From Patescibacteria group bacterium (GTDB taxonomy: Bacteria > Patescibacteriota > JABMPQ01 > JBFLZX01): DNA of 64,000 nt. How positions within the stretch are numbered: the first letter of the stretch is position 1; each line of letters starts with the position of its first letter. The stretch lies in the NCBI GenBank assembly GCA_040756075.1, contig JBFLZX010000001.1:28787-92786 (forward strand), written 5' to 3'. A program made the translations under genes and the position numbers. Under the pieces are notes generated by a model. That model searched no databases and had not been told where the DNA came from. It saw nothing but the letters and a program-made list of their open reading frames with translations. Of this stretch, positions 1 through 64,000 are shown one piece after another.

Positions 1-1296
1 AATTTTTTTAATTTAGCAGTAAAACAGATTCCTAAGAAACAGTTTATCATATGGTTTGGAATTGCTGTTATATTAAGATTATTATTTTTATATATGACAA
101 TGCATGGGGATTTATTTTTTATTCATTATTATCCTACTAAATTAGGTACGCAAGGGCTTTTTGATATTTATCGGAATGGCAATATCTCAAGTTTGTATTA
201 TCCACCCTTAACTTATTTCTTTATAGGGGTTTATCAATTACTTTTAAAGCCATTTAATCCAGAGTTTTATAACTGGATACAAAATATATTTAATAGCAAT
301 GATGTAAGGGTATGGTTAGTTAATAATGGAATAAGCACAGAGTTTTTTAAGCAAATATTTTTTATGAAATTTCCTGTAGTAGTATTCGATTTCTTGTGTT
401 TTTTTATTATTTTAAGATATCTTGAAAAACCTTGTCATAAAAAAACAGCTTTAAAATTATGGAGCATTAATCCAGTTATTCTATACGGCATCTATGGATT
501 TGGGCAAATAGATATTATACCGGCGTTCTTCGCCGCATTATCTTTATTGTTAATCAAATATAAAAACGAATGGTGGGGATTTTTTTGTTTAAGCGTTGCT
601 GCTTTGTTTAAAACATTTACTATTTTTATGGTGTTGCCATTTTTAATATTATTAACTAGATCAAAAAGAGATTTATTCAAAAAATTACTCGCTTTGATTA
701 TTCCGTTTATTATTGTATTTTTGCCTTTACTTATTTCTAGCAAGGGCAGAATCCTGCGTTCAATATTTTTCGATCCGGGAGATAAATTAATTCCCTGTTT
801 AAGTTATTTGCAGAAATCGATTACCATTATATTTTTTATATTATTATATTATGTTGCTTATAAGCTAAGAGAAAAAGAAAAGAAAGACCATTGGTTATTA
901 ATGTTATCCATAGCTTCATTGATGATCCTCTATAGCGTAGCATTTATACCCGTGCATTATTTTATTTGGATTACTCCATTTCTAATTATAGCAGTTTCTG
1001 ATAATGCCTTTCCCTTAAAATTTTATTGGTTTCTTATTGTCCTTGTATTTTTGTATTGCTTGAATAGCCCAAACACAACTAGCAGGTTATTAATGCCTAT
1101 TAATCCTAAATTTTTTTATAAGTTTCCTAGCTTACCGGATTTAATGCATAAAATGCATATTAAATGGGGGGCTATTATGCTTTCAGCAAGATTGATTTTT
1201 ACGGCAAGCTGTGTATTAATTGCTTTTGAGCTTATTGGTGTAAGTTCAATCATAGAGCGTTTATTTAAAATTAAGATTGGATATAGGAAGGCATAA
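1..1296 (+). CDS. Polytopic membrane protein, putative GT-C-type glycosyltransferase (DUF2029/GT87-like). The 5' end lies outside the window.
   Basis: Frame 1 is open from nt 1 with no stop before the annotated ATG at 94, and the upstream translation (NFFNLAVKQIPKKQFIIWFGIAVILRLLFLY) is hydrophobic. The protein has many predicted TM helices and sits next to a GT2 polyprenyl-P-sugar synthase. Confidence 0.45.
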   Translation, partial: NFFNLAVKQIPKKQFIIWFGIAVILRLLFLYMTMHGDLFFIHYYPTKLGTQGLFDIYRNGNISSLYYPPLTYFFIGVYQLLLKPFNPEFYNWIQNIFNSNDVRVWLVNNGISTEFFKQIFFMKFPVVVFDFLCFFIILRYLEKPCHKKTALKLWSINPVILYGIYGFGQIDIIPAFFAALSLLLIKYKNEWWGFFCLSVAALFKTFTIFMVLPFLILLTRSKRDLFKKLLALIIPFIIVFLPLLISSKGRILRSIFFDPGDKLIPCLSYLQKSITIIFFILLYYVAYKLREKEKKDHWLLMLSIASLMILYSVAFIPVHYFIWITPFLIIAVSDNAFPLKFYWFLIVLVFLYCLNSPNTTSRLLMPINPKFFYKFPSLPDLMHKMHIKWGAIMLSARLIFTASCVLIAFELIGVSSIIERLFKIKIGYRKA

Positions 1297-2034
1297 TTGA
1301 AACTATCAGTTATAATACCAGCGCATAACGAAGAAGATTGTATTGAGAAAACTGTCTTAGACATTTCTGAAGAATTAAAAAAAGAATCTATAGATAACGA
1401 AATAATAATTGTTAATGATAACAGCACTGACAGAACCGTCTCTATAATTAATAATTTAGCTCAAGAGTATAATGATATACGGTTGATTAATAGGCAATCA
1501 CCTAATGGATTCGGCAGGGCAGTTAGAGAAGGGTTAGATAATGCAACCGGAGATGTGATTATAATTGCGATGGGTGATGCTTCAGATGACCCTAGGGATA
1601 TCGTGAAGTATTTTTATAAAATTGAAGAAGGGTATGACTGTGTTTTTGGTTCAAGGTTTATTAAGGGTGCCATGACAAGAGATTATCCATTTCATAAATT
1701 GATTGTAAACCGCATAGCAAATACTTTTTTAAGAATCCTTTTTTTAACCAAACACAATGATTTAACCAATGCTTTTAAAGCTTATCGTAGGGAAGTTATA
1801 GACGCTATTAAGCCGATAGAGTCGCTTTATTTTAATATTACCATAGAACTGCCCCTAAAAGCACTTATAAGAGGCTATTCTATTGCTTCAATGCCGACTA
1901 ATTGGTATGGCCGTAAAAGTGGTGTTTCTAAATTAAAAATTAAGGAAATGGGCAGGCGTTATCTTTATACAACACTATATCTATGGTTACAAAAGACACT
2001 TATTAGGGATGATATAAGGGATAAAAGGAAATGA
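1297..2034 (+). CDS. GT2 glycosyltransferase, DPM1/ArnC-like polyprenyl-phosphate sugar synthase
   Basis: The N-terminus SVIIPAHNEE, followed by IIVNDNSTD and a DxD-type region, matches GT-A fold dolichyl/undecaprenyl-phosphate sugar synthases. A TTG start sits right after the upstream stop. Confidence 0.7.
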   Translation: MKLSVIIPAHNEEDCIEKTVLDISEELKKESIDNEIIIVNDNSTDRTVSIINNLAQEYNDIRLINRQSPNGFGRAVREGLDNATGDVIIIAMGDASDDPRDIVKYFYKIEEGYDCVFGSRFIKGAMTRDYPFHKLIVNRIANTFLRILFLTKHNDLTNAFKAYRREVIDAIKPIESLYFNITIELPLKALIRGYSIASMPTNWYGRKSGVSKLKIKEMGRRYLYTTLYLWLQKTLIRDDIRDKRK

Positions 2035-3428
2035 ATATTATTTTGATTAGTCCTTCGCAAGGGGATGTCTATGGTAATTTCCAACCGCCTTATCATCCGT
2101 CGATAGGTTTAGGTTATATTGGGGCTGTTTTGGAGAAACAAGGCCATAATGTTAAGATAATTGATATTGATGCCGATAGAGTTACAGAAGACGATTTAAG
2201 AAAAAGAATAGTTGAGGATAAAATAGATTTAGCAGGGATTATGGTTTTAACTCCGATATTTACCAATGCCGTTAGAACCGCGCATATAATAAAAAAGTGT
2301 TCTAACGTTAAGGTTGTATTTGGGGGGATGCATCCGACTATTATGCCTCAAGATTGCTTAAAGATTAAAGATGTGGATTTTGTTGTCATTGGTGAAGGCG
2401 AGCAAACAATTTTAGAGCTAATTAATCAAATTCAGGGAGAGGGAAAATTCAAAGACGTTAAAGGCGTTGGTTTTAAGAAAGACGAAAAGATAATAATTAA
2501 TGAAAATAGACCATTAATCGAGGATTTGGATTCATTACCTTTTCCGGCAATGCGTTTATTTAATAATATAAAATATACTTACCCAGATGCAATTGCAAGC
2601 CCTACATTTCCGATTGTTACAAGTCGTGGTTGCCCTGGAACATGTACATATTGTAGTGCGCAAAGTATGTTTGGCAGGAAATTTCGGGCTCGTAGTGCGG
2701 TAAATATTGTTGATGAAATCGAAAAATTGATAAAAGATTTTGGTGTTAAAGAAGTGCATATTTGGGATGATAATTTCGTAACCATAAAAGAAAGAGTTTT
2801 AAAAGTAAGAGATGAAATTAAAAAGAGAGCTATTTTTATTAAGTTTGCATTTCCTAATGGGGTTAGGGCAGATTTTTTGGATAAAGATGTGATTGGCGCT
2901 CTCAAAGAAATGGGGACATATAGCATAGGCCTTGGTATAGAATCTGGGAATAACGAGATTTTACGGCGAGTCAAAAAAAACATTAATTTAGATAAGATTA
3001 AAGATGCTGTTAAGCTTGCGAAAAAATCAGGTATTGAGGTTTGGGGGTTTTTTATGCTTGGCCTTCCCGGTGAAACAAAAGAAACCGTCAATAATACTAT
3101 AAAATTTGCTATTGATTTAGATCCTGATATCGCAAAATTTCATATTTTAAAGCCTTATCCTGGGACGGAAGTTTTTAAAGAATTCGTAAATAATAATTTA
3201 ATTGATGATTTTGATTTTTCTCATTATGGTATCCATACAGGGCCGGTACACCATCTTAAAAATTTAGCCGTAGAGGAAATGAATTATCTTCAGCGCAGTG
3301 CTTATAAAAAATTTTATTTTAGGCCTTCAAAAATAATTAATCAAATAATAAGATTAAAATCATTCACTAGAATAAAATTAAATATAAAAGTATCGCTATC
3401 TGTTATAAGGAAAGCATTTACTAAATAA
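2031..3428 (+). CDS. B12-binding radical SAM protein (class B radical SAM, likely methyltransferase or related)
   Basis: The N-terminal roughly 150 aa are cobalamin-binding-like. The radical SAM cluster motif is RGCPGTCTYCS (CxxxCxxC). There is an ATGA overlap with the upstream gene. Confidence 0.75.
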   Translation: MNIILISPSQGDVYGNFQPPYHPSIGLGYIGAVLEKQGHNVKIIDIDADRVTEDDLRKRIVEDKIDLAGIMVLTPIFTNAVRTAHIIKKCSNVKVVFGGMHPTIMPQDCLKIKDVDFVVIGEGEQTILELINQIQGEGKFKDVKGVGFKKDEKIIINENRPLIEDLDSLPFPAMRLFNNIKYTYPDAIASPTFPIVTSRGCPGTCTYCSAQSMFGRKFRARSAVNIVDEIEKLIKDFGVKEVHIWDDNFVTIKERVLKVRDEIKKRAIFIKFAFPNGVRADFLDKDVIGALKEMGTYSIGLGIESGNNEILRRVKKNINLDKIKDAVKLAKKSGIEVWGFFMLGLPGETKETVNNTIKFAIDLDPDIAKFHILKPYPGTEVFKEFVNNNLIDDFDFSHYGIHTGPVHHLKNLAVEEMNYLQRSAYKKFYFRPSKIINQIIRLKSFTRIKLNIKVSLSVIRKAFTK

Positions 3429-3489
3429 TTATTTATTAATCCTAAACACTCAAGATGTCTCAAAATTTTTTATTCATGAATTTTAAAGA

Positions 3490-5007
3490 ATGAAGCATAC
3501 TTTGTTTACTTTATTTTTATTATCTTTTTTGCTTGGGATTATTCTGCGCATGATAAATATTAATCAACCATTGTTGGAATATAATACTACCAGGCAAGCC
3601 CAAACCGCTATGATAACTAAGAATTATATTTTAAATAAACTTCATTTTCTATATCCTACTATTTACAATTATTCCGGTGAGAATCCCACTTATCTTATGC
3701 AGGAATTCCCATTAATTACTGCCCCAGTTGCTATCGCATGCTATTTAATAGGTACAATCCCTGATTGGCTTCTTAGAATCCCTAGCTTGTTTTCATTTAT
3801 AATGGCTACATTTTTTTTATTTAAATTGGTAGAGTTATGTTGGAATCGAAAATTAGCAGTAATTTCTTCTTGTATTTTTATTTTTAGCCCTCTATCTATA
3901 TTAATGAGTAGAACATTTCAACCAGAAATGCCAATGCTATTTTTTCTATTAATGATGTTTTATTTCTTATGGAAATGGGTTTACGATGACAATATTTATA
4001 GTCTTATTTTTTCAGCATTCAGTTTTATGTGCTGCATTCTTTTGAAAGTAACGAATCTTTATTTGTTGCTGCCAATTTTATATATTATCTTATCAAATAA
4101 GAAAAAAATAGATTATCGCCTATTTAATTTTATAGTAGCATTTGTTTTAGCTTTTTTACCTGTATTATGGTGGTATGGTTATCATTGCCCAAAGATACGG
4201 CATTTGTTCCCAAACCAATACGATGTTATCTTTAATATTCACTATCAGACTATTTTTACTAAAAAATATCTAACAAATTTCAATTTTTATTTAAGGTTAA
4301 TTGTTCATATAATCAGGACAGCTTTTACTCCTTTAGTTTCCATTGCATTTATAATCGGATTATTAATTCGCCATAGGACTAATGAAGAAAAATTTTTATT
4401 TTTTTGGCTCTGCGGGGTAATTATTTTTTTATTATCTTTTCCTTCGGTAACGGACCATGAATATTATAAATTAGTAATTGTTCCAATAGGCGCCATATAC
4501 GCGGCTAGAGGCGTAAGTATCTTTTTAAATAAAAATAAAAATTATTTTAAATTAATAATAATTTATTCTAGTATACTTAGTTTTATTTTCTCGCTTAGGA
4601 TAGTTTATCCGTATCTTATAAATAAGGCTTATTTTAAAAATACCTTGCTTGCTGGAAAAGTTATAGATGAGGTTTCTTTTAAAGATGATTTGATTGTTGT
4701 TGCGCATGAATCCGGATCCGGATTGCTTTATTATTGCAATAGGAGAGGGTGGGGATTGAAAATTCCTGCGATTATTAAAAAGCGATGGGATAAAGATGCT
4801 TCTCCTAAGAATTTAGATGAACAAAACTATGAAGCTATTACTTCGTTAGAAGATTATCGGAGAAAAAATGCAAAGTATTTCGTTACCGTAGACATGGAAA
4901 AATTTAATAAAAGCCATAAATTCAGAGAATACATGTTTAAAAATTATATTTTATTAAGACATGAACCAGACAAATATATTATTTTTAAATTAGAAAACAA
5001 GAGGTAA
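3490..5007 (+). CDS. Polytopic membrane glycosyltransferase, GT-C fold (GT39/ArnT/PMT_2-like)
   Basis: About 11 TM helices with a C-terminal soluble domain. The architecture resembles 4-amino-4-deoxy-L-arabinose transferase and protein O-mannosyltransferase family members. Confidence 0.5.
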   Translation: MKHTLFTLFLLSFLLGIILRMININQPLLEYNTTRQAQTAMITKNYILNKLHFLYPTIYNYSGENPTYLMQEFPLITAPVAIACYLIGTIPDWLLRIPSLFSFIMATFFLFKLVELCWNRKLAVISSCIFIFSPLSILMSRTFQPEMPMLFFLLMMFYFLWKWVYDDNIYSLIFSAFSFMCCILLKVTNLYLLLPILYIILSNKKKIDYRLFNFIVAFVLAFLPVLWWYGYHCPKIRHLFPNQYDVIFNIHYQTIFTKKYLTNFNFYLRLIVHIIRTAFTPLVSIAFIIGLLIRHRTNEEKFLFFWLCGVIIFLLSFPSVTDHEYYKLVIVPIGAIYAARGVSIFLNKNKNYFKLIIIYSSILSFIFSLRIVYPYLINKAYFKNTLLAGKVIDEVSFKDDLIVVAHESGSGLLYYCNRRGWGLKIPAIIKKRWDKDASPKNLDEQNYEAITSLEDYRRKNAKYFVTVDMEKFNKSHKFREYMFKNYILLRHEPDKYIIFKLENKR

Positions 5008-5702
5008 TGATGCAATTAAGCCAAGAGAAGATGGTTGGGCGTTTAGGTAGATTCTTAGGCGATGTGCAGAGAATCCAGAACGAGGATATAATTAAACAAA
5101 TATCAGGAAATACTGTATTAGATGTTGGTTGTGGATATGGCGTTTTAACTAAACAATTAGCAGAAAAAAATAAATATAAATTGTTATTAGGAATAGACAG
5201 TGATACATTAGCTATAAATATAGCACGCAATTTATATAAAGATATTAATTTTAAAGAAATTGATTTATATGCTTTAAACCCTCTGCATAATAAATTTGAA
5301 ACCATAATTTTTCGTGAATCAATTCATCATTTAAATGTTGATAAGGCTTTATCATTCGCTAGGCAGATTTGTTCTAAAGAAATTATAATATTTGATCCAA
5401 ATCCTAATTTACTTCTTCGAATGTGTAGATATTTAATTGCGCACAAGGATGATGAAGCAAGATTAGGCGATATTATCACAAGTTGTAATAAAAACCATCT
5501 TAAAATAGAATCTATCAAATACAACAGTATCCTGGCCTTTCCTTTTTCTGGTGGATTTGTCGGAAAAGAAATATGCCCAAATATAAAATTTATTAAGAGG
5601 TCGATAATTTACATAGATTCTGTTTTAGTTAAATTCTTGCATTTCTTAGGTATTGATAGATATTTTTGTTGGCGTTATTTGGTAAAAATAAATATAAATT
5701 AA
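5007..5702 (+). CDS. Class I SAM-dependent methyltransferase
   Basis: SAM-binding motif I is VLDVGCGYGVLT, with an acidic residue at the end of beta2 (GIDSD). Confidence 0.7.
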   Translation: MMQLSQEKMVGRLGRFLGDVQRIQNEDIIKQISGNTVLDVGCGYGVLTKQLAEKNKYKLLLGIDSDTLAINIARNLYKDINFKEIDLYALNPLHNKFETIIFRESIHHLNVDKALSFARQICSKEIIIFDPNPNLLLRMCRYLIAHKDDEARLGDIITSCNKNHLKIESIKYNSILAFPFSGGFVGKEICPNIKFIKRSIIYIDSVLVKFLHFLGIDRYFCWRYLVKININ

Positions 5703-5716
5703 TATTAATAATTAAA

Positions 5717-6424
5717 ATGTTTTTATCGGTTATTATTCCCGCATTTAATGAAGAAAAGAGGCTAAAACAAACTCTTTGCCAGATATCTTCGTATCTTATT
5801 AAGGGGTATAAAGATTCTGAAATTATTATTGTTGACGATGGCTCTAATGATTGTACGTTTTTAGTAGCGAATGACTTTTCAAAAAATACCAATTTACCAG
5901 TAAAGGTATTAAAAAATATTATAAATTTAGGCAAAGGCGCTAGTGTGAAAAATGGTATACTTGTATCTTGCGGCGATTTTGTTCTTTTTAGTGACGCGGA
6001 TTTATCTACGCCGATAGAAGAATTGGATAAGCTCTTTAACTATATTAAAGATGGTTACGATATCATTATAGGTTCGCGAAGCAAAGAGGATTCAAGCGTT
6101 CAAATACATCAACCATGGTACAGGAAAAAGATGGGGAAAATATTTAATTTTCTTGTAAAATTATTATTATTAAAAGACTTTAATGATACTCAATGTGGTT
6201 TTAAGCTTTTTAAAGGTGATATCGCCAGGAAAATTGCAGGACTTATGCATATTAATGGATTTTGCTTTGATGTAGAGATGCTATATATTGCCCAAAAAAA
6301 TGGTTATAAAATAAAAGAGATAGGTGTTATTTGGAAAAATTCATCCCAAAGTAGAGTAGAAATATTAAATAGTTCATTAAGGATGTTTTTTGATCTTCTT
6401 AAGATTAAAAGGTTGCATATATAA
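5717..6424 (+). CDS. GT2 glycosyltransferase, CsbB/DPM1-like polyprenyl-phosphate sugar synthase
   Basis: MFLSVIIPAFNEEKRL, IIIVDDGSNDCT and DADLSTP motifs. I prefer the internal ATG at 5717 over the track start at 5666, because 5717 gives the canonical N-terminus and removes the overlap. Confidence 0.7.
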   Translation: MFLSVIIPAFNEEKRLKQTLCQISSYLIKGYKDSEIIIVDDGSNDCTFLVANDFSKNTNLPVKVLKNIINLGKGASVKNGILVSCGDFVLFSDADLSTPIEELDKLFNYIKDGYDIIIGSRSKEDSSVQIHQPWYRKKMGKIFNFLVKLLLLKDFNDTQCGFKLFKGDIARKIAGLMHINGFCFDVEMLYIAQKNGYKIKEIGVIWKNSSQSRVEILNSSLRMFFDLLKIKRLHI

Positions 6425-6467
6425 TAAATTTTTTATTACCCACAGACAGAAATTTTTAATTAATAAA

Positions 6468-8732
6468 ATGAGTACAATAAAAGATAATATATTATTTTTA
6501 TTCCTATTTTTTTTACTTACCTGTTTATTTTTCTGGAAAGTTTTTACATTACAGATGACATTTTTAACAGGTGATTATCTCCAGCAGTTTTTTCCTTGGA
6601 TGAATTTTTATGCCATGTCTATTAAAAATTTTAATATACCATTGTGGACAAAGCATATTCAATCTGGTTTTCCGTTGTTTGCAGAAGGCCAGTCAGGGAT
6701 GCTCTATCCGTTAAACGTTATCTTTTTTTATTTACTGCCTTTTAAAGTAGCCTATAATTATTCTTTTTTATTTCATTTTATTTTAGCCGGATTTTTTATG
6801 TATTTATATGTAAAGAAGATGGGTTCTAAAAAAAGCGGAGCATTTCTTGCAGCTATTATTTTATGCTTTGGTAGTGTGTATGCAGGGTCATTTATTAATA
6901 TCAATGCTCTAAAAACGCTATGTTTTTTTCCTGCAATTCTTTTTATTTTTGAGAATTATTTTAGTTATTATAAAAATATAAAATTATTTTTACTCATTGG
7001 GATTATTTGGGGAATACAGCTTTTATGTGGGTCTATTCAAATGGCATTCTACAGTATAGCACTCTGTTTATCCTATTTTTTTCTTAAGGCTTATTTGTTT
7101 AATCGATCAACCCTAAGGTATATTTTTATTTATTCTTTATTGGCAGGAATAATAGCGTTATTAATAGCCATGCCTCAACTTTATGCTACTCTTGAACTTA
7201 CAAAATATTCTATTAGATCTCATCAGACAATAGAATTTGCTTTATGGAATTCATTTTCACCGTTAGCTCTAACCGGTTTAATTTTTCCAATATTAGGATC
7301 TTTATTTATAAGGAACAATGTTGTATATATAAGCCTTATTGGATTTTTCTTTTTTATAGCGGCAGTTTTAAATTTTAAAAGAGATAAAATTATCAAATTT
7401 GTTGTTTTGTTGCTCTTGCTTGTTTTTTTCTTTGCTTTAGGCAAATACAATCCATTCTGTATTTTATTCTTTAAGTTAACAAGGATTTATTCTTTTAGAG
7501 GCCCATCAAAATTAATATATTTTATTGTTTTCTTTTCAGCGATATTAGTTGCTAAAGGTTTTACTTATTATTTCGATAGTAATTTAAGTAATTTATCTGA
7601 AAAAGTATATAAGATTTTTTCTGTTGCATTACTGATTGTGGCTGTTGTATTTTTATCACTAAAATTATTAGTTACAAAATATAGCCAAGAATTGTTAGTA
7701 ATACTAAAGAGATTTGTCGCTTATAATATTTACGGAAAATCTTTTCATCGTTATAGCTTACCTTTTTATTTAGAAAAAGTAGAGAGCAAGTTTATGGTTG
7801 TAAAAGAGAAGCTTCTTCTATCTTTCCCCTTTACTTTCTATGGAATTTGTATTATTTTTTGCATATTTATTTTCACATTTGTATTAACAAGATATGGCAA
7901 GAAGAATTTTTTAAAGTTTATGAGTATAGGGTTTATAGTTATTGATCTTTTTATATATAGTAATTTTTTTGAAGGACCGAGAACAAGCTTGAGTACGTTT
8001 GAAGCAATCAATATTAAGCAGCCCAAAATTTATAATATTTTGAAAAAAGATAAATCTATTTATCGTATATGCCCTTTTAGCATAGAAAAAAAACTGCCTG
8101 TTTGGGCATCATTTAATGCAAATATGATTTATGATTTAGATAGTATCGGTCTTTATAGCCCTCTTTCAAACGAAGATTATTTTTCAAAAGTAAGCATTCT
8201 TGGCGTTGTAGATGATTCTCTGGGTATTATCTCTCCTGGCGAGGCTGCCGTAGGAGCCAATAAAAAATTATTAGAACATCTTAATGTTAAATATATAGCC
8301 TCTTCAAAAAGGCTTAAGGATGATGATTTTGAAGAAATGTTAGAAGAAGAGGGGATTTATCTCTATAAGTTAAGTAATTTTAAGCCAAGATTCATATTTT
8401 CTGCTTCATTGGATGATATTAATAAGAAGCAAGGAAGTGTAGATATTATTGAATATAATTCCGGCACTGCTAAAATTTTAATTAATGCTTATAGCGATGG
8501 TTATTTAATATTTTCTGAAAAATTTTATCCTGGCTGGAAAGTGTTTATTGATGGCGCGAAAGAAGAAATAATAAAAGTCAATGATATTTTAATGGGTACC
8601 AAAATAAATAAAGGAAGACATTCTGTTTTATTTAGTTTTAAGCCCGACTATTTCTACCCTATGTTATTTTTCTCCCTAGCGATTTTATTTTTAATTTCTA
8701 TCATTATCTGTTATGACAGAAAAAAAATATAG
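6468..8732 (+). CDS. Large polytopic membrane protein, YfhO-like GT-C glycosyltransferase
   Basis: The protein is about 750 aa, with at least 12 TM helices and a C-terminal extracytoplasmic domain. It sits immediately downstream of a CsbB-like GT2, which is the csbB-yfhO arrangement known from Firmicutes. The start is taken at the internal ATG MSTIKDN at 6468. Confidence 0.5.
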   Translation: MSTIKDNILFLFLFFLLTCLFFWKVFTLQMTFLTGDYLQQFFPWMNFYAMSIKNFNIPLWTKHIQSGFPLFAEGQSGMLYPLNVIFFYLLPFKVAYNYSFLFHFILAGFFMYLYVKKMGSKKSGAFLAAIILCFGSVYAGSFININALKTLCFFPAILFIFENYFSYYKNIKLFLLIGIIWGIQLLCGSIQMAFYSIALCLSYFFLKAYLFNRSTLRYIFIYSLLAGIIALLIAMPQLYATLELTKYSIRSHQTIEFALWNSFSPLALTGLIFPILGSLFIRNNVVYISLIGFFFFIAAVLNFKRDKIIKFVVLLLLLVFFFALGKYNPFCILFFKLTRIYSFRGPSKLIYFIVFFSAILVAKGFTYYFDSNLSNLSEKVYKIFSVALLIVAVVFLSLKLLVTKYSQELLVILKRFVAYNIYGKSFHRYSLPFYLEKVESKFMVVKEKLLLSFPFTFYGICIIFCIFIFTFVLTRYGKKNFLKFMSIGFIVIDLFIYSNFFEGPRTSLSTFEAINIKQPKIYNILKKDKSIYRICPFSIEKKLPVWASFNANMIYDLDSIGLYSPLSNEDYFSKVSILGVVDDSLGIISPGEAAVGANKKLLEHLNVKYIASSKRLKDDDFEEMLEEEGIYLYKLSNFKPRFIFSASLDDINKKQGSVDIIEYNSGTAKILINAYSDGYLIFSEKFYPGWKVFIDGAKEEIIKVNDILMGTKINKGRHSVLFSFKPDYFYPMLFFSLAILFLISIIICYDRKKI

Positions 8733-9837
8733 TTTTAAAAAAATACTGGCCAGAATTATTATTGTTATCATTATTTTTTTTATTTTTACGGGATTTTTAT
8801 TTATTATTTCTGAGTTCTCTTATAGGTTGTTTAAGGTGATAAAGCTTGTATTTGAGAAGACATATAGTGTTAAAAATCAGGCCTGGAGAGAATATGATCC
8901 ATTGCTCGGTTGGATTAATAAGCCAAGTACCGATATTTCTATTGATCTTGGGGAAGGAAAAAAGCACGTCTTCATTGATTCCTATGGCTTTCGGAATACA
9001 CCAAAAAATCATGTTTATTACAGGGATTTAAGATATGATAAAATAATTGCTTTGGGAGATTCATTCACTTTTGGCTATGGGGTTAATAATGATGAAACTT
9101 GGCCATTTTATTTAGAGAAACAACTTAGAGCAAAGGATAGAAAAGTTCAAGTTATAAATATGGGTTGCACTGCTTATGGATTAGACCAAGAGTTTCTATG
9201 GTTTAGGCGAGATGGGCTTAAGTTCAAAAGTAAGATTGTTATTCTTGGATTACTTGATATTAGTTTTTCAAGAGCTACATTATCTCGCTGGATACAAGGT
9301 GAGAATAAGCCTAAATTTAAGATTTCTAATGGTAAATTAATACTTGCTAATATTCCCGTGCCAAAACCAAGCAGAGTCGGATCTATACGGATTTCAAAAT
9401 CTGATATTCCTGATATATTATTTAATTGGAGGGGAAGTTATATTATGTCTTTTTTACGAGATAGATTTTATCGCCTTAATTTATTATTCATGAAAAAACT
9501 TCCTGAATGCTCCGAATCTTTTTATCTAGGAAAAGCACTGCTTAGAGAATTAAATTTACTTTGTAATCAAAATAATATTAAATTAATAATTCTATTAATT
9601 CCTAAAAGAGAATGGGAGAATAATTTACCTGCTATTTATTATTCTATGAAGGATTTGAAAAACGAACTTAGTATTGATATAATTGATACTATTGAGTTAT
9701 TCAATGCAGATAATTTAAAATGGCAATATTTATATGATGGCAGTGGCCATTTTTCTGCCGAAGGCAATAAAATTGTAGCAAATTATGTTTATGAATATTT
9801 AGCGAAGAATAATTTTTTTGCTTTATATGCTAATTAA
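8713..9837 (+). CDS. SGNH/GDSL-family hydrolase with an N-terminal membrane anchor (putative glycan O-acetylesterase/acyltransferase)
   Basis: An N-terminal TM helix, then SGNH block I (IIALGDSFTFGYGV) and a further GxND-like block. Confidence 0.65.
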   Translation: MTEKKYSFKKILARIIIVIIIFFIFTGFLFIISEFSYRLFKVIKLVFEKTYSVKNQAWREYDPLLGWINKPSTDISIDLGEGKKHVFIDSYGFRNTPKNHVYYRDLRYDKIIALGDSFTFGYGVNNDETWPFYLEKQLRAKDRKVQVINMGCTAYGLDQEFLWFRRDGLKFKSKIVILGLLDISFSRATLSRWIQGENKPKFKISNGKLILANIPVPKPSRVGSIRISKSDIPDILFNWRGSYIMSFLRDRFYRLNLLFMKKLPECSESFYLGKALLRELNLLCNQNNIKLIILLIPKREWENNLPAIYYSMKDLKNELSIDIIDTIELFNADNLKWQYLYDGSGHFSAEGNKIVANYVYEYLAKNNFFALYAN

Positions 9838-9888
9838 TATTCTATAAAATATTAATAATTTTAATCAGCATAGTTATTAGGAGGCACA

Positions 9889-12069
9889 ATGAAAAAAGTT
9901 TTACTAACTGGTGGAGCTGGTTATTTAGGTTCTATTCTATCAAGAAAACTGATTGAGAAAGGCTATCAAGTAAAATGTTTTGATAAGATGTATTTCGGTG
10001 AAAGTTCTATTAAGCAATTAATACCCCATAAGGATTTTGAATTGATTAATGGCGATATCCAAAAATTAGATGCATATTCTAATCTTTTAGATGGTGTTAA
10101 CGCAGTTATACATTTAGCCGGCCTTGCTAATGATCCGACGGCAGAACTCGATCCCGAGCTCACTCAATTGATAAATTATAGATCATCTTATTTATTGGCT
10201 AAGATGGCTAAAGAAAGAGGGGTTGAGCGTTTTATTTATGCTTCAAGTTGTAGCGTCTACGGGAAGGGGCTGTTGGATGTTGTTAGCGAAGAGACGCCAT
10301 TAAATCCTGTATCGGTTTATGCTGAATCAAAAATGCGTGCCGAAAATGAAATTATAAAGATGGTGGATGAAAAATTTTGCCCTATATTTCTAAGACAGGC
10401 TACCCTTTATGGCGTTTCTTGGCGTATGCGTTTTGATTTAGCAATTAATTTAATGGTTTTACACGCAATTCTTAGTAAAAAAATCTTTATTTGGGGCGGT
10501 GGGACTCAGTGGAGGCCTTTTTTGCACGTTGAAGATGCCGCAGAAGCGTTTATAACTTGTTTAGAGCAACCTAGAGATAATGTTGCTGGAAAAATTTATA
10601 ATGTTGGATCTACGGAGAATAATTATAAAATAATAGATTTAGCAAAAATCGTTCAAGACAACATTAAGGGTGTTCAATTAGACATAATTCCTGACAATCC
10701 GGACAAACGCAGCTATAGAGTTTGTTGTGACAAGATTAGCAAGGAATTGAATTGGCATCCCAGGAGAACAATTGAGGATGGTATAAAGGAGCTAATCGGA
10801 TTTATTGAAAAAAATAAACAAAAAACTAATTTCGAAGATTATTATTATTATAATATTAAGACACTTCAGCGTTTCTTAAAAACACCTGTAATAGAGAATG
10901 GCGATCCGATTAGAGCAGACGAGTTACCGTTTAATAGGCCCAGCATAGGTAAAGAAGAGGAAGAAGAAGTTTTAGATACTCTTCGTTCGGGATGGTTAAC
11001 GACTGGTCCAAAAGTTAATACATTAGAAGAAATGTTTAAAAGATATATTGGAGTTAAGCATGCCGTTTGCGTTAGTTCTTGTACTGCGGCCCTACACCTT
11101 AGCTTAGCCGTTTTAGATATTAAGGATGGAGACGAAGTTATTACTTCGCCAATAACATGGCCGGCTACTGCTAATGTAATAGTTCATGTAGGGGCAACTC
11201 CAGTTTTTGCTGATGTGAATCGCCGCACTCTTAATATTGACCCCCAAGAGATCGAATCAAAAATTACAAAAAAAACGAAGGCGATTATACCGGTACATGT
11301 AGCAGGACAGCCATGTGAAATGGATAAAATCAATCAAATTGCTAAAAAATATAATCTTCATGTAATTGAAGATGCGGCACATGCCATAGGCGCTTTTTAT
11401 AATTCGCAACAAATAGGCACAATTAGTGATTTTACTTGTTTTAGTTTTTATCCGATTAAAAATATAACTACTATTGAAGGAGGGCTCGTAGTTACTAATA
11501 ATAATGAATGGGCGAAAAAATTAAGAATTTATAGTTTGCATGGAGTAACTAATGATGCATGGAATAGATATGCTACTAAATCCAAAGGAATTCATGAGGT
11601 CGTATATCCAGGATTTAAATATAATATGAGCGATATACAAGCTTCTCTTGGAATACACCAGCTGAAGAAACTCAAGACATTTATTAAACAAAGAAAAGAA
11701 ATAATAGAGCAATATAATAATAGTTTTAGTCAGATTGAAGAGATTATTTTTCCCCAACCTATTCATAATATACAACATGCAAATCATCTTTATATTATAA
11801 TATTAGATATTGATAAATTGAAGATTGACAGAGATAGGTTTATTGAAGCCTTAAAGAGCGAAAATATAGGCGTGGGCGTTCATTTTCGTTCATTGCATAT
11901 GCAGCCATACTATAGGAATAGATTTAGTTTTAAAGATGATTATTTTCCTTCAGCAAAGTATCTAAGCGATAGAATCCTTTCATTGCCTTTATACCCTGCC
12001 ATGAATCAACGCGATGTAGATACAGTTATAAAAGCCGTTATAAAACTAGTTAATTACTATAGAAAATGA
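9889..12069 (+). CDS. Bifunctional fusion of an NAD-dependent sugar-nucleotide epimerase/dehydratase (extended SDR) and a DegT/DnrJ/EryC1-family PLP aminotransferase
   Basis: N-terminus: LLTGGAGYLGS Rossmann motif and YAESK catalytic dyad. C-terminal roughly 390 aa: DegT-family pattern (SGWLTTGPKV ... CTAALHLSL ... SFYPIKNITTIEGG). A strong AGGAGG RBS lies upstream. Confidence 0.75.
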   Translation: MKKVLLTGGAGYLGSILSRKLIEKGYQVKCFDKMYFGESSIKQLIPHKDFELINGDIQKLDAYSNLLDGVNAVIHLAGLANDPTAELDPELTQLINYRSSYLLAKMAKERGVERFIYASSCSVYGKGLLDVVSEETPLNPVSVYAESKMRAENEIIKMVDEKFCPIFLRQATLYGVSWRMRFDLAINLMVLHAILSKKIFIWGGGTQWRPFLHVEDAAEAFITCLEQPRDNVAGKIYNVGSTENNYKIIDLAKIVQDNIKGVQLDIIPDNPDKRSYRVCCDKISKELNWHPRRTIEDGIKELIGFIEKNKQKTNFEDYYYYNIKTLQRFLKTPVIENGDPIRADELPFNRPSIGKEEEEEVLDTLRSGWLTTGPKVNTLEEMFKRYIGVKHAVCVSSCTAALHLSLAVLDIKDGDEVITSPITWPATANVIVHVGATPVFADVNRRTLNIDPQEIESKITKKTKAIIPVHVAGQPCEMDKINQIAKKYNLHVIEDAAHAIGAFYNSQQIGTISDFTCFSFYPIKNITTIEGGLVVTNNNEWAKKLRIYSLHGVTNDAWNRYATKSKGIHEVVYPGFKYNMSDIQASLGIHQLKKLKTFIKQRKEIIEQYNNSFSQIEEIIFPQPIHNIQHANHLYIIILDIDKLKIDRDRFIEALKSENIGVGVHFRSLHMQPYYRNRFSFKDDYFPSAKYLSDRILSLPLYPAMNQRDVDTVIKAVIKLVNYYRK

Positions 12070-13769
12070 AAAAAGACCCAAGTAAAATACTAATCTTAAT
12101 AATCATCATAGGAGCTATAGTAAGAATTTTAGGCGTAAATTTTGGGCTCCCTTTTATATATCACAATGATGAAAAGATAATTGTGAATTATGCGCTTGCT
12201 TACGGCGCAGGAGACCTGAACCCACATTTCTTTAAGATTCCGCCTTTATTGTCTTATTTTCTATTTTTTCTTTACGGGATTTTTTATATAGCGGGGAAAA
12301 TTTTAGGCATTTTTAATTCTATTAGTGAATTCGGATACCTTTTTTTAAATAATCCAACCAGTTTTTTTATTATTGGTAGATTTTTTGCTGGAGTTATTCC
12401 AGGCATTCTGTCAATTCCCCTGATATTTTATTTAGCAGAAAGAGCATTTTCAAGACGCGTTGCAATATTTGCGTCACTTTTCTTATCGCTTAATTTTTTA
12501 CACGTCAGAGATTCTCACTATATTTATTGCGATATACTCTTAGTTTTTTTTATCCTCCTATTTTTTATATGGCTTTTTAAAATTTTTGAGAAAAATCGAA
12601 CAAGCGACTATTTTGTCACTGCATTAATTATCGGTATAGCTACATCAATAAAATATAACGGAATACTATTATTTATTCCTTTTCTACTTATAATTTTACG
12701 CAATAAAGCCTTTTTTAAAGATAGCAATATAGTTTTGTTTAAAAGATTATTTGGAATAGGGTTATTTTATCCCATCGCTTTATTCTTTAGCAATCCGTAT
12801 ATGTTTCTAGATTATAAATTTTTCTTTAATGATATTTCAAGAATGCCTTTTTATAATCCCGGATTTTTTTATCACTTAAAAGTATCTATTGTTGGAGGAT
12901 GCGGCCTATTAATATTTCTTTTTTCTATAGGCGGCTTTACAATAGCCATTTTTAAGAAACATTTTTTTGCTATTACACTTGGTTTCTTTGGCTTAATTTA
13001 TTATTTTATTGTTGCTAGGCTTAGCCAATCGGCAGAGAGATATATTCTTCCACTTATTCCCGCTATATTATTATTTGCGGCATATTTTCTTGATTACATT
13101 ATTCAGAAAGTAAAAGCAGTTAAAGCGCAATTAATTCTCTCTGTTTTATTTTGTATAATATTACTTACACCTTCTTTGTTTAAAATATATAAATCTGATA
13201 AGCTTTTTACTATGGATGATACGCGTACACAAGCTTATGAATGGATTAAGAAAAACATTCCATTTAATACTAAGATCGCTGTCGATTCAACCGGGTCAAT
13301 ATACCCAGTATTAAGACAATCAAAGGAATTTATTGATATCAATGTAAAAAATTTCAAAAAAGAAAAATTTCGGAAACCAGAAGGTTCTTTAGATTATAAA
13401 ATAGAACTTATAAAAAATAATCCTTATTATGATAATACTTATAGGATTTATTATTTAAAAAAAAGCATAGGCCAAAAAGGATTCTTTTTATCATTCCCTG
13501 AAGTAGAGTTAAATATAGATCAAATCAAGACTAAAGGGATTGAATATATAGTTGTTTCGACTTTACTTATTAGCAATACCGGAAAAAAATTTTTACCAGT
13601 ACTAGAAAAAAATACTAATTTAATTAAAGAATTCTCTCCATATAATAAATCTATTTCTAAATTAATTCCTGATGAGCTTACTGTTTTACCTGCTGCAGCT
13701 TTTACATACCGAGAGTTAAAGGATAGAGACAGGTTTGGTCCAGTAATTAGAATCTATAAGTTTAAGTAG
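12066..13769 (+). CDS. Polytopic membrane glycosyltransferase, GT-C fold (GT39/PMT_2, ArnT-like)
   Basis: Multi-TM protein. A DE-type motif in the first extracytoplasmic loop (HNDEKII) is typical of the ArnT/PMT family. There is a C-terminal soluble domain. Confidence 0.6.
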   Translation: MKKDPSKILILIIIIGAIVRILGVNFGLPFIYHNDEKIIVNYALAYGAGDLNPHFFKIPPLLSYFLFFLYGIFYIAGKILGIFNSISEFGYLFLNNPTSFFIIGRFFAGVIPGILSIPLIFYLAERAFSRRVAIFASLFLSLNFLHVRDSHYIYCDILLVFFILLFFIWLFKIFEKNRTSDYFVTALIIGIATSIKYNGILLFIPFLLIILRNKAFFKDSNIVLFKRLFGIGLFYPIALFFSNPYMFLDYKFFFNDISRMPFYNPGFFYHLKVSIVGGCGLLIFLFSIGGFTIAIFKKHFFAITLGFFGLIYYFIVARLSQSAERYILPLIPAILLFAAYFLDYIIQKVKAVKAQLILSVLFCIILLTPSLFKIYKSDKLFTMDDTRTQAYEWIKKNIPFNTKIAVDSTGSIYPVLRQSKEFIDINVKNFKKEKFRKPEGSLDYKIELIKNNPYYDNTYRIYYLKKSIGQKGFFLSFPEVELNIDQIKTKGIEYIVVSTLLISNTGKKFLPVLEKNTNLIKEFSPYNKSISKLIPDELTVLPAAAFTYRELKDRDRFGPVIRIYKFK

Positions 13770-13782
13770 AAGATATTTGTAA

Positions 13783-14553
13783 ATGTATATTTCCGTAGTT
13801 ATTCCAATATATAATGAAGAGGGCAGCATAAATACTCTTTATAATAGGCTGAGTAGGGTCATGGAAGGCATTCATCTTGAATACGAGATAATTTTTATTG
13901 ACGATGGCTCAAATGATGACTCTTTGAAATTAATAAGATCTATTATAAATAATGATAATAAAGTAAAGGCGATCTCTTTTGATAAAAATTATGGGCAACA
14001 TCCAGCGGTAATAGCTGGTTTTGAAAAAGCGCAAGGTAAATTTATAGTTACGCTTGATGCAGATTTACAGAATCCCCCGGAAGAAATTCCCAAGCTCATT
14101 GATGCGATAAATGACGGATATGATATGGTAAGCGGAATTAGGGTATTGAGAAAGGATAATAATTTTAGACAGTTATCTTCAGCTTGTTCAAATATATTTT
14201 TAAATTTACTGACAAGAAGCCATATCAATGATTACGGAACTATGCTGCGTGTTTTTAAAAAAGAATTTGCAAAAAAGATGAGCATTCATTATAGAAGAAA
14301 TAGGCTTTATATACCAGTATTAATTAATACCCTTACTAATAACATTCTAGAAATTGAGTTAAGCCATGAAAATCGTTTTGCCGGTGAATCAAAATATGCA
14401 TTTTTTAAATTGATAAAGACATTTATTTCTATAGTTATACGGTATCATCGAGGTTTTACAGCATTCCTTAAATTTTTTCATATAATAAAAGAGGACGATG
14501 TGCTTTATAGAGTTAAAGAGCAAATAGAAATACAAAAAAGTAGACATATATAA
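13783..14553 (+). CDS. GT2 glycosyltransferase, ArnC/GtrB-like polyprenyl-phosphate sugar synthase
   Basis: SVVIPIYNEEGSI, IIFIDDGSNDDS and DADLQNPPEEIPKL motifs match ArnC/GtrB. Confidence 0.75.
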   Translation: MYISVVIPIYNEEGSINTLYNRLSRVMEGIHLEYEIIFIDDGSNDDSLKLIRSIINNDNKVKAISFDKNYGQHPAVIAGFEKAQGKFIVTLDADLQNPPEEIPKLIDAINDGYDMVSGIRVLRKDNNFRQLSSACSNIFLNLLTRSHINDYGTMLRVFKKEFAKKMSIHYRRNRLYIPVLINTLTNNILEIELSHENRFAGESKYAFFKLIKTFISIVIRYHRGFTAFLKFFHIIKEDDVLYRVKEQIEIQKSRHI

Positions 14554-14555
14554 AT

Positions 14556-15323
14556 ATGCATAAAAAAACACAATCTACAAAAATAGTTTTGAAAAAAAAT
14601 AAATGGGATAGTTTATTTTTTGGCATAGATATCGCAGACATGTTTTTTCATGGATTTAATTTGCCATCGGAATCAGAAATAAAATTATTATTAGATAGAG
14701 CGTTAAAAAAAGCCTATAATTTTGGTTTTAAATATTTAGTTTTCACGCTTCCCGAAAAATTTATTTTTTTAAGCAGTATCCTTAAGAAACAAGGTTTTAA
14801 GCTTATAGATTTATGTTTTGATTTAAAGTTAGTTATTAATAAAAAGATACCTTTCAAAATATCGTCCGATATCAATATTATTAAAACCTGTATTAGCGAT
14901 ATTCCTTTCATTGAGAGGATAGCGAGTTATTCTTTTAGATTGAGCAGGTTTTATAATCTTAAATTTTCGAATAAAAAATTATCCGACCTTTACCATATTA
15001 TTTGGATTAGAAATTTACTTAAGAGTAGACGGGCTATTTTATTTACGGCTAAATTAGAAGATAGAGTGTGTGGTTTTCTTGCGCTTACATTAAATCGTCA
15101 AGATTGTTCCGGAAGGATAAGCCTTATTGCTACCAAAAAAGATATGCAGGGTATGGGGGTCGGAAATGCATTAGTTTATTATGCTATTAATTGGGCTAGA
15201 AAAAAAAGATTTAAAACGATATATGTAAAAACACAGAAGAATAATCTTAAAGCGCTAAAATTATATAAAAAACATAATTTTAAGATTTTTAATGTAGAAC
15301 GCAAGTATTCTCTTTATTTATGA
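14556..15323 (+). CDS. GNAT-family N-acetyltransferase (WecD-like amino-sugar acetyltransferase architecture)
   Basis: The C-terminus carries a GNAT motif A (MQGMGVGNALVYYAINWARKK). The two-domain layout resembles TDP-fucosamine acetyltransferase. Confidence 0.6.
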   Translation: MHKKTQSTKIVLKKNKWDSLFFGIDIADMFFHGFNLPSESEIKLLLDRALKKAYNFGFKYLVFTLPEKFIFLSSILKKQGFKLIDLCFDLKLVINKKIPFKISSDINIIKTCISDIPFIERIASYSFRLSRFYNLKFSNKKLSDLYHIIWIRNLLKSRRAILFTAKLEDRVCGFLALTLNRQDCSGRISLIATKKDMQGMGVGNALVYYAINWARKKRFKTIYVKTQKNNLKALKLYKKHNFKIFNVERKYSLYL

Positions 15324-16993
15324 TAATGAAAAAATTGATTTTAATATCTTTTTTTATTTTATTTACTATTTTATGTATAGGGACCATTCTTCAAACTTCT
15401 CCTATATGCGATGAAGTCGCGCATCATTTAGCCAGCGGATATTCCTATTTAAAGACAAAAGATTTCAGGATGAATCCAGCCACACCTGCATTTTCAAGGG
15501 AATTAATTGCTGCGTCGCTTTTAGTCCTTAATTTAAGGTTGCCAACGGATCATCCTTCTTGGATTAATAATGATAGCCCTATATTTGGAAGGCTTTTTTT
15601 ATATGAATACAATGATAATCCTGAAAGAATAGTTTTGTTGGCCCGTTTGTCTGTTATGCTTCAATCTATTATTCTTGCATTTTTGGTTTACGTTTGGGCC
15701 AGAAAGGTACACGGTGTAAACGCTGCCGTATTTTCCGTTTTTCTATACTTGTTTTCTCCTGCAATCATAGGAAATTCTACTATAGCTATGGCAGATATCT
15801 CTGTAAGCCTTTTTATATTCTTAACGATTTTTCAGTTTTGGCTTTTTTTACAAAAGAAAACTATAGCTGGCTTAATTTTTACAGGAATATTTTTTGGATT
15901 AGCACAGTCTTCTAAGCATACTGCAATAATACTATTTCCGCTTTTTATTATTTTAGGAATAGTCTATGCTATGAATTCAAGTAATAACAAGGGAGATATG
16001 TTATGGGATATGTGGAAAAAAATAGTTTTAATATGGGGGATTGGTTTTTTTACGTTATGGGCAACTTATTTTTTTGAATTCAAGCCATTGCTTTTAAATG
16101 TTAGTGATATAAACGAAAAAGTAGTATATATTCAGAGATTCTTATCATCGATACCTTTTTTAGACCATAAATATATTATAGATAAAGTAATTTATTTTGC
16201 TAAAAATGTTCCTATTCCGCTGAGCTCTTTTTTTATTTCATTATTTGGAGTATTACATCAATCAAGTATTGGGCAAGGCGTATTCTTTATGGGAGAGCAT
16301 ACTATCAGCGGATCAAGGATTTATTATATCGTCGATTATTTAATAAAGACTCCTATACCACTTTTAATTTTTATTATTCTTTCGATCTTTTTAACACTAT
16401 TTAAGAGGCTATTTAAAACAAAAATCTTAACAAATTGGTTTATTATTTTGCCGATATTTCTTATTTTTGTCGCGTCATCATATTCAAAAATCCAAGGAGG
16501 AATAAGATATCTTTTGCCGATATATCCTTTTCTATTTGTATGGCTAGGAAATATCATAACCGTTAAATTCAACCCATTTAGAAATTTATTTTATAAAATC
16601 ATTATTTTAATAATATGTTTATGGTATTTTTGGATTGCATTAAAGACATTTCCGGATTATCTATGTTATTTTAATGAAGCTGTAGGTGGATTAAATGGCT
16701 TCGGTCATAAAATAACACATGATTGTGATTGGGGGCAAGATCTTAAAGCGCTTGGTAAATTTTATAAAAAAAATGATCTTAATGAAATTACGCTTTCCTA
16801 TTTTGGTACGGCAGACCCATCTTTTTACGGAATTAATTATAAAGAGTTATCTAAGGAAGAGCAAGACGTACCGGGAAAGAAAGTTTATGCGATAAGCATA
16901 CGTTTTCTTGATTCTGCGAAATGGACAAGAAATATTCCGCCATCTGCAAAAGCAGGCCATTCTATATTCATTTATGACTTTAGAGTTAATTGA
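15320..16993 (+). CDS. Polytopic membrane glycosyltransferase, GT-C fold (GT39/PMT_2, ArnT-like)
   Basis: DE motif near the N-terminus (ICDEVAHHLASGYSY). Multiple TM helices and a C-terminal soluble domain. Confidence 0.65.
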   Translation: MIMKKLILISFFILFTILCIGTILQTSPICDEVAHHLASGYSYLKTKDFRMNPATPAFSRELIAASLLVLNLRLPTDHPSWINNDSPIFGRLFLYEYNDNPERIVLLARLSVMLQSIILAFLVYVWARKVHGVNAAVFSVFLYLFSPAIIGNSTIAMADISVSLFIFLTIFQFWLFLQKKTIAGLIFTGIFFGLAQSSKHTAIILFPLFIILGIVYAMNSSNNKGDMLWDMWKKIVLIWGIGFFTLWATYFFEFKPLLLNVSDINEKVVYIQRFLSSIPFLDHKYIIDKVIYFAKNVPIPLSSFFISLFGVLHQSSIGQGVFFMGEHTISGSRIYYIVDYLIKTPIPLLIFIILSIFLTLFKRLFKTKILTNWFIILPIFLIFVASSYSKIQGGIRYLLPIYPFLFVWLGNIITVKFNPFRNLFYKIIILIICLWYFWIALKTFPDYLCYFNEAVGGLNGFGHKITHDCDWGQDLKALGKFYKKNDLNEITLSYFGTADPSFYGINYKELSKEEQDVPGKKVYAISIRFLDSAKWTRNIPPSAKAGHSIFIYDFRVN

Positions 16994-17083
16994 GGTTATT
17001 TCATTTAGTTAGCTGAAGTATAATAATTATTAGTTTAAGTTGTTATGATGCTAATAATAGTTAATGATAGCTAAATATAGTTA

Positions 17084-17111
17084 TTGACAATTGATAAGCA
17101 TATGGTATACT
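17084..17111 (+). promoter_or_regulatory. Sigma70-like promoter (TTGACA-16 bp-TATACT) driving the long downstream operon
   Basis: TTGACA at 17084..17089, a 16-nt spacer, and TATACT at 17106..17111. It lies in the only sizeable intergenic gap (16994..17164), about 55 nt upstream of the ATG at 17165. Confidence 0.5.
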
Positions 17112-17164
17112 TATAACATATATTCTCCAAGTATTTTCTTAGTTAATATATAATTATTTTATAT

Positions 17165-19318
17165 ATGAATAATATAAAAAATATAATATTTCTTTCTATT
17201 GATGCACTGCGTTTTGATATGTTAAGATATGCAGGTGGCTACCAATTAAATACTACGCCTTCCATCGACTTTCTATGCAAAAATGGCATATATTGTGCTA
17301 ATGCATTTACTCCGGGAAATCCTACTCAGTTCGGATTTCCTTCTATATTTACCTCAACTATGCCTTTAGATTTTGGTTCATATAATGAAGGGATAAAGAA
17401 TAGGCCTATTTCTTTCCCCGAGATTCTTAAGAAAAAAGGTATTAAGACATGTGGCATGACTAATAATGTGAATATAAATAATTTCTTTTATTATGACCGC
17501 GGGTTTGATGAATTCTATGAATTTTTTGATATTGAACTCTTTTGGAATAGTATGAAGAAGAATTATTTTTATTACTACCGAGAATTGTATAAAAAAAATA
17601 TAATTAATAAACAAGCTTATTATGAGATATTAAGATTCTGGTTAAAAAAATGTTTTTTATATATGATGGATTTTTGTAATAAGAGAGATAATGCAATAGA
17701 AATCCAGTGTGATTATATTGCAGAATGGCACGATTATGAAATCCTCAAAAAAGCAATCTCAAGCAAAATTAAAAATTTAATAAATAATTTCGGGAATTAC
17801 CATAATGATAATTTCGATGATCTCTTAAATAAAAATTTATATGATTTTCTCGGTATTGTATCAACTAAGCCCGCAATAGGTAAGTTTATTAATCATATTG
17901 ATAAGAATATTGCAAAATTATTAAAGAATATTTATATCCAATTTGATGAAAGGTATTCGAGAAAGATTAAAGGAGATAAAATTGCAAAGAATATTATTAA
18001 TTGGATAGATAAAAATTCAATTAATCCATTTTTTATTTGGGCGCATTTTATGGATTTGCATGATGAAAATTATATATCAAAATCTTTTGGTTTACCCCAC
18101 AAGCTCGCTTCTTTTATAGCAAAAAGAATTTTTTTACGGGATACTTATAGAGGAAACCTGCGTTATGATTTTTCTCTAAACTTTGTAGATAGGGCGGTAG
18201 GTTGTATTATTAAGTATTTAAGAAATAAGGATCTTTTGGATAGTTCTTTAATAGTCATCTGTGGAGATCATGGGCATAGGACGGGTAAGCCTTATAGGAA
18301 AGGTTCTTCCGCCGCCGCTTTCTATGAAGAGGATATAAAAGTACCCTTAATATTTTATAACCCTAAATTCAGACCAAAGAGAATTGAAGATCTTTGTTGT
18401 TTAAGAGATATAGCTCCTAGTATTTTTTCATTTCTAGGTATTGAACAAGTGGCTGAATTTGAAGGAAAATCTGTCATTGATAGATCTGTTAAAGAGAGAG
18501 ATTATGTTATATTGGAAAATAACTTTAGAGGGCCTTGCGATTTCGACAATAAGCCCATATATCTTGCCGTCAGAACAGATAAATATAAGTATGTGCATCG
18601 CGAATCGATTAGTTTTAACGATCCATGGTCAAAGCATAAACAAGAGTTATATAATCTTAATGATGATCCAAAAGAATATAATAATTTATACGATCATCCC
18701 GAATACGTTAATGTTTTAAATAAGTTAGAAAAAATAGCAGTACAGAGAATTCAGGACATAAGATCATCGCATGGTAAGAATAATTTAGGGCATACCGATG
18801 GCAAAGGTTTTGTTTTATGGTTAACAGGATTATCTGGATCAGGGAAAACTACATACGCAAATAGGCTTTATACGCTTTTTGGCATTAAAAATTTTAAGAT
18901 ATTGGATGGAGATGAATTTAGGCAAATGTTTAGTGCAGATTTAGGTTATACATATGAAGATAGAATTTTGAATATCAAGCGAATTGCTTATTATGCGCAT
19001 ATTATATCGAGCTTAGGAATAAATGTCATAGTTGCTAATATAGCACCTTTTTATGAGGCCCGGGATTTTATAAGGCAGAATATTCATAATTATATTCAGG
19101 TTTATCTTAAAGCCGATATAGAGGTATTAAAGATTAGGGACCCTAAAGGATTATATGCTAGATCGAAAGCAAGAAAAATCGGAAATGTTATCGGGATACA
19201 TGAGCCATATCAAGAACCAAGAACTCCTGATGTCGTTATTGATACAGGACAGGAGAGCGTCGAGGATGGCGTTCAGAAAATAATTACTTATCTACGCAAT
19301 AAAAAGATAATTCAATAG
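17165..19318 (+). CDS. Fusion of an alkaline-phosphatase-superfamily 'sulfatase-like' domain with an adenylyl-sulfate (APS) kinase
   Basis: N-terminal roughly 520 aa: sulfatase/AP fold (LSIDALRFDML, TPGNPTQ, CGDHGH) but without a C/S-x-P-x-R formylglycine motif. C-terminal roughly 180 aa: CysC-like (LWLTGLSGSGKTT Walker A plus an APS-kinase-like body). Confidence 0.65.
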   Translation: MNNIKNIIFLSIDALRFDMLRYAGGYQLNTTPSIDFLCKNGIYCANAFTPGNPTQFGFPSIFTSTMPLDFGSYNEGIKNRPISFPEILKKKGIKTCGMTNNVNINNFFYYDRGFDEFYEFFDIELFWNSMKKNYFYYYRELYKKNIINKQAYYEILRFWLKKCFLYMMDFCNKRDNAIEIQCDYIAEWHDYEILKKAISSKIKNLINNFGNYHNDNFDDLLNKNLYDFLGIVSTKPAIGKFINHIDKNIAKLLKNIYIQFDERYSRKIKGDKIAKNIINWIDKNSINPFFIWAHFMDLHDENYISKSFGLPHKLASFIAKRIFLRDTYRGNLRYDFSLNFVDRAVGCIIKYLRNKDLLDSSLIVICGDHGHRTGKPYRKGSSAAAFYEEDIKVPLIFYNPKFRPKRIEDLCCLRDIAPSIFSFLGIEQVAEFEGKSVIDRSVKERDYVILENNFRGPCDFDNKPIYLAVRTDKYKYVHRESISFNDPWSKHKQELYNLNDDPKEYNNLYDHPEYVNVLNKLEKIAVQRIQDIRSSHGKNNLGHTDGKGFVLWLTGLSGSGKTTYANRLYTLFGIKNFKILDGDEFRQMFSADLGYTYEDRILNIKRIAYYAHIISSLGINVIVANIAPFYEARDFIRQNIHNYIQVYLKADIEVLKIRDPKGLYARSKARKIGNVIGIHEPYQEPRTPDVVIDTGQESVEDGVQKIITYLRNKKIIQ

Positions 19319-19320
19319 TT

Positions 19321-20421
19321 ATGATGAATAAGAAAAATAGAATTCAAATTAATTTTGATCATTTATTATACTTAAGGGGTATTAATGAGGGTTCGTTAAA
19401 TCCTTTAAAAGGGTTTTGTAATAGGTTGGATTACGAATCTATTCTTAAGACGATGCGTTTTAAAAATGGTTATCCTTGGCCTATCCCAATAACTTTAGAA
19501 ATAGACGAGGAACAAGCAAAATCTATCAAGAAATTTAATGAAGCAGAATTAATTCAGGAAGATGGGATTAATTGCGCTATTTTAATGATAACAGATATAT
19601 TTAAGATTGATTTACAAAGATATATCAAAGAAATATTTAAAACAGATTCATTGAATCATCCAGGAGTAAAGAAAGAGATAAAAAAACCCCTATGGAGAAT
19701 AGCAGGAGACATTAGATTTAAACGCTCATTTAAACCCATAAGCAGTAAATATTATCAGAAGCCCGATGAGGTCATAAAAGAAATAAAGAAGAGGGGATGG
19801 AATACTGTTGCAGGATTTCAAACAAGGAATCCAATTCATCGAGCACATGAGCATCTTCAGCGTATCGCAATGGAGGTATGTGATGGTTTGCTAATTCAAC
19901 CGCTTATAGGGGCTAGAAAAAATGATGATTTTTCTTTTCCGGCTATCTTGGAATCATATAATATCATGATAAACCATTTTTATCCTAGAGATAAAGTGAT
20001 TTTTACCTCCTTAGAGCTGCCTATGCATTACGCAGGTCCACGGGAAGCCATTTTACATGCTTTAATCAGAAAAAATTATGGCTGTACGCATTTTATAGTA
20101 GGAAGGGATCATGCTGGGGTTGGTAATTTTTATGGTAGATACGAAGCGCAAGAAATTGCAAATAGCTTTAAAGACTTAGGTATAGAAATACTTAGATTAA
20201 AAAGCCCTTTTTTCTGTAAAAAATGTGCCAAGGTAGTATCTGAAAATACATGCACACATTATTATTCAGATAAAGATTCTGTTTGCGAAATAAACGGTTC
20301 AAATATACGAAATATGATAAATAATAATAAAATCCCACCTAAATTTATAATGAGGAAAGAAATAAGTAAAATGCTTTTTGAGTATAAGCAAAAAAAAATG
20401 TTATTAAATGAATGGAGATGA
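19321..20421 (+). CDS. sat: Sulfate adenylyltransferase (ATP sulfurylase)
   Basis: Canonical QTRNPIHRAHE motif and GRDHAGVG motif. Confidence 0.8.
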   Translation: MMNKKNRIQINFDHLLYLRGINEGSLNPLKGFCNRLDYESILKTMRFKNGYPWPIPITLEIDEEQAKSIKKFNEAELIQEDGINCAILMITDIFKIDLQRYIKEIFKTDSLNHPGVKKEIKKPLWRIAGDIRFKRSFKPISSKYYQKPDEVIKEIKKRGWNTVAGFQTRNPIHRAHEHLQRIAMEVCDGLLIQPLIGARKNDDFSFPAILESYNIMINHFYPRDKVIFTSLELPMHYAGPREAILHALIRKNYGCTHFIVGRDHAGVGNFYGRYEAQEIANSFKDLGIEILRLKSPFFCKKCAKVVSENTCTHYYSDKDSVCEINGSNIRNMINNNKIPPKFIMRKEISKMLFEYKQKKMLLNEWR

Positions 20422-20422
20422 T

Positions 20423-21385
20423 ATGTTTAAGATTATTGTAACCTTAGGCCCCTCAATATTGAAAGGGGATACATTAAAAATGCTTCCAAGAGAGCATCCT
20501 TATATATTTAGACTTAATGGTTCGCATATATCATATAATTATGCCAGAGATTTGGTTAAAAAAATACGTAAAGCAGTAAAAGAAGCGGTTATTTTACTTG
20601 ATTTGCCGGGTAATAAGGTAAGAACAACCAACTTGGAGAGGCCTATTAATCTTATGGTTGGTAAAAAATTTTGCTTAACCGACGATATGATAAATCATAA
20701 GATATTTTTTGATAGGGTTAAAGTTGGAGATGTTATTAGGGCCCATGATAGTTTATTAAAATTTGAGGTTATTAATAAGAAGAAGAAGTCCGTAAGTTTT
20801 ATATCCCATTCAAACGGGATTCTTAATAAAAATAAAGGTCTTCATCTTTGCGGATTAACCGATGGTATAGATTTTTTAACAGAACAAGATAAGGTTCTTT
20901 TAGAGATAGCAAAGAATCTTAGGATAGATTGTGTTGGAGTTTCGTATGTTAGGGATAAGCAAGATATTCTTCTTATTAGGGATTATATGCGTAAGAAAGA
21001 TTTTATTCCTGATATTTTTGTTAAGATCGAGACAAAAAGAGCTATAGAAAATCTTAATTCTATTTTTAGCGAAGCGAATAATTTTATTCTTGATAGAGGG
21101 GATCTTTCAAGTGAAGTAGGTATTGAGAATATTTCATTGTTTCAACGTAAGATAATCGTTGAGGCGAAGAAAAAGAATCGTAATCTTTTTCTGGCAACAC
21201 AGTTTTTAAAAAGCATGATTCATAATCCATTGCCATTTATAGCAGAAGTAAATGATTTGCATAATGTGCTTGCAGATGGAATATCTGGATTGCAGCTTTC
21301 TGATGAGACTGCGATAGGAAAATATCCCCTAGAAGCGATTAATACAATAATAGCCATAAGAAAGAATATAGAAAAGTTACTATAA
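20423..21385 (+). CDS. Pyruvate-kinase-family protein comprising the catalytic barrel only, with no C-terminal regulatory domain
   Basis: PK signatures IIVTLGPS, FRLNGSH, ILLDLPGNKVRT, KIETK, DRGDLS and ATQFLKSM. I prefer the start at 20423 (GGAGA RBS, directly after the sat stop) over 20408. Confidence 0.6.
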   Translation: MFKIIVTLGPSILKGDTLKMLPREHPYIFRLNGSHISYNYARDLVKKIRKAVKEAVILLDLPGNKVRTTNLERPINLMVGKKFCLTDDMINHKIFFDRVKVGDVIRAHDSLLKFEVINKKKKSVSFISHSNGILNKNKGLHLCGLTDGIDFLTEQDKVLLEIAKNLRIDCVGVSYVRDKQDILLIRDYMRKKDFIPDIFVKIETKRAIENLNSIFSEANNFILDRGDLSSEVGIENISLFQRKIIVEAKKKNRNLFLATQFLKSMIHNPLPFIAEVNDLHNVLADGISGLQLSDETAIGKYPLEAINTIIAIRKNIEKLL

Positions 21386-21401
21386 AAAATAAGGAGTAAA
21401 T

Positions 21402-21632
21402 ATGGAAATCAAAGAAGGCGGAGTTTATACTTTACAAGAAGTCCAAAAGTTATTAAAGGTAAGCCCAAGTACATCGTTAAGGCTTGTTAAAAATGGTTTT
21501 ATTCATGCGGCCAAGGTAGGAAAGCAATATCGTATTCTCGGAAAAGAACTTTTACGTCTTTTATCTCCACAGCTTGAAGATAAAGTTGGTAAACTTTACA
21601 ATAAAGGCAGGGCTTGGTTGTACGAGGATTAA
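21402..21632 (+). CDS. Small excisionase/MerR-superfamily helix-turn-helix DNA-binding protein
   Basis: YTLQEVQKLLKVSPSTSLRLVKNGFIHAAKVGKQYRI fits the Xis-type HTH_17 pattern. An AAGGAG RBS lies upstream. Confidence 0.55.
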   Translation: MEIKEGGVYTLQEVQKLLKVSPSTSLRLVKNGFIHAAKVGKQYRILGKELLRLLSPQLEDKVGKLYNKGRAWLYED

Positions 21633-21648
21633 AAAAAAGGAGATATTG

Positions 21649-23055
21649 ATGAAGAGCAGAATAAAATCTTTAATTATAAGTAAAAATTCTTGCATCAAAG
21701 ATGCTATAAAGGGCATAATGAAAAATGGTTATGGAGTTGTTTTTATAGTAGACGAAAACGGTCGATTTATTAGTGTTATAAACGATGGCGATATCAGAAG
21801 GGGTATTCTTAAAGGGAAGCAGTTGGCGGATAATGTTATGACGATATCTTCAGATACGCCTTTTTATGTGTTAGATAATATGTCGAAAGAAGAGATAGCG
21901 GGGTTCATCAATAAGAAAAATAATTTAAAAAATAAAATTCAATATGGGGGTACCCTTAAGGTACCAGTTTTAGATAAGAATAAGTTAATTACCAATGTTT
22001 TGTTTATTTCCATAAATGACAGCGGAGTTTGCATTATTGATCATGACTGTAGAAGCCCTAATAAAATGCGAGAAATTAAAAAAAATAAAAATATATTAGT
22101 TACCGGCGGAGCAGGCTATCTTGGTTCAATTCTATGCAAGAAACTACTAGATAATGATTATAAGGTCAAGGTATTAGATAATCTGATGTATGGTGATCAT
22201 GGGATAAGGCAATTTCTTAATAATCCTAATTTTAAGCTCATCAAGGGAGATATTAGAAATATTCAAATCGTTGTAGAATCTATAAAAGACGTTGATGCAG
22301 TTATTCATCTTGCTGCAATAGTAGGGGATCCTGCTACTACCAAATTTCCCCAAGAGTCTATCGATGTAAATTATTTAGCAACTAAAGCAATTGTTGAAGT
22401 TTGTAAATATTACCAGGTCAATAGATTTATATTTGCTTCTACTTGTAGTGTTTATGGTTATCAATCCGAAGAGGATAGCGGATTAACAATTAATTCTAAG
22501 CTGAACCCGCTTTCTTTATATGCAAAGATGAAGCTTGAGTCAGAGAAAGCCATTCTTTCATTAGCTGATGATTATTTTTCACCCTTAGTTTTAAGAATGG
22601 CAACTCTATACGGTTTATCTCCTAGGATGAGATTTGATTTAGCGGTTAATTTCCTTTCTGCCGAAGCCGTAATTAAAAAGGAAATAGTAATTTTTGGCGG
22701 CAGTCAATGGAGGCCATTCCTGCATGTAGAGGATGCCGCAAATGCTTATGTTAAATGCCTCGAATTACCTTTTAGGAAAGTACGGAAAAAAATATTAAAT
22801 TTAGGCCAAAATAATCAAAATTATCAGATGCTTCGCGTAGGAAGAATGATAAAGAAGCTAATCCCGGGAACGAAATTAGGGATATCTAAAAAAGAAGTTG
22901 ATTCGAGAAATTATAAAGTATTATTTGATGATACCGTAAAGAACATAGATTTTCATGCCGATTATAAAGTATCAGACGGAATTGCAGAAATTAGAGATCG
23001 CATCTTAGAGGGAGATTTTATTGATTATAGAGATAAAAAATATAGGAATGTTTGA
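21649..23055 (+). CDS. CBS-domain pair fused to an NAD-dependent sugar-nucleotide epimerase/dehydratase (paralogue of the N-domain of 9889..12069)
   Basis: N-terminus: CBS-like (GVVFIVDENGRFISVINDGDIRRGI). C-terminus: ILVTGGAGYLGS and YAKMK. It shares the ATLYG.S.RMRFDLA.N and QWRPFLHVEDAA blocks with the 9889 ORF. The start is taken at the ATG 21649, which follows an AAGGAG RBS. Confidence 0.65.
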   Translation: MKSRIKSLIISKNSCIKDAIKGIMKNGYGVVFIVDENGRFISVINDGDIRRGILKGKQLADNVMTISSDTPFYVLDNMSKEEIAGFINKKNNLKNKIQYGGTLKVPVLDKNKLITNVLFISINDSGVCIIDHDCRSPNKMREIKKNKNILVTGGAGYLGSILCKKLLDNDYKVKVLDNLMYGDHGIRQFLNNPNFKLIKGDIRNIQIVVESIKDVDAVIHLAAIVGDPATTKFPQESIDVNYLATKAIVEVCKYYQVNRFIFASTCSVYGYQSEEDSGLTINSKLNPLSLYAKMKLESEKAILSLADDYFSPLVLRMATLYGLSPRMRFDLAVNFLSAEAVIKKEIVIFGGSQWRPFLHVEDAANAYVKCLELPFRKVRKKILNLGQNNQNYQMLRVGRMIKKLIPGTKLGISKKEVDSRNYKVLFDDTVKNIDFHADYKVSDGIAEIRDRILEGDFIDYRDKKYRNV

Positions 23056-23081
23056 ATTATAAGACATAGAAAGGAGTGATT

Positions 23082-23531
23082 ATGCCTAAGATAACTAAGC
23101 CACAATTATTGAATATAGAATTTCATTGTGATGATAGGGGCTATCTAGTTCCTTTAACAAATAATTTGGATAGAACATTGCAAAAAAAGATAAAAAGAAC
23201 TTATGTAGTAGGAAACTTTAGTAAAGGAGTAATCAGGGGATTACATTTCCATAAAAAAGAAATTAAAATATTTTATATTGCCCGAGGTGCCGCAAAATTC
23301 GTAGCTATCAATCCTAAATTACCTAAAAAGGATTTTTATGCACATGTTCTTTCAGACAAAAAATCTGCTTTATTTATAATTCCTCCCGGATATGCTAACG
23401 GCTGGGTTTCTTTATCTGATAACACAATATTAATTTCTTTATCTACATCTACATTTCAGGAAAGTGTAAAAGATGACATAAGATTTTCTCCTTACGAATG
23501 GGGAGATATTTGGAATATAAGAGCCAGGTAA
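23082..23531 (+). CDS. Cupin-fold sugar-nucleotide 3,4-ketoisomerase or 3,5-epimerase (FdtA/WxcM-like or RmlC-like)
   Basis: A roughly 150 aa cupin. The N-terminal segment HCDDRGYLVPL resembles the RmlC/FdtA block, and IRGLHFH is a cupin His motif. It lies between an SDR and a DegT aminotransferase. Confidence 0.5.
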   Translation: MPKITKPQLLNIEFHCDDRGYLVPLTNNLDRTLQKKIKRTYVVGNFSKGVIRGLHFHKKEIKIFYIARGAAKFVAINPKLPKKDFYAHVLSDKKSALFIIPPGYANGWVSLSDNTILISLSTSTFQESVKDDIRFSPYEWGDIWNIRAR

Positions 23532-23534
23532 TAT

Positions 23535-24719
23535 ATGATAAATAAGAGAATAATTCCTTATGGAAAACAGTGGTTATTTAAAGAAGACATTAATTCAGTT
23601 GCTAATGTTTTAAGGTCCGATTGGATTACTCAGGGGCCTAAAATTAAAGCCTTTGAAGATGCAATTTGTAACTATTGTGGTTGTAAATATGCAGTAGTGG
23701 TTTCTTCCGGAACAGCCGCATTGCATATTGCCTGTTTGGCAGCAGGGCTTAAAAAAGGAGATCAGGCTATCACAACTCCGTTAACTTTTTTGGCTACAGC
23801 AAATTCTGTATTATACAGCGGGGCAGAAGTAATTTTTGCAGATATAGATTATGCTACCGGTAATATTGATACGAGACAGATTGAGAAAAAAATAACAAGA
23901 AAAACTAAAGTATTGTTGCCGGTAGATTTTGCAGGACTGCCTTGTGACTTATCAGAAATAAAAAAAATTGCAAAACGATATAAACTTTTGGTGATAGAAG
24001 ATTCTTGTCATGCTTTAGGCGCAACCTATAAAAATTCAAAGATAGGCGATTGTAATTATTCCGATATGACAATATTTAGTTTTCATCCTGTAAAACATAT
24101 TACAACAGGAGAAGGCGGGGCCATCACAACAAATTCTAAGAAGTTATATAATAGGCTTATTGCGCTAAGGAACCATGGGATGTGTAAGAAAGCGCAAACA
24201 TTAAAGAAAGAGGGTTCTTGGTATTACGAGATGAACTATCTTGGTTTTAATTATAGAATTACCGATTTACAATCTGTTTTAGGATTAAGTCAAATTAATA
24301 AATTACCTTTATTCATAAAGCGTAGAAATTTGATTGCCAATAGATATGACCAAGCATTCTTTTGTTTTAGAGATCTTCTAACTTTACCATCGATAAATTA
24401 TGGAGATAGAACACATGCTTGGCATTTGTATACGCTTAGATTAAACATGGCTAAAAAATATATTTCGCGTAGACAATTATTTGAATTGTTGCATAAAGAA
24501 GGAGTAAGAGTGCAAGTTCATTATATACCTATAACGCGGCAACCTTATTACCGAGAAAAAGGTTTTAAGAGCTCACTCTTTCCAAATGCTGAAAAATATT
24601 ATGAGAATGTTATTTCATTGCCAATCTATCCTAAAATGGACAATTCGGATATTGATTATGTTATAGGCGTTGTAAGCAAGATAATAGATAAATATTGTAG
24701 ACAAGGAGGCAGTAAGTGA
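23535..24719 (+). CDS. DegT/DnrJ/EryC1-family PLP-dependent sugar aminotransferase
   Basis: WITQGPKIKAFE, SSGTAALHIA and SFHPVKHITTGEGG are typical of this family. Confidence 0.75.
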   Translation: MINKRIIPYGKQWLFKEDINSVANVLRSDWITQGPKIKAFEDAICNYCGCKYAVVVSSGTAALHIACLAAGLKKGDQAITTPLTFLATANSVLYSGAEVIFADIDYATGNIDTRQIEKKITRKTKVLLPVDFAGLPCDLSEIKKIAKRYKLLVIEDSCHALGATYKNSKIGDCNYSDMTIFSFHPVKHITTGEGGAITTNSKKLYNRLIALRNHGMCKKAQTLKKEGSWYYEMNYLGFNYRITDLQSVLGLSQINKLPLFIKRRNLIANRYDQAFFCFRDLLTLPSINYGDRTHAWHLYTLRLNMAKKYISRRQLFELLHKEGVRVQVHYIPITRQPYYREKGFKSSLFPNAEKYYENVISLPIYPKMDNSDIDYVIGVVSKIIDKYCRQGGSK

Positions 24720-26185
24720 GGGTACTTTTAGCCTATCTTAGTGATACTGGCATAGGAGAAATACCCATAGGTTTATCTATAATTCAGGCTTGCTTGAGAC
24801 AGGCAGGGCATAGTACGTGCATCTTTGATACCACCTTTTTTAAACAAACTGATATAAGGAGTATTAATGAGAACTTGGGTGTGCATAAACCTGTTAACTT
24901 AGAAGATTATGGGGTAAGCCTTACTTATAGCGACATCGATGATGAGTTTTTATCTGTAGTAAAAAATTTTAATCCGGATCTTATAGGCTTTTTTACTACT
25001 AGTTACAATTTTTTTCAAGTATTAAATATGATTAAGTTGATTCGTCGGAATAATATAAATACTCAAGTAATACTAGGGGGTCCTCATACGACAGTTGCAC
25101 CCGAAGAGAGTATTAATTATCCGGAAATTGATATGCTTTGCGTGGGAGAAGGAGAAGAGGCAATTATCGAATTATGCAAGAAGATGCAAGTATCAAATAG
25201 GATCGATAATATAGAAAATATTTGGATTAAGCATGACGGCAGGGTCTACAGAAATCAACCAAGGCCTTTTATATGCATGGATAAGGTTCCCTGTCCTGAT
25301 GCAGATAGTTTTTCCGATATGCATTTTTTTAAACCTTTTTCAGGTAAAGTATATCGTATGGGGCATATAGAAATAAGCAGAGGTTGTCCTTTTAGTTGCA
25401 CATATTGCATTAATGCATATATGCGTAACTTGTATAAGGCTAAAAATGAAGGTAATTATCATCGTGAAAAGAGCATAGATAAAGCTATATCGGACATAAA
25501 AATATTGGTTAAGAGGCACAATCTTGAAATGTTGCGTTTCTGGGATGAAACTTTTTTATTTATGAAGGAGTCTAGATTGAATGAATTTAGTAAGAGATAT
25601 AAAAAAGATATTAATCTCCCTTTTATAATTTCAACACACCCGGCTACTATTAATGAGAAAAGAATAGGGATTATGAAGGATATGGGTTGTGTTGCTATTA
25701 GCGTTGGAATAGAGAGCGGAAACGACCGTATCCGTAGGGCGCTTTTAGGTCGTAAAATTAGCAACGAACAAATAATTAGAGCTTTTGATATTATTAAGTC
25801 ATCTGGAATAAGGGTTACTTCGTATAACATGATTGGCTTACCGTTTGAAACACGTAAAAATATCTTTGAGACCATAGACTTAAATCGAAGAGTTAAGGTG
25901 GATACAGCTGGCCCAAGTTTTTTTTATCCTTATCCGGGGACTAAATTAAGAGAAGTTTGTTTAGAGAGTAATTTTATAGATTCAGAGCTTAAACCAGCAG
26001 AGAATAATGTTGACACCATACTCAATATGCCACAAATTAAGCATAAGGAATTAAAAGGACTGCATAAGACTTTTACTCTTTATATAAAATCACCTAAATG
26101 GTTATTTCCTCTGATTAAGCTTTGCGAGTTAGATAACTATATATCTAATAGAATATTCAAGTTTTTAATCAGAAGATATTGCTAA
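24716..26185 (+). CDS. B12-binding radical SAM protein
   Basis: N-terminal B12-binding-like domain. Radical SAM motif SRGCPFSCTYCIN. Confidence 0.75.
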   Translation: MRVLLAYLSDTGIGEIPIGLSIIQACLRQAGHSTCIFDTTFFKQTDIRSINENLGVHKPVNLEDYGVSLTYSDIDDEFLSVVKNFNPDLIGFFTTSYNFFQVLNMIKLIRRNNINTQVILGGPHTTVAPEESINYPEIDMLCVGEGEEAIIELCKKMQVSNRIDNIENIWIKHDGRVYRNQPRPFICMDKVPCPDADSFSDMHFFKPFSGKVYRMGHIEISRGCPFSCTYCINAYMRNLYKAKNEGNYHREKSIDKAISDIKILVKRHNLEMLRFWDETFLFMKESRLNEFSKRYKKDINLPFIISTHPATINEKRIGIMKDMGCVAISVGIESGNDRIRRALLGRKISNEQIIRAFDIIKSSGIRVTSYNMIGLPFETRKNIFETIDLNRRVKVDTAGPSFFYPYPGTKLREVCLESNFIDSELKPAENNVDTILNMPQIKHKELKGLHKTFTLYIKSPKWLFPLIKLCELDNYISNRIFKFLIRRYC

Positions 26186-26201
26186 GAAGGGCGGGCATAA
26201 G

Positions 26202-27269
26202 ATGTTTAAATTTAACAAAACAGTAGAAATTGATGGCGTGAAAATTGGTAGCGGACAACCTTGTTACATAGTAGCTGATGTTAGCGCTAATCACAATTCA
26301 GATTTTAAAACTGCAAAAAGATTTATAAGGTTAGCCAAAGACATAGGTCTAAATGCAATTAAATTTCAAACATACACAGTTGAAAAGTATCTTTCAAAAA
26401 AAATTAAGCGGGAAGACGGATATCATTTTAATAAATCTTTTCAAAAAGCAAAGAAATATGAATTACCTTATGAATGGCATCAAGAATTATTTGATTATGC
26501 TAAGGATTTAGGGGTTACAATTTTTTCTACTATTGATGATATCGATACCATTGATTTTTTAAATAAATTAAATACGCCAGCCTTTAAGGTGTCTTCTCCC
26601 GATTTAAATTTTTTACCAATGATAGAAGAGGCTGCCAAGACTCTTAAGCCACTTATTTTATCAACAGGCATAGGAGATATATCTAGAATTAAAGAGGCAA
26701 TTGAATCGGTAGCTTCCTACGGGAATGATCAGTTGATACTATTGCATTGTGTTTCTATGTACCCCTCGCATTTTTCGGAAATGAATATTCGCTGCATAAC
26801 TAACTTACAGGATACTTTTGGTCTACCTGTAGGGTTATCTGACCATACAGCGGCCAGCCAAGATCCTTATTCTGTAGCTTTGGGAGCTGTGGCTTTGGGT
26901 GCAAATATGATAGAAAAACATATTACATTTAGCAGATCCCAAGATGGCCCGGATCACATATTTTCTATGGAACCCGATGAATTTTCCAAATTAGTTACTT
27001 ATATAAGGAATCTTGAAGAATCGTTGGGTAATGGAAGGAAGTGTCCTGTCTCCAGAGAAATTAAAGTGAGCATAGAGATAACAAAGAGTATCCATACAAC
27101 AAGAGATATAAGAGCTGGAGAAATAATCAAGGAGTCAGATCTGAGAATATTAAGACCAGGTTACGGAATTGAACCTAAATATCTAGGAGATGTTATAGGT
27201 ATGAAAGCAAAAGTTGATATAAAAGATTCAGAGGCGCTAGAGTGGAATTTATTAGAGAAAAATAAATAA
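26202..27269 (+). CDS. Nonulosonic acid synthase (NeuB/PseI/LegI/SpsE family), PEP-dependent
   Basis: The NeuB-family N-terminal barrel (GSGQPCYIVADVSANHN...AIKFQTY) is followed by a C-terminal SAF/antifreeze-like domain. Confidence 0.75.
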   Translation: MFKFNKTVEIDGVKIGSGQPCYIVADVSANHNSDFKTAKRFIRLAKDIGLNAIKFQTYTVEKYLSKKIKREDGYHFNKSFQKAKKYELPYEWHQELFDYAKDLGVTIFSTIDDIDTIDFLNKLNTPAFKVSSPDLNFLPMIEEAAKTLKPLILSTGIGDISRIKEAIESVASYGNDQLILLHCVSMYPSHFSEMNIRCITNLQDTFGLPVGLSDHTAASQDPYSVALGAVALGANMIEKHITFSRSQDGPDHIFSMEPDEFSKLVTYIRNLEESLGNGRKCPVSREIKVSIEITKSIHTTRDIRAGEIIKESDLRILRPGYGIEPKYLGDVIGMKAKVDIKDSEALEWNLLEKNK

Positions 27270-28060
27270 TGAATATTAAAGTAAATAGAATAGGCTGTAT
27301 TATTCAAGCACGAATGAATTCACATAGGCTTTTTGGTAAGGTATTGGTAAAAATTTGCGGGAAATCTATATTAGAGCACATTATTGAACGAATAAAAGAA
27401 TCGAAATATATTCAAGAAATTATTATTGCAACTTCTTCTTCTGGTATAAATGACCCAATAAGAGACCTCGGCAATAAAATTAATATACCTGTTTTTAGCG
27501 GCAGCGAGGACGATGTATTAAGTAGATATATAGAGGTTAGTAAAACATATAATTTTAGAATTATAGTTCGGGTTACAGCGGATGATCCGCTTATTGACAT
27601 ACAAGAAGCGGATAAGATGATAAAAATACTTGAAGAAAAAAAGCTAGACTATGTAACAAATTCAGATATCAGCTTGGATGATTATAATACAGAACTTCCA
27701 GCCGGGTTCCAGGTGGAAGTTTTATCCAGCGATGCTCTATTAAGCTTGGAAGATAAAGATCTGACACAATTGCACAGAGAACATGTAACTCTTTATATCG
27801 AGCAATACGCAGAGAAATATAATATTAGATTTATTAAACCGCGAGAGAACATACGTTACAAGGGATTACGTTTAACAGTAGATACGCCAGAAGATCTAGG
27901 ATTAATGAATAAGATATACCTTGAGTTATATAAAGGTAGGCCTATTCTTAATGAAAAAGTTGTAGAGTTAATTAAAAAGAATCCTAGCTTATCTTTATTA
28001 AACAGTTCTATAAAAACAAATTACAGTTATTTAGACGGAATAAGGGTTAAAAAATTATGA
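27269..28060 (+). CDS. Cytidylyltransferase, SpsF/PseF-like (CMP-nonulosonic acid synthetase family)
   Basis: GCIIQARMNSHRLFGKVL in a GT-A-like nucleotidyltransferase fold. It is the classic SpsE-SpsF neighbour of the NeuB-like gene. Confidence 0.6.
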   Translation: MNIKVNRIGCIIQARMNSHRLFGKVLVKICGKSILEHIIERIKESKYIQEIIIATSSSGINDPIRDLGNKINIPVFSGSEDDVLSRYIEVSKTYNFRIIVRVTADDPLIDIQEADKMIKILEEKKLDYVTNSDISLDDYNTELPAGFQVEVLSSDALLSLEDKDLTQLHREHVTLYIEQYAEKYNIRFIKPRENIRYKGLRLTVDTPEDLGLMNKIYLELYKGRPILNEKVVELIKKNPSLSLLNSSIKTNYSYLDGIRVKKL

Positions 28061-29508
28061 TCGATTGTCTTCTGATATATCCTAATCCTACAAAGGATAG
28101 TCCTAAAAAAGGCGTAGCTTTAGGTATCTTTTACTGCGGAGCAATGCTTGAGAAGAGCGGTCTTAGTGTAGAGTATTTTGATTCGCGTTTTGATAGTAAT
28201 GAAAAATTGAGAAAAATTATTGATCGCAGAGTGCTATGTGTCGGAATATCTTCTATGACCGGTAATCAACTAAGAGAAGCAAAAGAGTTTCTTAAATTTA
28301 TAAAGAATGAGGATGCATCTATTTTTACTATAATGGGCGGTGTTCATCCTTCAATTTTACCTCTTGAGACATTAAGTGATGAATTAGTTGATTTTGTAGT
28401 AATCGGAGAGGGAGAGTTTGTTTTAGTAGATTTGATTCGTCAACTAAAAGGCGATAGACGATTATCGGAAGTCGAAAGTCTTTGTTGGAAAGATGGCAGA
28501 AAATTAATTAAGAATAAAAGGGCTCCATTTATAGATTTAAAAGATTTACCATCCCCATTAACTAAGAAGACAGAAAAGTATTATGTTATATCTGCAAAGA
28601 CAAATAATTTAATTCATCCAACAAGCAGATCTTGTCCGGGTTTTTGCGGGTTTTGTTATAACACTGTAGTTAATAAGAGTCAATGGCGTTCTATGCCTGT
28701 TATGAAATGGGCAAAAGAGTTTAACGAAATGGTAAATTTAGCAAGGTTCTCCCATATGTTTACCGGCGATGATAATATTGGTAGAGATAAAGAGCGTATT
28801 AAAGAAATAGGAGATGTATTTATGGCCAGAGGTGTTACCTGGCATACGAATATTAGACCAGAATATTTAGATGAGGAGTTGATAGGGATCCTAGAGAGGG
28901 GTGGGTGTACTAGTTTGTTATTAGGTTATGAATCTGGTTGTAATAGGATATTGAATACAATAATAAAAAAAGGTTTACCTAATGGTGTTTTAGATTTACG
29001 AAGATGTGCCGAACTCATTGGTAGAAGTAAAATTAATGCGCTATATAGCTTTATGAGCAATCTTCCTACCGAAACCTGGGGTGAATTAAAGGAAAGTATG
29101 GATTTAGCAGATTATATAAAAAAAGTGGATAAAAAATGCAGAATTAGTTTTTATGTTTATGGTCCATATCCCGGTACGCCGATGTATCATATGGCTTTAA
29201 GGCAAGGCTTTAGAGAGCCTAGAAGTATAGAAGAGTGGGGAACTATTTGTTTGACTTACGCCGCAAATGCCTTAGTTGAAAATTTGCATTATATAGCTTC
29301 ATTAAATTTTAGGGGAGGCAAAGGCGATAATACTTCTATTAATTTTCCCGGTTTAAAAAGATTACTTTTATTGCCTTTTGAGTTATCGGCAAAATTAAGA
29401 TGGAAATTAAGATTTTTTAGGCTGTTCAATCTAGAAAAACGAATCGTAAAATACCTTTTTGGCTGGGCAGCAGCACGTATAGATAGATTGCATAAATATA
29501 ATATTTAA
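28057..29508 (+). CDS. B12-binding radical SAM protein
   Basis: N-terminal B12-binding-like domain. Radical SAM motif SRSCPGFCGFCYN. Confidence 0.7.
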   Translation: MIDCLLIYPNPTKDSPKKGVALGIFYCGAMLEKSGLSVEYFDSRFDSNEKLRKIIDRRVLCVGISSMTGNQLREAKEFLKFIKNEDASIFTIMGGVHPSILPLETLSDELVDFVVIGEGEFVLVDLIRQLKGDRRLSEVESLCWKDGRKLIKNKRAPFIDLKDLPSPLTKKTEKYYVISAKTNNLIHPTSRSCPGFCGFCYNTVVNKSQWRSMPVMKWAKEFNEMVNLARFSHMFTGDDNIGRDKERIKEIGDVFMARGVTWHTNIRPEYLDEELIGILERGGCTSLLLGYESGCNRILNTIIKKGLPNGVLDLRRCAELIGRSKINALYSFMSNLPTETWGELKESMDLADYIKKVDKKCRISFYVYGPYPGTPMYHMALRQGFREPRSIEEWGTICLTYAANALVENLHYIASLNFRGGKGDNTSINFPGLKRLLLLPFELSAKLRWKLRFFRLFNLEKRIVKYLFGWAAARIDRLHKYNI

Positions 29509-29515
29509 TATAAAA

Positions 29516-31051
29516 ATGACAAATACAGTTTTAGTCAGAGTAGATAGTAACTATCATGTAGGTATGGGGCATATTATGAGATGTGTTGCTTTAGCGCATG
29601 AGTTCAAACGGAGAGGAATAAAGCCTACTTTTCTAATTAAGAATTATAAAGAAGCTAAATTTATTCTAGATAAAAATTCTATGGATTATCTTTGTTTACC
29701 TAAAATAATCAGTATGGAAAAAGAAGTAGAATTTATTAATCAGTCTGCCAAAGATGCTAATACTAGAATCTTAGCAATAGATTTGAAAAAAATACCAGCT
29801 TTATACATTCAAGCTTTAAAAAATAAAGGATTTTTTCTTATATGTTTTTCTGATTTTGAAAAAATAAGGAAGAGCGCCGCGGACCTTATAATAGCCGGAG
29901 AATCTTATTATAAAAATAAAGAGGAAGGCATAGTTCGTGGTTTAGATTATATAATCACCGGAAGAACATCAATAAGATATAATAAGCGAAAAAAAATAAT
30001 TAATAAGGTTAAAAGGATTCTTTTAAGTTTTGGCGGGGGAGATAATGGCGGGGTATTTATAAAGGTCTTAAGGGCCTTAGAGAAATCTAGACATAGATTA
30101 GAATTCAATTTAATTGTTGGCGCAACATTTAAACGCCATTCTTTGCTAAAAAAAATTATTAATAAGACAAAATTAAATTTAAATATTATTGAAAATACTA
30201 ATTCAATGGCTAAATATTTATATAATACGGATGTTGCTTTTATATCTGGAGGGGCAACAAAATATGAAGCTGCGTGCATAGGGACACCATCTTTTATCAT
30301 AGCACAAGATAACAGGCAGTTTAAATATTCAAGAAGGTTTTCTGAATTGACAAAGGCAGCTATATGTTTAGGTAGGCATAATAAATTGAAAGTTAGGAAT
30401 ATTCATAAACAGGTCGACCCCCTTTTTTGTAATAAACAATTACTTAGAAAGATGAGTGATGCCGGTAAGCTTAGCGTCGATGGATTAGGTGCTAGGCGAA
30501 TAGTAGATAGGATATTATATTTACAATCTAAAATATTATATCCAAGCATCTCTCTGCGATTGGCGACAAGAAAAGACCTGCCATTATTATTGAAGTGGTT
30601 CAATGATCCAGAGTTAAGGCAATTTTCTATTACTTCCAAGAAAATAACATTAACTCAACATAGAAAATGGTTTACTAGTTTAAATAAAAGAAAAAATAAA
30701 ATATTTGCCGTTGATTTGAATGGGCAACATATAGGCACAGCGGCATTAAGGAATATTGACTCAAAAAATAGACAGGCTGAGTTAGCTATAGAGATAGGTG
30801 AAAAAGAGTATTGGGGTAAAGGTTACGGTACATTAATCATAAAACAACTTTTAGAATACGGATTCAATAAGCTTAATTTAAGATCGGTTTACCTTTCAGT
30901 TTTTTCCAAAAACAACAGAGCGGTTAATTTATATAAGAAGATCGGTTTTAGTCTTAATCAAAGTGAAAAAAAAATTATAAATAAAGACGGTAAGCGCATA
31001 GAGCTATCTCGAATGAATTTGGACAATAAAGAATATTTTAGGCGGAAATGA
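29516..31051 (+). CDS. PseG-like UDP-sugar hydrolase (GT-B fold) fused to a GNAT N-acetyltransferase (PseH-like)
   Basis: N-terminus: VRVDSNYHVGMGHIMRCVALAHEF, which matches the PseG G-x-G-H-x-x-R signature. C-terminal roughly 170 aa: GNAT fold (ATRKDLPLLLKWFNDPELRQF ... YWGKGYG). Confidence 0.65.
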   Translation: MTNTVLVRVDSNYHVGMGHIMRCVALAHEFKRRGIKPTFLIKNYKEAKFILDKNSMDYLCLPKIISMEKEVEFINQSAKDANTRILAIDLKKIPALYIQALKNKGFFLICFSDFEKIRKSAADLIIAGESYYKNKEEGIVRGLDYIITGRTSIRYNKRKKIINKVKRILLSFGGGDNGGVFIKVLRALEKSRHRLEFNLIVGATFKRHSLLKKIINKTKLNLNIIENTNSMAKYLYNTDVAFISGGATKYEAACIGTPSFIIAQDNRQFKYSRRFSELTKAAICLGRHNKLKVRNIHKQVDPLFCNKQLLRKMSDAGKLSVDGLGARRIVDRILYLQSKILYPSISLRLATRKDLPLLLKWFNDPELRQFSITSKKITLTQHRKWFTSLNKRKNKIFAVDLNGQHIGTAALRNIDSKNRQAELAIEIGEKEYWGKGYGTLIIKQLLEYGFNKLNLRSVYLSVFSKNNRAVNLYKKIGFSLNQSEKKIINKDGKRIELSRMNLDNKEYFRRK

Positions 31052-31785
31052 ATATGCATATATTATCAGCCCATCAACCAGCTTATTTGCCATGGCTAGG
31101 CTTATTTCATAAAATTGCTATTTCTGATACATTTGTAGTTTTTGATACCGTGCAATATTTAAACGAAGACTTCAATCATAGAAATAGAATCAAGATTCCA
31201 TTTGGTTCAATGTGGCTTACTGTTCCTGTTGTAACTAAGGGAAGATTTCCTTTATTATTAAGGGATGCCCAAATAGACAACTCTAAACCTTGGCAAAAAA
31301 AACATCTAAAATCTATTATGCAAAGATACAGCAAGGCCCCTTATTTTAAAGACTATATAAGATTTTTCGAAGAGCTTTATAGTAAAAAATGGGATATGTT
31401 AGTTCCTCTATGCGACACAATATTTAAGTATTTATTAAAAGAGATGAGAATTCATACAAAAATTATTTATGCCCATCAATATAAATTTCAAGGCAAGAAG
31501 TCGGATTTAATTCTTGATATGTGTAAACAACTAGATGCGGATCTATTTATTTTTGGCGAAATGGGGCAGGATTATGCCAAAAAGGAAGAGTATCATAAAA
31601 ATAGAATTATTCCTTATTTTCAAAAATATAATCATCCCATATATCCACAACTATATGGAAAGTTTATTCCTAATTTATCGACTATTGATTTACTTTTTAA
31701 TTGTGGAAGTAGGAGCTTAGAAATCATCATGCAAGGAAATATAACAAGAGAAGATTTAATGAAATTTTATACTACAGAAAGATAA
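31048..31785 (+). CDS. WbqC-like family protein (function unknown, found in O-antigen/nonulosonic acid loci)
   Basis: HILSAHQPAYLPWLGLFHKIAISDTFVVFDTVQY matches the WbqC-like signature. Confidence 0.6.
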   Translation: MNMHILSAHQPAYLPWLGLFHKIAISDTFVVFDTVQYLNEDFNHRNRIKIPFGSMWLTVPVVTKGRFPLLLRDAQIDNSKPWQKKHLKSIMQRYSKAPYFKDYIRFFEELYSKKWDMLVPLCDTIFKYLLKEMRIHTKIIYAHQYKFQGKKSDLILDMCKQLDADLFIFGEMGQDYAKKEEYHKNRIIPYFQKYNHPIYPQLYGKFIPNLSTIDLLFNCGSRSLEIIMQGNITREDLMKFYTTER

Positions 31786-31795
31786 GGAGAAACCG

Positions 31796-32488
31796 ATGGC
31801 TATTAATAATAGAATACTAGTTGTTGTAGCGCATCCAGATGATGAAGCGCTTGGCTGTGGAGGTGTTATTTCTAAGCATGCCGAAAAGGGAGATGATGTT
31901 TTTATCATATTTTTAGGGGAGGGGTTGGCAGCTAGGTACAAGGATTGCAAGACTCCATCAAAAAGAATATTAAATCTTCATAGAATGCAATCAAGAAAAG
32001 CAGCAGATATACTTGGAGCAAAGAGAGTATATTTTTTTAATCTGCCCGATAACGCTTTTGATTCTGTTAGGCTTTTAAAAATTATCAAGATAATAGAAAA
32101 AATAAAAAGAGACGTAAAACCGAACATTATTTATACACATTACTGCGGAGATTTAAATATCGATCATAGAATAACTCATCAGGCCGTTCTTACTGCTTCA
32201 AGACCTTTGGTTTCTGAAACCGTTAAAAATATTTATACCTTTGAAGTATTATCTTCTACTGAATGGGCCAATAATCAAAACGAAAGCTTTAAGCCAAACG
32301 TTTATATAGATATTTCGAGCCAACTGAGTAAAAAAATAAAGGCCTGCGAATGCTATAAAACAGAGATTAAAGAATGGCCTCATCCAAGAAGTAGGAAAGG
32401 GATTGAGATTTTAGCGCATAAAAGAGGCTTAGAGGTTAGTTTAAAACATGCCGAAGCATTTATGTTGATACGGAGTATAGGAGAATAA
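31796..32488 (+). CDS. PIG-L/LmbE-family N-acetyl-sugar deacetylase
   Basis: VVAHPDDEALGCGG zinc-binding motif. Confidence 0.75.
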   Translation: MAINNRILVVVAHPDDEALGCGGVISKHAEKGDDVFIIFLGEGLAARYKDCKTPSKRILNLHRMQSRKAADILGAKRVYFFNLPDNAFDSVRLLKIIKIIEKIKRDVKPNIIYTHYCGDLNIDHRITHQAVLTASRPLVSETVKNIYTFEVLSSTEWANNQNESFKPNVYIDISSQLSKKIKACECYKTEIKEWPHPRSRKGIEILAHKRGLEVSLKHAEAFMLIRSIGE

Positions 32489-32491
32489 TAA

Positions 32492-34330
32492 GTGAATTTA
32501 ATAGTTGTTCCGCCTAAGGTAAATGATTGTATTATTTCGGAGAAAATCAAGGCCCAAGAAAGTTATGTTTTTTTGGCTGATTTTCCTGGACAAATGAAAA
32601 ATTTTAAGATAAGAGGCCTAAATATTTTAAATAAAAGTTATTTTTTATCACAGGCCGAAATACGTTTAGTTGAAAAAAAAGCTGAATTTTTTGCTCAAAA
32701 TTGGTTTAAACAAGGCAAGTGCCAGGATCTATTAAGCTATAGAAATATAAACATAGGAGATGCATGCTATTTATTAATACTGAATTACATAATAAAAGTA
32801 TTAAGAGCAATTTTAATTTCAGAAAAATTAATAAATGATAATTTAGATAAAAAGTTTTTTTTAATAGACGATAAAGGATTTTGGTCAAAAACTTTCCTAG
32901 CAGTTATAAAGAATAAATATATAGAAGCCGAAACATTAGTTAATGGAATAAAAGTTTTTAAAAAAACAATTAATAAAGAAGGCATTAAATCTATCATAAA
33001 AAAAACAATTTTAAGGTTTACAAGATTAAACGTTGTTAATGCTCCTAATTTTAAAAAGGAGAAGATTATATTTTCTTGTGCTTTGAGATTCATAAAAGAT
33101 ATTTGGCAGGAATTAAGCGGCGATTACTCTATGTATTATCTGCGCCCGATATTTTCGTTCGATGCTCATAGAATTGAAAAAGATCACAGAGGTTTATATA
33201 TAAAACATATTCTACCAGAATATTTCATTAGTAATAGAGACAAGAACGAAATTGCTAAGAATGTTGATATAGGGAAAATAGCACAGGGTTTAAGAAGCTA
33301 TTTTTCGCAAAACCAATTTTTTAATTTCAATGAATATGATTTATGGCCTATTATAAATGACGATTTAATTCAGATAATTCAAGAGAATCTTATAGAATGT
33401 ATGGCCCGGATAAATAGTTTTGAATGTATGTTTAGTAGGTTAAATCCGATGCTGATTATTGTTGATGAAGACGATTGTCCTTTTAATAGGGTATTAATAA
33501 GATCTGCGAATCTAAAAAATATTAAAAGTATTCAATTAATCCATGGACTAACAGGAAATAGCTTATCAGAATCCGCAACTATTTCTACAAAAGTTGCTGT
33601 TTCTGGAAATGTTGCTTATAATAGGCTTATTGAGTTTGGCGTAGAAAAAAACATCATCGAAATTATTGGATCTCCTCATTATGAACAAAAATTAAAACAT
33701 AGCAATAAGAATAAGATAAAAAAGACAATATGTGATAAATTAAGATTTTTGTCAGATCCTGTTTTAGTAACGTTGGCATTACAACAGTTTTATAGTGATG
33801 ATAGAGTTACTCTCGCGCGTTTTCTAGAAGCAGATTTTATGGAGAAGATGCTACGGATCAGTATTGCAACATCAAAAAAAATTAAAAACATTAAATTGAT
33901 TATAAAATTACACCCCGGAGAAATACATGAATGGTTTGTTGATGATATTATTCGTTCTGAAAAAGCTAGGCATTTGGTAGCAGTTGTTAAGGAATACGAT
34001 ATCATGGATCTTTTATCTGCAAGTACGCTTGTTTTGACTTCCGGATCAACCGTATATACAGAATGTTTACTTACGGCTACGCCGGTATTATTATTTGATG
34101 ATAGCAGGGAAAGATCGTTAGATTTTTTAAGTACAGATTACTTGGATATTAATAATATGCATTTATCTGTTAGGCAGATTCAGAATATGATAGAAAGTTG
34201 TGAATTAAGAAATGACAAGTTATTATTCCAAAAGCAAGAATTAAAAACGCATTTTTTGAATAATAACGATGGCGCGCTTTATAATTTTAAACAATTAGTG
34301 CGGAATATGAGTAATCGGTCTTATGATTAA
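32492..34330 (+). CDS. TagB/TagF/KpsC-family GT-B transferase (CDP-glycerol glycerophosphotransferase or capsule beta-Kdo-transferase-like)
   Basis: The C-terminal block KLHPGE ... LTSGSTVYTECLLTATPVLLFDD resembles the K-x-HP ... TDYSS ... P-I-I-F signature of this family. GTG start. Confidence 0.4.
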   Translation: MNLIVVPPKVNDCIISEKIKAQESYVFLADFPGQMKNFKIRGLNILNKSYFLSQAEIRLVEKKAEFFAQNWFKQGKCQDLLSYRNINIGDACYLLILNYIIKVLRAILISEKLINDNLDKKFFLIDDKGFWSKTFLAVIKNKYIEAETLVNGIKVFKKTINKEGIKSIIKKTILRFTRLNVVNAPNFKKEKIIFSCALRFIKDIWQELSGDYSMYYLRPIFSFDAHRIEKDHRGLYIKHILPEYFISNRDKNEIAKNVDIGKIAQGLRSYFSQNQFFNFNEYDLWPIINDDLIQIIQENLIECMARINSFECMFSRLNPMLIIVDEDDCPFNRVLIRSANLKNIKSIQLIHGLTGNSLSESATISTKVAVSGNVAYNRLIEFGVEKNIIEIIGSPHYEQKLKHSNKNKIKKTICDKLRFLSDPVLVTLALQQFYSDDRVTLARFLEADFMEKMLRISIATSKKIKNIKLIIKLHPGEIHEWFVDDIIRSEKARHLVAVVKEYDIMDLLSASTLVLTSGSTVYTECLLTATPVLLFDDSRERSLDFLSTDYLDINNMHLSVRQIQNMIESCELRNDKLLFQKQELKTHFLNNNDGALYNFKQLVRNMSNRSYD

Positions 34331-34344
34331 CGCAGGGGGGCGTT

Positions 34345-35127
34345 ATGAAAATAAAAGAACTTTATTCATTGAAAGATAAAACAGCCATTATTACGGGCGG
34401 AGGCGGTAAAGTTGGTAAGTTTATAGTACGGGGCTTATGGGAGGCTGGTGCAAAATGCATTATTTTAAGTAGAAAAAAAGCGAATGCCTCTGATTTATTA
34501 AAAGAGGCAAAACTAAATGGTTACTCTTTATCTTTTTTAGCCTGTGATATTACAAAAGAGAAAGACCTTATAAAAATTAGTAAAAAATTAGCAAAAAATA
34601 AAAATATTAAAATATTAATTAATAATGCAGTTTATACTATAAGCAAAAATATTGAAAGCTTAACATATCAAGATTGGCAGAAAACATATGAGGTTAATCT
34701 TTTAGGGGGATTTCTTTGTGTGAAACATATCGGTCAATTAATTAAAAAAAACGGAGGCGGGAGCATAATTAACATAGGTTCTCATTATGGTTGTATTTCT
34801 TGTGATGAACGCATATATCGTAATAAGAATATAGCAAGCTCTTTATCATATGCAACTACAAAATCTGGAATTTTAAATTTTACACGTTATATCGCTACGC
34901 ACTGGGCAAAATATAAGATTAGGTGCAATACAATTTCTCCAGGAGGCTTTCAGGACAAAAATAATAACGATTATTATTTTAGAAGAGAGTATAAAAAAAG
35001 AGTTCCTCTTGGCAGAATGGCTTTCGAAGATGATATCAAGGGCGTAGCAGTATTTTTAGCTTCGGAAGCCTCGCAATATATTACTGGGCAAAATATTATT
35101 GTTGATGGCGGATGGACTGCTTGGTAA
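34345..35127 (+). CDS. Short-chain dehydrogenase/reductase (classical SDR)
   Basis: TGGGGKVGKF cofactor motif and a YxxxK catalytic pair (YATTK). Confidence 0.7.
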   Translation: MKIKELYSLKDKTAIITGGGGKVGKFIVRGLWEAGAKCIILSRKKANASDLLKEAKLNGYSLSFLACDITKEKDLIKISKKLAKNKNIKILINNAVYTISKNIESLTYQDWQKTYEVNLLGGFLCVKHIGQLIKKNGGGSIINIGSHYGCISCDERIYRNKNIASSLSYATTKSGILNFTRYIATHWAKYKIRCNTISPGGFQDKNNNDYYFRREYKKRVPLGRMAFEDDIKGVAVFLASEASQYITGQNIIVDGGWTAW

Positions 35128-35153
35128 AAATAGCTTAATAGGTAAGGATCTTT

Positions 35154-36098
35154 ATGAGATATAGAATTTTAGGTAAAACAGGTTTTAAAATTTCAGAAAT
35201 TTCTTTAGGGACTGTTGAGCTTGCACAAGATTACGGATTGTCTAAAGCTCCATCACGAAAAGACGCAGTAAATCTTATAAAATATGCTTTAGATAATGGG
35301 ATTAATTTTATTGATACTGCCAGGGCATATGATCCTGCGGAAGATATTATTGGTGAAGCTATCAGAGATAGGAAGGCTAATCGTCCCATAGTAGCTACTA
35401 AATTAGAATATTTTTTTAATGATGAATTAGGCGAGAAAGAACTGTTTAAGTTTTATAAAAAATCTATAGAGACTTCTTTGGATAGGCTAGGGGTAGATAT
35501 TATTGATATCCTAAAGCTGCATCAGACCGATAAAAATACTTTAAAGATTCCTGGATTACTTGAAGTATTAAGAAAGTTAAAAAAAGACCAAAGGATTAAG
35601 TTTTTAGGTGTGTCTATTTCTGATGTAAGTACTGCTAGAGAACTTATTAACAGTGATATTTTCGATGTAATACAAGTTGCTTTTAATGTATTCGATCAAA
35701 GATTGGAAAAGGAAATTATATATGCATCTTTAGAAAAAAAAATCGGTGTTATTGTGCGTTCAGCTTTTATGAGAGGAATCATTCCTTGTCCATTTGAGAA
35801 AGTTCCTTCTTTGCTTGTTTCTTTGATTCCTTACAAAGAACGCTTAAATTCGATATCAAATAGTATTAATGTTGAACCATATGAGGCCGCTTTATGTTTT
35901 CCTCTTACATTAAATGAGGTATCTACAACTATCGTAGGGATGGAAAATATAAGCTTATTAAGAAAAAATATCGAAGCAGTTAATAAATTCGATATTGTAT
36001 TAAATAATATTTATGAATTTAAAAATATGGCTATAGATAATGAATTTTTAATTACGCCAGCATTATGGGATGCTGCGTCAACAAAGGCTAAGGGATAG
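35154..36098 (+). CDS. Aldo/keto reductase family oxidoreductase
   Basis: YRILGKTGFKISEISLGT N-terminus and the TIM-barrel AKR pattern. Confidence 0.65.
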   Translation: MRYRILGKTGFKISEISLGTVELAQDYGLSKAPSRKDAVNLIKYALDNGINFIDTARAYDPAEDIIGEAIRDRKANRPIVATKLEYFFNDELGEKELFKFYKKSIETSLDRLGVDIIDILKLHQTDKNTLKIPGLLEVLRKLKKDQRIKFLGVSISDVSTARELINSDIFDVIQVAFNVFDQRLEKEIIYASLEKKIGVIVRSAFMRGIIPCPFEKVPSLLVSLIPYKERLNSISNSINVEPYEAALCFPLTLNEVSTTIVGMENISLLRKNIEAVNKFDIVLNNIYEFKNMAIDNEFLITPALWDAASTKAKG

Positions 36099-36105
36099 TT
36101 TTGTT

Positions 36106-37608
36106 ATGGCACATCATATAAAGAAACAAATTATGAAGGATACTGCTAAATTGACATCTGCTCAATACTTTTCTCAGGGATTAGGTTTCGTTACGTCTAT
36201 AATGATTCGTCGTTATTTAGGGCCATACTTTACAGGCATATGGAGTCTTCTGCGGATTATTTTAGATTATTCTGCTTATAATTCTTTGGGTGTAGATAGA
36301 GCCGCAATGTATAAGATACCATTTTTTATCGGACAGAATAAGCAGGAAGAGGTAAGAGAGATACAGAATTGTAGTTTTAGTTTTATGTTTTTAGCTTCAC
36401 TCCTCACAAGCGTATTGCTTGCTATAATTACAACATTTATAAAACATAGGTATCCTATAGAAGTAGTGGTTGGTTTATATGCGCTTTCTATTATTGCAAT
36501 TGTAGAAAAAATCAGCGCTTTTTTAATCTTATTGCCTAAGGCAGAAGGCGATTTTTCTGTTTTAAGTAAAGCCATAATTTTTGATGCCATTCTTAATATT
36601 ACATTAGTATTTTTACTAGTAAGGCCATTTTTTATATACGGTCTTTATACAATGATGTTTCTTTCAGCAGTAATAAATGCTGTGTTTGTATATAGCCTTA
36701 TAAAATGTAAGGTAAAATTAATCATAGATACTAAAATAATAAAAGGGCTTATAAAATATGGGTTCCCTATCCTTGGAATATCTCTTTTAACTGTTATATT
36801 AAGAAGCGTGGATAGGATTATTATTGCAAAGATGCTTGGCGTGACTTTTGTGGGATATTTTAGCCTAGGAATTATGACAAGAAATTATGCAGAAATTTTT
36901 GCGAGTTTTTCAACGGTATTAAGGCCAAGGATGATGCAGGCCTATGGAAAAGAAGAAAAAATAGAACACATGGAGAAGTTTGTGATTGGTTCATGTGAAA
37001 TTATAGCATTTACCTTGCCGATTATTTTAAGTATTATATATTTTTTAGGGCCGGTATTAGTCAGGCTGCTGTTGCCTAAGTTTATCCCTGGTATTATAGT
37101 TATGCAAATTCTTCTTCTAGATTCTTTTTTCCACTCAACTTATATACAGTCTCAACAATTTATAATTGCAATAGGCAAACAAAAAAAGATAATGGCTATA
37201 ATAACAGGAGTGATTATTTTAAATGGTATATTAGATTACTTTCTTATCAAAATGGGGCTAGGGATTGCAGGAGTTGCTGCGAGCACAGCATTTAGTTCAT
37301 TTTTGAGCTTTATATTAGTACAAATTGTTTCAATGAGATATTTTATGAATAATAAAGATATTATCTTTTTTATCATAAGGGTATTGGTTCCTGTATTTTA
37401 TATAAGCTTAGTATCAATTTTTATAGGGAATATAATTTTAGTGGCTAATCAGGTAATTGATTTATTATTAAAAATTGTTATAGTTCTTACTTCATCTTTG
37501 CCGTTGTTATTCTACTTAAACAGAAGGATTAATTTTATTCCAGTTTTAGTTTCTCTGATAAAAGGAAAATTTGGGATTAAAGACGATAATTACACAGATC
37601 TAATATAG
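36106..37608 (+). CDS. Wzx-like oligosaccharide flippase (MOP/polysaccharide biosynthesis protein family)
   Basis: About 12 TM helices. The N-terminus (KLTSAQYFSQGLGFVTSIMIRRYLGP) is typical of Wzx/PST flippases. The start is taken at the internal ATG 36106. Confidence 0.65.
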   Translation: MAHHIKKQIMKDTAKLTSAQYFSQGLGFVTSIMIRRYLGPYFTGIWSLLRIILDYSAYNSLGVDRAAMYKIPFFIGQNKQEEVREIQNCSFSFMFLASLLTSVLLAIITTFIKHRYPIEVVVGLYALSIIAIVEKISAFLILLPKAEGDFSVLSKAIIFDAILNITLVFLLVRPFFIYGLYTMMFLSAVINAVFVYSLIKCKVKLIIDTKIIKGLIKYGFPILGISLLTVILRSVDRIIIAKMLGVTFVGYFSLGIMTRNYAEIFASFSTVLRPRMMQAYGKEEKIEHMEKFVIGSCEIIAFTLPIILSIIYFLGPVLVRLLLPKFIPGIIVMQILLLDSFFHSTYIQSQQFIIAIGKQKKIMAIITGVIILNGILDYFLIKMGLGIAGVAASTAFSSFLSFILVQIVSMRYFMNNKDIIFFIIRVLVPVFYISLVSIFIGNIILVANQVIDLLLKIVIVLTSSLPLLFYLNRRINFIPVLVSLIKGKFGIKDDNYTDLI

Positions 37609-37669
37609 TTTTTATCCAGTTGTTGAAATATTAAGAATAATAATAGTGTTTGGAAAGGAGTTTTGGATT

Positions 37670-38395
37670 ATGAATTGCGTTCTTATAATGGCTAAAGAGG
37701 GAAGCAGCCTTGCCGGAAAAAATATATGGAATATAAGGGGTAGGACATTGCTTAACTGGCTTATAGATGACGCAAGGAAGTCATCTTTAGTTAATAAGGT
37801 ATTCGTTTCAACGAATGGTAAAGAAACAGCACAGATAGCAGAGAGGGCTAATGTTGAGTTAATTATTAGGAGTGACGATCTTGCAAAAAATGAGAATTTT
37901 CCGCAAGCTGTAGATCATGCTATAAATTATATTAAACAGAAATATGACGATCTTCAAATTATAACTATATCTCAATGCGTCGTTCCTTTTAGGGCCCCAG
38001 ATATATTTGATAGGTGTATTTCTTTTCTTCTGAAAAACAAAAATTATGATTCGGTCGTAACAATTAGAAAGACAGCAGATATTCCGGAAACGATCATGAA
38101 AGAAGAGAATGGATATTTGATGCCATATTTTTCGGAGCATCATGCTAAGTCTTTTTTATCCCGTCAGGATAGCCAGGCCTACGGAATAGATCATGTTATA
38201 GAATGTTTCCGTTATTCTTCATGGTTAAATAGAGAAAAAGGCATAAAACCTTGGTCATATCTTGGCAGAAAAATAAAGGGGATAGAGCAAGATTACCATA
38301 ATCCTAACTGTTTTGTAGATGTGCATACGCTAGATGACATAAGGTGGCTAGAATTTTTAGTCGATAATATTGGTTTTGAAGGAATGAAAAAATAA
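37670..38395 (+). CDS. Acylneuraminate (nonulosonate) cytidylyltransferase, NeuA-like
   Basis: MNCVLIMAKEGSSLAGKNIWNIRGRTLLNWLI corresponds to the IPARGGSKG..KN...GKPLI block. GGAAAGGAG RBS. Confidence 0.65.
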   Translation: MNCVLIMAKEGSSLAGKNIWNIRGRTLLNWLIDDARKSSLVNKVFVSTNGKETAQIAERANVELIIRSDDLAKNENFPQAVDHAINYIKQKYDDLQIITISQCVVPFRAPDIFDRCISFLLKNKNYDSVVTIRKTADIPETIMKEENGYLMPYFSEHHAKSFLSRQDSQAYGIDHVIECFRYSSWLNREKGIKPWSYLGRKIKGIEQDYHNPNCFVDVHTLDDIRWLEFLVDNIGFEGMKK

Positions 38396-38420
38396 ACGAA
38401 ACCACATCGAAGGAGAAAAA

Positions 38421-39176
38421 ATGAATCTAAAAAAAAGATTGAAATTAAAGAAGATAACAGTAGGTTCTTGGATAACCATTGGGGATTCTTCTGTGGCAGA
38501 GATTATGGCGAAATCTGATTTTGATTGGCTTGTGGTAGATATGGAGCATAGTGCTATAGAATTAGATGCTGCACAAAAACTTATACGGATTATTGAGCTT
38601 GCTGGTTGCATACCATTGGTTAGGGTAGGAGAGAATAATCCAGCGCTTATAAAACGTGTTATGGATGCAGGTGCGCATGGCGTAGTGGTTCCGATGGTTA
38701 ATAGCAAAGAAGAAGCCATAAGGGCTGTTAGAGCAGTTAAATACCCCCCCGGCGGTATAAGAGGCGTAGGGCTTGCGCGTGCACAAGGCTATGGTATGAG
38801 CTTCGAAAGCTATAAAAATTGGCTTAATCAGAATAGCATAGTAATTGTTCAGATAGAACATATAAATGCGGTTAAGAACCTTCAGCAGATATTAGACGTA
38901 GAGGGAGTGGATGGTTTTATAGTAGGGCCTTATGACCTCTCTGGTTCAATCGGAAAACCAGGAGAATTTAACGATCCCGAAGTAAAGGCTGCTTTAGAAA
39001 GAATAAAAATTGTGGCGGAGCAATTACATAAGCCTTCAGGAATCCACGTTATTCCTCCTGATTATAGAGAGGTAAATAAAAGGATAAAAGAAGGCTATAG
39101 TTTTATTGCATTTAGCCTTGATACATTATTTTTGGGGAAAAGCTGCAGAAATGGGCTTTCTAAAATCACAAGATAA
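38421..39176 (+). CDS. HpcH/HpaI-family class II pyruvate-dependent aldolase
   Basis: VGSWITIGDSSVAEIMAKSDFDWLVVDMEHS, VRVGENNP and MVNSKEEA...KYPPGGIRG blocks are characteristic of HpcH/HpaI/YfaU aldolases. Confidence 0.7.
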   Translation: MNLKKRLKLKKITVGSWITIGDSSVAEIMAKSDFDWLVVDMEHSAIELDAAQKLIRIIELAGCIPLVRVGENNPALIKRVMDAGAHGVVVPMVNSKEEAIRAVRAVKYPPGGIRGVGLARAQGYGMSFESYKNWLNQNSIVIVQIEHINAVKNLQQILDVEGVDGFIVGPYDLSGSIGKPGEFNDPEVKAALERIKIVAEQLHKPSGIHVIPPDYREVNKRIKEGYSFIAFSLDTLFLGKSCRNGLSKITR

Positions 39177-39185
39177 AAGGAGAAA

Positions 39186-39968
39186 ATGAATATGAAAATA
39201 GTCGGTTTTATACCTGCTCGTATGGGTTCAAGTCGTTTTCCAGGTAAGCCGCTAGCAGATATTTTAGGAAAAGCGATGATAGAACATGTTTATTATCGTA
39301 GTAAGCTATCAGATAAGCTAGACGACCTTTATATTGCAACGCCTGATAAAGAAATAGAGGACTATTGTCTTAGCAGGGATATAAAAGTTGTAATGACCAG
39401 CCCAGTGCATGAACGCGCTACCGATAGGACTGCCGAGGCAACGCAGAAAATAGAGAATAAAACGAATGAGAAAATAGACATTGTGATACTAATACAAGGC
39501 GATGAGCCTTTGTTATATCCTGAAATGATTAATCTTGCGTTGAAACCACTTATTAATGACAGTAATATTTTGACTTCTAATCTTATGTCGCCATTAAAAT
39601 CAATTGAGGAACAGGAAGATCCCAATGAGGTAAAGGTAGTAGTAGATAAAGATAATTTTGCCCTTTATTTTTCAAGAGAGCCTATACCATCAAGGAAAAA
39701 AGGCGCTAAGAATTTTGTTACAATGAAGCAGGTATGTATTATGCCTTGGAGAAGAGATTTTTTATTTAAATACACCAGCCTTAAGCAGACGCCGCTTGAG
39801 ATAATTGAATCGGTGGATACGCTTAGATGCATTGAGAATGGCTTTAAAGTAAAGATGGTTCCTTGCGATTTTAATACCTATAGTGTTGATACAATTAATG
39901 ATTTGAATAAGGTAAGAGAAATGATGAAGAAAGATAGTTTATTTTTAAAATATAGTAATATAAGGTAA
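39186..39968 (+). CDS. 3-deoxy-manno-octulosonate cytidylyltransferase-like (KdsB family)
   Basis: KIVGFIPARMGSSRFPGKPLADILGKAMIEHV matches the KdsB N-terminal signature. AAAGGAG RBS. Confidence 0.7.
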   Translation: MNMKIVGFIPARMGSSRFPGKPLADILGKAMIEHVYYRSKLSDKLDDLYIATPDKEIEDYCLSRDIKVVMTSPVHERATDRTAEATQKIENKTNEKIDIVILIQGDEPLLYPEMINLALKPLINDSNILTSNLMSPLKSIEEQEDPNEVKVVVDKDNFALYFSREPIPSRKKGAKNFVTMKQVCIMPWRRDFLFKYTSLKQTPLEIIESVDTLRCIENGFKVKMVPCDFNTYSVDTINDLNKVREMMKKDSLFLKYSNIR

Positions 39969-39972
39969 CTAT

Positions 39973-41478
39973 ATGAGAAAGAAAATTAAAATATTACTCG
40001 TTTATCCAAACATCCCAATGATGTTAGTAACGCCTTTATCAATTGCTATTTTTACTTGGATTTTAAGGCAGGAAGGTTTTGAAGTAGATCTTTTCGATAC
40101 TACTCAATATGGGGAGGGAAATTTAAGTAGCCCACAGAATCGCGTCAAGTACCTTCAGGCGCGCAATATATTTACTGAAAAAAATTTAATACTTTTAAAA
40201 TCTAACAGTATGGAGAATGATTTTAAGTTAAAACTGGAAGCATTTAAACCAGATATTTTACTCTATTCATTTACCGAAGATGCCTTGGGGCGGGCTTTGC
40301 AGCTATTGCGAGTTTCAAATACTTTCAACATACCAACAGTTGTTGGCGGTGTATTAGCAACTGCTGATCCGGATTGGTTAATTTTATTTCCGGAAATTTC
40401 AATGATTGGAGTTGGAGAGGGGGAAGAAGTTGTTAGAGAGTTGGCTTTACGATTATCTCAAGGAAGAGATTTTAACGATATAGCTAATTTATGGATTAAA
40501 TTAAGTAATGGATCTGTATTGCGTAATCCAATCAGGCCCTATGTTAATTTAACCGATTATTTCACAGATTTTTCTCTATTTGATGAAGTTCGTTTTGAGC
40601 GCCCAATGGGAGGTAAAATACACCGTGCTTTGCCGATCGAAACATATAGAGGATGCCCTAATAGCTGTACTTTTTGCAATTCACCGATGCATAACAGGAT
40701 TGCCAAGGAGCATAATTGGGTGTATCTTCGGCGTAAATCAATAGAGTGGATGAGAAAGGAAATAAAACATCTTCTGGATGATTATAACGTAAATCTTTTA
40801 TATTTTATAGACGATAGCTTTTTAGCTAGACCATTAAACGAAATCAAAGATTTTATAGAAATGTATAAAGAATTTCGTGTTCCTTTTTGGTTTAATACCC
40901 GTCCCGAGGATTGCGCTCTGGATATATTAAAAAAACTCAAAGAAGTAGGGCTTTTTAGAGTTTCTTTTGGCGTTGAGTCTGGAAATGCACATTTTCGTGA
41001 AAAATATTTAGGTAGGAGGGTTTCAAATGAAAAATTATTGCATTATTTCAATATTATTAGCGATAGTGGCATCGATTTCAGCATTAATTACATAATAGGC
41101 TTTCCTTTTGAAACGCGCGAAATGGTTTTTGATAGTATACGTCTCGCTAAGCAGATAAAGGGATACGATTCTATTACTGTAAGTATTTTTACCCCTTATA
41201 GGGGGACGATTTTACGGCAGGCAGCAATAGAAGCCGGATGGCTTGATCCTGACGCTTTAACAACACATACCACCGCTAGTTCAATATTTAAGATGCCTTT
41301 ATTTACATCACGGCAAATAGATGGTCTTATACGGACATTTCCTTTATATGTTGAGTTTGAAGAATCTCTTTGGGCTGAAATAGGAAAGGCAGAGATGTTT
41401 GAGCCTGGAGGAGAAGAGATATTGGCTAAATATTCAGAATTATATAAAAAACGTAGGTGGGAGAAAAAGAGAGCATAG
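39973..41478 (+). CDS. B12-binding radical SAM protein
   Basis: N-terminal B12-binding-like domain. Radical SAM motif YRGCPNSCTFCNSP. Confidence 0.75.
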   Translation: MRKKIKILLVYPNIPMMLVTPLSIAIFTWILRQEGFEVDLFDTTQYGEGNLSSPQNRVKYLQARNIFTEKNLILLKSNSMENDFKLKLEAFKPDILLYSFTEDALGRALQLLRVSNTFNIPTVVGGVLATADPDWLILFPEISMIGVGEGEEVVRELALRLSQGRDFNDIANLWIKLSNGSVLRNPIRPYVNLTDYFTDFSLFDEVRFERPMGGKIHRALPIETYRGCPNSCTFCNSPMHNRIAKEHNWVYLRRKSIEWMRKEIKHLLDDYNVNLLYFIDDSFLARPLNEIKDFIEMYKEFRVPFWFNTRPEDCALDILKKLKEVGLFRVSFGVESGNAHFREKYLGRRVSNEKLLHYFNIISDSGIDFSINYIIGFPFETREMVFDSIRLAKQIKGYDSITVSIFTPYRGTILRQAAIEAGWLDPDALTTHTTASSIFKMPLFTSRQIDGLIRTFPLYVEFEESLWAEIGKAEMFEPGGEEILAKYSELYKKRRWEKKRA

Positions 41479-41479
41479 G

Positions 41480-42391
41480 ATGAAAATATTAATCACTGTA
41501 TCTAGTTTCGGAAAATATGACCAGACTCCTTTGAATATAATAAAAAAACGTGGTTATGAAATTAAGCTTAATCCTTATGGAAGAAAACTGACTAAGGAAG
41601 AAACGATATCACTTTATCAAGATGATGTATGTGGAGTTATCGCGGGCCTTGAGATAATAGATAAAGAAGTTATTAATAATGCTAGTAAGCTTAAGGTTAT
41701 ATCTCGTTGCGGGACAGGTATCGATAACATTGATATAAAAGAGGCTAAGCGCAAAAGGATCAAAATTTATAATACTCCAGATTCACCATCGGATGCAGTA
41801 GCAGAATTAACTACTTGTTTAATATTAGCTTTATTGCGTCAGGTGACATTAACAGATAGAGAAATACGGCGCCATGAATGGAATAAACGCATAGGATCGC
41901 TTCTTAAGGGGAAGAAAATAGGTATTATTGGCATGGGGAAAATAGGTCGAAAGGTTGCTAAGATAATCGAGGTATTCGATACGGATATTTTCTATTATGA
42001 CCCCAATGTTAATATTCATAAATATAAAAAGGTAAGTTTGAATAAATTATTAGAAGCAGCAGATATTGTTAGTCTTCATGCAGCATATTTAAAGAAGAAT
42101 AAGCATCTGATAGGCAAGAGGGAAATAGAGAAGATGAAAAAAGATTCTTTTTTAATTAATTGTTCCAGAGGTGAAATAGTAGATGAATGCGCTCTTTATT
42201 CAGCTCTTAAAAGAGGCGCATTAAAAGGAGCGGGTTTAGATGTATATGCAGATGAGCCTTATCATGGGCCATTTGCAGAGCTAGATAACGTTATTCTTAC
42301 GCCCCATATAGGTTCTTATACTAAGGAAACGCGTATCCAGATGGAGATAGAATCTGCGAAAAACTTATTAAAAGGCATGGGTAATGGTTAA
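41480..42391 (+). CDS. D-isomer-specific 2-hydroxyacid dehydrogenase (PGDH/GDH-like), NAD-dependent
   Basis: GIIGMGKIGRKVAKI Rossmann motif and a C-terminal catalytic His region (ILTPHIGSYT). The start is taken at the ATG 41480, right after the upstream stop. Confidence 0.7.
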   Translation: MKILITVSSFGKYDQTPLNIIKKRGYEIKLNPYGRKLTKEETISLYQDDVCGVIAGLEIIDKEVINNASKLKVISRCGTGIDNIDIKEAKRKRIKIYNTPDSPSDAVAELTTCLILALLRQVTLTDREIRRHEWNKRIGSLLKGKKIGIIGMGKIGRKVAKIIEVFDTDIFYYDPNVNIHKYKKVSLNKLLEAADIVSLHAAYLKKNKHLIGKREIEKMKKDSFLINCSRGEIVDECALYSALKRGALKGAGLDVYADEPYHGPFAELDNVILTPHIGSYTKETRIQMEIESAKNLLKGMGNG

Positions 42392-43052
42392 ATATAAATT
42401 TTTATCTCATAAAATAGAAAAATATATGCCGTCTTATGGCAAAATAGATAGGGTGTGGACAAGGAGAACGAAGTCGATTCAAAAAGGGGATTCCTGCAAT
42501 ACTTTTGAGATAAGAATACCTAATCATATAGGGACGCATGTCGATGCCCCAGCTCATTTTTTTGAATCTGCTTTAAAAATATCAGATTTTTCTGCTAGGG
42601 AATGCATATTTAATGATCCCTATATTTTAAATTGCTCTTTAAAAAATAATGAACTTTTAGACATTCGACATCTAAAAAATATTCCCAAAAAAAAGATTGA
42701 TATTTTACTTTTTAAGACTAATTTTCAGAAATTTAGAGGCCAAGATGTATATTTTTTAAATAATCCTGGTATTTCTTATGAAGTGCCATTATGGTTAAAG
42801 AAAAATTTTCCTTCGATTAAAGCCATAGGTATTGATTTTGTATCTATATCATGTTTTAAAAGAAGGAAAACTCTGCAGGGAGTTTATGCCCACAGGGCCT
42901 TCCTTAATCCAAAATCATCCCGTTCAATATTAATCATTGAAGATATGGACTTATCAGGTAAATTGCAGAATTTAAAACAAGTAATTATCTCACCATTTAG
43001 GTTTACAGAGATAGATAGCTCTTTTTGTACTATTATCGGTATTTTTAAATGA
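42384..43052 (+). CDS. Putative cyclase-family metal hydrolase (kynurenine formamidase-like fold)
   Basis: HIGTHVDAPAHFF matches the cyclase-family H-x-G-T-H-x-D-A-P-x-H motif. Confidence 0.55.
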   Translation: MVKYKFLSHKIEKYMPSYGKIDRVWTRRTKSIQKGDSCNTFEIRIPNHIGTHVDAPAHFFESALKISDFSARECIFNDPYILNCSLKNNELLDIRHLKNIPKKKIDILLFKTNFQKFRGQDVYFLNNPGISYEVPLWLKKNFPSIKAIGIDFVSISCFKRRKTLQGVYAHRAFLNPKSSRSILIIEDMDLSGKLQNLKQVIISPFRFTEIDSSFCTIIGIFK

Positions 43053-43702
43053 TAAGAACTATTATTTTTGATTTTGATGGCGTTATTGCGGAATCAGTTG
43101 ATATTAAAACAAGAGCTTTTATATATTTATTTAAAGATTATCATAAAAGCATTCAAGATAAAGTAAAAAAATTACACCTTAATAATGGAGGAATGTCTAG
43201 GTACAAAAAGTTTAAAATTATATATGAAAAATTTTTGAATAAGCGGCTCGATAAAATTACTTCTAATCGACTAGGGAAAGATTTTTCGCGTTTTTGCTAT
43301 CAGGGAGTTATTAAAGCGCCGCTTGTTAAGGGCGCAAAGCAATTTCTTAAAAAATCATATAAGAAATATAATTTGTATATTGTATCTGGTACGCCGGAAT
43401 CAGAGATAAAAAGAATCATTAAAGAAAAAGGCCTTAGCCGCTATTTTCGGAGTGTTTATGGTTCGCCGAAATATAAGGGAGAACTTTGTAAGGCGATAAT
43501 AAGAAAAGATAAGATTTTACCTCGAGAGGCTGTTTTTATCGGCGATTCAGTTAATGATTTAAAGGGTGCAATGGAAGCTGGATTATATTTTGTTGCTAGG
43601 GTGATAAATAGAAATAACCCTCTTTTAAGATTGAGGCCAAAATATAAGTTGAAGGATTTATGTAATCTTAAAAGAGTTATAATAAAATTAAATAGGGAGT
43701 AA
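43049..43702 (+). CDS. HAD-superfamily hydrolase/phosphatase
   Basis: IIFDFDGVIAES motif I, and FIGDSVNDLKGA motif IV region. Confidence 0.7.
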   Translation: MIRTIIFDFDGVIAESVDIKTRAFIYLFKDYHKSIQDKVKKLHLNNGGMSRYKKFKIIYEKFLNKRLDKITSNRLGKDFSRFCYQGVIKAPLVKGAKQFLKKSYKKYNLYIVSGTPESEIKRIIKEKGLSRYFRSVYGSPKYKGELCKAIIRKDKILPREAVFIGDSVNDLKGAMEAGLYFVARVINRNNPLLRLRPKYKLKDLCNLKRVIIKLNRE

Positions 43703-43708
43703 CATATT

Positions 43709-44614
43709 ATGAAAGCGACTGTTTTTGGAGGGGCGGGTTTTTTAGGTAGGCATATTGTTAATAAACTATCAAAAATGGGTTATTTTATAAAAGTTTTGGA
43801 TACTAATACCTCAAATAGAATTAATGCAAAAAATATTGAATACATAAAAGGAAGCATCTTAGATGATAAGGCAATAAAAAAAGCATTAGAGGGTAGTAAT
43901 GTAGTTTTCCATTTAGCGGCTTTAGCTGATATCGATAGGTCATCAAAGGAGCCGATAAATACTATAGATATCAATATCGGCGGGCTTGTAAGGTGTCTTG
44001 ATGCGGCAAGTAAATTAGGGGTAAAAAGGTTTATTTATGCTAGCTCTGTTTATGTCACAGGGACTATGGGTTCATTTTATAGAGTATCTAAGCTTGCCGG
44101 AGAAGAGTTGTGTAAGGTTTATCATGAAGAATATGGTTTACCGTATAGCATAGTAAGATACGGTTCTTTGTATGGGGAAGATGCTAATGAATGGAATTTT
44201 ATCAGTAGGATATGCAAACAACTTATAGAGAATAAAAAGTATGTGTATTATGGCAATGGTAAAGAGATCAGAGAGTTTATTCATATTGTCGATGCGGCAG
44301 AAGGAAGTATTAAAGTGAGCAGGGATGAAAAATTTGAGAATAAGACAGTACTTATAACGGGTCATCAAAAGATGAACATGGAAGAGTTTTTTGAGCTTGT
44401 AAAGGAAATTATGAATGGCGAAATTGAAATAAGATATTCGATGGATATTGAGTATCGAGAAAGGCATTATAATGTTACACCATACAGATTTCAACCAGAA
44501 GTGCCTCTTAGGATAAATATGGATCAATACATAGATATAAATGAAGGTATAATTGCGTGCTTGGCAAAAGCAAAAGAGAATTTAGAGAGTAGATATGAAA
44601 AAAAAACAGTATAA
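43709..44614 (+). CDS. NAD-dependent epimerase/dehydratase (extended SDR)
   Basis: ATVFGGAGFLGRHI Rossmann motif and a YxxxK pair (YRVSK). Confidence 0.65.
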   Translation: MKATVFGGAGFLGRHIVNKLSKMGYFIKVLDTNTSNRINAKNIEYIKGSILDDKAIKKALEGSNVVFHLAALADIDRSSKEPINTIDINIGGLVRCLDAASKLGVKRFIYASSVYVTGTMGSFYRVSKLAGEELCKVYHEEYGLPYSIVRYGSLYGEDANEWNFISRICKQLIENKKYVYYGNGKEIREFIHIVDAAEGSIKVSRDEKFENKTVLITGHQKMNMEEFFELVKEIMNGEIEIRYSMDIEYRERHYNVTPYRFQPEVPLRINMDQYIDINEGIIACLAKAKENLESRYEKKTV

Positions 44615-45953
44615 AATAATTTTTTTAGCCCATTCCAATAATGACATAGACCATTTTTTGCCAATAATAAACGGTTTAAATAAGCAAACTATATTTAACC
44701 CTGAAATACTTTTTTTGAGATTCGAAGAAGAGGCTGTAAGCAATAGACTGCATAAAGAATTAATTAAAAATCTTTCAGTTGGTAAGCGGTCTGCTTCCGA
44801 TTTCTTAGAATGGCCTTTTATTTCCAGGATCCTATTCTTTATTATGAAGTATTGTTATATACGGACGAAAGGCAGAACTCTAAAAGATTTTATTAGAGGA
44901 AAAGATATAGTAAGAATTTTTTATAAGGGAGTGTATATATTACTCGATAGACTATTAAAGAGATATTGCGAACAATTATTTACCGTAGCGGCTATTAATA
45001 AAATAATGCAGAAGATTGCGCCAGATCTTGTATTAATCGATCCACAGCTTATTCAATTAGTACCTCCATTTTCAGATTTAAGATCTTATTTATCATCACA
45101 GATAGTTCAGGCTTGTAAATATAAGAGGATACCGGTTTTTATGGTATCCCATGGGGTAGAAATAATGTATGTAACACATAAAGACCACAAAATTGATGAA
45201 GCCCTAGTTTATAAACCGGATGTTTTTGGCTTGTGTAATGATAAAGATGATTTAGGTGTTAACGGGATTATCAGTAATAATGTTAGAAAAGTAATTTTGG
45301 GAGATTTAAGGTATGATAGGCGCTGGGTTGAAATACTAGAGTCTACAGCAAAAAAGATTTATAACATAAATAAACCTATTGAGAAAATTATCATCCTTTA
45401 CTTAGTAGGAAATCTTAGATTCTTGAATGATAAAAAATATGAAAAAGATATTCATAAAGACATAATATCCATACTTGATAATTATAGAAATGTAGAATTA
45501 TGGATAAAAATGCATCCTCGCGTTATAGAAGATATTGATGTGGGCGTAGCGATTAATAAGGACATATCATCAAGGATAAAGATATTTAGGAATGAGATTG
45601 ATACCAATGCATTGATACCGCATGCCGATATTTTTATATCTACTTTTTCGGGTGTTCTTTTTCAGGGTATAATGAAAAAGAAGCCGGTTATTTTCTATCA
45701 AAGATGGAGAGAACGCATGGATCATCCTATAAAAACTATTTTTGATGACAGTTACTATGTCATAAAGGCGATGAATAACGAACAGTTAAAAGAAAGTATA
45801 GCAGCTATTTTAAATTTAAAGCATATTGATGATGAAGAAGCCGATAGATTTTATAGACAGGCTGTTTGCGGCGGTATAGCAAGAGACGGCAATATTATAA
45901 ATAATTATGTAGATGAAATAAGAAATATAGTTTTAGAAAGGGCAAATGGTTAA
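44595..45953 (+). CDS. TagB/TagF/KpsC-family GT-B transferase, paralogue of 32492..34330
   Basis: C-terminal block KMHPRV ... FISTFSGVLFQG ... KPVIFYQR, the same K-x-HP / S-x-S / P-V-I-F pattern as 32492. Confidence 0.4.
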   Translation: MKKKQYKIIFLAHSNNDIDHFLPIINGLNKQTIFNPEILFLRFEEEAVSNRLHKELIKNLSVGKRSASDFLEWPFISRILFFIMKYCYIRTKGRTLKDFIRGKDIVRIFYKGVYILLDRLLKRYCEQLFTVAAINKIMQKIAPDLVLIDPQLIQLVPPFSDLRSYLSSQIVQACKYKRIPVFMVSHGVEIMYVTHKDHKIDEALVYKPDVFGLCNDKDDLGVNGIISNNVRKVILGDLRYDRRWVEILESTAKKIYNINKPIEKIIILYLVGNLRFLNDKKYEKDIHKDIISILDNYRNVELWIKMHPRVIEDIDVGVAINKDISSRIKIFRNEIDTNALIPHADIFISTFSGVLFQGIMKKKPVIFYQRWRERMDHPIKTIFDDSYYVIKAMNNEQLKESIAAILNLKHIDDEEADRFYRQAVCGGIARDGNIINNYVDEIRNIVLERANG

Positions 45954-46728
45954 GGAAGATATCGCAGAAATAACAAAAGAAGCATGGGTTAATAATTGGA
46001 AGGAGCACAGTGTTAAAGAAGTTCTACAAATATTCGAATATACTCGTGTTCAAAGATTGCTTAGTATAATGAAGCTAACTCTTCCTAAAGACGGCAGTAT
46101 AATCGAAGGAGGATGCGGCCTTGGGCCGTGGGTGATAAAATTAAGAGAACTAGGTTATGATATGGTAGGGATTGATTATGATGCCATATCAATTAATAAA
46201 TTAGGAGTTTATGATAAAAAAATTCCTTTAGCTGTCTCAGATATCGAAAATATCCCATTTAAAAACAGTCATTTTGTTGCGTATATATCCTTAGGGGTAT
46301 TAGAGCATTTTCATGAAGGACCGGAAAAGGCGATTAGCGAGGCCCAACGTATTTTAAAACCAGGAGGGCTATTTTTTGTAGTGGTGCCTAATATGAGCAT
46401 TCTTCTTAGATTAAAACTGCCTATACAAAAAGTTAAGCAGATTAAAATTTTGAGAAAAATATTCAGAAAAAAACAAAAAATATTTTATTATGAGCGTTAT
46501 TTTAAAATAAATGAAATCAAGCACCTATTAGAAAAATCTAACTTTGATGTTATGCGTATTTTTCCATTCGATCATATTTTTAGTTTTGTTTCTTTTTCGA
46601 GTGTATTTAGAAAAAAAGGGACCTATGATGGCGAAAATAACCTTGCGATTAAGTTTGCCGATTTTTTTAGCAAGATTTTGCCTTGGCAGACAGCCGGATC
46701 AATTATATTAATCGCAAAAAAAACATAA
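45946..46728 (+). CDS. Class I SAM-dependent methyltransferase
   Basis: IIEGGCGLGPW motif I and ILKPGGLFFVVVPN. Confidence 0.65.
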   Translation: MVKEDIAEITKEAWVNNWKEHSVKEVLQIFEYTRVQRLLSIMKLTLPKDGSIIEGGCGLGPWVIKLRELGYDMVGIDYDAISINKLGVYDKKIPLAVSDIENIPFKNSHFVAYISLGVLEHFHEGPEKAISEAQRILKPGGLFFVVVPNMSILLRLKLPIQKVKQIKILRKIFRKKQKIFYYERYFKINEIKHLLEKSNFDVMRIFPFDHIFSFVSFSSVFRKKGTYDGENNLAIKFADFFSKILPWQTAGSIILIAKKT

Positions 46729-46740
46729 AAGGGGATAAAA

Positions 46741-47682
46741 ATGAAACTTATAATTCAAATACCTTGTTATAACGAAGAAAAAACACTTCCTTTGGTTATT
46801 AACGCATTACCTAAGCAAATTAATGGCATAGACAAAATTGAAGTTTTAATTATTAATGATGGCAGCACAGATAATACGATAAATATTGCAGGGAACCTTG
46901 GTGTTGCTCATGTATTAGATTTACCTCATAGGGGCTTAGCTGAGGCATTTAGGAGGGGATTAGAAAAATGCCTTATTCTTGGCGCAGACATTATAGTTAA
47001 TACAGATGGGGATAATCAATATAAAGGAGAAGATATTCCGCGTTTAATAGAACCTATTTTAAAAAGGAAAGCAGATATGGTGATAGGATGTAGGAATATT
47101 TTAGCAATCAAACATTTTTCTTATCTTAAAAAATTACTACAAAAAATTGGCAGTTATTTTGTAAGAAAGTTTTCTGCAACTAAGATTCCTGATGTAACTA
47201 GCGGTTTTAGGGCATATTCACGAAATGCCGCCTTAAGGCTGAATATATTTTCTAGCTATACCTATACATTAGAAACAATAATTCAAGCCGGGAAGAAACA
47301 AATTCCCATGTCTTTTATAAAAATAGATACTAATGGAAAACTGAGGGAATCAAGATTAATAAAAAATATATTTTTTTATATATTAAGGTCAATAGCTACA
47401 ATTTTGCGTATTTATCTCATGTACGAACCTATGCGCTTTTTTATAAAAATAGGTTCAATTTTTATATTAGGCTTCGCTTTAATAGGTGCCCGGTATTTAT
47501 ATTTTTTCTTTTTTGGGCTTAAGCGCAGTGGCCATTTGCAATCTCTTATTTTGGCTGCAGTGTTTGTAATCATAGGTGTTCAACTTGTTTTTATTGGATT
47601 TTTAGCAGATATCATCGCAGCAAATAGAAAATTATTAGAAGAAATTCTTTATAGACAAAGAAAAGAACAGTTTAAAAATTAG
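46741..47682 (+). CDS. GT2 polyprenyl-phosphate sugar synthase with C-terminal membrane anchors (DPM1/GtrB/PpgS-like)
   Basis: IQIPCYNEEKTLPLV, LIINDGSTDNT and NTDGDNQY. The C-terminal roughly 90 aa contain two TM helices. Confidence 0.7.
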   Translation: MKLIIQIPCYNEEKTLPLVINALPKQINGIDKIEVLIINDGSTDNTINIAGNLGVAHVLDLPHRGLAEAFRRGLEKCLILGADIIVNTDGDNQYKGEDIPRLIEPILKRKADMVIGCRNILAIKHFSYLKKLLQKIGSYFVRKFSATKIPDVTSGFRAYSRNAALRLNIFSSYTYTLETIIQAGKKQIPMSFIKIDTNGKLRESRLIKNIFFYILRSIATILRIYLMYEPMRFFIKIGSIFILGFALIGARYLYFFFFGLKRSGHLQSLILAAVFVIIGVQLVFIGFLADIIAANRKLLEEILYRQRKEQFKN

Positions 47683-48755
47683 TGGAAAGAAAAAGAATAT
47701 TATTAATAAGCAGAAAATATCCGCCTATGATTGGCGGTATGGAAACTTACACAAAAAATTTATTAAGCAATCTATGTTTATCATACGATGTAGATACAAT
47801 ACTACTTAATAAGAAACAATTTCATCTTATTTGGTTTTTGCCGTATGTTTTTATAAAGAGTTTTTTCTTAAGTTTACGGCATAAATACAGTGTTCTGTAT
47901 ATTTGTGATGCCTTATTGTCGCCTTTAGGCTTAATTATAAAATCAATATTTAATATAAAAACGATTGCGACTGTTCATGGTTTAGATGTTACTTATCCAA
48001 ATTTTTTATATCAAAAAATAGTGCCCTTTTCTTTGTCAAAACTAGATTATTTGGTATGTGTGAGCAATAATACAGTTAGCGAATGTATTAAAAGAGGTAT
48101 TTGTGCATCAAAGTGTATATTTATTCCAAACGGTGTTAATATTAATGAGTATTATTTAGAGCAATCTAAAAATGATGTTCTTGAGCAGCTTAAAGGAAAA
48201 ATGAAACATGATTTTAATAATAAAAAGATATTGCTTACTACGGGGCGTTTGATAAAAAGAAAAGGCATGGATTGGTTTTTGAAAAATATATTTATGCAAT
48301 TAGGGCCTGATTTTATCTATTTTGTAAGCGGCGAAGGACCACTAAAGAGGGACTTAAGGCGTATTATCGATAAACAATCTCTAAAAAATAAAGTTTTTTT
48401 ATTAGGTAAGGTTGATAGAAATACACTAAAGCTTCTTTATAACTCTGCGGATGCCTTTATTATGCCCAATCAAATTATAAAGAGTGACCCTGAAGGTTTT
48501 GGTATTGTTGCATTAGAAGCAGCCAGTTGTGGCGTACCAGTAATTGCTAATGCCGTAGACGGCATAAAAGAGGCAGTCTTAGATGGCAAAACAGGATGGT
48601 TAATAAAGTATAATAATAAAGATGCCTTTATCGAAAAAATTATAAATCCAGGCCTTAGAGCTAATAGTGTAAGAGAAGCAATCCATTCATTTAGCTGGGT
48701 AAATTTAATAAAGAGCTATCAGAAAATTATAGAGAATAATTATGACGATTTATAA
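47682..48755 (+). CDS. GT4-family (GT-B) glycosyltransferase
   Basis: The C-terminal EGFGIVALEAASCGVPVIAN gives the E-x7-E motif of retaining GT4 enzymes. GTG start. Confidence 0.7.
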   Translation: MERKRILLISRKYPPMIGGMETYTKNLLSNLCLSYDVDTILLNKKQFHLIWFLPYVFIKSFFLSLRHKYSVLYICDALLSPLGLIIKSIFNIKTIATVHGLDVTYPNFLYQKIVPFSLSKLDYLVCVSNNTVSECIKRGICASKCIFIPNGVNINEYYLEQSKNDVLEQLKGKMKHDFNNKKILLTTGRLIKRKGMDWFLKNIFMQLGPDFIYFVSGEGPLKRDLRRIIDKQSLKNKVFLLGKVDRNTLKLLYNSADAFIMPNQIIKSDPEGFGIVALEAASCGVPVIANAVDGIKEAVLDGKTGWLIKYNNKDAFIEKIINPGLRANSVREAIHSFSWVNLIKSYQKIIENNYDDL

Positions 48756-49425
48756 GACTGCTAGCGAATCATCTCAACAAAGGTATTATTTTGATGCTTT
48801 TTATAAAAAAGAAAGAAAAAAAGTTTATTTTTACGAGCTAAATGATTTTAAAAACAGAATCGGAGAGACAGTAGAAAAAATAGTACTTTCTATAGGTAAT
48901 GGCAATAAAAGTCCTATTTTTGAAAATCAAATAATTTCTGATATTTCTTTTGAGGGGATAAAGAAGGTAGATTCAAGGAGAAAAGTTGTTTTAGATTGCC
49001 ATAGCCTTCCTTTTAAAAAAGATAGTATAGATATTATATTTGGGTGGCAAGTTGTACATCATTTAAGCTTGGATAAATTTTTATCACAAGTTAAATTTAC
49101 GCTCAAGAGTGGAGGAAAATGTGTTTTTGTCGATAATGGTTATTCGCCGCATTGGAGAATAATAAGAAATTTATTTCCTAAGAAAAAAAATGAACCGGCC
49201 GAAGATATGAGCGAGGATCTTATTTATCAAAAAATAGAAGAATACGGGTTTAAAAAATTCGATGCAAAAAGATATAATTTTTTTGCCTATTTATTCAGCA
49301 AAACATTTAGGGAGCTTGGTATTAATTTATCTATTAATATTTTAGGAGAAATAGATCAGTTTTTCTCTAGATGGGAATGGTTTAGAAGAAACTTAAGGAA
49401 TATGGTTTGGAGTTTTGAGAAATAA
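48742..49425 (+). CDS. Probable SAM-dependent methyltransferase (Methyltransf_11-like)
   Basis: LSIGNGNKS glycine-rich loop, DCHSLPFKKDSIDIIFGWQVVHHL and LKSGGKCVFVD blocks. Confidence 0.45.
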   Translation: MTIYKTASESSQQRYYFDAFYKKERKKVYFYELNDFKNRIGETVEKIVLSIGNGNKSPIFENQIISDISFEGIKKVDSRRKVVLDCHSLPFKKDSIDIIFGWQVVHHLSLDKFLSQVKFTLKSGGKCVFVDNGYSPHWRIIRNLFPKKKNEPAEDMSEDLIYQKIEEYGFKKFDAKRYNFFAYLFSKTFRELGINLSINILGEIDQFFSRWEWFRRNLRNMVWSFEK

Positions 49426-49427
49426 TT

Positions 49428-50879
49428 ATGAATTACAAAAAGATACTTTTGTTAAGGCCAAATTATAGAGAATCGCATTATGAATACACCGGTTTGCCTG
49501 CCGGCATAGGTTATATCTCAGAAGCATTGGATAAAGCAGGTATACCGCAGGAAGTCGTTGATATGTCATTGGGGTATAATTACACCTATCTTAAAAGGCG
49601 TATTGAAAAATTTAATCCGGATATGCTTGGCGTATCATTAATGAGCTTCAGGTATAAGGACCATTATGTTTTGATTAATAAGATCAAAGATGATTTTAAA
49701 AATTTAAAGATTATTGCTGGTGGGCCGCATATCTCAACTTTTAGAGAAAAATCTTTAATTGAATGTAATGCAATAGATTACGGGGTTACTTTGGAAGGCG
49801 AAGATGCAATGCTGGAACTTTGCATGAGGCAGGATAACCCTTTTAACATAAAAGGCCTCTTCTTTAAGAATCGCGACGGGATTGTTTATACTGGTGACAG
49901 GCAATTTAAGCAAAATCCGGATGTTTTTGGATTCCCGAAATATAAATTCTTTGAAAAAGATAAATATCCTAAATTTATTTCACTTTTAACTAGTCGCGGT
50001 TGTCCGTATAATTGTATATTTTGCCCTGTTCAGTTAACAATCGGTAAAAAATTACGCGTGAGGACTCCCGAGTCCGTATTAGATGAAATAAGTTATTGGT
50101 ACGAACAAGGAATAAGAGTTTTTAATGTGGTTGATGATAATTTTACTTTTTACAAACAAAGAGTTATAGATATTTGCGATGGCATCAAGAAAAGGAAGTT
50201 TAAAAATATAACTCTAAGTTGCAGAAATGGTATACGGGCCGATACCGTTGATAGAGAAACATTAAGATTTATGAAGGAAGTCGGATTTAACTATCTTGCC
50301 TTTGGTGTTGAAAGTGGTAGCGAAAAGATATTAAAGGTGTTAAAAAAAGGAGAAAATCTGTCTAAAATAAAAACAGCGATAAAAGATGCCTGTGAGCTTG
50401 GCTTTATGGTTACTTTATTTTTTATCATCGGCATGCCATACGAGACAGAGGAAGATGTTAGCGAATCATTAAAAATTGCAATGGAATTTCCTGTTTTTGA
50501 TGTCCGTTTTTATAATCCGATACCTTTTCCAGGAACGGAGTTATATGATTGGATAGCGAAGAACAATTATTTTAACAAATCCAACAGAGATTATTTAAAT
50601 AATCTTTCTCATTGGGTAAATAAGCCAATATTTGAAACACCAGAGCTACCTTTTGAAGCAAGAAAGGTTCTCTATGAGCGGCTCAATAAGATTATAAAAA
50701 AACATACTTTTAAAACAAAGATTTTATTCTTAAAAGATACAGAAAGGTTATTTACTAACCTTGGAATACCGCTTTTTTTAAGCAAATACCTGGCTAGAAT
50801 TTATTATACGCAGTTTTTTCAAATGTCTTTTATACAATCAGGATTAGCCGCAAAATTTAAAAAGTTTATTAAAAAATAG
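49428..50879 (+). CDS. B12-binding radical SAM protein
   Basis: N-terminal B12-binding-like domain. Radical SAM motif TSRGCPYNCIFCPV. Confidence 0.75.
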   Translation: MNYKKILLLRPNYRESHYEYTGLPAGIGYISEALDKAGIPQEVVDMSLGYNYTYLKRRIEKFNPDMLGVSLMSFRYKDHYVLINKIKDDFKNLKIIAGGPHISTFREKSLIECNAIDYGVTLEGEDAMLELCMRQDNPFNIKGLFFKNRDGIVYTGDRQFKQNPDVFGFPKYKFFEKDKYPKFISLLTSRGCPYNCIFCPVQLTIGKKLRVRTPESVLDEISYWYEQGIRVFNVVDDNFTFYKQRVIDICDGIKKRKFKNITLSCRNGIRADTVDRETLRFMKEVGFNYLAFGVESGSEKILKVLKKGENLSKIKTAIKDACELGFMVTLFFIIGMPYETEEDVSESLKIAMEFPVFDVRFYNPIPFPGTELYDWIAKNNYFNKSNRDYLNNLSHWVNKPIFETPELPFEARKVLYERLNKIIKKHTFKTKILFLKDTERLFTNLGIPLFLSKYLARIYYTQFFQMSFIQSGLAAKFKKFIKK

Positions 50880-50888
50880 CTTAAGAAT

Positions 50889-52022
50889 ATGAATATTTTT
50901 ACAGTCACAATGACACCGATAAATCCACCTTATGATGATGGAGCAAAAAATATCGTTTTGGGTATTGCAAATCATATAAAAAACCATAATTTTTATTTTA
51001 TTTCTGCTTTTACAAGGAGATTTAAGGCAGGCAGTAATATTTCTTTTATTTTTTCGCCTTTTCAGGGCGTTGGTATGCATAGCATGGCTTTTTTTCAGAA
51101 AATTTATATAACATTAATTATACTTTTAAGGATACAAAAAATAGATATTTTACAATTTTTTTTTACGCCGCAGATGTATTTTTCAAAAATTTTTGGCAAT
51201 TTAGTTAAGAGATACAATAAGAAATCAATCCAAATAGTTTCTTCTGTGCATACGCTTTTTAAAAAAAACTCAGCTGAGATTATACCAGCACTTTTTTTTG
51301 CGGATTATACAATAACCCATTCCGATTATACGAAAAATTTACTTACCGTATTAGGAGTAAAAAATGTACTCAAGGTCTATCCGGGAATAGAATTTAGCCG
51401 TTTTAGAGCTAACCCCTTAGGAAGAAAAAGTAATGATTTAACCGTTCTTTATGCGGGTACTTACAAGATCCTTAAAGAATCATATTCTTTCGAAGAATTT
51501 TATGAAATTTCCAGGATTGTGTGTGGAAATATAGAAAATTTAAAATTTATAATGGCCTGTCGAATAAGGTCAAAAGAAGATCGTTTATACGAAAAGACAT
51601 TTAAGAAGCTTGTAGAGAAAAATAATCTTTTACAGCATTTTATTTTTCTTAATACCGTAGAAGATATGCCTTCTTTAATAAATAATTGTTCTGTCGGAAT
51701 CATGCCGTCAAGGAATCAAATGTCCGGTGTCTTAGAGATTCCTCTTGTGTTGCTTGAGTTGGCGGCAATGGAAAAGCCCGTTATATATAGCGCGATTGAG
51801 CCATTTAATGAATTAGCAGATAAAGGTTTGGGAGTTTGTTTAAATGATATGTCTGCACAGAAATACGCAGAAACTATATTAGATATACTTAAAGATAGAA
51901 ATTTATACGATAATATTTCTAGGGATTCGAAAGATGCCGTTATGAAACATTTTGATATAGAAAAAACTGCTATTGAATATCAAAAAATCTATGCGGATTT
52001 AGAGAAAAATAATTATGAATAA
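50889..52022 (+). CDS. Putative GT-B fold glycosyltransferase (GT4-like)
   Basis: Two Rossmann-like halves, with a C-terminal EIPLVLLELAAMEKPVIYS block reminiscent of the GT4 nucleotide-sugar-binding region. Confidence 0.4.
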   Translation: MNIFTVTMTPINPPYDDGAKNIVLGIANHIKNHNFYFISAFTRRFKAGSNISFIFSPFQGVGMHSMAFFQKIYITLIILLRIQKIDILQFFFTPQMYFSKIFGNLVKRYNKKSIQIVSSVHTLFKKNSAEIIPALFFADYTITHSDYTKNLLTVLGVKNVLKVYPGIEFSRFRANPLGRKSNDLTVLYAGTYKILKESYSFEEFYEISRIVCGNIENLKFIMACRIRSKEDRLYEKTFKKLVEKNNLLQHFIFLNTVEDMPSLINNCSVGIMPSRNQMSGVLEIPLVLLELAAMEKPVIYSAIEPFNELADKGLGVCLNDMSAQKYAETILDILKDRNLYDNISRDSKDAVMKHFDIEKTAIEYQKIYADLEKNNYE

Positions 52023-53505
52023 TATACGTTTAATTATAAATGATGATTATCCCCTAGATAGTAATACATTAGATATTTTAAAGAGCATGAGCCAAGTAGA
52101 GGGCATAGTAAAGCCTATAGTTGCGCTTCCCGATGTGCATTTTAAATTTTCTTATTATACTCCTACAGGGGTAGTAGTTTTAAGTAAAAATACGATTATT
52201 CCTAAGTTTGTTAACGCAAATTGCGGCATGTCATTTATAATAACGCCATTTTTTGAAAATGATATTAGCGAAGTTATTCTTGATAAATTATTCGATTACC
52301 TTAGAACTAATATAGCCATTACGACAAGAATTTCTCCACTTATTTCCGTAAATGACCTTTCTGATATAGTAAAAAATGGCGCGGAATGGGTATTTGATAA
52401 GCATAGCTTAAATCGGCAGGATCTGCTAAACTTTGAAAATAATGGTTCGGCATTAAAAAACGACAAAAGGCCTATGGCTAAGATTATGTCATTTATACCA
52501 GAATATTGTAAGAAAATCGGTTTATATAGTTTAGGGGTTTTGGGTTATGGTAACCATTTCATAGAACTACAAAAAATAGATAAGGTAACAAATAAGCCAT
52601 TGGCAGATAAGTTTGGTATTTCTCCCGGACAGCTCTGTTTTATGATTCATAGTGATTCTCGGGCTTTCGGACAGTCTATTTATGACTTTTATTCGAAGAA
52701 AGCGAAAAAACTATTAGGCCTACAGCAAGTTTATAAAAAAATACACTATGCTATTGCATCTTCTGAAAACAGCCCGGAATTTATAAGGAATACGTTAAAT
52801 TTAACAAACCAGGCTTTAAACAGGTTAAAATCGACTCTTTATTGGAAATTAGATAGAATAAATAAAAAATCTTCTAAATTTGATGCCATAGGCATAGAGA
52901 CAGAAGAGGCAGATGCTTATATAACAAGCACTGCCTGTGCTATTAATTTTGGTTATGCCAACAGGACTTATTTAGCATCTATTATTCGCGATGGATTTAG
53001 AAAAGTGTTTAATAAAAATGCTGTCGATTTAACTATTCTTTATGATGGCAACCATGATAGCTTGCAGAAAGAAACTATAGATGGAAATGAGTTTATTGTA
53101 CATAGGAATGGGGCAAGCAGGGCATTGTCTCCGCAGTATTTTCCAAATCATCCGGTGTTTTCTTATACGGGACAACCGGTATTATTGCCAAGCGCTTTAG
53201 GAAGAATGTCTTTTTTATGCGCCGCTACGAAAGGATGTCCGGAATCATACTATTCGGCCTGTCACGGAACAGGAAGATTGATTGACAGGGGGCAGGCGAG
53301 ACAGATTTTTAAAACACAAGATGTTTTTAATGAAGTAAAAAAACAAAATATGAAAATTTACGATTATGGCAAAGGTTATATTTCCGAAGAATCTCCAGCT
53401 GCATTCAAAGATGCAGAGAAAATTTTAGAAACCGTTATTAACTACAATATAGCCGATCCGGTTGCAAGACTTAAACCATTAGCAGCGCTTAAAGGGTGGA
53501 GATAG
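52015..53505 (+). CDS. RtcB-family protein (RNA 3'-phosphate ligase homologue)
   Basis: IVALPDVH...NANCGM aligns with E. coli RtcB IAVMPDVH...VDIGCGM. GYGNHFIELQ aligns with GTGNHFIEI. SACHGTGR aligns with CSHGAGR, and the nucleophilic His is present. Confidence 0.65.
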   Translation: MNNIRLIINDDYPLDSNTLDILKSMSQVEGIVKPIVALPDVHFKFSYYTPTGVVVLSKNTIIPKFVNANCGMSFIITPFFENDISEVILDKLFDYLRTNIAITTRISPLISVNDLSDIVKNGAEWVFDKHSLNRQDLLNFENNGSALKNDKRPMAKIMSFIPEYCKKIGLYSLGVLGYGNHFIELQKIDKVTNKPLADKFGISPGQLCFMIHSDSRAFGQSIYDFYSKKAKKLLGLQQVYKKIHYAIASSENSPEFIRNTLNLTNQALNRLKSTLYWKLDRINKKSSKFDAIGIETEEADAYITSTACAINFGYANRTYLASIIRDGFRKVFNKNAVDLTILYDGNHDSLQKETIDGNEFIVHRNGASRALSPQYFPNHPVFSYTGQPVLLPSALGRMSFLCAATKGCPESYYSACHGTGRLIDRGQARQIFKTQDVFNEVKKQNMKIYDYGKGYISEESPAAFKDAEKILETVINYNIADPVARLKPLAALKGWR

Positions 53506-53506
53506 A

Positions 53507-54130
53507 ATGATTATAGCTTTTTGTGGAATCGATGGTTCCGGTAAAAGCACTTATGTTGGTTATACTATGGATTATTTAAATGCCAAAGGTTTAAAAACTA
53601 AATCTATACATATTATCAGAGATTCATTTTATCATTTTGTCCTTCATAACTATATTGGCAGGATTTCTTCTGTATCCCAAAAACGATTAGAGGATAATTT
53701 AAGAAACCCAAAAAATAAGATTTATCCCTTTATTGTAAAATTTTTAAAAAAAATATTATTATTTATGAATCTCATATATTTTAATTTAAAGCACCTATCC
53801 TATAAAGGCAATTTAAACAATAATATAGTTTGCGACAGGTATTTTTACGACGATTTAGTACAGATGAAATACTTAAAATTAGCTAAGGACAAATTCTTTT
53901 ATTTTTATGAAAAACTTATTATAAAGCCCGACATTATTTTTTTTGTAAAGGCAGATCCGCAAACTGCTTATTCAAGAAAATACGAATATAATTTAGATTA
54001 TTTTTTAAATAAAAATCGGTTATATTCCAATTTATTTAGCCATATTTTACACCTGGAATTAAGCCACCCGGACATAGAAAATAATAAGCAGTATATTTAT
54101 AGACAAATTGACGAAGTTATTCAAAGATAA
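53507..54130 (+). CDS. Thymidylate-kinase-family P-loop nucleotide/nucleoside-monophosphate kinase
   Basis: IIAFCGIDGSGKST P-loop (Tmk GxDGxGKST) and VCDRYFYD, which matches the Tmk DRY motif. Confidence 0.55.
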   Translation: MIIAFCGIDGSGKSTYVGYTMDYLNAKGLKTKSIHIIRDSFYHFVLHNYIGRISSVSQKRLEDNLRNPKNKIYPFIVKFLKKILLFMNLIYFNLKHLSYKGNLNNNIVCDRYFYDDLVQMKYLKLAKDKFFYFYEKLIIKPDIIFFVKADPQTAYSRKYEYNLDYFLNKNRLYSNLFSHILHLELSHPDIENNKQYIYRQIDEVIQR

Positions 54131-55071
54131 TGAACAGGAAACGATTGCTTCAGGTATTATTTATTACTATTATAACAGTGATGTTTATTATTTATTTCAG
54201 GAGAAATTATTCACATTTGAAAGATGTGATAAAGATAAAGCCGCATTTTTTAATTTGGTTGGTTCTATTAAATATTACAAACAAGATTTTGGGAGGTTTT
54301 AAAATAAGAACAGCCCTGGAGATATTTAAAATAAGGCTTTCTTTTATGCAGTGGTTTGGAGCTTCAGTTATTAATAATTTTTATAACTATCTTGCGCCTA
54401 AATCCGGTAGTGCGCTTTTAGCGGTTTATTTCAAAAATAATCATAAACTTGAGTACAACAAATATTTAAGCACCCTTGTAGTTATGGCTATGATTACTAT
54501 ATTAACTTTGGGTATAATAGGCTTTGTCACAAGTCTATATGCTTATAAAAACTATATTATAACAAGTTCTTTATTTATCTTAATTTTTATAGCCATGATT
54601 ACTCTGCCGCTTATTTTATTGATTATGCCGCGGATTTACTTTAATAAAAAGGGATTTTTTGAAAAAATAAATAGGTTTCTAGTAGGTTGGCATACCCTAC
54701 GCAAAAATAAAAAGATGATAGCATTGCTCTTTTTATCAGATGTAGGTATTTTAATGTCATTAGCCTTTCGTTACTATATTATGTTTAAAATGTTTTCATT
54801 AAATACCAACCTAATTAGCTGTATTCTTATAGCGCCATTTAACATCTTAATGCATTTTGCAACAATAGTACCTGGTGGCTATGGGATTAAAGAAGCAATT
54901 GTAGGCTTTGTATCCAAATTAACTAATATTGGTTTTGACGGAGGAGTTATATCAACATTAAGCGATAGGATAATAAATATGACAGTATCATTTATATTGG
55001 GGCCGCTATTTAGCTTTATTTTATTTAAGCGCATTTTTATACCTAAAAAGGAGATAGTAAAAAATGAATAA
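54130..55071 (+). CDS. Flippase-like integral membrane protein (UPF0104/LPG-synthase-TM-like)
   Basis: About 8 TM helices. The KIKPHFLIWLVLLNITNK start is typical of the flippase-like domain proteins that accompany GT2/GT-C pairs. Confidence 0.5.
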   Translation: MNRKRLLQVLFITIITVMFIIYFRRNYSHLKDVIKIKPHFLIWLVLLNITNKILGGFKIRTALEIFKIRLSFMQWFGASVINNFYNYLAPKSGSALLAVYFKNNHKLEYNKYLSTLVVMAMITILTLGIIGFVTSLYAYKNYIITSSLFILIFIAMITLPLILLIMPRIYFNKKGFFEKINRFLVGWHTLRKNKKMIALLFLSDVGILMSLAFRYYIMFKMFSLNTNLISCILIAPFNILMHFATIVPGGYGIKEAIVGFVSKLTNIGFDGGVISTLSDRIINMTVSFILGPLFSFILFKRIFIPKKEIVKNE

Positions 55072-56632
55072 ATATAAATCTTGCGCTTTGTTGATTTTGT
55101 TATTTTTTATGTCTTTTTATTCTTTATTTGGTATTGGGCATTTTGGCGGAGATGGTTACCAGGATTATTTAACTGCTGAAAGTATTGTTTTAGATCATAA
55201 TTTATCGCTAAACGATAGGCCAGAGGATATAGATGAATTACAATACATTAAAAGTTTTGGTATCAAGGGTACAGATAATAAAGTTTATAGTTCGCGCACG
55301 GGCTTAGGAGTGCCTATTATACTTGTTATATTTTATTTTTTTGGGCATGTTGCTTCTTTTTTATTTAAAGATTTACCGCATGATTTCATAACTATGTTTT
55401 TCGTTTCATTCGCTAATCCAGTTATCTGCGCATTATGTTGTTTTTTTGTGTTTGTCATCGCTAAGAAACTTAAATTTTCTTTACAAATATCGGCTATATT
55501 AGCGTTCATTTATGGCCTTTCTACTATGTTGCCTGTTTATGCAAGAACAGCATTTAACGAACCTGCTATAGGGCTATTTTTGCTTATTTCAATATATTTT
55601 ATATTAGACTATAAAAGCTCTTTAAATGTTCGTTGCTTAATTTTATCGGGATTGGCAATGGCATATTCATTTTTTATAAAACCGAGTAGTTTAATTTTTT
55701 TAGTTGCTTTATTGCCATATATTATGTGGATTAGTTTTGATTTAAAAATTAATAGTTTAAATAAAATAAAGCATTTTTTCTTTTATGTCGTTTCTCTATT
55801 AGTGCCGGTAATCTTAATCTGTATTTACAACCAGATTATCTATGGAGATTACCTAAAATTTGGCGGACAAGAAGCTTTTAAATTAGGAAAGCGCATTATG
55901 GGGTCAACACATCTATTAAAAGGATTTTATTATTATATGTTTAGTACGGGGAAAAGTTTTATTCTATTTAATATACCAATTGTTTTAGCATTTATCGGCG
56001 CATATAAAGCTTGGCAAGAAAGAAAAAAAGAAACGGTTTTATTCTTGTTAATATTTTTTGTTAATCTTTTATTCTTTGTTAAGTTTTTTAGGCGGGGATC
56101 ACTTTTTAGTTGGGGGCCACGTTATTTGCTGCCATCTTTGCCATTCTTAATATTTTTTATTGGGGATTATTGTCAAAATTATAGAAAGCTTATTTCAAAA
56201 GTAGCCCTATTTGTTTTATCTGTTATTGGTTTTTTGATTATGCTACCATGCTTATTTATAAATCAATCAAAATTTTATTTTTTTATCATTGAAAAGTTAA
56301 GGCTGGATGAATATATGATTAATTTTATCCCTGATTTGTCGCCGATACTTGGGGCATGGAATATGTTAATATCGAGAATTTATTTAAATTTAAAAGGGAT
56401 AGACATTCCCTTTATTTATAACCCGGATTATCGCCTTGTTAACCCTATATCAGCTAGCATGCTTGATTACAATAATTTTGATTTTTGGTTTTTGAAGATA
56501 ATCAAATATAAAACGGATTATAACTTTATTATTTCTTTATTAGTTTTATCTTTAGTTAGTTTAATATTATTATCAAGTAGTATTATTATAAAAATTTTGA
56601 TAAATAAAAATAATTCTCTAGATAATTATTAA
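55064..56632 (+). CDS. Polytopic membrane glycosyltransferase, GT-C fold (ArnT/PMT-like)
   Basis: At least 12 TM helices, with an acidic first loop (GDGYQDYLTAESIVLDHNL..DRPEDIDEL). Confidence 0.5.
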   Translation: MNKYKSCALLILLFFMSFYSLFGIGHFGGDGYQDYLTAESIVLDHNLSLNDRPEDIDELQYIKSFGIKGTDNKVYSSRTGLGVPIILVIFYFFGHVASFLFKDLPHDFITMFFVSFANPVICALCCFFVFVIAKKLKFSLQISAILAFIYGLSTMLPVYARTAFNEPAIGLFLLISIYFILDYKSSLNVRCLILSGLAMAYSFFIKPSSLIFLVALLPYIMWISFDLKINSLNKIKHFFFYVVSLLVPVILICIYNQIIYGDYLKFGGQEAFKLGKRIMGSTHLLKGFYYYMFSTGKSFILFNIPIVLAFIGAYKAWQERKKETVLFLLIFFVNLLFFVKFFRRGSLFSWGPRYLLPSLPFLIFFIGDYCQNYRKLISKVALFVLSVIGFLIMLPCLFINQSKFYFFIIEKLRLDEYMINFIPDLSPILGAWNMLISRIYLNLKGIDIPFIYNPDYRLVNPISASMLDYNNFDFWFLKIIKYKTDYNFIISLLVLSLVSLILLSSSIIIKILINKNNSLDNY

Positions 56633-56637
56633 ATGCA

Positions 56638-57585
56638 ATGGATATACATATAATTATATTAAATTATAACGGAATGGCTCTTTTAAAAAAACATCTACCA
56701 TCTGTAATCATGGCTCATAATCGTTGTTCATATAAAAGCCGCATAACTATTTTAGATAATGGGAGTACAGATGGGAGTTTGTTATATGTAAGAGAAAATT
56801 TTCCCGAAGTGAACATAAGTATTTCTCCAAAAAATTTAGTTTTAATTTCATACAACGCATTTATTCAACAAATAAAAGAAAAAGTTATATTATTGTTAAA
56901 TAATGATGTTAGGTTGTCGGAAGATTGTATTGATTTAATGATGCCACATTTTTTAGATAGTTCTGTTTTTTTTGTTTCTCCGCTTGTTTTGAATAAAGAT
57001 GGAAATGACTTAAACGGAGGCTGTATGGATTTTTCATTTAAATATGGATTATTTCAGAATAAATTCAAGCAGCCGACAGTTAATAAATATTCCTTATTTA
57101 TTGGGAGTAGCGTTGCTTTTGATAGGGATAAATTTCTGGCTTTAAGTGGATACGATTCTATTTATTTACCTGGCACTTACGAAGATGTAGATATATGCTA
57201 TAGGGCTTGGCAAAGGGGATGGTTTGGCATCTGTGAAAAAAAAGCAATCGCTTATCATGACGATTCGGCTTCGTTTAATAAGGAATACGGCAATAAAAAA
57301 CGCCAAATAATATCAGCTAGGAATGCTTATATATTTGTTTGGAAAAACATACACAGCCCCACGATACTCTGTACAAATATTATTTGTTATCCATTAGTAA
57401 TAATATTTAATATGATGCGTTTACGGTTTGATTTGGTTTTAGGTTACCTACAGGCCATTTTTTTATTACCTGCTATTTTTAAAAGAAGGATATTTTGTAA
57501 TAGGCAGATTAAAAGGACGGATTCAGAGATTAAACAACTTTTTAATAGCACATCAGGAGATAAAAATGTATATACTTGGAATTAA
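56638..57585 (+). CDS. GT2-family glycosyltransferase
   Basis: IIILNYNGMALLKKHLPSV, ILDNGSTDGS and a later YEDVDI block (DxD-like). Confidence 0.65.
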   Translation: MDIHIIILNYNGMALLKKHLPSVIMAHNRCSYKSRITILDNGSTDGSLLYVRENFPEVNISISPKNLVLISYNAFIQQIKEKVILLLNNDVRLSEDCIDLMMPHFLDSSVFFVSPLVLNKDGNDLNGGCMDFSFKYGLFQNKFKQPTVNKYSLFIGSSVAFDRDKFLALSGYDSIYLPGTYEDVDICYRAWQRGWFGICEKKAIAYHDDSASFNKEYGNKKRQIISARNAYIFVWKNIHSPTILCTNIICYPLVIIFNMMRLRFDLVLGYLQAIFLLPAIFKRRIFCNRQIKRTDSEIKQLFNSTSGDKNVYTWN

Positions 57586-59242
57586 TTGCGGACACGATGC
57601 AACAGCAGCCCTTATAAAAAATGAAAAAATTATAGCTGTTGTTCAGGAAGAAAGAAAAACGCGCATCAAACATCAAAATGGATTTCCCTTCTTAGCCATA
57701 AAAGAAGTATTATATATCGGTGGAATCGAAGCTAAGGATATAGATTATATTGCTTGGGCAGGAAATGATAGGCGGCTTCAATCAATAAAAGAGTTGTTTT
57801 GGGCAATAGGAGGAGATAAGTTTTATTCATATGGAGGAATAACTAAAAGGATTAAAACGGCTATAGCCGAAAATACAAAAGGAATATGGAATTTCAACGG
57901 CAATCTTAAGAAATTAAAATTAAACAAAAAGAAATCTTTCTTTTTTGAACATCATCTTTGTCATGCGTCATCGGCATACCGTAATTCGGGTTTTCAGAAA
58001 GCCCTAATTTTGACAATCGATGGCGTAGGAGATAATATTTCCGCTACAGTAAATATTGGAGATAAAGGTCTGATTAAAAGAATAGCAAAGACTAGCCCGA
58101 AACACAGTATCGGGTTGCTTTATCAAGCAGTAACCGAGGCATTAGGGTTTGTTCCTGTCGAAGGCGAATATAAAACTATGGGCCTTGCAGCTTATGGCGA
58201 TAAAATTAAACTCTACAACTATTTTAATAATATAATAAGCTATGAGAATTTAAGGTTTAAATCAAAATTTATATGGGAATCTAATTGGCAATTTCCTGCT
58301 CCTAGCATACGCCAACATATTTTATTCAAGAATTTACTCAAACAGTACAAAAAAGAAGATATAGCAGCGAGTTGTCAGGCTGTTTGCGAAGATGTAATTT
58401 ATAGATTTGTGAATGATGTTGTTAAGAAAACAGATATTCATAATATATGTGTTGCCGGCGGAGTTTTTCTTAATGTTAAAGCAAACAAAATAATTAGGGA
58501 AAAAGTCCCTCTAGATTCTTTATATATTCATCCGGATGCTGGCGATGGAGGTTTAGCTTTAGGGGCGGCTTTAGAATTATATTTTAACTTAACGGGCTCT
58601 ATGCCTAGAGACAAATTAGATAACACTTATTTTGGCAGGAGTTATGCTAATGAAGAAATAAAGAAAGAATTAGATAGAAATAATCTAAAGGTATATTATT
58701 TTGAAGATATTGAAAAAAAAGCAGCAGAATTATTAAAATCAGGAAAAGTCATAGGCTGGTTTCAGGGGAGAATGGAAATGGGCCCACGCGCCTTAGGTAA
58801 TAGGTCTGTTTTAGCAGATCCTCGTAATCCATCGGTGAAAGAAAAAATCAACAAACATCTTAAAAAACGCGATTGGTTTGTGCCATTTGCACCCTCAATT
58901 TTAGAGGAAGATAGCAATCTTTATATTAAGGAATTTAATGGGTATGCTCCTTTTATGATTATGGCGTTTGATGCTGACGTTACTAAAAAAGAGTTAATAC
59001 CAGCAGTTGTGCATGTTGATAATACGTTAAGGCCGCAGATCGTAAGAAAAGAATTCAATCTTTCGTACTGGAAGTTGATAAAGTCGTTTAAAGAGCTTAC
59101 TGGCATTGGCGTTGTATTGAATACCTCATTTAATAGGCATGGTTTACCGATGGTAGAATCTCCCAAGGATGCAGTGGAGCACTTATTGGACCGTAATATT
59201 GATACCCTAGTTATTGGGAATTATATCGTTGACAGGCCTTAA
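57566..59242 (+). CDS. Carbamoyltransferase (NodU/CmcH family)
   Basis: YILGINCGHDATAALIKNEKIIAVVQEERKTRIKH matches the family's N-terminal signature. The C-terminal domain has the usual FPFAPS and NTSFN blocks. Confidence 0.75.
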   Translation: MYILGINCGHDATAALIKNEKIIAVVQEERKTRIKHQNGFPFLAIKEVLYIGGIEAKDIDYIAWAGNDRRLQSIKELFWAIGGDKFYSYGGITKRIKTAIAENTKGIWNFNGNLKKLKLNKKKSFFFEHHLCHASSAYRNSGFQKALILTIDGVGDNISATVNIGDKGLIKRIAKTSPKHSIGLLYQAVTEALGFVPVEGEYKTMGLAAYGDKIKLYNYFNNIISYENLRFKSKFIWESNWQFPAPSIRQHILFKNLLKQYKKEDIAASCQAVCEDVIYRFVNDVVKKTDIHNICVAGGVFLNVKANKIIREKVPLDSLYIHPDAGDGGLALGAALELYFNLTGSMPRDKLDNTYFGRSYANEEIKKELDRNNLKVYYFEDIEKKAAELLKSGKVIGWFQGRMEMGPRALGNRSVLADPRNPSVKEKINKHLKKRDWFVPFAPSILEEDSNLYIKEFNGYAPFMIMAFDADVTKKELIPAVVHVDNTLRPQIVRKEFNLSYWKLIKSFKELTGIGVVLNTSFNRHGLPMVESPKDAVEHLLDRNIDTLVIGNYIVDRP

Positions 59243-59259
59243 AAATAAAGCATGTATTA

Positions 59260-60267
59260 ATGAAAAGAAAAAGTATTTTAAAAAGATTTGGTTCACAAGA
59301 ATTAGCAGTATGTGAGCAAGTTGCAGAAAAGCCATTTATAGAGCTGCAAGGCAATAATATTATGCCTCTACCAAAAGACTTTTTTTGTCTTAGAATTGAT
59401 GCAGATGAGCATAATGAAGAATTATTCGATGAATTTTTGAGTGTCTTTGATAACTTTAAAGATGCCATAACAATTTTTTTTAATGCACATAATTTTTCTT
59501 CTCTAAAAGATAAAATTATTAAATGCGCTAATTCAGGATTAGATGTTCAATCTCATGGGTATTACCACTATACTTATAATGACTACAGAAGCAATCGATA
59601 TAATATAAATAAAGCAAAGCGGTTTTTCGAAGAGTTAGGAATTACGACTATTGGATTTGCTGCTCCTATGGGGAAATGGAATGAGAGTTTAATGTATGCC
59701 TTGGAAGATGAGGGCTATGAATATTCCTCGGACTTTAGTTATGATTATTTAGGCTTTCCGACTTATCCTAATTTAGGAAATAGAGTATCTAGTATCCTTG
59801 AAATTCCAATTTTTCCTGTTGCGCCAGAGTTATTTTTTCAAAATAATAATTTTAACTCAAGGAGAATCTTAGAATTTTATGAAAATGCTATTAAAGAAAT
59901 AAGTTCTTGTGGGCTACCGGTAATAATTTATGCTCATACAAGTAATTATAATGAAATACCTAAACTTTTAAACAGCATATTAGAATTTGCTATTCTAAAA
60001 AATAAACTAACTCCTATTAATCTAACAAATTTTTATAATTTATGGAAAAAAATTCATCCGCAGAAAATACAGATGACCAGTAGGGCGGATAAAATAAAAA
60101 TACCAAATTCAGATCTTTTAGGAGAAACGATAAACTTAGAGATAAATAGTTTTTTAAAAAACTATTTTAAAAACTTGATTGATTTTGAACGGATTACTCC
60201 CTTAGATGAAATTCAATACGGATGGTTTAAAAAAACGATAAACAAAGTATTAAGAAATTTTTTATAA
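59260..60267 (+). CDS. Putative polysaccharide deacetylase-like (NodB homology) protein
   Basis: LRIDADEH (a TFDDG-like motif 1), QSHGYYH (an H-x3-H motif 2) and FAAPMGKWN (an RPPYG-like motif). The match is weak. Confidence 0.4.
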   Translation: MKRKSILKRFGSQELAVCEQVAEKPFIELQGNNIMPLPKDFFCLRIDADEHNEELFDEFLSVFDNFKDAITIFFNAHNFSSLKDKIIKCANSGLDVQSHGYYHYTYNDYRSNRYNINKAKRFFEELGITTIGFAAPMGKWNESLMYALEDEGYEYSSDFSYDYLGFPTYPNLGNRVSSILEIPIFPVAPELFFQNNNFNSRRILEFYENAIKEISSCGLPVIIYAHTSNYNEIPKLLNSILEFAILKNKLTPINLTNFYNLWKKIHPQKIQMTSRADKIKIPNSDLLGETINLEINSFLKNYFKNLIDFERITPLDEIQYGWFKKTINKVLRNFL

Positions 60268-60286
60268 TATTATAAACGGAGGAGTT

Positions 60287-61252
60287 ATGCCTAATTTTTA
60301 TAATAAAAAAAGAGTTTTAATAACCGGTGCTGATGGTTTTATGGGCTCTCATCTTGTAGAGCGGTTACTTGCTGAAGGCGCAAAAGTATCGGTTTATGTG
60401 AGGGGAAATTCTGTCTCTGGGACAACCCAATATAACCTTAAGAATATAAAGCACTTAGAGAGGTATTTGTCTGAAATAATCACTGGTAATATTGCTACTT
60501 TAGATGCAAAAGATCTTGTAATTAAAAATAAGCCAGAAGTTATATTTCATCTTGCGGCTGATGCGTATGTGCCAAACTCATTTGACCATCCGATTGAGGT
60601 AATGGAAACAAATGTTATTGGTACATTGAATATGTTATGCGCTGTTAAAGAAGACAAGAAAATTAAACGCATTGTTTGTACTTCATCTAGTGAAATTTAT
60701 GGCATGACTTTAGGTGGTTCGATTAATGAAGAACATCCACTTTATCCATCAAGCCCCTATGCAGCAAGTAAGGTTGCTGCAGATAGATATGCCTACGCAT
60801 ATTGGAATACCTATAAGCTACCTATTGCGATTATCCGGCCATTTAATACATATGGCCCACGCCACACCTACGATGTAATACCAAAATTTATTGATTTAGC
60901 GCTAAAGAATAGAGCCATAACTGTGCATGGGAGCGGTAGTCAGTCTCGTGATTTTACATATGTCGATGATATGATAGATGCCTTTTTGATTATGGGCAGC
61001 CACGATAAAGCAATTGGCAAGGCAGTAAATTTTGGCACAGGACGCGCGGTAACTATAAATTATATTGCAAAAAAAATAAAGGACATAGCTAAATCAAACT
61101 CAAGAATAGTTCATACAGAACAAAGGCTTGCAGAGGTGCCTAAGCTTTTGTGTAATTATTCATTGGCTAATAAATTATTTGGATGGAAGCCAAAAATTTT
61201 TATTGATGAAGGGTTAAGGAGAAATGTCGAATGGGCAAAACAAAGCCAATAG
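60287..61252 (+). CDS. NAD-dependent sugar-nucleotide epimerase/dehydratase (UDP-glucuronate decarboxylase / 4-epimerase-like extended SDR)
   Basis: [18 protein letters not shown] and YAASK. GGAGG RBS. Confidence 0.7.
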
Positions 61253-62787
61253 AAAAATATTTCCGTGATAAAAATGCTTTAATTTCTAAAACCGCCAAAA
61301 TAGGTGCAGGCACTAAAATTTGGGCGTTTGCGCAAATTGGAGATAATGCGCGAATTGGCAATAATTGTGTTATAGGAAATGGTGTTTATATCGATAGAAA
61401 TGTTGTAGTTGGCAATAATGTAAAAATTCATAATAGGGCATTGCTTTACGATGGCTTAGTTGTTGAAGATAACTGCTTTATTGGCCCTGGTGCATGTTTT
61501 ACAAATGATAAGCTGCCAAGACACAATACAACACGTAATTTAGCAGATAAAACTTGGCGAGTGAGAGAAGGGGCAAGCATTGGTGCAAATGCAACAGTGC
61601 TGCCAGATATAACAATTGGGAAAAATGCTGTTATTGGTGCGGGCTCAGTAGTTACAAAAGATGTGCCTGATAATGCGACTGTTTATGGAAATCCCTCTAA
61701 AATAATTAAAATCCATAAAAATAACCAAGTAAGTTCAGGAGAAAGTTTAAAATTAGTTTGCAATTGGATTATAAATTCTGGCCTGCAGGCAAAAAATGGT
61801 GGTTTTTACGCGTGGCTTGACCTAAATGCAAATGCATATTCGTATATTTATTCAGAAATAACCGGCTATGGTATTACGACTCTGCTTTTTTTGAATGAAC
61901 TAAAAAAAGCAGAATTAGCCGCTGATTGGATTATTAAAAAATCAATACAGCCTTGTGGGGGGGTTAGAACAGGTAAGGGTGAGTTTGATAATTTATTTAC
62001 CTTTGATACTGGAATGGTCTTGTATGGCTTAATAAATTTATTTAAAGCCGCTAAAAAGCAAGAATATCTTAATATCTCAAAAAAAATTGCTGATTTTTTA
62101 TTAGCGAATCAGAGAAGTAATGGTTCACTTGCCCCGATTTATTCGTTAAAAACAAATAAAACAATTGAAACACTTGATAAATGGTCAACTCAAAGTGGTA
62201 CATATCATGCAAAAGTAGCTTTAGGGTTAGTCGATCTATTTAGAATTACAAAAAACGATATTTACAAAAATGCGGCAATAAAGCTCTGTAAATTTACCTT
62301 AACTTTGCAAGATAAATCAGGCAGGTTCATCACAAATAAAAAAGATAATACCACTCATATTCATCCGCATTCTTATGCGGCAGAAGGTTTACTATACACC
62401 GGGGCAATTTTAAAAATTAAAGAATTTGTCGCTGCGGCAAAAAAATCTGTTGAGTGGTCATTTAAAAATTTATCCGGTTATGGTATAAATGAGCTTTATA
62501 ATCCGTTTTCGAATACTTTTAATGATTTTCAAAGAAGCGATATCCTCGCGCAAGTATTAAGATTGGGAATTATCTTTTCTTTAGATTCAAAAAAAATAGA
62601 AGAATTGGCATCTTTATTACTTGCTTATCAATATAATGGCCAAAATAAGCAGAAAGGCGGCTTTTTTTATTCAAAGAATGACTTACACTTAAATTCTTGG
62701 TGCTCAATGTTTGCTTTACAAGCATTAGCGCTATACCAAAATAAAAAATTAATCGGCAAAAATGGCAAAGTTGAACTGTTTATCTGA
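61231..62787 (+). CDS. Hexapeptide-repeat (LbH) acyl/acetyltransferase fused to a C-terminal alpha/alpha-toroid domain that carries GGF-type repeats
   Basis: N-terminal roughly 170 aa: [54 protein letters not shown], which is FdtC/WxcM-like. C-terminal roughly 340 aa: recurring NGGFYAW, CGGVRT, SGRF and KGGFFYS repeats like those of prenyltransferase/terpene-cyclase beta repeats. Confidence 0.55.
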
Positions 62788-63898
62788 AAAAAAACTAGGG
62801 TTTGTTTTTGGCACGCGGCCGGAGATTATAAAACTAAGCCCCATAATTAAACTCTGTCAAAAAATAAAAATTCCATTCTTCTGTATTCATACAGGCCAAC
62901 ATTACTCTCATGAGATGGATAAAATATTTTTTAAAGACTTGAATTTACCGCTTCCAAAATATAGGTTGCAAATAAAATCAAGCGCGCCATTTAAGCAAGG
63001 AGAGCATACTGGCAGGATGTTGATTGAACTTGAGAAAATTCTATTAAAAGAAATGCCTTATTGTATATTAATCCAAGGCGATACAAATACGGTTTTAGCA
63101 GCTGCTCTGACTGCAGAGAAAATATCAACCACTGAAAGCTATACAGGTTTTCATATAAGAATAGCCCATGTAGAAGCCGGCCTAAGAAGCTATGACAGAA
63201 GCATGCCCGAAGAAACAAATCGGTTTATTACTGACCATCTTTCAGACTTTTTATTTACGCCTACCAATAATGAAAAAGAAATTTTATTAAGAGAAGGTGT
63301 TGATAAATCAAAAATATTCACTGTTGGCAACACAATTGTTGACTCAGTGAAGAATAATATTAAATCGGCTTTATTAAAAAGCGAAATTTTAAAAACTTTG
63401 GGGCTAAAACGACATAAATATTTATTAACAACTATTCACCGTCAAGAAAATGTAGATTCAAAGGAAATATTTAGCAATATTTTATCCGGGTTAGAAAAAG
63501 TTAATGATAGTTTGAAGCTGCCTATGATTTTTCCAATTCACCCTCGTACAGCAAAGATGATGGATAAATTCAATTTGAGCTTGCCAAAGAGCATAACACC
63601 AATAGCGCCAGTTGGATTTATGGATTTTCTTTTACTTGAAAGTAACGCAGCATTAATCTTAACTGATTCGGGCGGTATTCAGGAAGAGGCGTGTATTTTA
63701 AAAGTACCATGTGTTACGTTAAGAAGTAATACTGAACGGCCAAAAACTGTAAAAGTTAAGGCAAATATGATTTCATATAACAAACCAGATAGAATATTAA
63801 GCTATGCATTAAAAATGATAAACGCTAGAAGAAAATGGAAGAATCCATTTGGCGATGGCAAAACAAGCCAGCGTATAATCGAGGCGATATTGAATTAG
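62762..63898 (+). CDS. UDP-N-acetylglucosamine 2-epimerase (WecB/NeuC family)
   Basis: [13 protein letters not shown] and HVEAGLRS motifs. Confidence 0.8.
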
Positions 63899-64000
63899 AT
63901 GAAAGTATTGTTTTATTCCTATCCTCAAGCATTTCAAAATCCTGGCGGCGGAGAAGTAATGCTTTTAAAAACAAAAGAAGCATTAGAAAAACAAGGTGTT
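63899..64000 (+). CDS. Glycosyltransferase, N-terminus only (GT4-like). The 3' end lies outside the window.
   Basis: An ATG at 63899 follows the upstream stop. MKVLFYSYPQAFQNPGGGEVMLLKTKEALEKQGV is a typical GT-B N-terminal Gly-rich loop. Confidence 0.35.
   Translation, partial: MKVLFYSYPQAFQNPGGGEVMLLKTKEALEKQGV

Follow-up and report, generated by a model that had tools for sequence, protein, structure and literature searches.

Three adjacent genes in a 64-kb stretch of DNA (hereafter the window) from an uncultured, Omnitrophota-like bacterium encode a short GT2, a YfhO-family GT-C and an SGNH-fold protein. Does this trio represent the CsbB-YfhO pathway of Firmicutes, extended with an O-acyl esterase or transferase? 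Such was the reading of a preliminary description, whose observation was correct and whose interpretation is partly supported by the analysis given here.

The trio within a surface-glycan island

The three open reading frames are real (Table 1), and their lengths are not a product of chance in DNA of 27-29% GC. In GenBank, three successive proteins of a single 109,970-bp contig have exactly the same sequences as their products: MEW6407097.1 ("dolichyl-phosphate beta-glucosyltransferase"), MEW6407098.1 ("YfhO family protein") and MEW6407099.1 ("hypothetical protein"). The GT2 and YfhO genes are separated by 43 nt, while the YfhO and SGNH genes overlap by 20 nt. This packing is tight and operon-like, and no terminator-like sites were found between the trio genes on the + strand.

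A very large surface-glycan island spans the entire window, and the trio forms one of its arms. The island contains at least six GT-C genes and several short GT2 genes, and it further encodes GT4s as well as nonulosonic-acid and sulfation enzymes. The nearest relatives are found in Omnitrophota, a phylum of the PVC group. The upstream arm (94-5007) recurs as the same block upstream of YfhO in two related loci, L001 and L008. The GT2 of the trio (GT2b) is directly preceded by a methyltransferase gene; in the loci L006 and L007 a methyltransferase also adjoins the SGNH gene. Downstream of the trio, the SDR-DegT fusion is of the type involved in amino-sugar nucleotide synthesis and belongs to the same conserved cassette, its orthologues adjoining the cassette in L007, L025 and L027. 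The two PMT_2-type GT-Cs that follow are orthologues of those which in Omnitrophota usually lie directly upstream (12066-13769) and directly downstream (15320-16993) of YfhO. With its ArnB-like fusion, short GT2 and ArnT-like GT-Cs, this adjacent cassette resembles the ArnA/B/C/T system. However, the match to ArnB reaches 428 bits against a cut-off of 631, ArnD, ArnE and ArnF are absent, a GNAT takes the place of the formyltransferase, and nothing points to lipid A as the acceptor.

Table 1. Features of the window discussed in the text, with the basis of each assignment.
Feature	Position	Strand	Basis
GT87-like GT-C	94-1296	+	Pfam
Short GT2 (GT2a)	1297-2034	+	Pfam
B12-binding radical SAM protein	2031-3428	+	Pfam
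PMT_2 GT-C	3490-5007	+	Pfam
Class I SAM methyltransferase	5007-5702	+	Pfam
Short GT2 (GT2b), GT-A fold, 235 aa, no membrane helix	5717-6424	+	Pfam, NCBIfam, PDB matches
YfhO-family GT-C, 754 aa	6468-8732	+	Pfam PF09586, AF2 model, Foldseek
SGNH/GDSL-fold protein, 374 aa, one N-terminal membrane helix	8713-9837	+	Pfam, AF2, hydrophobicity
SDR epimerase/dehydratase fused to DegT/ArnB-like aminotransferase	9889-12069	+	Pfam, NCBIfam
PMT_2-type GT-C	12066-13769	+	Pfam PMT_2 (1.7e-13), synteny
Second short GT2 (GT2c), 256 aa, no membrane helix	13783-14553	+	Pfam, no TM segment
GNAT N-acetyltransferase, cytoplasmic	14556-15323	+	Pfam Acetyltransf_1 (2.4e-16)
PMT_2-type GT-C	15320-16993	+	Pfam, synteny
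Wzx-like polysaccharide flippase	36070-37608	+	Pfam Polysacc_synt_3, Polysacc_synt
LPG_synthase_TM (MprF flippase-like) membrane protein	54130-55071	+	PF03706 (3.8e-24)

The glycosyltransferase pair

The second gene of the trio matches the YfhO profile PF09586 with 43.2 bits, against a cut-off of 28.5 (E 2.5e-11). The match spans the last 82 residues only, and homology of the N-terminal part is transitive: PF09586 is matched by 46 of 51 aligned relatives, three of which match the N-terminal 600 positions of the profile. The AF2 model (pLDDT 93) finds its top Foldseek matches in STT3, ArnT, AftD, AftA and EmbC. It predicts some 13 membrane helices in the N-terminal part, an outside domain of roughly 230 aa whose end is a beta-sandwich, and one last membrane helix at residues 729-753. 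This architecture agrees with the topology published for B. subtilis YfhO, where the last of 13 helices is preceded by a large loop (2018 YfhO paper), although the outside domain is smaller than the 389 aa of the CsbB/GtcA/YfhO system. With the Pfam threshold passed, a GT-C fold and a YfhO architecture, the assignment to the YfhO family is supported, and the lack of similarity to YfhO profiles that was to refute the earlier reading is not observed. Asp36 (nt 6573-6575), a candidate catalytic residue, belongs to the first outside loop; at least 90% of the 51 sequences keep it, as do all of the closest 26. Arg250 (nt 7215-7217) is invariant among the aligned relatives.

GT2b carries a Glycos_transf_2 domain (PF00535, E 9.3e-28) with the DxD motif D93-A-D95 (nt 5993-6001), and is predicted to be a polyprenyl-phosphate hexose synthase. 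It is not CsbB-like in architecture, since no hydrophobic segment was found in its 235 residues, CsbB having two C-terminal membrane helices, and since its best solved match is an archaeal DPM synthase (PDB 5mlz, 4.5e-20). ArnC (2.4e-15) and GtrB (2.6e-12, catalytic domain only) also match. Among NCBIfam models there are partial matches to PgfS, ArnC-type proteins and PpgS, the last aligning end to end, all scoring far under the equivalog cut-offs. GT2b is thus of the short helix-less type and not CsbB/GtrB-like. Enzymes of this type, helix-less GT-As of about 230-260 aa, are paired with GT-Cs in several known systems: DPM1/DPMS, ALG5, mycobacterial PpgS with Rv3779, and streptococcal GacI(/GacJ) with GacL. 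Unlike in the last of these, a small membrane partner resembling GacJ was not found.

Consequently, the "CsbB-YfhO-like pair" of the preliminary description holds in so far as a YfhO-family GT-C adjoins a GT2 of the polyprenyl-phosphate-sugar-synthase class, and CsbB/YfhO-style logic, with a lipid-linked sugar built inside and transferred outside, is therefore a fair analogy. The architecture of the GT2 does not fit. CsbB/GtcA/YfhO systems attach GlcNAc to lipoteichoic acid in B. subtilis and S. aureus, and act on wall teichoic acid in Listeria. By contrast, no GtrA/GtcA-type flippase gene is present in the window, YfhO has other GT-Cs around it instead of forming a two-gene operon, and the host is Omnitrophota-like, with no known teichoic-acid acceptor.

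The pair had also been deemed unexpected outside Firmicutes, which is contradicted by the distribution of YfhO. A genome scan found 151 relatives. The labels of the 80 loci retained include Omnitrophota, Latescibacterota, Gemmatimonadota, Anaerolineae, Planctomycetota and other non-Firmicutes. Close relatives fill Omnitrophota, with remoter ones in Latescibacterota, Gemmatimonadota and Chloroflexota, and the family had already been listed in Actinobacteria and Bacteroidetes (2018 YfhO paper). The conserved order in Omnitrophota is GT2 - PMT_2 - YfhO - PMT_2. In 45 Omnitrophota-type loci, PMT_2 abuts YfhO in 32 and GT2 in 6, a GT2 lying within 8 kb in 37.

The SGNH protein and its neighbours

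The third protein matches Lipase_GDSL_2 (42.4 bits, cut-off 32.9). It is membrane-anchored, as described earlier, because its single hydrophobic segment (residues 5-38) coincides with a helix in the AF2 model (8-47), and its catalytic domain is predicted to lie outside the cytoplasm. The catalytic Ser-His-Asp set is found in part: Ser117 (nt 9061-9063) and His346 (nt 9748-9750) are invariant, but the canonical Asp (DxxH) is not conserved in the clade of the window protein, nor is the block-III Asn. Family-specific conserved residues are Glu34 (at the membrane interface), Asp62, Gly66-Trp67, Arg94 and Asn149, and homologues from distant phyla have the same N-terminal motifs.

In its fold, its conserved Ser and His, its helix anchor and its outside domain, the protein resembles the SGNH-like members of AlgI/AlgJ/AlgX, PatA/PatB and DltB/DltD. 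AlgX has a permuted catalytic order (Asp-x-His...Ser), while that of the window protein is the ordinary Ser...His. No Pfam match to DltD or AlgX was found in it, though some relatives match the AlgX model. No MBOAT or AT3 acyl-donor partner was found in the window; the protein may therefore rely on an MBOAT whose gene lies elsewhere, or it may be a deacylase. Its structural neighbours include PatB, OatA and Ape1. The closest solved structure is CgnD (PDB 8a2n), an SGNH-fold hydrolase of crocagin biosynthesis; this soluble, slow leader peptidase of a peptide natural-product pathway has neither a membrane anchor nor a glycan context, and as a peptidase rather than a carbohydrate esterase it argues against an acyl-ester role.

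The order GT2-YfhO-SGNH, taken earlier as a module, is not conserved. SGNH directly abuts YfhO in none of the 45 Omnitrophota-type loci and lies within 8 kb in 2 of them by the first search, or about 6 after iterative search. Since it is absent from most Omnitrophota cassettes and its position shifts, the SGNH gene is accessory. It could even be an unrelated gene carried along in a hypervariable cassette for surface polysaccharides, with another substrate, so that adjacency to YfhO says nothing of function. We regard this as the most serious alternative, albeit one with a clear minority of the probability. It fits with L027, which has the window order GT2b-YfhO-[SDR/DegT]-PMT_2-GT2c-GNAT-PMT_2 without SGNH, with the differing SGNH positions in the window, L006, L007 and L171, with 80 metagenome loci of the broader SGNH family, whose neighbours are heterogeneous and include no YfhO, and with a preprint reporting that polysaccharide cassettes vary by strain in Omnitrophota. 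On the other hand, among those four loci, the closest SGNH relatives with context, three place SGNH at most one gene from YfhO. Likewise, of the 28 distant loci, which are labelled Latescibacterota, Gemmatimonadota or Planctomycetota or else are unclassified, 17 carry an SGNH homologue no more than 200 bp from YfhO, abutting or overlapping it on the same strand, as in the window. The SGNH-YfhO association is thus not random.

A proposed pathway and its alternatives

We propose, with moderate confidence, that the trio acts as follows. On the inner side of the membrane, GT2b would use a nucleotide sugar to form a polyprenyl-phosphate hexose, as its family suggests. The lipid-linked sugar would then be flipped. 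The Wzx-like protein is a candidate for this step, and we infer a second in the LPG_synthase_TM protein, whose gene adjoins another PMT-type GT-C and GT2. The YfhO-family GT-C, its fold and family being established, would move the sugar onto an acceptor outside the cytoplasm via the first outside loop with Asp36. This acceptor, be it glycan, lipid or protein, is probably also decorated by the PMT_2 GT-Cs at 12066 and 15320. Finally, judging from its fold, its topology and the genes around it, the tethered SGNH protein would add or remove an acyl ester on the same glycan or on the lipid-linked precursor. Systems of this general kind have been reviewed, helix-less GT-A and Wzx flippase variants among them (PMC8035078).

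A possible coupling of glycosylation to O-acylation is favoured by the metagenome contig L171, with the order MBOAT-SGNH (45% identity)-YfhO (36%)-GT2b (45%), by L036 (SGNH-SGNH-MBOAT-x-YfhO), and by the tight SGNH-YfhO pairs of distant phyla. In L171, L036 and L130 the SGNH relative directly follows a DltB-like MBOAT; in L006 the order is YfhO-PMT_2-SGNH. Against coupling stand the missing acyl donor in the window and the non-canonical Asp and Asn positions.

The acceptor could instead be protein (pilins, S-layer or giant surface proteins), glycosylated by YfhO and its PMT_2 neighbours. A preprint calls PgfM1/M2 of the S. mutans Pgf system highly homologous to YfhO and PgfS GtrB-like, the flanking GT-Cs match PMT/PMT_2 protein-mannosyltransferase profiles, and next after the SGNH-YfhO pair of Latescibacterota comes a TMEM260-like protein O-mannosyltransferase with TPR repeats. 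We consider this unlikely: PMT_2 is a broad family to which ArnT-like transferases of lipids and glycans also belong, the Wzx, GT4, nonulosonic-acid and sulfation enzymes of the island typify polysaccharide synthesis, and no acceptor protein is evident.

Still less probable is true teichoic-acid tailoring of the Firmicute type, in which YfhO would glycosylate a polyol-phosphate acceptor and SGNH, with an MBOAT, would esterify it, as an analogue of CsbB/YfhO plus DltB/DltD. The L171 arrangement recalls such a module, DltD being likewise helix-anchored and of the general SGNH fold, and there is a weak TagF-like match (Glyphos_transf, 27.9 bits, cut-off 22.1) at 44595-45953, near cytidylyltransferase genes. 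TagF-like enzymes also build capsules in Gram-negative bacteria, however, and no teichoic acid is known in Omnitrophota, the PVC-group phylum of the nearest relatives. DltA, DltC and LtaS are absent from the regions scanned, the SGNH protein lacks a DltD match, and the L171 MBOAT reaches 169 bits where the DltB cut-off is 375.

We give very little credence to carrier recycling, in which SGNH would act on the outer side of the membrane and cleave polyprenyl-phosphate sugars that have stalled: a dedicated hydrolase has precedent in B. subtilis UshA, which rescues cells running CsbB without YfhO, and the tethered position, the interfacial Glu34 and the missing acyl donor would suit it, but UshA is a cytoplasmic alpha/beta hydrolase and the adjacent MBOATs of relatives indicate acyl chemistry. 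SGNH substrates are carboxyl esters, thioesters and amides; to cleave a phosphodiester would be without known precedent.

Our findings indicate that the trio combines a known kind of two-step trans-membrane sugar-attachment system with a membrane-anchored esterase-like enzyme, a fairly ordinary part of its island, and that the MBOAT-SGNH pairing seen in its relatives is the classic two-part design of O-acylation.

The three genes and their products

All three adjacent ORFs reported in the preliminary description were recovered with exactly the same boundaries. Their products are identical to three consecutive GenBank entries, all on a contig of 109,970 bp that bears the label 'Patescibacteria group bacterium'; GenBank thus corroborates the gene calls independently, and the assignment to YfhO was public beforehand. 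In the window, which has about 30% GC and carries every sizeable gene on the + strand, the trio is packed like an operon. GT2b, a short glycosyltransferase gene, lies 43 nt ahead of the YfhO-family gene, the latter overlaps the SGNH gene by 20 nt, and no terminator-like site was found on the + strand between the trio genes. Promoter and terminator scans gave counts equal to the shuffled expectation in this AT-rich DNA and were uninformative, and the tRNA and Rfam scans returned no matches.

Trio genes and other features of the glycan island (window positions)
Feature	Position	Strand	Description
GT2b	5717-6424	+	ORF, 235 aa; MEW6407097.1, 'dolichyl-phosphate beta-glucosyltransferase'
YfhO-family protein	6468-8732	+	754 aa from an ATG inside a longer TTG ORF; MEW6407098.1, 'YfhO family protein'
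SGNH protein	8713-9837	+	ORF, 374 aa; MEW6407099.1, 'hypothetical protein'
GT-C genes	starts 94, 3490, 6468, 12066, 15320, 55064	+	at least six in window
Short GT2s			three in window, plus several further GT2 and GT4 genes
SDR fused to ArnB-like aminotransferase
GNATs
B12-binding radical SAM enzymes	2031-3428, 24716-26185, 28057-29508, 39973-41478, 49428-50879		five
PAPS synthesis genes			fused to sulfatase-family domain
NeuB/CMP-sugar pathway, Wzx-like flippase, carbamoyltransferase, polysaccharide deacetylase
RtcB RNA ligase	52015-53505		2.4e-83; mid-island, between GT4 and thymidylate-kinase-like genes
518-aa protein	61231-62787		N-terminal hexapeptide-repeat acyltransferase domain; C-terminal domain with weak GH88/pectate-lyase matches

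The Pfam profile, NCBIfam and PDB homologues served as the basis of comparison with Firmicute YfhO and CsbB. The YfhO likeness claimed for the middle gene held: its product matched PF09586 above threshold (43.2 bits, E = 2.5e-11; gathering threshold 28.5), the match spanning only the last 82 residues (654-735, profile positions 752-834 of 835). Three relatives, P0039, P0048 and P0068, align over 96-98% of the window protein (E = 8e-78, 5e-31 and 8e-15, respectively) and match PF09586 at positions 2-598, and the profile is matched by 46 of the 51 aligned relatives. By this transitive evidence, the N-terminal multi-helix domain is homologous to the YfhO-family membrane domain. An AF2 model built on the 51-sequence alignment was confident (pLDDT 93, pTM 0.92). 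In it, helices run as far as residue 498, and the chain then forms an outside domain (about 500-728) with a beta-sandwich at its end, before a final helix at 729-753. B. subtilis YfhO has 13 helices and a large loop before the last one (2018 YfhO paper). The model shows the same layout: it has about 13 membrane helices, and a large outside domain separates the last from the one before it. This domain measures about 230 aa, shorter than the 389 aa in B. subtilis. Sequence, profile and fold searches of the PDB copy found no solved YfhO structure, only fold-level GT-C matches; the best solved Foldseek matches were all GT-Cs, namely STT3 (2e-4), ArnT (3e-4), AftD, AftA, EmbC and DPY19. Asp36, in the first outside loop just after helix 1 (within TGDYLQQFFPW), is kept by at least 90% of the 51 sequences and by all of the 26 closest, and Arg250 is invariant. 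By inference, Asp36 would be the first choice for a catalytic base and Arg250 for a phosphate ligand.

GT2b had been called CsbB-like. The GT2 catalytic domain is indeed present (PF00535, Glycos_transf_2, 9.3e-28), with a DxD motif at D93-A-D95, but the two C-terminal membrane helices are not. CsbB and its relatives consist of a GT-A domain tethered by these helices (2018 YfhO paper), and proteins of the CsbB/GtrB type measure about 310-340 aa, whereas GT2b has 235 aa and, like the window's two other short GT2s, no hydrophobic segment. Its best solved relative is the P. furiosus dolichol-phosphate mannose synthase (4.5e-20), followed by ArnC (2.4e-15) and by GtrB (2.6e-12), the last over the catalytic domain only (residues 3-132). 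Among the NCBIfam models, PgfS (positions 1-177 of 308) and those of the ArnC type matched partially and the 226-aa PpgS model matched end to end, all with scores far under the equivalog cut-offs. The absence of the C-terminal helices places GT2b in the short DPM1/ALG5/PpgS/GacI kind, and as such it would work like a polyprenyl-phosphate sugar synthase. This short GT2 variant is explicitly covered by a review of multi-component transmembrane glycosylation systems (PMC8035078).

The third protein has the SGNH fold, and its description as membrane-anchored was borne out. It carries one N-terminal hydrophobic segment (residues 5-38) preceded by a Lys/Arg-rich N-terminus, from which the catalytic domain is predicted to lie outside the cytoplasm. 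The proposed check of the Ser-His-Asp residues gave a divided answer, with Ser and His conserved but not Asp. In 28 sequences, block I (G115-D116-S117) and the block V His, H346, do not vary; in a set of 49 homologues, G115, S117, H346 and N149 are invariant and D116 is kept in 48. The canonical DxxH Asp is absent from the window protein, which reads YDGSGH with an Asp at -4 that varies within its clade, and the block III GxND Asn is absent as well (LLDIS). Distant relatives retain GNDL and D-S-H-W and match the AlgX Pfam model. The pattern is compatible with a Ser-His dyad enzyme, which the protein probably is. Among solved structures, the slow peptidase CgnD, a hydrolase, is nearest. The window protein matches neither the DltD nor the AlgX Pfam model and was therefore rejected as a member of both; a 374-aa unannotated protein from L001, a related locus, proved not to be an SGNH homologue. 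Outside the generic SGNH core, E34, D62, G66-W67 and R94 are family-specific and highly conserved. Glu34 (window 8812-8814), located where the one membrane helix ends on the outer side, is kept in 47 of 49 family members, and the other residues sit in a beta-rich segment ahead of the core. As a set, these positions point to a specific contact close to the membrane, made either with a lipid-linked substrate or with a partner protein.

A larger conserved cassette in a glycan island

The trio had been likened to a Firmicute module. The window proteins were compared with the six-frame ORFs of 80 loci from related genomes, kept out of 151 relatives found in a scan of one genome per species that was run with an alignment narrower than the 51-sequence one. 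The arrangement conserved in Omnitrophota is GT2b - PMT_2 (12066 type) - YfhO - PMT_2 (15320 type). Among the 45 Omnitrophota-type loci, YfhO is directly abutted by a PMT_2 gene in 32 and by a GT2 gene in 6, and has some GT2 within 8 kb in 37. One locus, L027, keeps the order of the window (GT2b-YfhO-SDR/DegT-PMT_2-GT2c-GNAT-PMT_2, GT2c being a second short GT2) without an SGNH gene. The trio is thus a local form of a conserved cassette that extends beyond it, and is no module of its own. Across L008-L071, compared with window 5717-16993, Omnitrophota share a block in which one short GT2 gene accompanies three GT-C genes; by analogy with mycobacterial arabinan and mannan assembly, this hints at one lipid-linked sugar feeding three outside transferases. 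Locus L005 also has MptA_B-family GT-Cs.

The closest YfhO homologues (40-53% identity) and SGNH homologues (44-57%) come from metagenome contigs and MAGs and, where an organism is named, from Candidatus Omnitrophota, a PVC-group phylum. The labels of the 80 loci include Omnitrophota, Latescibacterota, Gemmatimonadota, Anaerolineae, Planctomycetota, Coatesbacteria and others, and members in Actinobacteria and Bacteroidetes had already been noted (2018 YfhO paper). With this spread, a YfhO-family gene outside Firmicutes is not surprising, contrary to the initial expectation. The source contig bears a Patescibacteria label, whereas its closest named relatives by YfhO, SGNH and cassette order are Omnitrophota MAGs, several of which are labelled 'uncultured Planctomycetia'. 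These taxonomic labels look unreliable.

All 64 kb of the window form a glycan island. Its five B12-binding radical SAM enzymes may serve sugar C-methylation or other radical sugar chemistry; in the relatives, too, such genes adjoin GT2 and GT-C genes. The genes at 17165-21385 encode a 717-aa fusion of a sulfatase-family domain and APS kinase, then ATP sulfurylase and then a protein of 325 aa comprising only a pyruvate-kinase barrel. The same three-gene set occurs in L007 and related sulfation genes in L003 and L004, which points to sulfation of the glycan by an unusual transferase. The segment 37646-43702 encodes two cytidylyltransferases, an HpcH aldolase, a D-2-hydroxyacid dehydrogenase and an HAD phosphatase, and downstream, at 44595-45953, lies a weak match to TagF-like CDP-glycerol glycerophosphotransferase (PF04464, 27.9 bits; cut-off 22.1 bits). 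Genes of the 37646-45953 region may make a phosphodiester-linked polymer.

The SGNH-YfhO neighbourhood and its possible acylation partners

Four loci, including the window, combine the closest SGNH relatives with usable context. The order is YfhO-SGNH in the window, YfhO-PMT_2-SGNH-methyltransferase in L006 and PMT_2-methyltransferase-SGNH-GT2c-GNAT-PMT_2 in L007. The fourth, the metagenome contig L171, carries on one strand (1-6908) the end of a PMT_2 gene, a DltB-like MBOAT, SGNH, YfhO, GT2b and a methyltransferase; its SGNH, YfhO and GT2b proteins are 45%, 36% and 45% identical to those of the window. This contig resembles DltB/DltD and YfhO/CsbB placed in one operon, DltA and DltC being absent. 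A further locus, L036, reads SGNH-SGNH-MBOAT-x-YfhO.

In a more distant group (Latescibacterota, Gemmatimonadota, Planctomycetota and unclassified), SGNH lies at most 200 bp upstream of YfhO on the same strand, often overlapping it, in 17 of 28 loci. These pairs come from about 17 species-level genomes (L060-L062, L064, L069, L070, L072-L075, L078, L081-L087; about 6700-10400 in each locus) and encode helix-anchored SGNH proteins of 373-423 aa with the GNDL and D-S-H-W motifs and the AlgX match. No GT2 or MBOAT was found within 8 kb of the 17 pairs; in L083 a TMEM260-like GT-C with TPR repeats follows the pair. Elsewhere, SGNH homologues adjoin a PMT_2 GT-C (L088), lie near a GT2 and a methyltransferase (L089), or are found 4 kb from YfhO (L090). 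The idea that the SGNH family in general adjoins YfhO was rejected: in 80 metagenome loci of its GDSFTFGY branch, retrieved with an alignment narrower than the 28-sequence SGNH one, no neighbour matches the YfhO profile. Only about 10 of these have a polytopic membrane neighbour by a crude helix count, and most of the contigs searched are short.

Overall, a functional link of the SGNH protein to the GT-C module is likely, though not obligatory. Most Omnitrophota cassettes have no SGNH gene, and the gene could be a passenger in a variable cassette, which is unlikely. Also of low probability is the strongest form of the link, in which the helix-anchored SGNH protein would be a dedicated partner of YfhO-type GT-Cs across Omnitrophota, Latescibacterota and Gemmatimonadota, phyla of Gram-negative type, editing the lipid-linked donor, or the acceptor, on the extracytoplasmic side as an obligatory step coupled to glycosylation. 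By analogy with ArnD or a deacetylase of the PpgS pathway, it might take off an acyl group once the donor is flipped, or it might add one together with a DltB-like MBOAT.

The MBOATs found alongside SGNH in L171, L036 and L130 are DltB-like, scoring 169 bits against a DltB cut-off of 375 bits and matching the DltB structure 6bug at 1.5e-30. An MBOAT and an outside-facing, helix-anchored SGNH-like protein form the classic O-acylation design, as in AlgI/AlgJ, PatA/PatB and DltB/DltD. This finding in relatives supports the suggested coupling of polymer decoration to O-acetylation. The window itself has no such partner: Pfam detected no MBOAT (PF03062) or AT3 (PF01757) in its 59 large + strand ORFs, and tblastn and jackhmmer with the L171 MBOAT found nothing there. 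Since the window has neither, and since the solved structure closest to the SGNH protein belongs to a hydrolase, this protein may use a partner encoded elsewhere, or may be a deacylase whose substrate is the glycan or else the lipid-linked sugar once flipped.

Proposed pathway and significance

The trio belongs to a known kind of system, multi-component transmembrane glycosylation by a GT-A enzyme, a flippase and a GT-C, and its central gene is already annotated. From its family, GT2b would make a polyprenyl-phosphate hexose, which a flippase would then move across the membrane. Tentative candidates for the latter are a Wzx-like gene at 36070 and an LPG_synthase_TM gene at 54130; no GtrA-like gene was found near the trio, where there is no room for one. 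The YfhO protein, probably with the two PMT_2 GT-Cs, would transfer the sugar to an extracytoplasmic acceptor, as its fold and family suggest, and the SGNH enzyme, from its fold, topology and neighbourhood, would acylate or deacylate the resulting product. An improbable alternative is O-glycosylation of proteins, for which the Pgf system is the model. A true teichoic-acid-like acceptor, for which the only support is the TagF-like match, is very unlikely, and a role of the SGNH protein in carrier-lipid recycling, as performed by UshA, is hardly to be expected.

Current knowledge stays in place, since the YfhO call is already in GenBank and decoration of surface polymers by GT-A/GT-C systems is well known in Gram-positive and Gram-negative bacteria. 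No paper containing both 'YfhO' and 'SGNH' was found in the literature searched, so the SGNH-YfhO neighbourhood and the MBOAT-SGNH-YfhO-GT2 arrangement are modest, apparently undescribed leads. In the latter form, a dedicated partnership, if true, would resemble a fused 'Dlt-plus-CsbB/YfhO' tailoring unit outside Firmicutes. Omnitrophota, which have not been cultured, are very small and may depend on hosts. The window shows them devoting at least 64 kb to a glycan island that draws heavily on lipid-linked monosaccharides as donors and on numerous GT-Cs, as is best known for the way mycobacteria assemble arabinan and mannan. The SGNH-YfhO neighbourhood, sometimes accompanied by a DltB-like MBOAT, offers a concrete, testable lead on how glycosylation and acylation of an envelope polymer might be coordinated outside Firmicutes.

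Follow-up and report, generated by a model that had tools for sequence, protein, structure and literature searches.

Two SDR-aminotransferase modules

We analyzed two groups of genes within a 64-kb stretch of DNA (the window). Module 1 (9889-16993) begins with a gene that encodes an extended SDR and a DegT aminotransferase in a single protein. Module 2 (21649-31051) begins with a gene for a second SDR that carries an N-terminal CBS pair (CBS-SDR).

9889-12069, + strand: fusion ORF, a single 726-aa protein, extended SDR followed by DegT aminotransferase
9889-10833, + strand: SDR domain of the fusion, Cj1427-like (aa 1 to ~315; Pfam Epimerase, 159 bits)
10834-10881, + strand: interdomain junction (aa ~316-331, ...YYYYNIKTLQRFLK...)
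10882-12069, + strand: DegT domain of the fusion, ArnB-like (aa ~332-726; PLP lysine K524 in FSFYPIKNITT)
12066-13769, + strand: GT-C membrane glycosyltransferase of the PMT_2/ArnT type, copy 1 (Pfam PMT_2 51.5 bits, PMT 37.6 bits)
13783-14553, + strand: ArnC-like GT2, predicted polyprenyl-phosphate amino-sugar transferase (Pfam Glycos_transf_2, 114 bits)
14556-15323, + strand: WecD-like GNAT, predicted N-acetylase of an NDP-4-amino sugar (NCBIfam WecD)
15320-16993, + strand: GT-C membrane glycosyltransferase of the PMT_2/ArnT type, copy 2 (Pfam PMT_2 38 bits, PMT 34 bits)
21649-22086, + strand: CBS pair (Bateman module) and linker of the second SDR protein (aa 1 to ~125, linker ~126-146)
22087-23055, + strand: SDR domain of the CBS-SDR, Cj1427-like (Pfam Epimerase, 162 bits; motif FASTCSVYG)
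23076-23531, + strand: small cupin, 151 aa (Pfam dTDP_sugar_isom 50 bits, FdtA 35 bits)
23535-24719, + strand: second DegT, PseC-type (NCBIfam PseC TIGR03588, 501 bits; cutoff 423.5)
24716-31051, + strand: rest of a Pse-like nonulosonic-acid pathway (Pfam/NCBIfam), with two B12-radical SAM genes, the first before the synthase and the second after the cytidylyltransferase
26202-27269, + strand: NeuB/PseI-like synthase (NCBIfam PseI, 318.5 bits; cutoff 340)
27269-28060, + strand: cytidylyltransferase (Pfam)
29516-31051, + strand: PseG-PseH fusion (NCBIfam PseG 126 bits, cutoff 154; PseH 93.8 bits, cutoff 93.1)

The initial annotation had described an SDR-DegT fusion at 9889-12069 and, at 21649-23055, a CBS pair joined to an SDR and followed by a cupin and a separate DegT. 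Both arrangements were borne out. By Pfam, Epimerase (PF01370) covers aa 4-240 of the 726-aa fusion, with GDP_Man_Dehyd reaching aa 301, and DegT (PF01041) covers aa 352-717. In the second protein, Epimerase covers aa 174-411 in the numbering of the 493-aa ORF at 21574-23055. Homologues support a start at 21649; the NCBI call is 23 codons shorter.

The Pfam match to CBS is single and weak (23.3 bits, just below the 24-bit cutoff). When the N-terminal 145 aa of 20 relatives were combined into a profile, it matched solved CBS-pair proteins across both CBS motifs (2ef7, MJ0100 (3kpb) and arabinose-5-P isomerase CBS pairs; E ~3e-8, profile positions 3-120). The KpsF/GutQ C-terminal region scores 29.5 bits on the CBS part (NCBIfam), and the AlphaFold2 model (pLDDT 86.8) has two beta-alpha-beta-beta-alpha units. 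The linker is of low confidence, with pLDDT <50 restricted to aa 138-145. Control by adenylates or SAM, as proposed for the CBS pair, is possible; the first CBS motif reads S-V-I-N-D-G-D in the window's protein, as against G-h-h-T-x-x-D in 34 of 39 relatives, and so departs from the canonical ribose-binding motif.

The fusion protein and its relatives

We found that the fusion is real and that both it and its CBS-tagged paralogue are common in uncultured microbes. At least 118 cluster representatives of ~725 aa align with the fusion at 99-100% coverage and 50-68% identity. These come from Omnitrophota, Planctomycetota, Thermodesulfobacteriota and DPANN archaea; single-ORF fusions are also present in Hydrogenedentota, Nitrospiraceae and FCPU426. 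For each of the two architectures, fusion and CBS-SDR, the full-length cluster representatives number at least 115, from independent assemblies in many bacterial and archaeal phyla. DegT domains are also fused to many other pathway partners, PseB-like dehydratases included. The earlier view that both arrangements are unusual is not compatible with these numbers.

That the 726-aa ORF is an artefact (two genes run together through a frameshift, by mis-assembly or by loss of a stop codon) is effectively refuted, in line with the fusion described in the initial annotation. The DNA is read through in one frame, with no stop and no frameshift, and the full-length fusions are of equal length. The junction is short and ordered, conserved in sequence and length, and collinear among fusions from different phyla (Y.N...P..G...F.PF in the alignment). 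AlphaFold2 gave pLDDT 90-94 across it; the model of the whole fusion (pLDDT 92.9, pTM 0.87) has no disordered linker. SDR and DegT genes do lie adjacent and separate in Bacillus niameyensis, Thalassobacillus devorans and Cohnella suwonensis. However, the SDR in these Bacillota is a different, distant one (78-98 bits) and belongs to NeuB clusters.

The catalytic residues are intact in both active sites of the fusion. The SDR domain has a Rossmann motif (TGGAGYLGS), an active-site motif (ASSCSVYG) and a Tyr/Lys pair (in YAESK). Among 39 fusions, C121, S122, Y144, R181 and W208-R209-P210 of the SDR are invariant, as are K524 (the PLP lysine) and D495 of the DegT domain. Y144 belongs to the S/T-Y-K triad, in which the catalytic S120, like K148, is nearly invariant (>=90%). 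Channelling of a 4-keto intermediate from SDR to DegT is plausible in the modelled two-domain arrangement.

Placement of the two SDRs

The two SDRs are paralogous (41.6% identity over 308 aa, 254 bits), as are the two DegTs (40% over 383 aa), in agreement with the initial annotation. Both SDRs contain the blocks ATLYG.S.RMRFDLA.N and QWRPFLHVEDAA. The modules had also been called duplicated, which we would not uphold: the two SDR families are reciprocally monophyletic, and each has orthologues of 50-68% identity in further phyla. Such a pattern indicates ancient sister families (old paralogy), not a local duplication. Our literature search found no paper describing either family.

In both sequence and fold, the closest relative of the two SDRs is Cj1427. 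It was the best match in the PDB to the fusion SDR (6vo6, 165 bits; next match 97 bits) and to the CBS-SDR (6vo6, 144 bits; next 113 bits). Identity to Cj1427 is 35.4% for the fusion SDR and 33-35% for the two SDRs. Both have its R-x-A-T-x-x-G-x-S-x-R-M-R-x-D-L motif, and the top Foldseek matches to the SDR domain of the CBS-SDR are again Cj1427 (6vo6/6vo8; TM 0.90-0.92, rmsd 2.2). Cj1427 is a C4-dehydrogenase that works by a ping-pong mechanism; 2-oxoglutarate re-oxidizes its tightly bound NADH, and a cupin epimerase comes next in its pathway (PMC10680097; PMC7949155). It acts on a neutral sugar and releases the 4-keto sugar without dehydration.

Of 120 fusions, 114 have the active-site motif S/T-C-S-V-Y-G, as do 118 of 120 CBS-SDRs; C266 and S267 are invariant in 39 CBS-SDR relatives. 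In contrast, 4,6-dehydratases have T-D-E, T-S-E or D-K at this site. The invariant S/T-C-S stands in place of the acid/base Glu of 4,6-dehydratases and decarboxylases. Cj1427 itself has T-N-S there, which, like the low identity, weighs against carrying over its chemistry. Both SDRs score far below the NCBIfam cutoffs for PseB, LegB, RmlB and ArnA (RmlB, LegB, PseB and FnlA: 47-110 bits; cutoffs 365-730). The term dehydratase, used in the initial annotation, is not supported, given the missing acid/base residues, these scores and the non-dehydrating chemistry of the nearest solved relative.

It could nevertheless be argued that both SDRs are NDP-hexose 4,6-dehydratases. The fusion would then make an NDP-4-amino-4,6-dideoxy sugar, and CBS-SDR and cupin together would equal PseB exactly, with 4,6-dehydration and C5 inversion leading to ordinary pseudaminic acid. 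We consider this unlikely. The invariant Cys takes the site of the Asp in RmlB and might act as a general acid/base, allowing dehydration or C5/C3 epimerization; acid/base cysteines occur in GDP-fucose synthase and GDP-mannose 3,5-epimerase. However, where every characterized class of 4,6-dehydratases has its Glu/Lys base, these SDRs have an invariant Ser. A dehydratase-type SDR with the Glu (TSSSEIYG, Pal-like) is encoded elsewhere in the window, indicating that the organism uses the canonical motif when needed.

The S-S-C-S-V-Y-G motif also resembles S-S-S-x-x-Y-G of 4-epimerases, and in structure the best matches below Cj1427 are 4-epimerases of UDP-Gal, UDP-GlcNAc and UDP-GlcA. The SDRs might then be plain NDP-sugar 4-epimerases that supply the right epimer, the keto substrate of DegT being made elsewhere. 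This is very improbable. In different phyla, the SDR is consistently either fused covalently to an aminotransferase or encoded strictly next to one. Such conservation would be difficult to account for if the aminotransferase did not act on the SDR product, and Pfam annotation of the module 1 operon revealed no further keto-forming enzyme.

Two predicted amino-sugar pathways

From its gene content, module 1 looks like an Arn-type polyprenyl-phosphate glycosylation system; it resembles neither PseB/PseC nor FdtA/FdtB, both suggested earlier as comparators. The fusion DegT (Pfam DegT, 441 bits) is closest to ArnB in NCBIfam (428 bits, under the 631-bit cutoff), is closer to ArnB than to PseC in the PDB (ArnB 1mdo 335 bits; PseC 2fn6 191 bits) and matches ArnB in Foldseek (TM 0.96, rmsd 1.5-2.1, 42-44% identity). 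The best NCBIfam match of the GT2 is ArnC (NF007986, 206 bits, cutoff 529; PgfS 130 bits). The GNAT matches WecD over its full length (92 bits, below the 219-bit cutoff).

This context recurs around other fusions. An Omnitrophota locus (L001) has GT-C, GT2 and GNAT genes in the same order as the window, with both GT-C copies syntenic. GT2 and PMT_2 genes are close to the fusion in Planctomycetota (L002), an ArnC-like GT2 and a GNAT in FCPU426 (L009). In Woesearchaeota (L003), PMT_2 is near the fusion and a formyltransferase takes the place of the GNAT. Overall, ArnC-like GT2 genes adjoin fusions in L001, L002, L009 and L013, and a GNAT does so in L001 and L009.

An ArnB-like DegT and an ArnC-like GT2 would fit a pentose made by decarboxylation (Ara4N-type). 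The fused SDR would oxidatively decarboxylate UDP-glucuronate (or UDP-GlcNAcA) to a UDP-4-keto-pentose, which the ArnB-like domain would convert to UDP-Ara4N or its 2-acetamido analogue, making this an Ara4N-type operon with ArnA-DH and ArnB fused. Besides the ArnB likeness of DegT, the ArnT-like GT-C genes and the formyltransferase of L003, several points favor this reading. Decarboxylation of a 4-keto-uronate is chemically facile, and a stand-alone DegT 47% identical to the fusion domain lies in an arnB-arnC-arnA-like arrangement (L043). An SDR "oxidoreductase/decarboxylase" (Pcryo_0617, 8vr2) and a DegT (Pcryo_0618, 8vr5) of Psychrobacter cryohalolentis have both been solved. However, T-S-E of ArnA/UXS is S-C-S in the fusion SDR, and scores are low against the ArnA model (NF005998, 44 bits, cutoff 777) and the U4kpxs model (57 bits, cutoff 294, partial stretches only). 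No UDP-glucose 6-dehydrogenase was found anywhere in the 64-kb window or within 10 kb of the L002, L003, L009 and L013 fusions; L001 has one, in a WbpA/WbpB-like context. Given also the neutral substrate of Cj1427, we regard decarboxylation in module 1 as rather improbable.

In module 2, the CBS-SDR heads a Pse-like nonulosonic-acid cluster, apparently in place of PseB; no PseB-type (Polysacc_synt_2) gene was found in the 64-kb window. The cupin weakly matches RmlC/FdtA families (PDB RmlC 39 bits, QdtA 31 bits). Its predicted activity on a 4-keto sugar is that of an epimerase (RmlC-like) or a ketoisomerase (QdtA/FdtA-like). CBS-SDRs lie within NeuB and cytidylyltransferase clusters in all four loci inspected (L004, L005, L006, L087). 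In each of them a DegT follows or precedes the CBS-SDR directly or with just the cupin in between; the cupin is adjacent to the CBS-SDR in L005 and L087 and absent from L004 and L006.

Several observations favor 4,6-dehydration. The second DegT exceeds the PseC equivalog cutoff (PDB: ArnB 247 bits, PseC 2fn6 230 bits), and the natural substrate of PseC is 6-deoxy, which argues for dehydration in module 2. PseH, PseG and PseI-like genes follow. To our knowledge, known 5,7-diamino nonulosonic acids are all 9-deoxy. Pen/Pal (Pal is PDB 6bwl) provide a precedent for the job of PseB being split between two enzymes. In module 1, the GNAT is most like WecD, which acylates dTDP-4-amino-4,6-dideoxy-D-galactose.

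Our results are most consistent with a Cj1427-like SDR paired, twice, with its own DegT C4-aminotransferase, each pair opening a different pathway (probability roughly 0.6). Most likely, the modules start lipid-carrier surface glycosylation and a pseudaminic-acid-like pathway by way of an oxidase-type enzyme. The earlier proposal of two different amino sugars from parallel pathways is supported, with two as the minimum number. A point against our reading is that the matches to the NCBIfam ArnB, ArnC, PseI and PseG models are all below the curated cutoffs.

In module 1, the fusion SDR domain would oxidize C4 of a nucleotide sugar to a 4-keto sugar, and the ArnB-like DegT packed on it would aminate this with glutamate. 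The WecD-like GNAT would N-acetylate the new amine and the ArnC-like GT2 transfer the sugar to polyprenyl phosphate. After flipping, the two ArnT-like GT-C enzymes would pass it to an envelope acceptor, as in an Arn-type three-component glycosylation system. In module 2, the CBS-SDR would convert its probable substrate, UDP-GlcNAc, to a 4-keto sugar that the cupin epimerizes or isomerizes; CBS-SDR and cupin would therefore substitute for PseB. C4 amination by the PseC-type DegT would follow, and PseH/PseG, the PseI-like synthase and the cytidylyltransferase would yield a CMP-nonulosonic acid.

We infer the exact chemistry, that is, the substrate, whether C6 is deoxygenated, and NADH recycling by 2-oxoglutarate. 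Tentatively, at somewhat below even odds, the SDRs would carry out C4 oxidation alone, with neither 4,6-dehydration nor decarboxylation. Their bound NADH would be re-oxidized by 2-oxoglutarate released by the aminotransferase, so that the net reaction would be a redox-neutral exchange of OH for NH2. The CBS pair would confer nucleotide-dependent control on the first committed step, possibly as feedback by the CMP-sugar end product.

Such recycling would resemble that of Cj1427 and of WbpB/WbpE. The NADH oxidant of WbpB is likewise 2-oxoglutarate, and WbpE is the aminotransferase that aminates the 3-keto sugar WbpB produces (PMC10622841). Compared with the Arn system, module 1 would have a Cj1427-like oxidase in place of the ArnA decarboxylase and a GNAT in place of the formyltransferase.

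Domain architecture and distribution of the fused proteins

Positions 9889 to 24719 fall within a glycan-biosynthesis locus whose genes run in one direction and which extends over more than 60 kb at approximately 30% GC. The proteins at the center of the analysis are encoded as follows:

9889-12069, + strand: the fusion, 726 aa, with the SDR domain SDR1 (Pfam Epimerase at aa 4-240, GDP_Man_Dehyd model to aa 301) and the aminotransferase domain DegT1 (Pfam DegT/DnrJ/EryC1 at aa 352-717)
21649-23055, + strand: the CBS-SDR, with a CBS pair in its N-terminal 145 aa followed by the SDR domain SDR2
directly 3' of the CBS-SDR, + strand: a cupin of 151 aa with weak similarity to RmlC/FdtA/QdtA
the gene after the cupin, + strand: the aminotransferase DegT2, 40% identical to the fused DegT1

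These domain architectures and coordinates, proposed in the initial annotation, were borne out by Pfam, profile searches and AlphaFold2. The observation was confirmed and the interpretation placed on it was supported in part: the structures are real, they are not rare, and the enzymology is revised. Both SDR domains matched PF01370 (159 bits for SDR1, 162 bits for SDR2) and both aminotransferase domains matched PF01041 (441 bits for DegT1, 396 bits for DegT2). SDR1 and the catalytic part of SDR2 are 41.6% identical (254 bits) and have in common the Rossmann motif TGGAGYLGS and the blocks ATLYG.S.RMRFDLA.N and QWRPFLHVEDAA. The catalytic triads, S120/Y144/K148 in SDR1 and T265/Y291/K295 in SDR2, are invariant or nearly so in alignments of 39 sequences. 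The PLP lysine of the fusion (K524, in FSFYPIKN) and its cofactor aspartate (D495) are invariant in 39 fusions. A scan of 8500-25500 for promoters and terminators did no better than on shuffled sequences. Across the window (1-64000) every gene-like ORF of at least 110 aa is on the + strand, GC skew is positive, and cumulative skew rises monotonically.

We found that the fusion is genuine. A frameshift or sequencing error had been named as the result that would undo it; a frameshift or assembly artefact is ruled out by hundreds of collinear full-length homologues and a conserved junction. The ORF is in one frame throughout, and the junction is short and collinear, with the consensus Y.N...P..G...F.PF. 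Among 5.8 billion proteins searched, at least 118 cluster representatives, 716-763 aa long, contain both Pfam domains and match the query over 99-100% of its length at 50-68% identity. Their source assemblies are independent of one another and belong to Omnitrophota, Planctomycetota, Thermodesulfobacteriota, Woesearchaeota and Pacearchaeota, and a scan of GTDB species representatives added single-ORF fusions from Hydrogenedentota, Nitrospiraceae and FCPU426. AlphaFold2 gave the whole fusion a pLDDT of 92.9 and a pTM of 0.87 with no low-confidence linker, which predicts a fixed two-domain body. Apparent fusions in the cultured Bacillota B. niameyensis, T. devorans and C. suwonensis, from tblastn, were rejected; the ORFs showed two neighboring genes inside NeuB clusters, and the SDR was a distant one.

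The CBS-SDR architecture is at least as common as the fusion, with more than 115 full-length representatives in bacteria and archaea. Both arrangements had been called unusual; "common but uncharacterised" describes them better. When a junction-spanning query was compared with a 50%-identity library, approximately 8-10 clusters crossed the junction. Judged from this clustering, the fusion family is one coherent, fairly tight clade, though with many 90% clusters. One member is named "bifunctional SDR family oxidoreductase/aminotransferase" at NCBI, and one protein of 908 aa has approximately 390 unannotated N-terminal residues before the SDR-DegT unit. In the same 50% library, ArnB/PseC-like DegT domains were also found fused to a PseB-like Polysacc_synt_2 domain, a formyltransferase C-terminal domain, a GNAT, a cytidylyltransferase, a sulfotransferase, DUF2225 or a second DegT (P0244-P0386). 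Our literature search found no paper on the fusion family or the CBS-SDR family, nor on CBS-SDRs in nonulosonic-acid pathways or on Pcryo_0617.

The two modules had been described as duplicated. Their SDRs are indeed paralogous, as are their DegT domains, but local duplication is not the origin of the pair. When 21 SDR domains from fusions and 27 from CBS-SDRs were placed in a neighbor-joining tree, with the Campylobacter jejuni C4-dehydrogenase Cj1427 as outgroup, the two families were reciprocally monophyletic. Mean identity was 52% within the fused-SDR family, 64% within the CBS-SDR family, 45% between them and 34-36% to Cj1427. A single Omnitrophota contig of 183 kb also carries both modules, with approximately 20 kb between them. 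Reciprocal monophyly, the identities and this joint occurrence rule out a recent local duplication, and by the tree the fused SDRs and CBS-SDRs are old paralogous families that travel together. The source MAG bears the name "Patescibacteria group". However, the closest homologues, at 61-68% identity, include several labelled Candidatus Omnitrophota and are mostly without a taxon label, and an Omnitrophota MAG is the relative with synteny in both modules. Either the taxonomic name may be mistaken or the locus may be a horizontal acquisition.

The N-terminus of the CBS-SDR is a CBS pair (Bateman module). Taken alone, the 145 aa gave a single Pfam CBS match of 23.3 bits, below the cutoff of 24. 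A profile of 20 relatives aligned over positions 3-120, across both CBS motifs, with ST2348 (2ef7) and MJ0100 (3kpb) (E ~3e-8), and it also matched the CBS pairs of arabinose-5-phosphate isomerases (KpsF/GutQ). The AlphaFold2 model of the CBS-SDR (pLDDT 86.8) has N-terminal secondary structure that fits two CBS units. The canonical nucleotide ribose-binding motif (G-h-h-T/S-x-x-D/N) is present, as G-h-h-T-x-x-D, in 34 of 39 CBS-SDR relatives; the first CBS motif of the window's protein reads S-V-I-N-D-G-D, and its ligand binding may be altered. In the public annotation the protein (P0121, 445 aa) starts at 21718, 23 codons 3' of the homologue-supported start at 21649, so that the first CBS motif is truncated. 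Unlike most of its relatives, P0121 has no precomputed Pfam CBS match. By analogy, the CBS pair could plausibly exert nucleotide-dependent control on the first committed enzyme of its module, for example by a CMP-sugar end product.

Relationship of the SDR domains to Cj1427

The initial annotation took both SDRs to be dehydratases or epimerases. In 4,6-dehydratases the motif at the catalytic Thr reads T-D-E, T-S-E or D-K, and in ArnA and UXS it reads T-S-E. We found S/T-C-S at this site in SDR1 and SDR2 and T-N-S in Cj1427, for which the active-site details come from sequence alignment alone; the dehydratase Glu is absent from all three. The extended motif S/T-C-S-V-Y-G was present in 114/120 fusions and 118/120 CBS-SDRs, and its Cys-Ser pair was invariant in 39-sequence alignments of each family. 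The invariant Cys, absent from Cj1427, could provide extra acid/base chemistry.

Neither SDR has the acid/base pair after the catalytic Thr, and neither scored above the cutoff of a dehydratase family. Scores for SDR1 and SDR2, respectively, were 110 and 94 bits against RmlB (TIGR01181, cutoff 365) and 87 and 83 bits against the LegB model (cutoff 475). SDR2 gave 49 bits against PseB (TIGR03589, cutoff 408) and 47 bits against FnlA (cutoff 730). The same was true of the decarboxylating enzymes: both SDRs lack T-S-E, and SDR1 and SDR2 scored 44 and 68 bits against ArnA (NF005998, cutoff 777) and 57 and 63 bits, over partial stretches only, against U4kpxs (NF008872, cutoff 294). In contrast, TSSSEIYG is the motif of another SDR in the window (60287-61252), whose greatest similarity is to the dehydratase Pal (best PDB match 6bwl, 177 bits). 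It belongs to a region, 59260-63898, that also encodes a polysaccharide deacetylase homologue, a hexapeptide acyltransferase with a GH88-like tail and a UDP-GlcNAc 2-epimerase, and that is a probable third entry point for a hexosamine or ulosonic acid.

Cj1427 (PDB 6vo6/6vo8) was the nearest solved relative of both SDRs by sequence, with 165 bits for SDR1 and 144 bits for SDR2; the next entries scored 97 and 113 bits. It was also first by fold (Foldseek; TM 0.90-0.92, rmsd 2.2), and it too lacks the dehydratase residues. An alignment shows the motif R-x-A-T-x-x-G-x-S-x-R-M-R-x-D-L in SDR1, SDR2 and Cj1427. Cj1427 oxidizes C4 of a GDP-heptose to a 4-keto sugar without dehydration, and a cupin C3/C5-epimerase acts next in its pathway (PMC10680097; PMC7949155). 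It holds NADH tightly, is re-oxidized by 2-oxoglutarate in a ping-pong reaction and releases the free 4-keto sugar (PMC10680097).

Because Cj1427 is the nearest relative, the active-site motif is S/T-C-S and the dehydratase and decarboxylase scores are far below cutoff, SDR1 and SDR2 are most likely 4-keto-forming oxidases of the Cj1427 type rather than classical dehydratases. Identity to Cj1427 is only 33-35%, and we infer the chemistry of both SDRs from this identity and the logic of the motifs.

Pathway context of the two modules

The fused DegT1 resembles ArnB by sequence and by fold. Its best NCBIfam match was ArnB (NF008658, 428 bits, below the cutoff of 631), and it scored 392 bits against PseC (TIGR03588), below that cutoff of 423.5. 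Compared with individual proteins, it gave 335 bits with Salmonella ArnB and 191 bits with PseC, and it was 42-44% identical to solved ArnB structures (TM 0.96). A stand-alone DegT that is 47% identical to DegT1 lies in an arnB-arnC-arnA-like arrangement (locus L043), and other close stand-alone relatives adjoin ArnC-like GT2 genes.

In module 1 (9889-16993) the fusion is followed, in order, by genes for a PMT_2/ArnT-type GT-C, a GT2, a GNAT and a second GT-C. The best match of the GT2 was ArnC (206 bits, below the equivalog cutoff of 529). The GNAT is most similar to WecD, which N-acetylates an NDP-4-amino sugar. An ArnC-like GT2 and two PMT_2 proteins share an operon with amino-sugar synthesis genes, as in Arn-type polyprenyl-phosphate glycosylation. 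Within 9889-16993 there is no gene for a formyltransferase, an ArnD deformylase or an ArnE/F flippase, no ArnD or ArnE/F homologue was identified near the module, and the GNAT occupies the acyltransferase position. A polysaccharide deacetylase homologue is encoded only far off, at 59260-60267. In the whole window we counted at least three PMT_2-type membrane glycosyltransferases, one GT87-like and one YfhO-like.

The neighborhood recurs in genomes of distant lineages. Gene order is identical in an Omnitrophota locus (L001). Near the fusion are a GT2 and a PMT_2 protein in Planctomycetota (L002), a PMT_2 protein and a formyltransferase in Woesearchaeota (L003), and an ArnC-like GT2 and a GNAT in FCPU426 (L009). 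The ArnT-like GT-C neighbors were called by Pfam at selected loci, the family being too divergent for phmmer.

The operon of module 1 contains no second keto-forming enzyme. A decarboxylase in this position would make a pentose from a uronate instead of a hexose, as would fit an Arn-like setting. We consider this the less likely case, because SDR1 lacks T-S-E and the surroundings of the fusions in L002, L003, L009, a further locus (L013) and the window encode no UDP-glucose dehydrogenase. The best reading of module 1 is an Arn-type three-component system with a Cj1427-like oxidase, joined to the aminotransferase, in the place of the ArnA decarboxylase. The fusion would make an NDP-4-amino sugar, which would be N-acylated, loaded on polyprenyl phosphate, flipped across the membrane and transferred outside.

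Between the two sugar modules, at 17165-21385, lies a PAPS-type sulfur-activation module, which suggests sulfated glycans:

within 17165-21385, + strand: a 717-aa protein in which a sulfatase/alkaline-phosphatase-family domain, lacking the formylglycine motif C/S-x-P-x-R, is fused to an APS kinase
19321-20421, + strand: ATP sulfurylase, after the 717-aa protein
20408-21385, + strand: a pyruvate-kinase homologue of 325 aa with the barrel domain only

Module 2 begins with the CBS-SDR, the cupin and DegT2 and continues with genes of a nonulosonic-acid pathway:

24716-26185, + strand: a B12-binding radical SAM enzyme, directly upstream of the NeuB synthase
3' of DegT2, + strand: a NeuB-family synthase, nearest to PseI (318.5 bits, cutoff 340)
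after the synthase, + strand: a cytidylyltransferase
28057-29508, + strand: a second B12-binding radical SAM enzyme
29516-31051, + strand: a PseG-PseH fusion of 511 aa, with a PseG-like UDP-sugar hydrolase at aa 4-270 and a PseH-like GNAT at aa 351-500

DegT2 scored 501 bits against PseC (TIGR03588), above the cutoff of 423.5. The PseH part of the 511-aa protein was above its cutoff and the PseG part just below. The Pse pathway opens with PseB, an inverting 4,6-dehydratase of the Polysacc_synt_2 family. There is no PseB-type gene in the window, Polysacc_synt_2 being the best family of none of its ORFs. In four other loci, from unrelated organisms that include one Thermoplasmatota archaeon, a CBS-SDR adjoins a DegT gene, or has only a cupin gene between, inside a cluster with NeuB and a cytidylyltransferase; the cupin is adjacent in two of the four. 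These recurring clusters and the lack of a PseB in the window indicate that a widespread nonulosonic-acid pathway starts with the CBS-SDR, which in the window, together with the cupin, takes the textbook place of PseB. The substrate of the SDRs is probably UDP-linked, given the PseG-type UDP-sugar hydrolase downstream.

If the CBS-SDR did dehydrate its substrate, the work of PseB would be split between it and the cupin. It is chiefly the PseC-level score of DegT2 that favors this; the S/T-C-S motif and the low dehydratase scores of SDR2 speak for oxidation. If the CBS-SDR only oxidizes, the product keeps the hydroxyl that is destined to be O9.

Five B12-binding radical SAM genes lie in the window (2031-3428, 24716-26185, 28057-29508, 39973-41478 and 49428-50879). 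On an unrelated 621-kb contig (L004, 1839-4469) such an enzyme is fused to NeuB in one 876-aa protein. The fusion and the gene order at 24716 indicate a conserved link in function between the two, perhaps C-methylation or deoxygenation of a nonulosonic acid or its precursor. Further 3', at 37646-39968, an HpcH/HpaI-family aldolase gene (38421-39176) lies between two cytidylyltransferase genes. Beyond it are genes for a 2-hydroxyacid dehydrogenase, a cyclase and a HAD hydrolase, and the same trio is found just upstream of the CBS-SDR in an Omnitrophota locus (L087).

Proposed reactions and comparison with known systems

Most likely, the two modules are variants of known pathways, one supplying an Arn-like system of lipid-carrier glycosylation and the other a Pse-like route to a nonulosonic acid. 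We put at about one in four the chance of a more specific reading, in which the fusion is a self-contained, redox-neutral catalyst that swaps a hydroxyl for an amine, the CBS-SDR route leads to new 9-hydroxy-5,7-diamino nonulosonic acids, and the CBS pair senses the CMP-sugar.

Oxidation of a secondary alcohol by NAD+ is unfavorable and the 4-keto sugar is labile; a fused aminotransferase would pull the equilibrium, and the ketone could be channelled between the two domains. The fusion would oxidize C4 of a non-deoxy NDP-sugar and aminate the ketone with glutamate. WbpB is a ping-pong enzyme with 2-oxoglutarate as NADH oxidant (PMC10622841), so that the product of its partner aminotransferase recycles the cofactor. 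Since 2-oxoglutarate re-oxidizes NADH in Cj1427 and WbpB and is also the aminotransferase by-product, the fused enzyme could be self-sufficient. By analogy with them, the 2-oxoglutarate just made would re-oxidize the fusion's own bound NADH, with release of 2-hydroxyglutarate. The net reaction would be sugar-OH + glutamate -> sugar-NH2 + 2-hydroxyglutarate. The fusion would thus yield 4-amino-4-deoxy sugars with O6 retained. By the same reasoning, the CBS-SDR route would lead to the 9-hydroxy acids named above, or to acids that the linked B12-radical SAM enzymes later deoxygenate or methylate. Hosts of these nonulosonic acids would be Omnitrophota, CPR bacteria and DPANN/Thermoplasmatota archaea.

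Annotation of amino-sugar pathways usually presupposes a 4,6-dehydratase or the ArnA decarboxylase as the source of the 4-keto intermediate. Two large and widespread families appear to use a third entry, Cj1427-type C4 oxidation. If so, a distinct reaction goes unrecognized behind many of the proteins annotated as "epimerase/dehydratase" in genomes of Omnitrophota, Planctomycetota, CPR and DPANN, and surface glycans of these uncultured groups carry amino sugars, possibly nonulosonic acids, unlike the textbook 6-deoxy and 9-deoxy forms. The fusion would then be a compact one-protein hydroxyl-to-amine catalyst, attractive for glyco-engineering. If the enzymes are ordinary dehydratases, all that is left is a gene fusion, and a common one, within a large glycan locus.

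Cj1427 acts with the cupin epimerase Cj1430 and the reductase Cj1428, and module 2 is alike in having an SDR followed by a cupin. In the Cj1427 (MlghA) pathway the 4-keto sugar goes to a reductase; here it would go to an aminotransferase. Cj1427 has neither a DegT fusion nor a CBS pair, whereas here one SDR has the former and its paralogue the latter. Its substrate is GDP-D-glycero-D-manno-heptose; here a UDP-linked sugar is probable.

The Arn pathway for lipid A Ara4N (ArnA, ArnB, ArnC, ArnD, ArnE/F, ArnT) resembles module 1 in combining an ArnB-like aminotransferase, an ArnC-like GT2 and an ArnT-like GT-C in one operon, and in N-acylation before lipid loading, with a formyltransferase at that position in the archaeal relative. 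Module 1 differs in that its keto-former lacks the ArnA/UXS T-S-E and is fused to the aminotransferase, and in having a GNAT for the formyltransferase and two GT-C paralogues.

Module 2 shares with the Pse pathway (PseB, PseC, PseH, PseG, PseI, PseF, with the Bacillus Pen/Pal variant) PseC and PseH homologues above cutoff, PseG- and PseI-like proteins just below, and a cytidylyltransferase. It differs in having, instead of PseB, a CBS-SDR of another SDR subfamily and a cupin, in its two interleaved B12-radical SAM enzymes and in the fusion of PseG to PseH.

WbpB/WbpE, GnnA/GnnB and NtdC/NtdA likewise oxidize a hydroxyl directly and then transaminate. Their oxidases WbpB, GnnA and NtdC, members of the GFO/IDH/MocA family, have C3 as their target; the present oxidase, an extended SDR, is expected to act at C4. 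KpsF/GutQ and the CBS-nucleotidyltransferases of legionaminic acid clusters resemble the CBS-SDR in that a Bateman module is carried by the first committed enzyme of an ulosonic-acid pathway. The CBS-SDR differs in that its CBS pair precedes an extended SDR, and the window's copy carries a degenerate ribose-binding motif.

Follow-up and report, generated by a model that had tools for sequence, protein, structure and literature searches.

The DNA analysed here, a 64-kb window from a Patescibacteria MAG, carries a 717-aa ORF (17165-19318, NCBI MEW6407105.1) in which an N-terminal sulfatase-like domain (N-domain) is fused to an APS kinase, followed by genes for an ATP sulfurylase (Sat) and a pyruvate kinase (PK). 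Features of the locus are summarized in Table 1. The limits given in a preliminary description of this DNA for the fusion gene and for the Sat gene (19321-20421) were reproduced exactly when the ORFs were checked.

Gene content and domain architecture

Pfam analysis of the fusion protein detected Sulfatase (PF00884, 1.4e-32, in two stretches) and SGSH_C over approximately residues 1-535, and APS_kinase (PF01583, 1.6e-38, 132.6 bits) over residues 547-693. The AF2 model of the N-domain has a pLDDT mostly above 90, and its best Foldseek matches are PMH and S1 sulfatases (E ~1e-18), in agreement with the earlier assignment of a sulfatase-fold N-terminal part containing GDHGH. A large helical insertion occupies approximately residues 120-290. 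Beta-strand 1 opens the protein directly at its N-terminus, and neither a signal peptide nor a TM segment was found in the fusion protein (maximum KD19 of 1.53). Given this absence, and a cytoplasmic kinase as fusion partner, the N-domain is read as cytoplasmic and the fusion protein is predicted to be soluble and cytoplasmic. In unfused homologs the AP-fold (alkaline-phosphatase superfamily) and kinase genes abut or overlap at the point of the linker (e.g. 9974-11617 and 11617-12156 in locus L015). A second fusion, 57% identical and followed by the same genes, is present in an independent sample (L001), which argues that the fusion in the window is not an assembly artefact.

When analysed alone, the kinase domain scores 158.5 bits against TIGR00455 (apsK, curated cut-off 138.7) and 141.3 against NF004041. 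Every other kinase compared, those of the Cj1415 type especially, scores highest on NF004041, whereas the window kinase prefers the canonical models; phosphoramidate- and phosphonate-linked kinases score higher on NF004041 than on apsK, the opposite of the window kinase. These model scores mark the C-terminal domain as a canonical APS kinase, not one of the Cj1415 type, and its previous identification as an APS kinase rather than another P-loop kinase stands. That APS, and not for example CDP-amidate, is the catalytic substrate is inferred only, from these scores and from the adjacent bona fide Sat. The latter, also recognized previously, scores 409.1 bits on NF003166 (cut-off 387) and contains the motifs QTRN, HRAH, and GRDHAG.

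The window PK (325 aa) matches PF00224 only, reaches 235 bits on TIGR01064 (cut-off 306), and aligns to residues 5-334 of E. coli PykF. Its C-terminal allosteric/tetramerisation domain is absent, while the catalytic residues are intact (RLNGSH for RLNxSH, D65...R72, K206-I-E208, RGDL, ATQ, and SDETA), and it is one of many PKs with a length of 314-346 aa. PK adjoins Sat in all Sat-containing loci, and an APS-kinase-PK fusion is known (P0371). In vitro PAPS synthesis requires PK/PEP to lift a dead-end kinase-ADP-APS complex (PMC9885120); the role inferred for PK here is probably ATP regeneration together with ADP removal.

The promoter-like site upstream of the fusion gene has 11 of 12 matches plus an extended -10 TG and is the best within 16800-21800. 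The total number of such sites in this interval (33) does not exceed that in shuffled sequences (28.7), so the promoter remains suggestive only. The PK as a third gene, the lack of a signal peptide or TM segment in the fusion protein, and the homologs in phosphoramidate and phosphonate pathways (see below) did not appear in the preliminary description.

Table 1. Coordinates (window numbering) of features of the fusion gene and its neighbours.
Feature	Position	Strand	Basis or remark
Promoter-like site TTGACA-16-(TG)TATACT	17084..17111	+	Inside 171-nt gap upstream of fusion gene
Arylsulfatase/PMH-fold (alkaline-phosphatase superfamily) domain, residues 1-535; proposed sulfuryl-transferase domain	17165..18769	+	Pfam, AF2, Foldseek, family alignment
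Beta-strand 1 motif SIDALRFD, metal-ligand Asp13	17195..17218	+	Aligned to sulfatase 'tDDqr'
Nucleophile motif TPGNP-T54-QFGFPSIFTSTMPL	17309..17368	+	Thr54 codon 17324-17326
H294-F-M-D297-L-H299-D motif	18044..18064	+	H299 opposite catalytic His of sulfatase 'D-P-H' (9ihk 'DpHs')
GDHGH, residues 367-371; D368 and H369 metal ligands	18263..18277	+	Aligned to sulfatase 'gDnG/DHG'
Flexible linker, residues 536-546	18770..18802	+	pLDDT <50 at residues 538-545
APS kinase domain, residues 547-717	18803..19318	+	PF01583, TIGR00455
P-loop GLSGSGKTT	18827-18853	+	Within APS kinase domain
LDGDEFR	18902-18922	+	Within APS kinase domain
DPKGLY lid	19139-19156	+	Within APS kinase domain
ATP sulfurylase (Sat-type, PUA_2 + ATP-sulfurylase), 366 aa	19321..20421	+	NF003166, Pfam 8.7e-81
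Barrel-only pyruvate kinase (A+B domains, no C-terminal domain)	20408..21385	+	PF00224 5.3e-57; 14-nt overlap with Sat

Active site of the N-terminal domain

Alignment to 6hr5 and 7oz8 bears out the earlier observation that TPGNPTQ (residues 49-55) occupies the place of the expected formylglycine (FGly) motif and that the canonical motif is absent. Thr54 falls at the FGly position in the pairwise alignment to 6hr5 and in the profile alignment to 7oz8, both solved S1 sulfatases: Thr54-Q-F-G-F lies opposite C-A-A-S-R of 6hr5 and S-T-P-A-R of 7oz8, with Q-F-G-F in place of x-P-x-R and Phe58 at the position of the motif Arg. No C/S-x-P-x-R was found near Thr54 by pairwise or profile alignment, and profile alignments revealed no conserved Lys, whether at K-x-H or after DHG. 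Of the sulfatase 'DD' pair, the second Asp is Ala in the N-domain.

Conservation was counted across 50 dereplicated members with identities down to 24%. The nucleophile is Thr in 48 and Ser in two, and is never followed by x-P-x-R. D13 is kept in 48/48 sequences covering the position, H299, D342, D368, H369, and Y73 are invariant (50/50), and D297 and H294 are found in 48/50 and 43/50 members, respectively. The metal-ligand set of the alkaline phosphatase superfamily (beta1 Asp, nucleophile, Asp-His) and the core fold are both present, and the family profile finds LtaS (2w8d) at 8e-17. A nucleophile that is Thr or Ser in 50/50 members, together with the invariant residues, points to a live active site, although catalysis itself is inferred from sequence.

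Family distribution, gene neighbourhoods and known systems

The N-domain belongs to an uncharacterised family of at least 150 clusters at 50% identity, whose members are mostly stand-alone proteins consistently embedded in biosynthetic clusters. About 90 related loci were compared. Associations were counted in a dereplicated set of 30 with a flank of 8 kb or more, drawn from Patescibacteria, Omnitrophota, and Alphaproteobacteria. An APS-kinase-like gene was observed within ~10 kb of the AP-fold gene in 18/30 loci, the full Sat, PK, and APS-kinase trio in 13, and some nucleotide-donor cassette in 21; a recognisable donor cassette was missing from nine long loci. Other family loci adjoin Campylobacter-type phosphoramidate or PEP-mutase phosphonate cassettes, which are accompanied by relatives ~40% identical to the N-domain, and a complete Cj1415-1418-type cassette stands directly beside N-domain homologs in L004, L069, and L093. 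Homologs in L002 and L005 have as neighbours either an NTP-transferase or a PEP-mutase-cytidylyltransferase/Ppd/ADH cassette, and no APS-kinase-like gene lies closer than 10 kb, which ties function to NMP-X donors and not to the 3'-phosphate as such. Next to the AP-fold gene no further unknown family was seen repeatedly.

The AP-fold and kinase genes are fused in two independent CPR loci and abut or overlap in many unfused ones, an arrangement that would place product next to substrate. In 88 of 91 locus pairs the AP-fold protein is less conserved than the other three proteins of the module, making it the fastest-evolving component; two or three divergent AP-fold paralogs occur per locus in L028 and L093, and a crude NJ tree of the family does not sort by donor cassette. 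AP-fold genes or domains are also paired or fused with methyltransferases, which often accompany the homologs near phosphoramidate cassettes (e.g. in L028), and genetically defined MeOPN transferases of C. jejuni likewise accompany methyltransferases (PMC11800397). One member is fused to Sulfotransfer_1/3 (P0219) and another to LicD (P0275), and a Sulfotransfer_1 gene is present in L004, L021, and L093; any of these partners could be the actual transferase, and in such cases the AP-fold domain may have an accessory role.

Pfam revealed no sulfotransferase-fold protein among the 56 plus-strand ORFs of at least 120 aa in the window, no Sulfotransfer_* match in the fusion protein, and no sulfotransferase-fold protein in L001, L015, L018, L028, or L030; outside the Pfam-scanned loci the search relied on tblastn and a three-sequence HMM and was insensitive. 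L094 contains a comparable nonulosonic-acid (NulO) cluster with an APSK-PK fusion and a Sat that are 43-47% identical to those of the window, and a canonical Sulfotransfer_1 gene that overlaps the one for the kinase. No member of the AP family was detected in L094 at E <= 10. In this locus a canonical sulfotransferase fills the AP-fold slot beside equivalent PAPS genes.

S1 FGly sulfatases and PMH (6hr5, 7oz8, 4uph, 2w8s, 2vqr) are the best sequence and structure matches of the N-domain, sharing its fold (including an SGSH_C-like C-terminal subdomain), the first metal Asp, the D-H metal pair, and the 'D-x-H' histidine. The N-domain differs from S1 sulfatases in having Thr for the Cys/Ser-derived formylglycine without x-P-x-R, in conserving neither the second Asp of 'DD' nor the Lys residues that bind sulfate, in its predicted cytoplasmic location without a signal peptide (S1 sulfatases are secreted or periplasmic), in its extra helical insertion, and in its occurrence near donor synthesis in biosynthetic clusters rather than in degradative loci. 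LtaS, EptA/MCR-1, and OpgB/MdoB share the superfamily and a metal-activated Thr nucleophile, and work by way of a covalent enzyme intermediate to place a head group on a glycan or lipid; by analogy, we propose this chemistry as the mechanistic template for the N-domain. These enzymes are, however, membrane-anchored (N-terminal multi-pass) with an extracytoplasmic catalytic domain and phospholipid donors, whereas the N-domain family is predicted to be soluble and cytoplasmic, belongs to the sulfatase/PMH clade, and is linked to nucleotide-activated donors. The earlier suggestion that the N-domain is itself a phosphoglycerol or phosphoethanolamine transferase of the LtaS/EptA/MdoB type is not upheld, the protein being predicted soluble and cytoplasmic and its fold neighbours being FGly sulfatases and PMHs rather than LtaS or EptA.

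Canonical PAPS sulfotransferases (Sulfotransfer_1/2/3) have the donor and role predicted for the N-domain, but with a P-loop-like fold, 5'-PSB and 3'-PB motifs, and in-line transfer without a covalent intermediate or metal, in contrast to the alkaline phosphatase fold. Arylsulfate sulfotransferases (ASST), which are PAPS-independent, already show that sulfuryl transfer can take a ping-pong course with a covalent sulfo-enzyme as intermediate, differing in their beta-propeller fold, His nucleophile, aryl sulfate donors, and periplasmic location. Bifunctional PAPS synthases (Sat-APS kinase fusions) and CysNC also fuse the kinase to a pathway partner and encode both PAPS steps together, whereas the window kinase is fused to the presumed PAPS consumer rather than to the sulfurylase, and a dedicated PK is part of the unit. 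The O-methyl-phosphoramidate pathway of C. jejuni comprises Cj1418 (glutamine kinase), Cj1416, Cj1417, the CysC-like 3'-kinase Cj1415, and the transferases Cj1421 and Cj1422, its CysC-family kinase making a PAPS-like 3'-phosphorylated nucleotide donor (PMC11800397). The Cj1415-1418 combination of glutamine kinase, GATase-type hydrolase, cytidylyltransferase, and CysC-like kinase is absent from the window, where Sat accompanies a canonical APS kinase and neither a glutamine kinase nor a GATase occurs. Cj1421 and Cj1422 were initially annotated as glycosyltransferases (PMC9561416) and are thus probably not AP-fold proteins, although no direct comparison was made.

Proposed sulfation unit and alternative explanations

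We propose that the genes from 17165 to 21385 form a compact, self-contained glycan-sulfation unit. ATP sulfurylase would convert ATP and sulfate to APS, which the C-terminal APS-kinase domain of the 717-aa protein would phosphorylate to PAPS, the inferred donor. The ADP released by the kinase would be returned to ATP by the barrel-only PK at the expense of PEP, a step that would drive an unfavourable pathway and avoid the dead-end complex. The consumer of PAPS would be the N-terminal arylsulfatase-fold domain, acting not as a sulfatase but with Thr54 in place of formylglycine alongside a metal site that is intact (D13, D368, H369, plus H299). In an inferred covalent mechanism, modelled on other Thr-nucleophile group transferases of the alkaline phosphatase superfamily, metal-activated Thr54 would attack the sulfur of PAPS, PAP would leave, and the sulfo-Thr enzyme would pass the sulfuryl group to a hydroxyl of the sugar acceptor. 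The acceptor, also inferred, would most likely be a nonulosonic-acid glycan, or its precursor, from the surrounding cluster. Homologs in other phyla may perform the same chemistry with 3'-phospho-CDP-phosphoramidate or CMP-phosphonates.

We assign a probability of roughly 55% to the N-domain being a Thr-nucleophile transferase that moves sulfuryl from PAPS made in situ to a glycan that probably contains nonulosonic acid; biochemical support is lacking for every member of the family. To our knowledge, characterised Thr-nucleophile enzymes of the superfamily act at phosphorus and not at sulfur, which counts against sulfuryl transfer. Also against it, the N-domain does not conserve the Arg and Lys with which true sulfatases bind sulfate, nine long loci have no recognisable donor cassette, some members are fused to or neighbour a possible alternative transferase, and the sulfotransferase search outside the Pfam-scanned loci was insensitive. 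An enzyme that reads the transferred group might, moreover, be expected to sort by donor in the NJ tree.

The absence of such partitioning would suit the main rival, in which the AP-fold domain is a 3'-phosphatase that clears PAP (or pCp) after transfer, easing product inhibition, and the transferase is another protein. Thr-nucleophile AP enzymes classically perform phosphoryl transfer, and an APS-kinase-like 3'-kinase is the steadiest partner of the family for sulfate, phosphoramidate, or phosphonate alike. The canonical sulfotransferase domain fused in P0219 and the sulfotransferase-fold proteins encoded in L004, L021, and L093 point the same way, and sulfotransferases are inhibited by micromolar PAP (PMC9885120). 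A 3'-phosphatase fused to a 3'-kinase would, however, risk a futile PAPS-to-APS cycle, and neither divergent paralogs within a locus nor the fastest divergence in the module is expected for one invariant small substrate. The homologs in L002 and L005 accompany nucleotidyltransferase cassettes with no 3'-kinase within 10 kb, and the LicD partner in P0275 releases CMP, which requires no 3'-phosphatase. Under this explanation the window, L001, L015, L018, and L030 would each be without a transferase despite encoding a dedicated PAPS module, and L094 has an equivalent module and a sulfotransferase without an AP-fold gene. We consider such a phosphatase unlikely, though it is not excluded. The cross-phyla linkage to donor cassettes, the rapid evolution, the paralogs, the lack of a canonical sulfotransferase among the Pfam-scanned ORFs of the window, and the displacement in L094 favour the transferase, so that the coupling of a transferase to donor synthesis advanced in the preliminary description is still the best available reading.

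Transfer of a different head group, a phospho-type group from a CDP-/CMP-linked phospho-alcohol or phosphonate with the kinase fusion serving co-regulation or scaffolding rather than channelling, would agree with the phosphorus chemistry of Thr enzymes in the superfamily, with the ~40% identical relatives beside phosphonate/phosphoramidate cassettes, and with the three CTP_transf_3 genes and weak Glyphos_transf match in the window. We nevertheless think it quite improbable: no PEP mutase, glutamine kinase, GATase, or LicC-type nucleotidyltransferase was found in the window, Sat and APS kinase are the only donor pathway of the operon, the kinase is of the canonical APS type, and the CTP_transf_3 products are CMP-ulosonic acids, which are glycosyl rather than head-group donors. 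Hydrolysis, whether by an FGly-independent sulfatase/phosphodiesterase or an APS/PAPS hydrolase engaged in glycan editing or donor-level control, deserves little credence; although the relatives nearest to the domain by sequence and fold are without exception hydrolases (S1 sulfatases, PMH), hydrolysis fits poorly with a cytoplasmic location, fusion to donor synthesis, consistent occurrence in biosynthetic clusters, and loss of both the FGly motif and the Arg and Lys that bind sulfate. FGly-to-Ser mutants of sulfatases trap a sulfo-enzyme that resists hydrolysis, so Thr in the N-domain speaks against hydrolysis of sulfate esters. The missing canonical sulfatase motif could alternatively indicate a decayed, inactive scaffold that merely tethers or regulates the kinase, but this is scarcely credible for a family in which metal ligands, nucleophile, and His299 hardly vary across the 50 members compared and in which most members stand alone.

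Taken together, the loci compared suggest that this undescribed family attaches sulfate, and elsewhere phosphoramidate or phosphonate, to surface sugars. More tentatively, and at somewhat less than even odds, the N-domain may be the founding example of a widespread, uncharacterised group of cytoplasmic AP-superfamily 'head-group transferases', in which a metal-activated Thr moves tetrahedral anionic groups (sulfuryl from PAPS, phosphoramidyl from 3'-phospho-CDP-amidate, phosphonyl from CMP-phosphonates) to bacterial surface glycans, especially nonulosonic acids. If this is true, it would constitute a third mechanistic type of sulfotransferase, with a sulfatase fold and a covalent sulfo-Thr, that brings its own dedicated PAPS-supply cassette of Sat, APS kinase, and minimal pyruvate kinase, and it would account for the transferase still missing from many phosphonoglycan and phosphoramidate pathways.

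The three-gene unit and its sulfatase-fold domain

The window is low in GC (about 31%), and its + strand holds essentially every gene, including a three-gene unit flanked by gaps of 171 and 188 nt. The first gene encodes a protein 100% identical to NCBI MEW6407105.1 from a Patescibacteria-group MAG, which is annotated there as 'adenylyl-sulfate kinase'. Residues 1-535 or so are covered by Pfam Sulfatase (two stretches) and SGSH_C, and residues 547-693 by APS_kinase. Taken alone, the kinase domain reaches 158.5 bits against TIGR00455 (cut-off 138.7) and contains the P-loop, LDGD, and KGLY motifs. The sulfation block of ATP sulfurylase (Sat) and APS kinase proposed in the preliminary description was borne out in its open reading frames and domains, but the third gene, encoding a pyruvate kinase (PK), had gone unmentioned. 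The best promoter-like site of the region lies in the gap upstream of the unit; a promoter/terminator scan of the region gave a site count not above chance, and evidence that this single strong site upstream of the fusion gene is a real promoter is suggestive only.

Coordinates of features in the window and in comparison loci
Location	Coordinates	Strand	Feature	Characteristics
Window	94-1296		GT87-like protein	Counted with GT-C-type set
Window	2031-3428		B12-binding radical SAM enzyme
Window	3490-5007		GT-C-type glycosyltransferase	PMT_2/ArnT-like
Window	6390-8732		YfhO	Counted with GT-C-type set
Window	9889-12069		NAD-dependent sugar epimerase/dehydratase + DegT-type aminotransferase fusion	726 aa
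Window	12066-13769		GT-C-type glycosyltransferase	PMT_2/ArnT-like
Window	15320-16993		GT-C-type glycosyltransferase	PMT_2/ArnT-like
Window	17165-19318	+	Fusion gene	717 aa; Pfam Sulfatase + SGSH_C + APS_kinase
Window	19321-20421	+	Sat-type ATP sulfurylase	NF003166 409 bits (cut-off 387); QTRN, HRAH, GRDHAG motifs
Window	20408-21385	+	PK	A+B-domain core, all catalytic motifs, no C-terminal domain; 14-nt overlap with Sat
Window	24716-26185		B12-binding radical SAM enzyme
Window	28057-29508		B12-binding radical SAM enzyme
Window	37646-43702		Sugar-acid genes	Two CTP_transf_3 genes, HpcH/HpaI aldolase, 2-hydroxyacid dehydrogenase, cyclase-family protein, HAD phosphatase
Window	39973-41478		B12-binding radical SAM enzyme
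Window	49428-50879		B12-binding radical SAM enzyme
Window	52015-53505		RtcB RNA ligase homolog	281 bits
Window	53507-54130		P-loop protein	207 aa; weak thymidylate-kinase similarity
Window	55064-56632		GT-C-type glycosyltransferase	PMT_2/ArnT-like
L018	5643-6875		Na_H_Exchanger-family membrane protein	Alphaproteobacterial MAG
L033	10001-18256		Complete MeOPN-type cassette	Pseudomonas sp. BN411
L034	7530-13717		Complete MeOPN-type cassette	Clostridium sp. MB40-C1
L093	1074-13734		Locus with three AP-fold paralogs	Rhodospirillales MAG; same locus as L020/L064/L080

In pairwise and profile alignments, Thr54 of the fusion protein aligns with the formylglycine (FGly) Cys/Ser of solved S1 sulfatases, and x-P-x-R is replaced by Q-F-G-F. 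The metal ligands D13 and D368-H369 are kept, as is His299, which corresponds to the histidine of the sulfatase 'D-P-H' motif; the Arg of the FGly motif and the Lys residues with which sulfatases bind sulfate are missing. The N-domain is confidently predicted in the AlphaFold model, and among solved structures its fold is nearest to phosphonate monoester hydrolases and S1 sulfatases rather than to LtaS, EptA, or NPP. No NCBIfam model attains its cut-off on this domain, and neither a signal peptide nor a transmembrane segment was found in the fusion protein. The alignments, the kept metal site, the lost Arg and Lys residues, and the absence of a signal peptide or transmembrane segment confirm in all details the earlier observation of a sulfatase-fold domain without CxPxR fused to APS kinase. 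With active-site residues placed by sequence and profile alignment only, and not in three dimensions, the domain is judged not to be a sulfatase.

Several other genes of the window deserve mention. Five B12-binding radical SAM enzymes in its glycan cluster suggest unusual C-methylation or similar sugar tailoring; such an enzyme is also encoded directly beside the AP-fold (alkaline-phosphatase superfamily) gene in L001, L002, and L004. The RtcB homolog lies within the glycan cluster, an odd site for an RNA repair enzyme, and is directly followed by the P-loop protein. The epimerase/aminotransferase fusion recurs at the start of L001. The set of GT-C-type membrane glycosyltransferases, gathered in one cluster of a reduced CPR genome, is unusually large and points to extensive extracytoplasmic glycosylation. 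The sugar-acid genes form a second sub-cluster and suggest a second, non-NeuB ulosonic acid route.

The AP-fold family and its genomic neighbourhoods

A word-indexed search found one further fusion (P0002, 57% identical, with Sat and PK downstream as in the window) and about 20 stand-alone relatives of 530-555 aa that align over their whole length and come from Omnitrophota, Thermodesulfobacteriota, Planctomycetota, and others. An exhaustive profile search yielded no fewer than 150 representatives of 50%-identity clusters, each scoring 298 bits or more at full length; haloarchaeal matches (L022-L027) were excluded because they align over the first 120 or so residues only. Among 50 dereplicated members, with identity down to 24%, 48 have Thr at the nucleophile position and the other 2 have Ser; H299, D342, D368, H369, and Y73 are invariant (50/50), and D13 is found in all 48 sequences spanning that position. 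The AP-fold family is real, sizeable, and uncharacterised, and its catalytic centre, as inferred from these sequences, is constrained rather than decayed. Fusion partners of individual members include a canonical sulfotransferase domain (P0219), a LicD-family domain (P0275), and a TPR and methyltransferase region (P0268). Phylogeny could not be used for donor assignment, since a Neighbor-Joining tree of 50 members mixes sulfate-, phosphoramidate-, and phosphonate-linked proteins.

We gathered 95 loci from genomes and metagenomes, which were screened with reference proteins and dereplicated; partners within about 10 kb were counted in the 30 distinct loci with a flank of at least 8 kb. Some nucleotide-donor cassette lies near the AP-fold gene in 21 of these 30 loci, an APS-kinase-like gene in 18, Sat in 14, the full trio of Sat, PK, and APS kinase in 13, glutamine kinase in 4, and PEP mutase in 3. 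The kinase gene often adjoins or overlaps the AP-fold gene (L015, L039, L052, L056, L004, L082), and the CPR fusion seems to be the final stage of a coupling already present between the two genes. Directly upstream of the APSK-Sat-PK-AP module in L018 is an Na_H_Exchanger-family protein, possibly a transporter dedicated to an anion (sulfate?).

Sets of glutamine kinase, Peptidase_C26/GATase, NTP_transferase, and CysC-like kinase (L004, L069, L093) match the Cj1418/Cj1417/Cj1416/Cj1415 pathway for O-methyl-phosphoramidate (MeOPN) of C. jejuni. Sets of PEP mutase-cytidylyltransferase, Ppd, and ADH (L002, L021, L038) correspond to phosphonate-tailoring cassettes (PMC6697681, PMC8942020), and Li and Horsman had already pointed out that phosphonate clusters contain genes for 'adenylsulfate kinase' and 'sulfatase' without an explanation (PMC8942020). 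Kinases beside phosphoramidate and phosphonate cassettes score 172-215 bits with NF004041 and 109-146 bits with TIGR00455, whereas this order is reversed in the window (141 and 158.5 bits, respectively), making its kinase, of those compared, the closest to a canonical APS kinase. Because some loci appeared to combine glutamine kinase, GATase, and Sat-PK without a nucleotidyltransferase, we considered that Sat might adenylylate phosphoramidate rather than sulfate; this was dropped once L093 revealed an NTP_transferase just past the earlier locus edge. Alongside its three AP-fold paralogs, L093 encodes Sat-PK, a Sulfotransfer_1 protein, and glutamine kinase, GATase, and NTP-transferase as a complete set. 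Its sole CysC-like kinase is of the Cj1415 type (NF004041 180 versus TIGR00455 120 bits); either this kinase accepts APS as well as CDP-amidate, or unphosphorylated APS is the donor for some of the transferases.

Cj1418-type glutamine kinase homologs are very numerous, 53-57% identical across phyla, and frequently fused to an APS-kinase-like domain (P0092, P0098, P0118, P0123, P0125, and others), and phosphoramidate glycan modification may thus reach far beyond Campylobacter. Complete MeOPN-type cassettes also lie in flagellin/flagellar loci of two cultured, experimentally tractable bacteria, beside a faint sulfotransferase-fold protein (L034) or a Glyphos_transf protein (L033); either neighbour might be a phosphoramidate transferase with a different fold.

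PK, full-length or barrel-only, directly adjoins and often overlaps Sat in every Sat-containing locus examined (the window, L009, L015, L017-L020, L030, L056, L057, L059, L063, L089, L094, L095). Barrel-only PKs (314-346 aa) make up a large group of their own, a member of which (P0371) is fused to APS kinase. L094 and L095 carry the trio with no AP-fold gene at all, which marks the trio as a general PAPS-supply cassette. Owing to a dead-end enzyme-ADP-APS complex formed by APS kinase, PAPS synthesis in vitro hardly proceeds unless PK/PEP is present (PMC9885120); by analogy, the natural PK would serve likewise. We found no description of Sat-PK coupling in the literature.

Transferase or 3'-phosphatase

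We consider the chance only a little better than even (roughly 0.55) that the AP-fold N-domain is a transferase consuming an activated donor. When every one of the 56 + strand ORFs of 120 aa or longer in the 64-kb window was scanned with Pfam, no sulfotransferase-fold protein was detected, nor was one found in L001, L015, L018, L028, or L030. An iterative sulfotransferase HMM from two seeds returned only three hits, all known before; because this local model was insensitive, we turned instead to scanning the window, L015, and L018 with Pfam. Clustering of all neighbours gave no other unknown family recurring beside the AP-fold gene. L094 is a comparable nonulosonic acid (NulO) cluster, with NeuB, CBS-NTP-transferase, CMP-synthetase, and a Wzx 35% identical to that of the window, and its APS-kinase-PK fusion and Sat share 43-47% identity with their window counterparts. 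There, a canonical Sulfotransfer_1 gene overlaps the kinase gene, and no AP-family gene was found even at E ≤ 10; the AP fold and the sulfotransferase fold fill the same slot in the two clusters.

That the domain is instead a 3'-phosphatase of PAP or pCp is kept alive. To our knowledge, known Thr-type enzymes of the AP superfamily act at phosphorus, as this activity would. The family tree unsorted by donor type, the possible transferases fused to P0219 (Sulfotransfer_1/3) and P0275 (LicD), and the sulfotransferase-fold proteins also encoded in L004, L021, and L093 likewise speak for it and against a transferase. A phosphatase would, however, leave the dedicated PAPS unit of the window without a user, and its fusion to a 3'-kinase would be awkward; homologs in L002 and L005 accompany nucleotidyltransferase cassettes without any 3'-kinase within 10 kb. 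It also fits poorly with the rapid divergence of the AP-fold protein, which in 88 of 91 locus pairs is less conserved than each of the other three proteins of the module (median identity 29%, versus 39% for APS kinase, 45% for Sat, and 36% for PK), and with the two or three divergent paralogs per locus in L028 and L093, often alternating with methyltransferases. The latter arrangement resembles that of C. jejuni, in which the genes of two acceptor-specific MeOPN transferases lie beside methyltransferase-like Cj1419 and Cj1420 (PMC11800397). The divergence, the paralogs, and the homologs lacking a 3'-kinase also count directly in favour of a transferase.

Proposed chemistry, acceptor, and significance

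The unit appears to combine PAPS synthesis with a transferase built on a repurposed sulfatase fold. Sat would form APS, the fused kinase would convert it to PAPS, metal-activated Thr54 would attack sulfur with departure of PAP, and the sulfo-Thr enzyme would hand the sulfuryl group on to a sugar hydroxyl. Such a scheme parallels the ping-pong mechanism documented for LtaS and EptA, there at phosphorus. In FGly-to-Ser sulfatase mutants the sulfo-enzyme is trapped, as sulfate elimination is impossible, and a Ser or Thr there would thus be better adapted to transfer than to hydrolysis. The acceptor would probably be a NulO glycan or its precursor, given that, outside the donor pathways, NeuB and NulO-type dehydratases are encoded nearby most often (14-15 of 38 loci) and that genes for NeuB, three CMP-synthetase-like proteins, DegT aminotransferases, WbqC, PIG-L, and a NeuC-like epimerase lie in the window. 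For bacterial sulfated nonulosonic acids, our literature search returned environmental EPS surveys only.

The literature search likewise gave no account of an AP-superfamily enzyme using PAPS or related donors. The C. jejuni MeOPN transferases Cj1421/Cj1422 were initially annotated as glycosyltransferases (PMC9561416), and on that limited basis the AP-fold family is probably distinct from them. C. jejuni was absent among the best 120 glutamine-kinase matches.

The natural cassette of Sat, APS kinase, and minimal PK mirrors the enzyme cocktail with which chemists make PAPS, and could find use in biocatalytic sulfation. If the transferase reading is true, substitution of threonine for formylglycine made a transferase of a sulfatase scaffold, a mechanism-level repurposing, and members of a new class of sulfation enzymes are now annotated as 'sulfatase' or 'adenylyl-sulfate kinase'. 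The family would also offer a concrete candidate for the enzymes that join phosphonates and phosphoramidates to cell-surface glycans, an acknowledged gap in which phosphonyl-tailoring steps have been termed 'enigmatic' (PMC6697681), and sulfated nonulosonic-acid glycans would be predicted on Patescibacteria, Omnitrophota, and marine Alphaproteobacteria.
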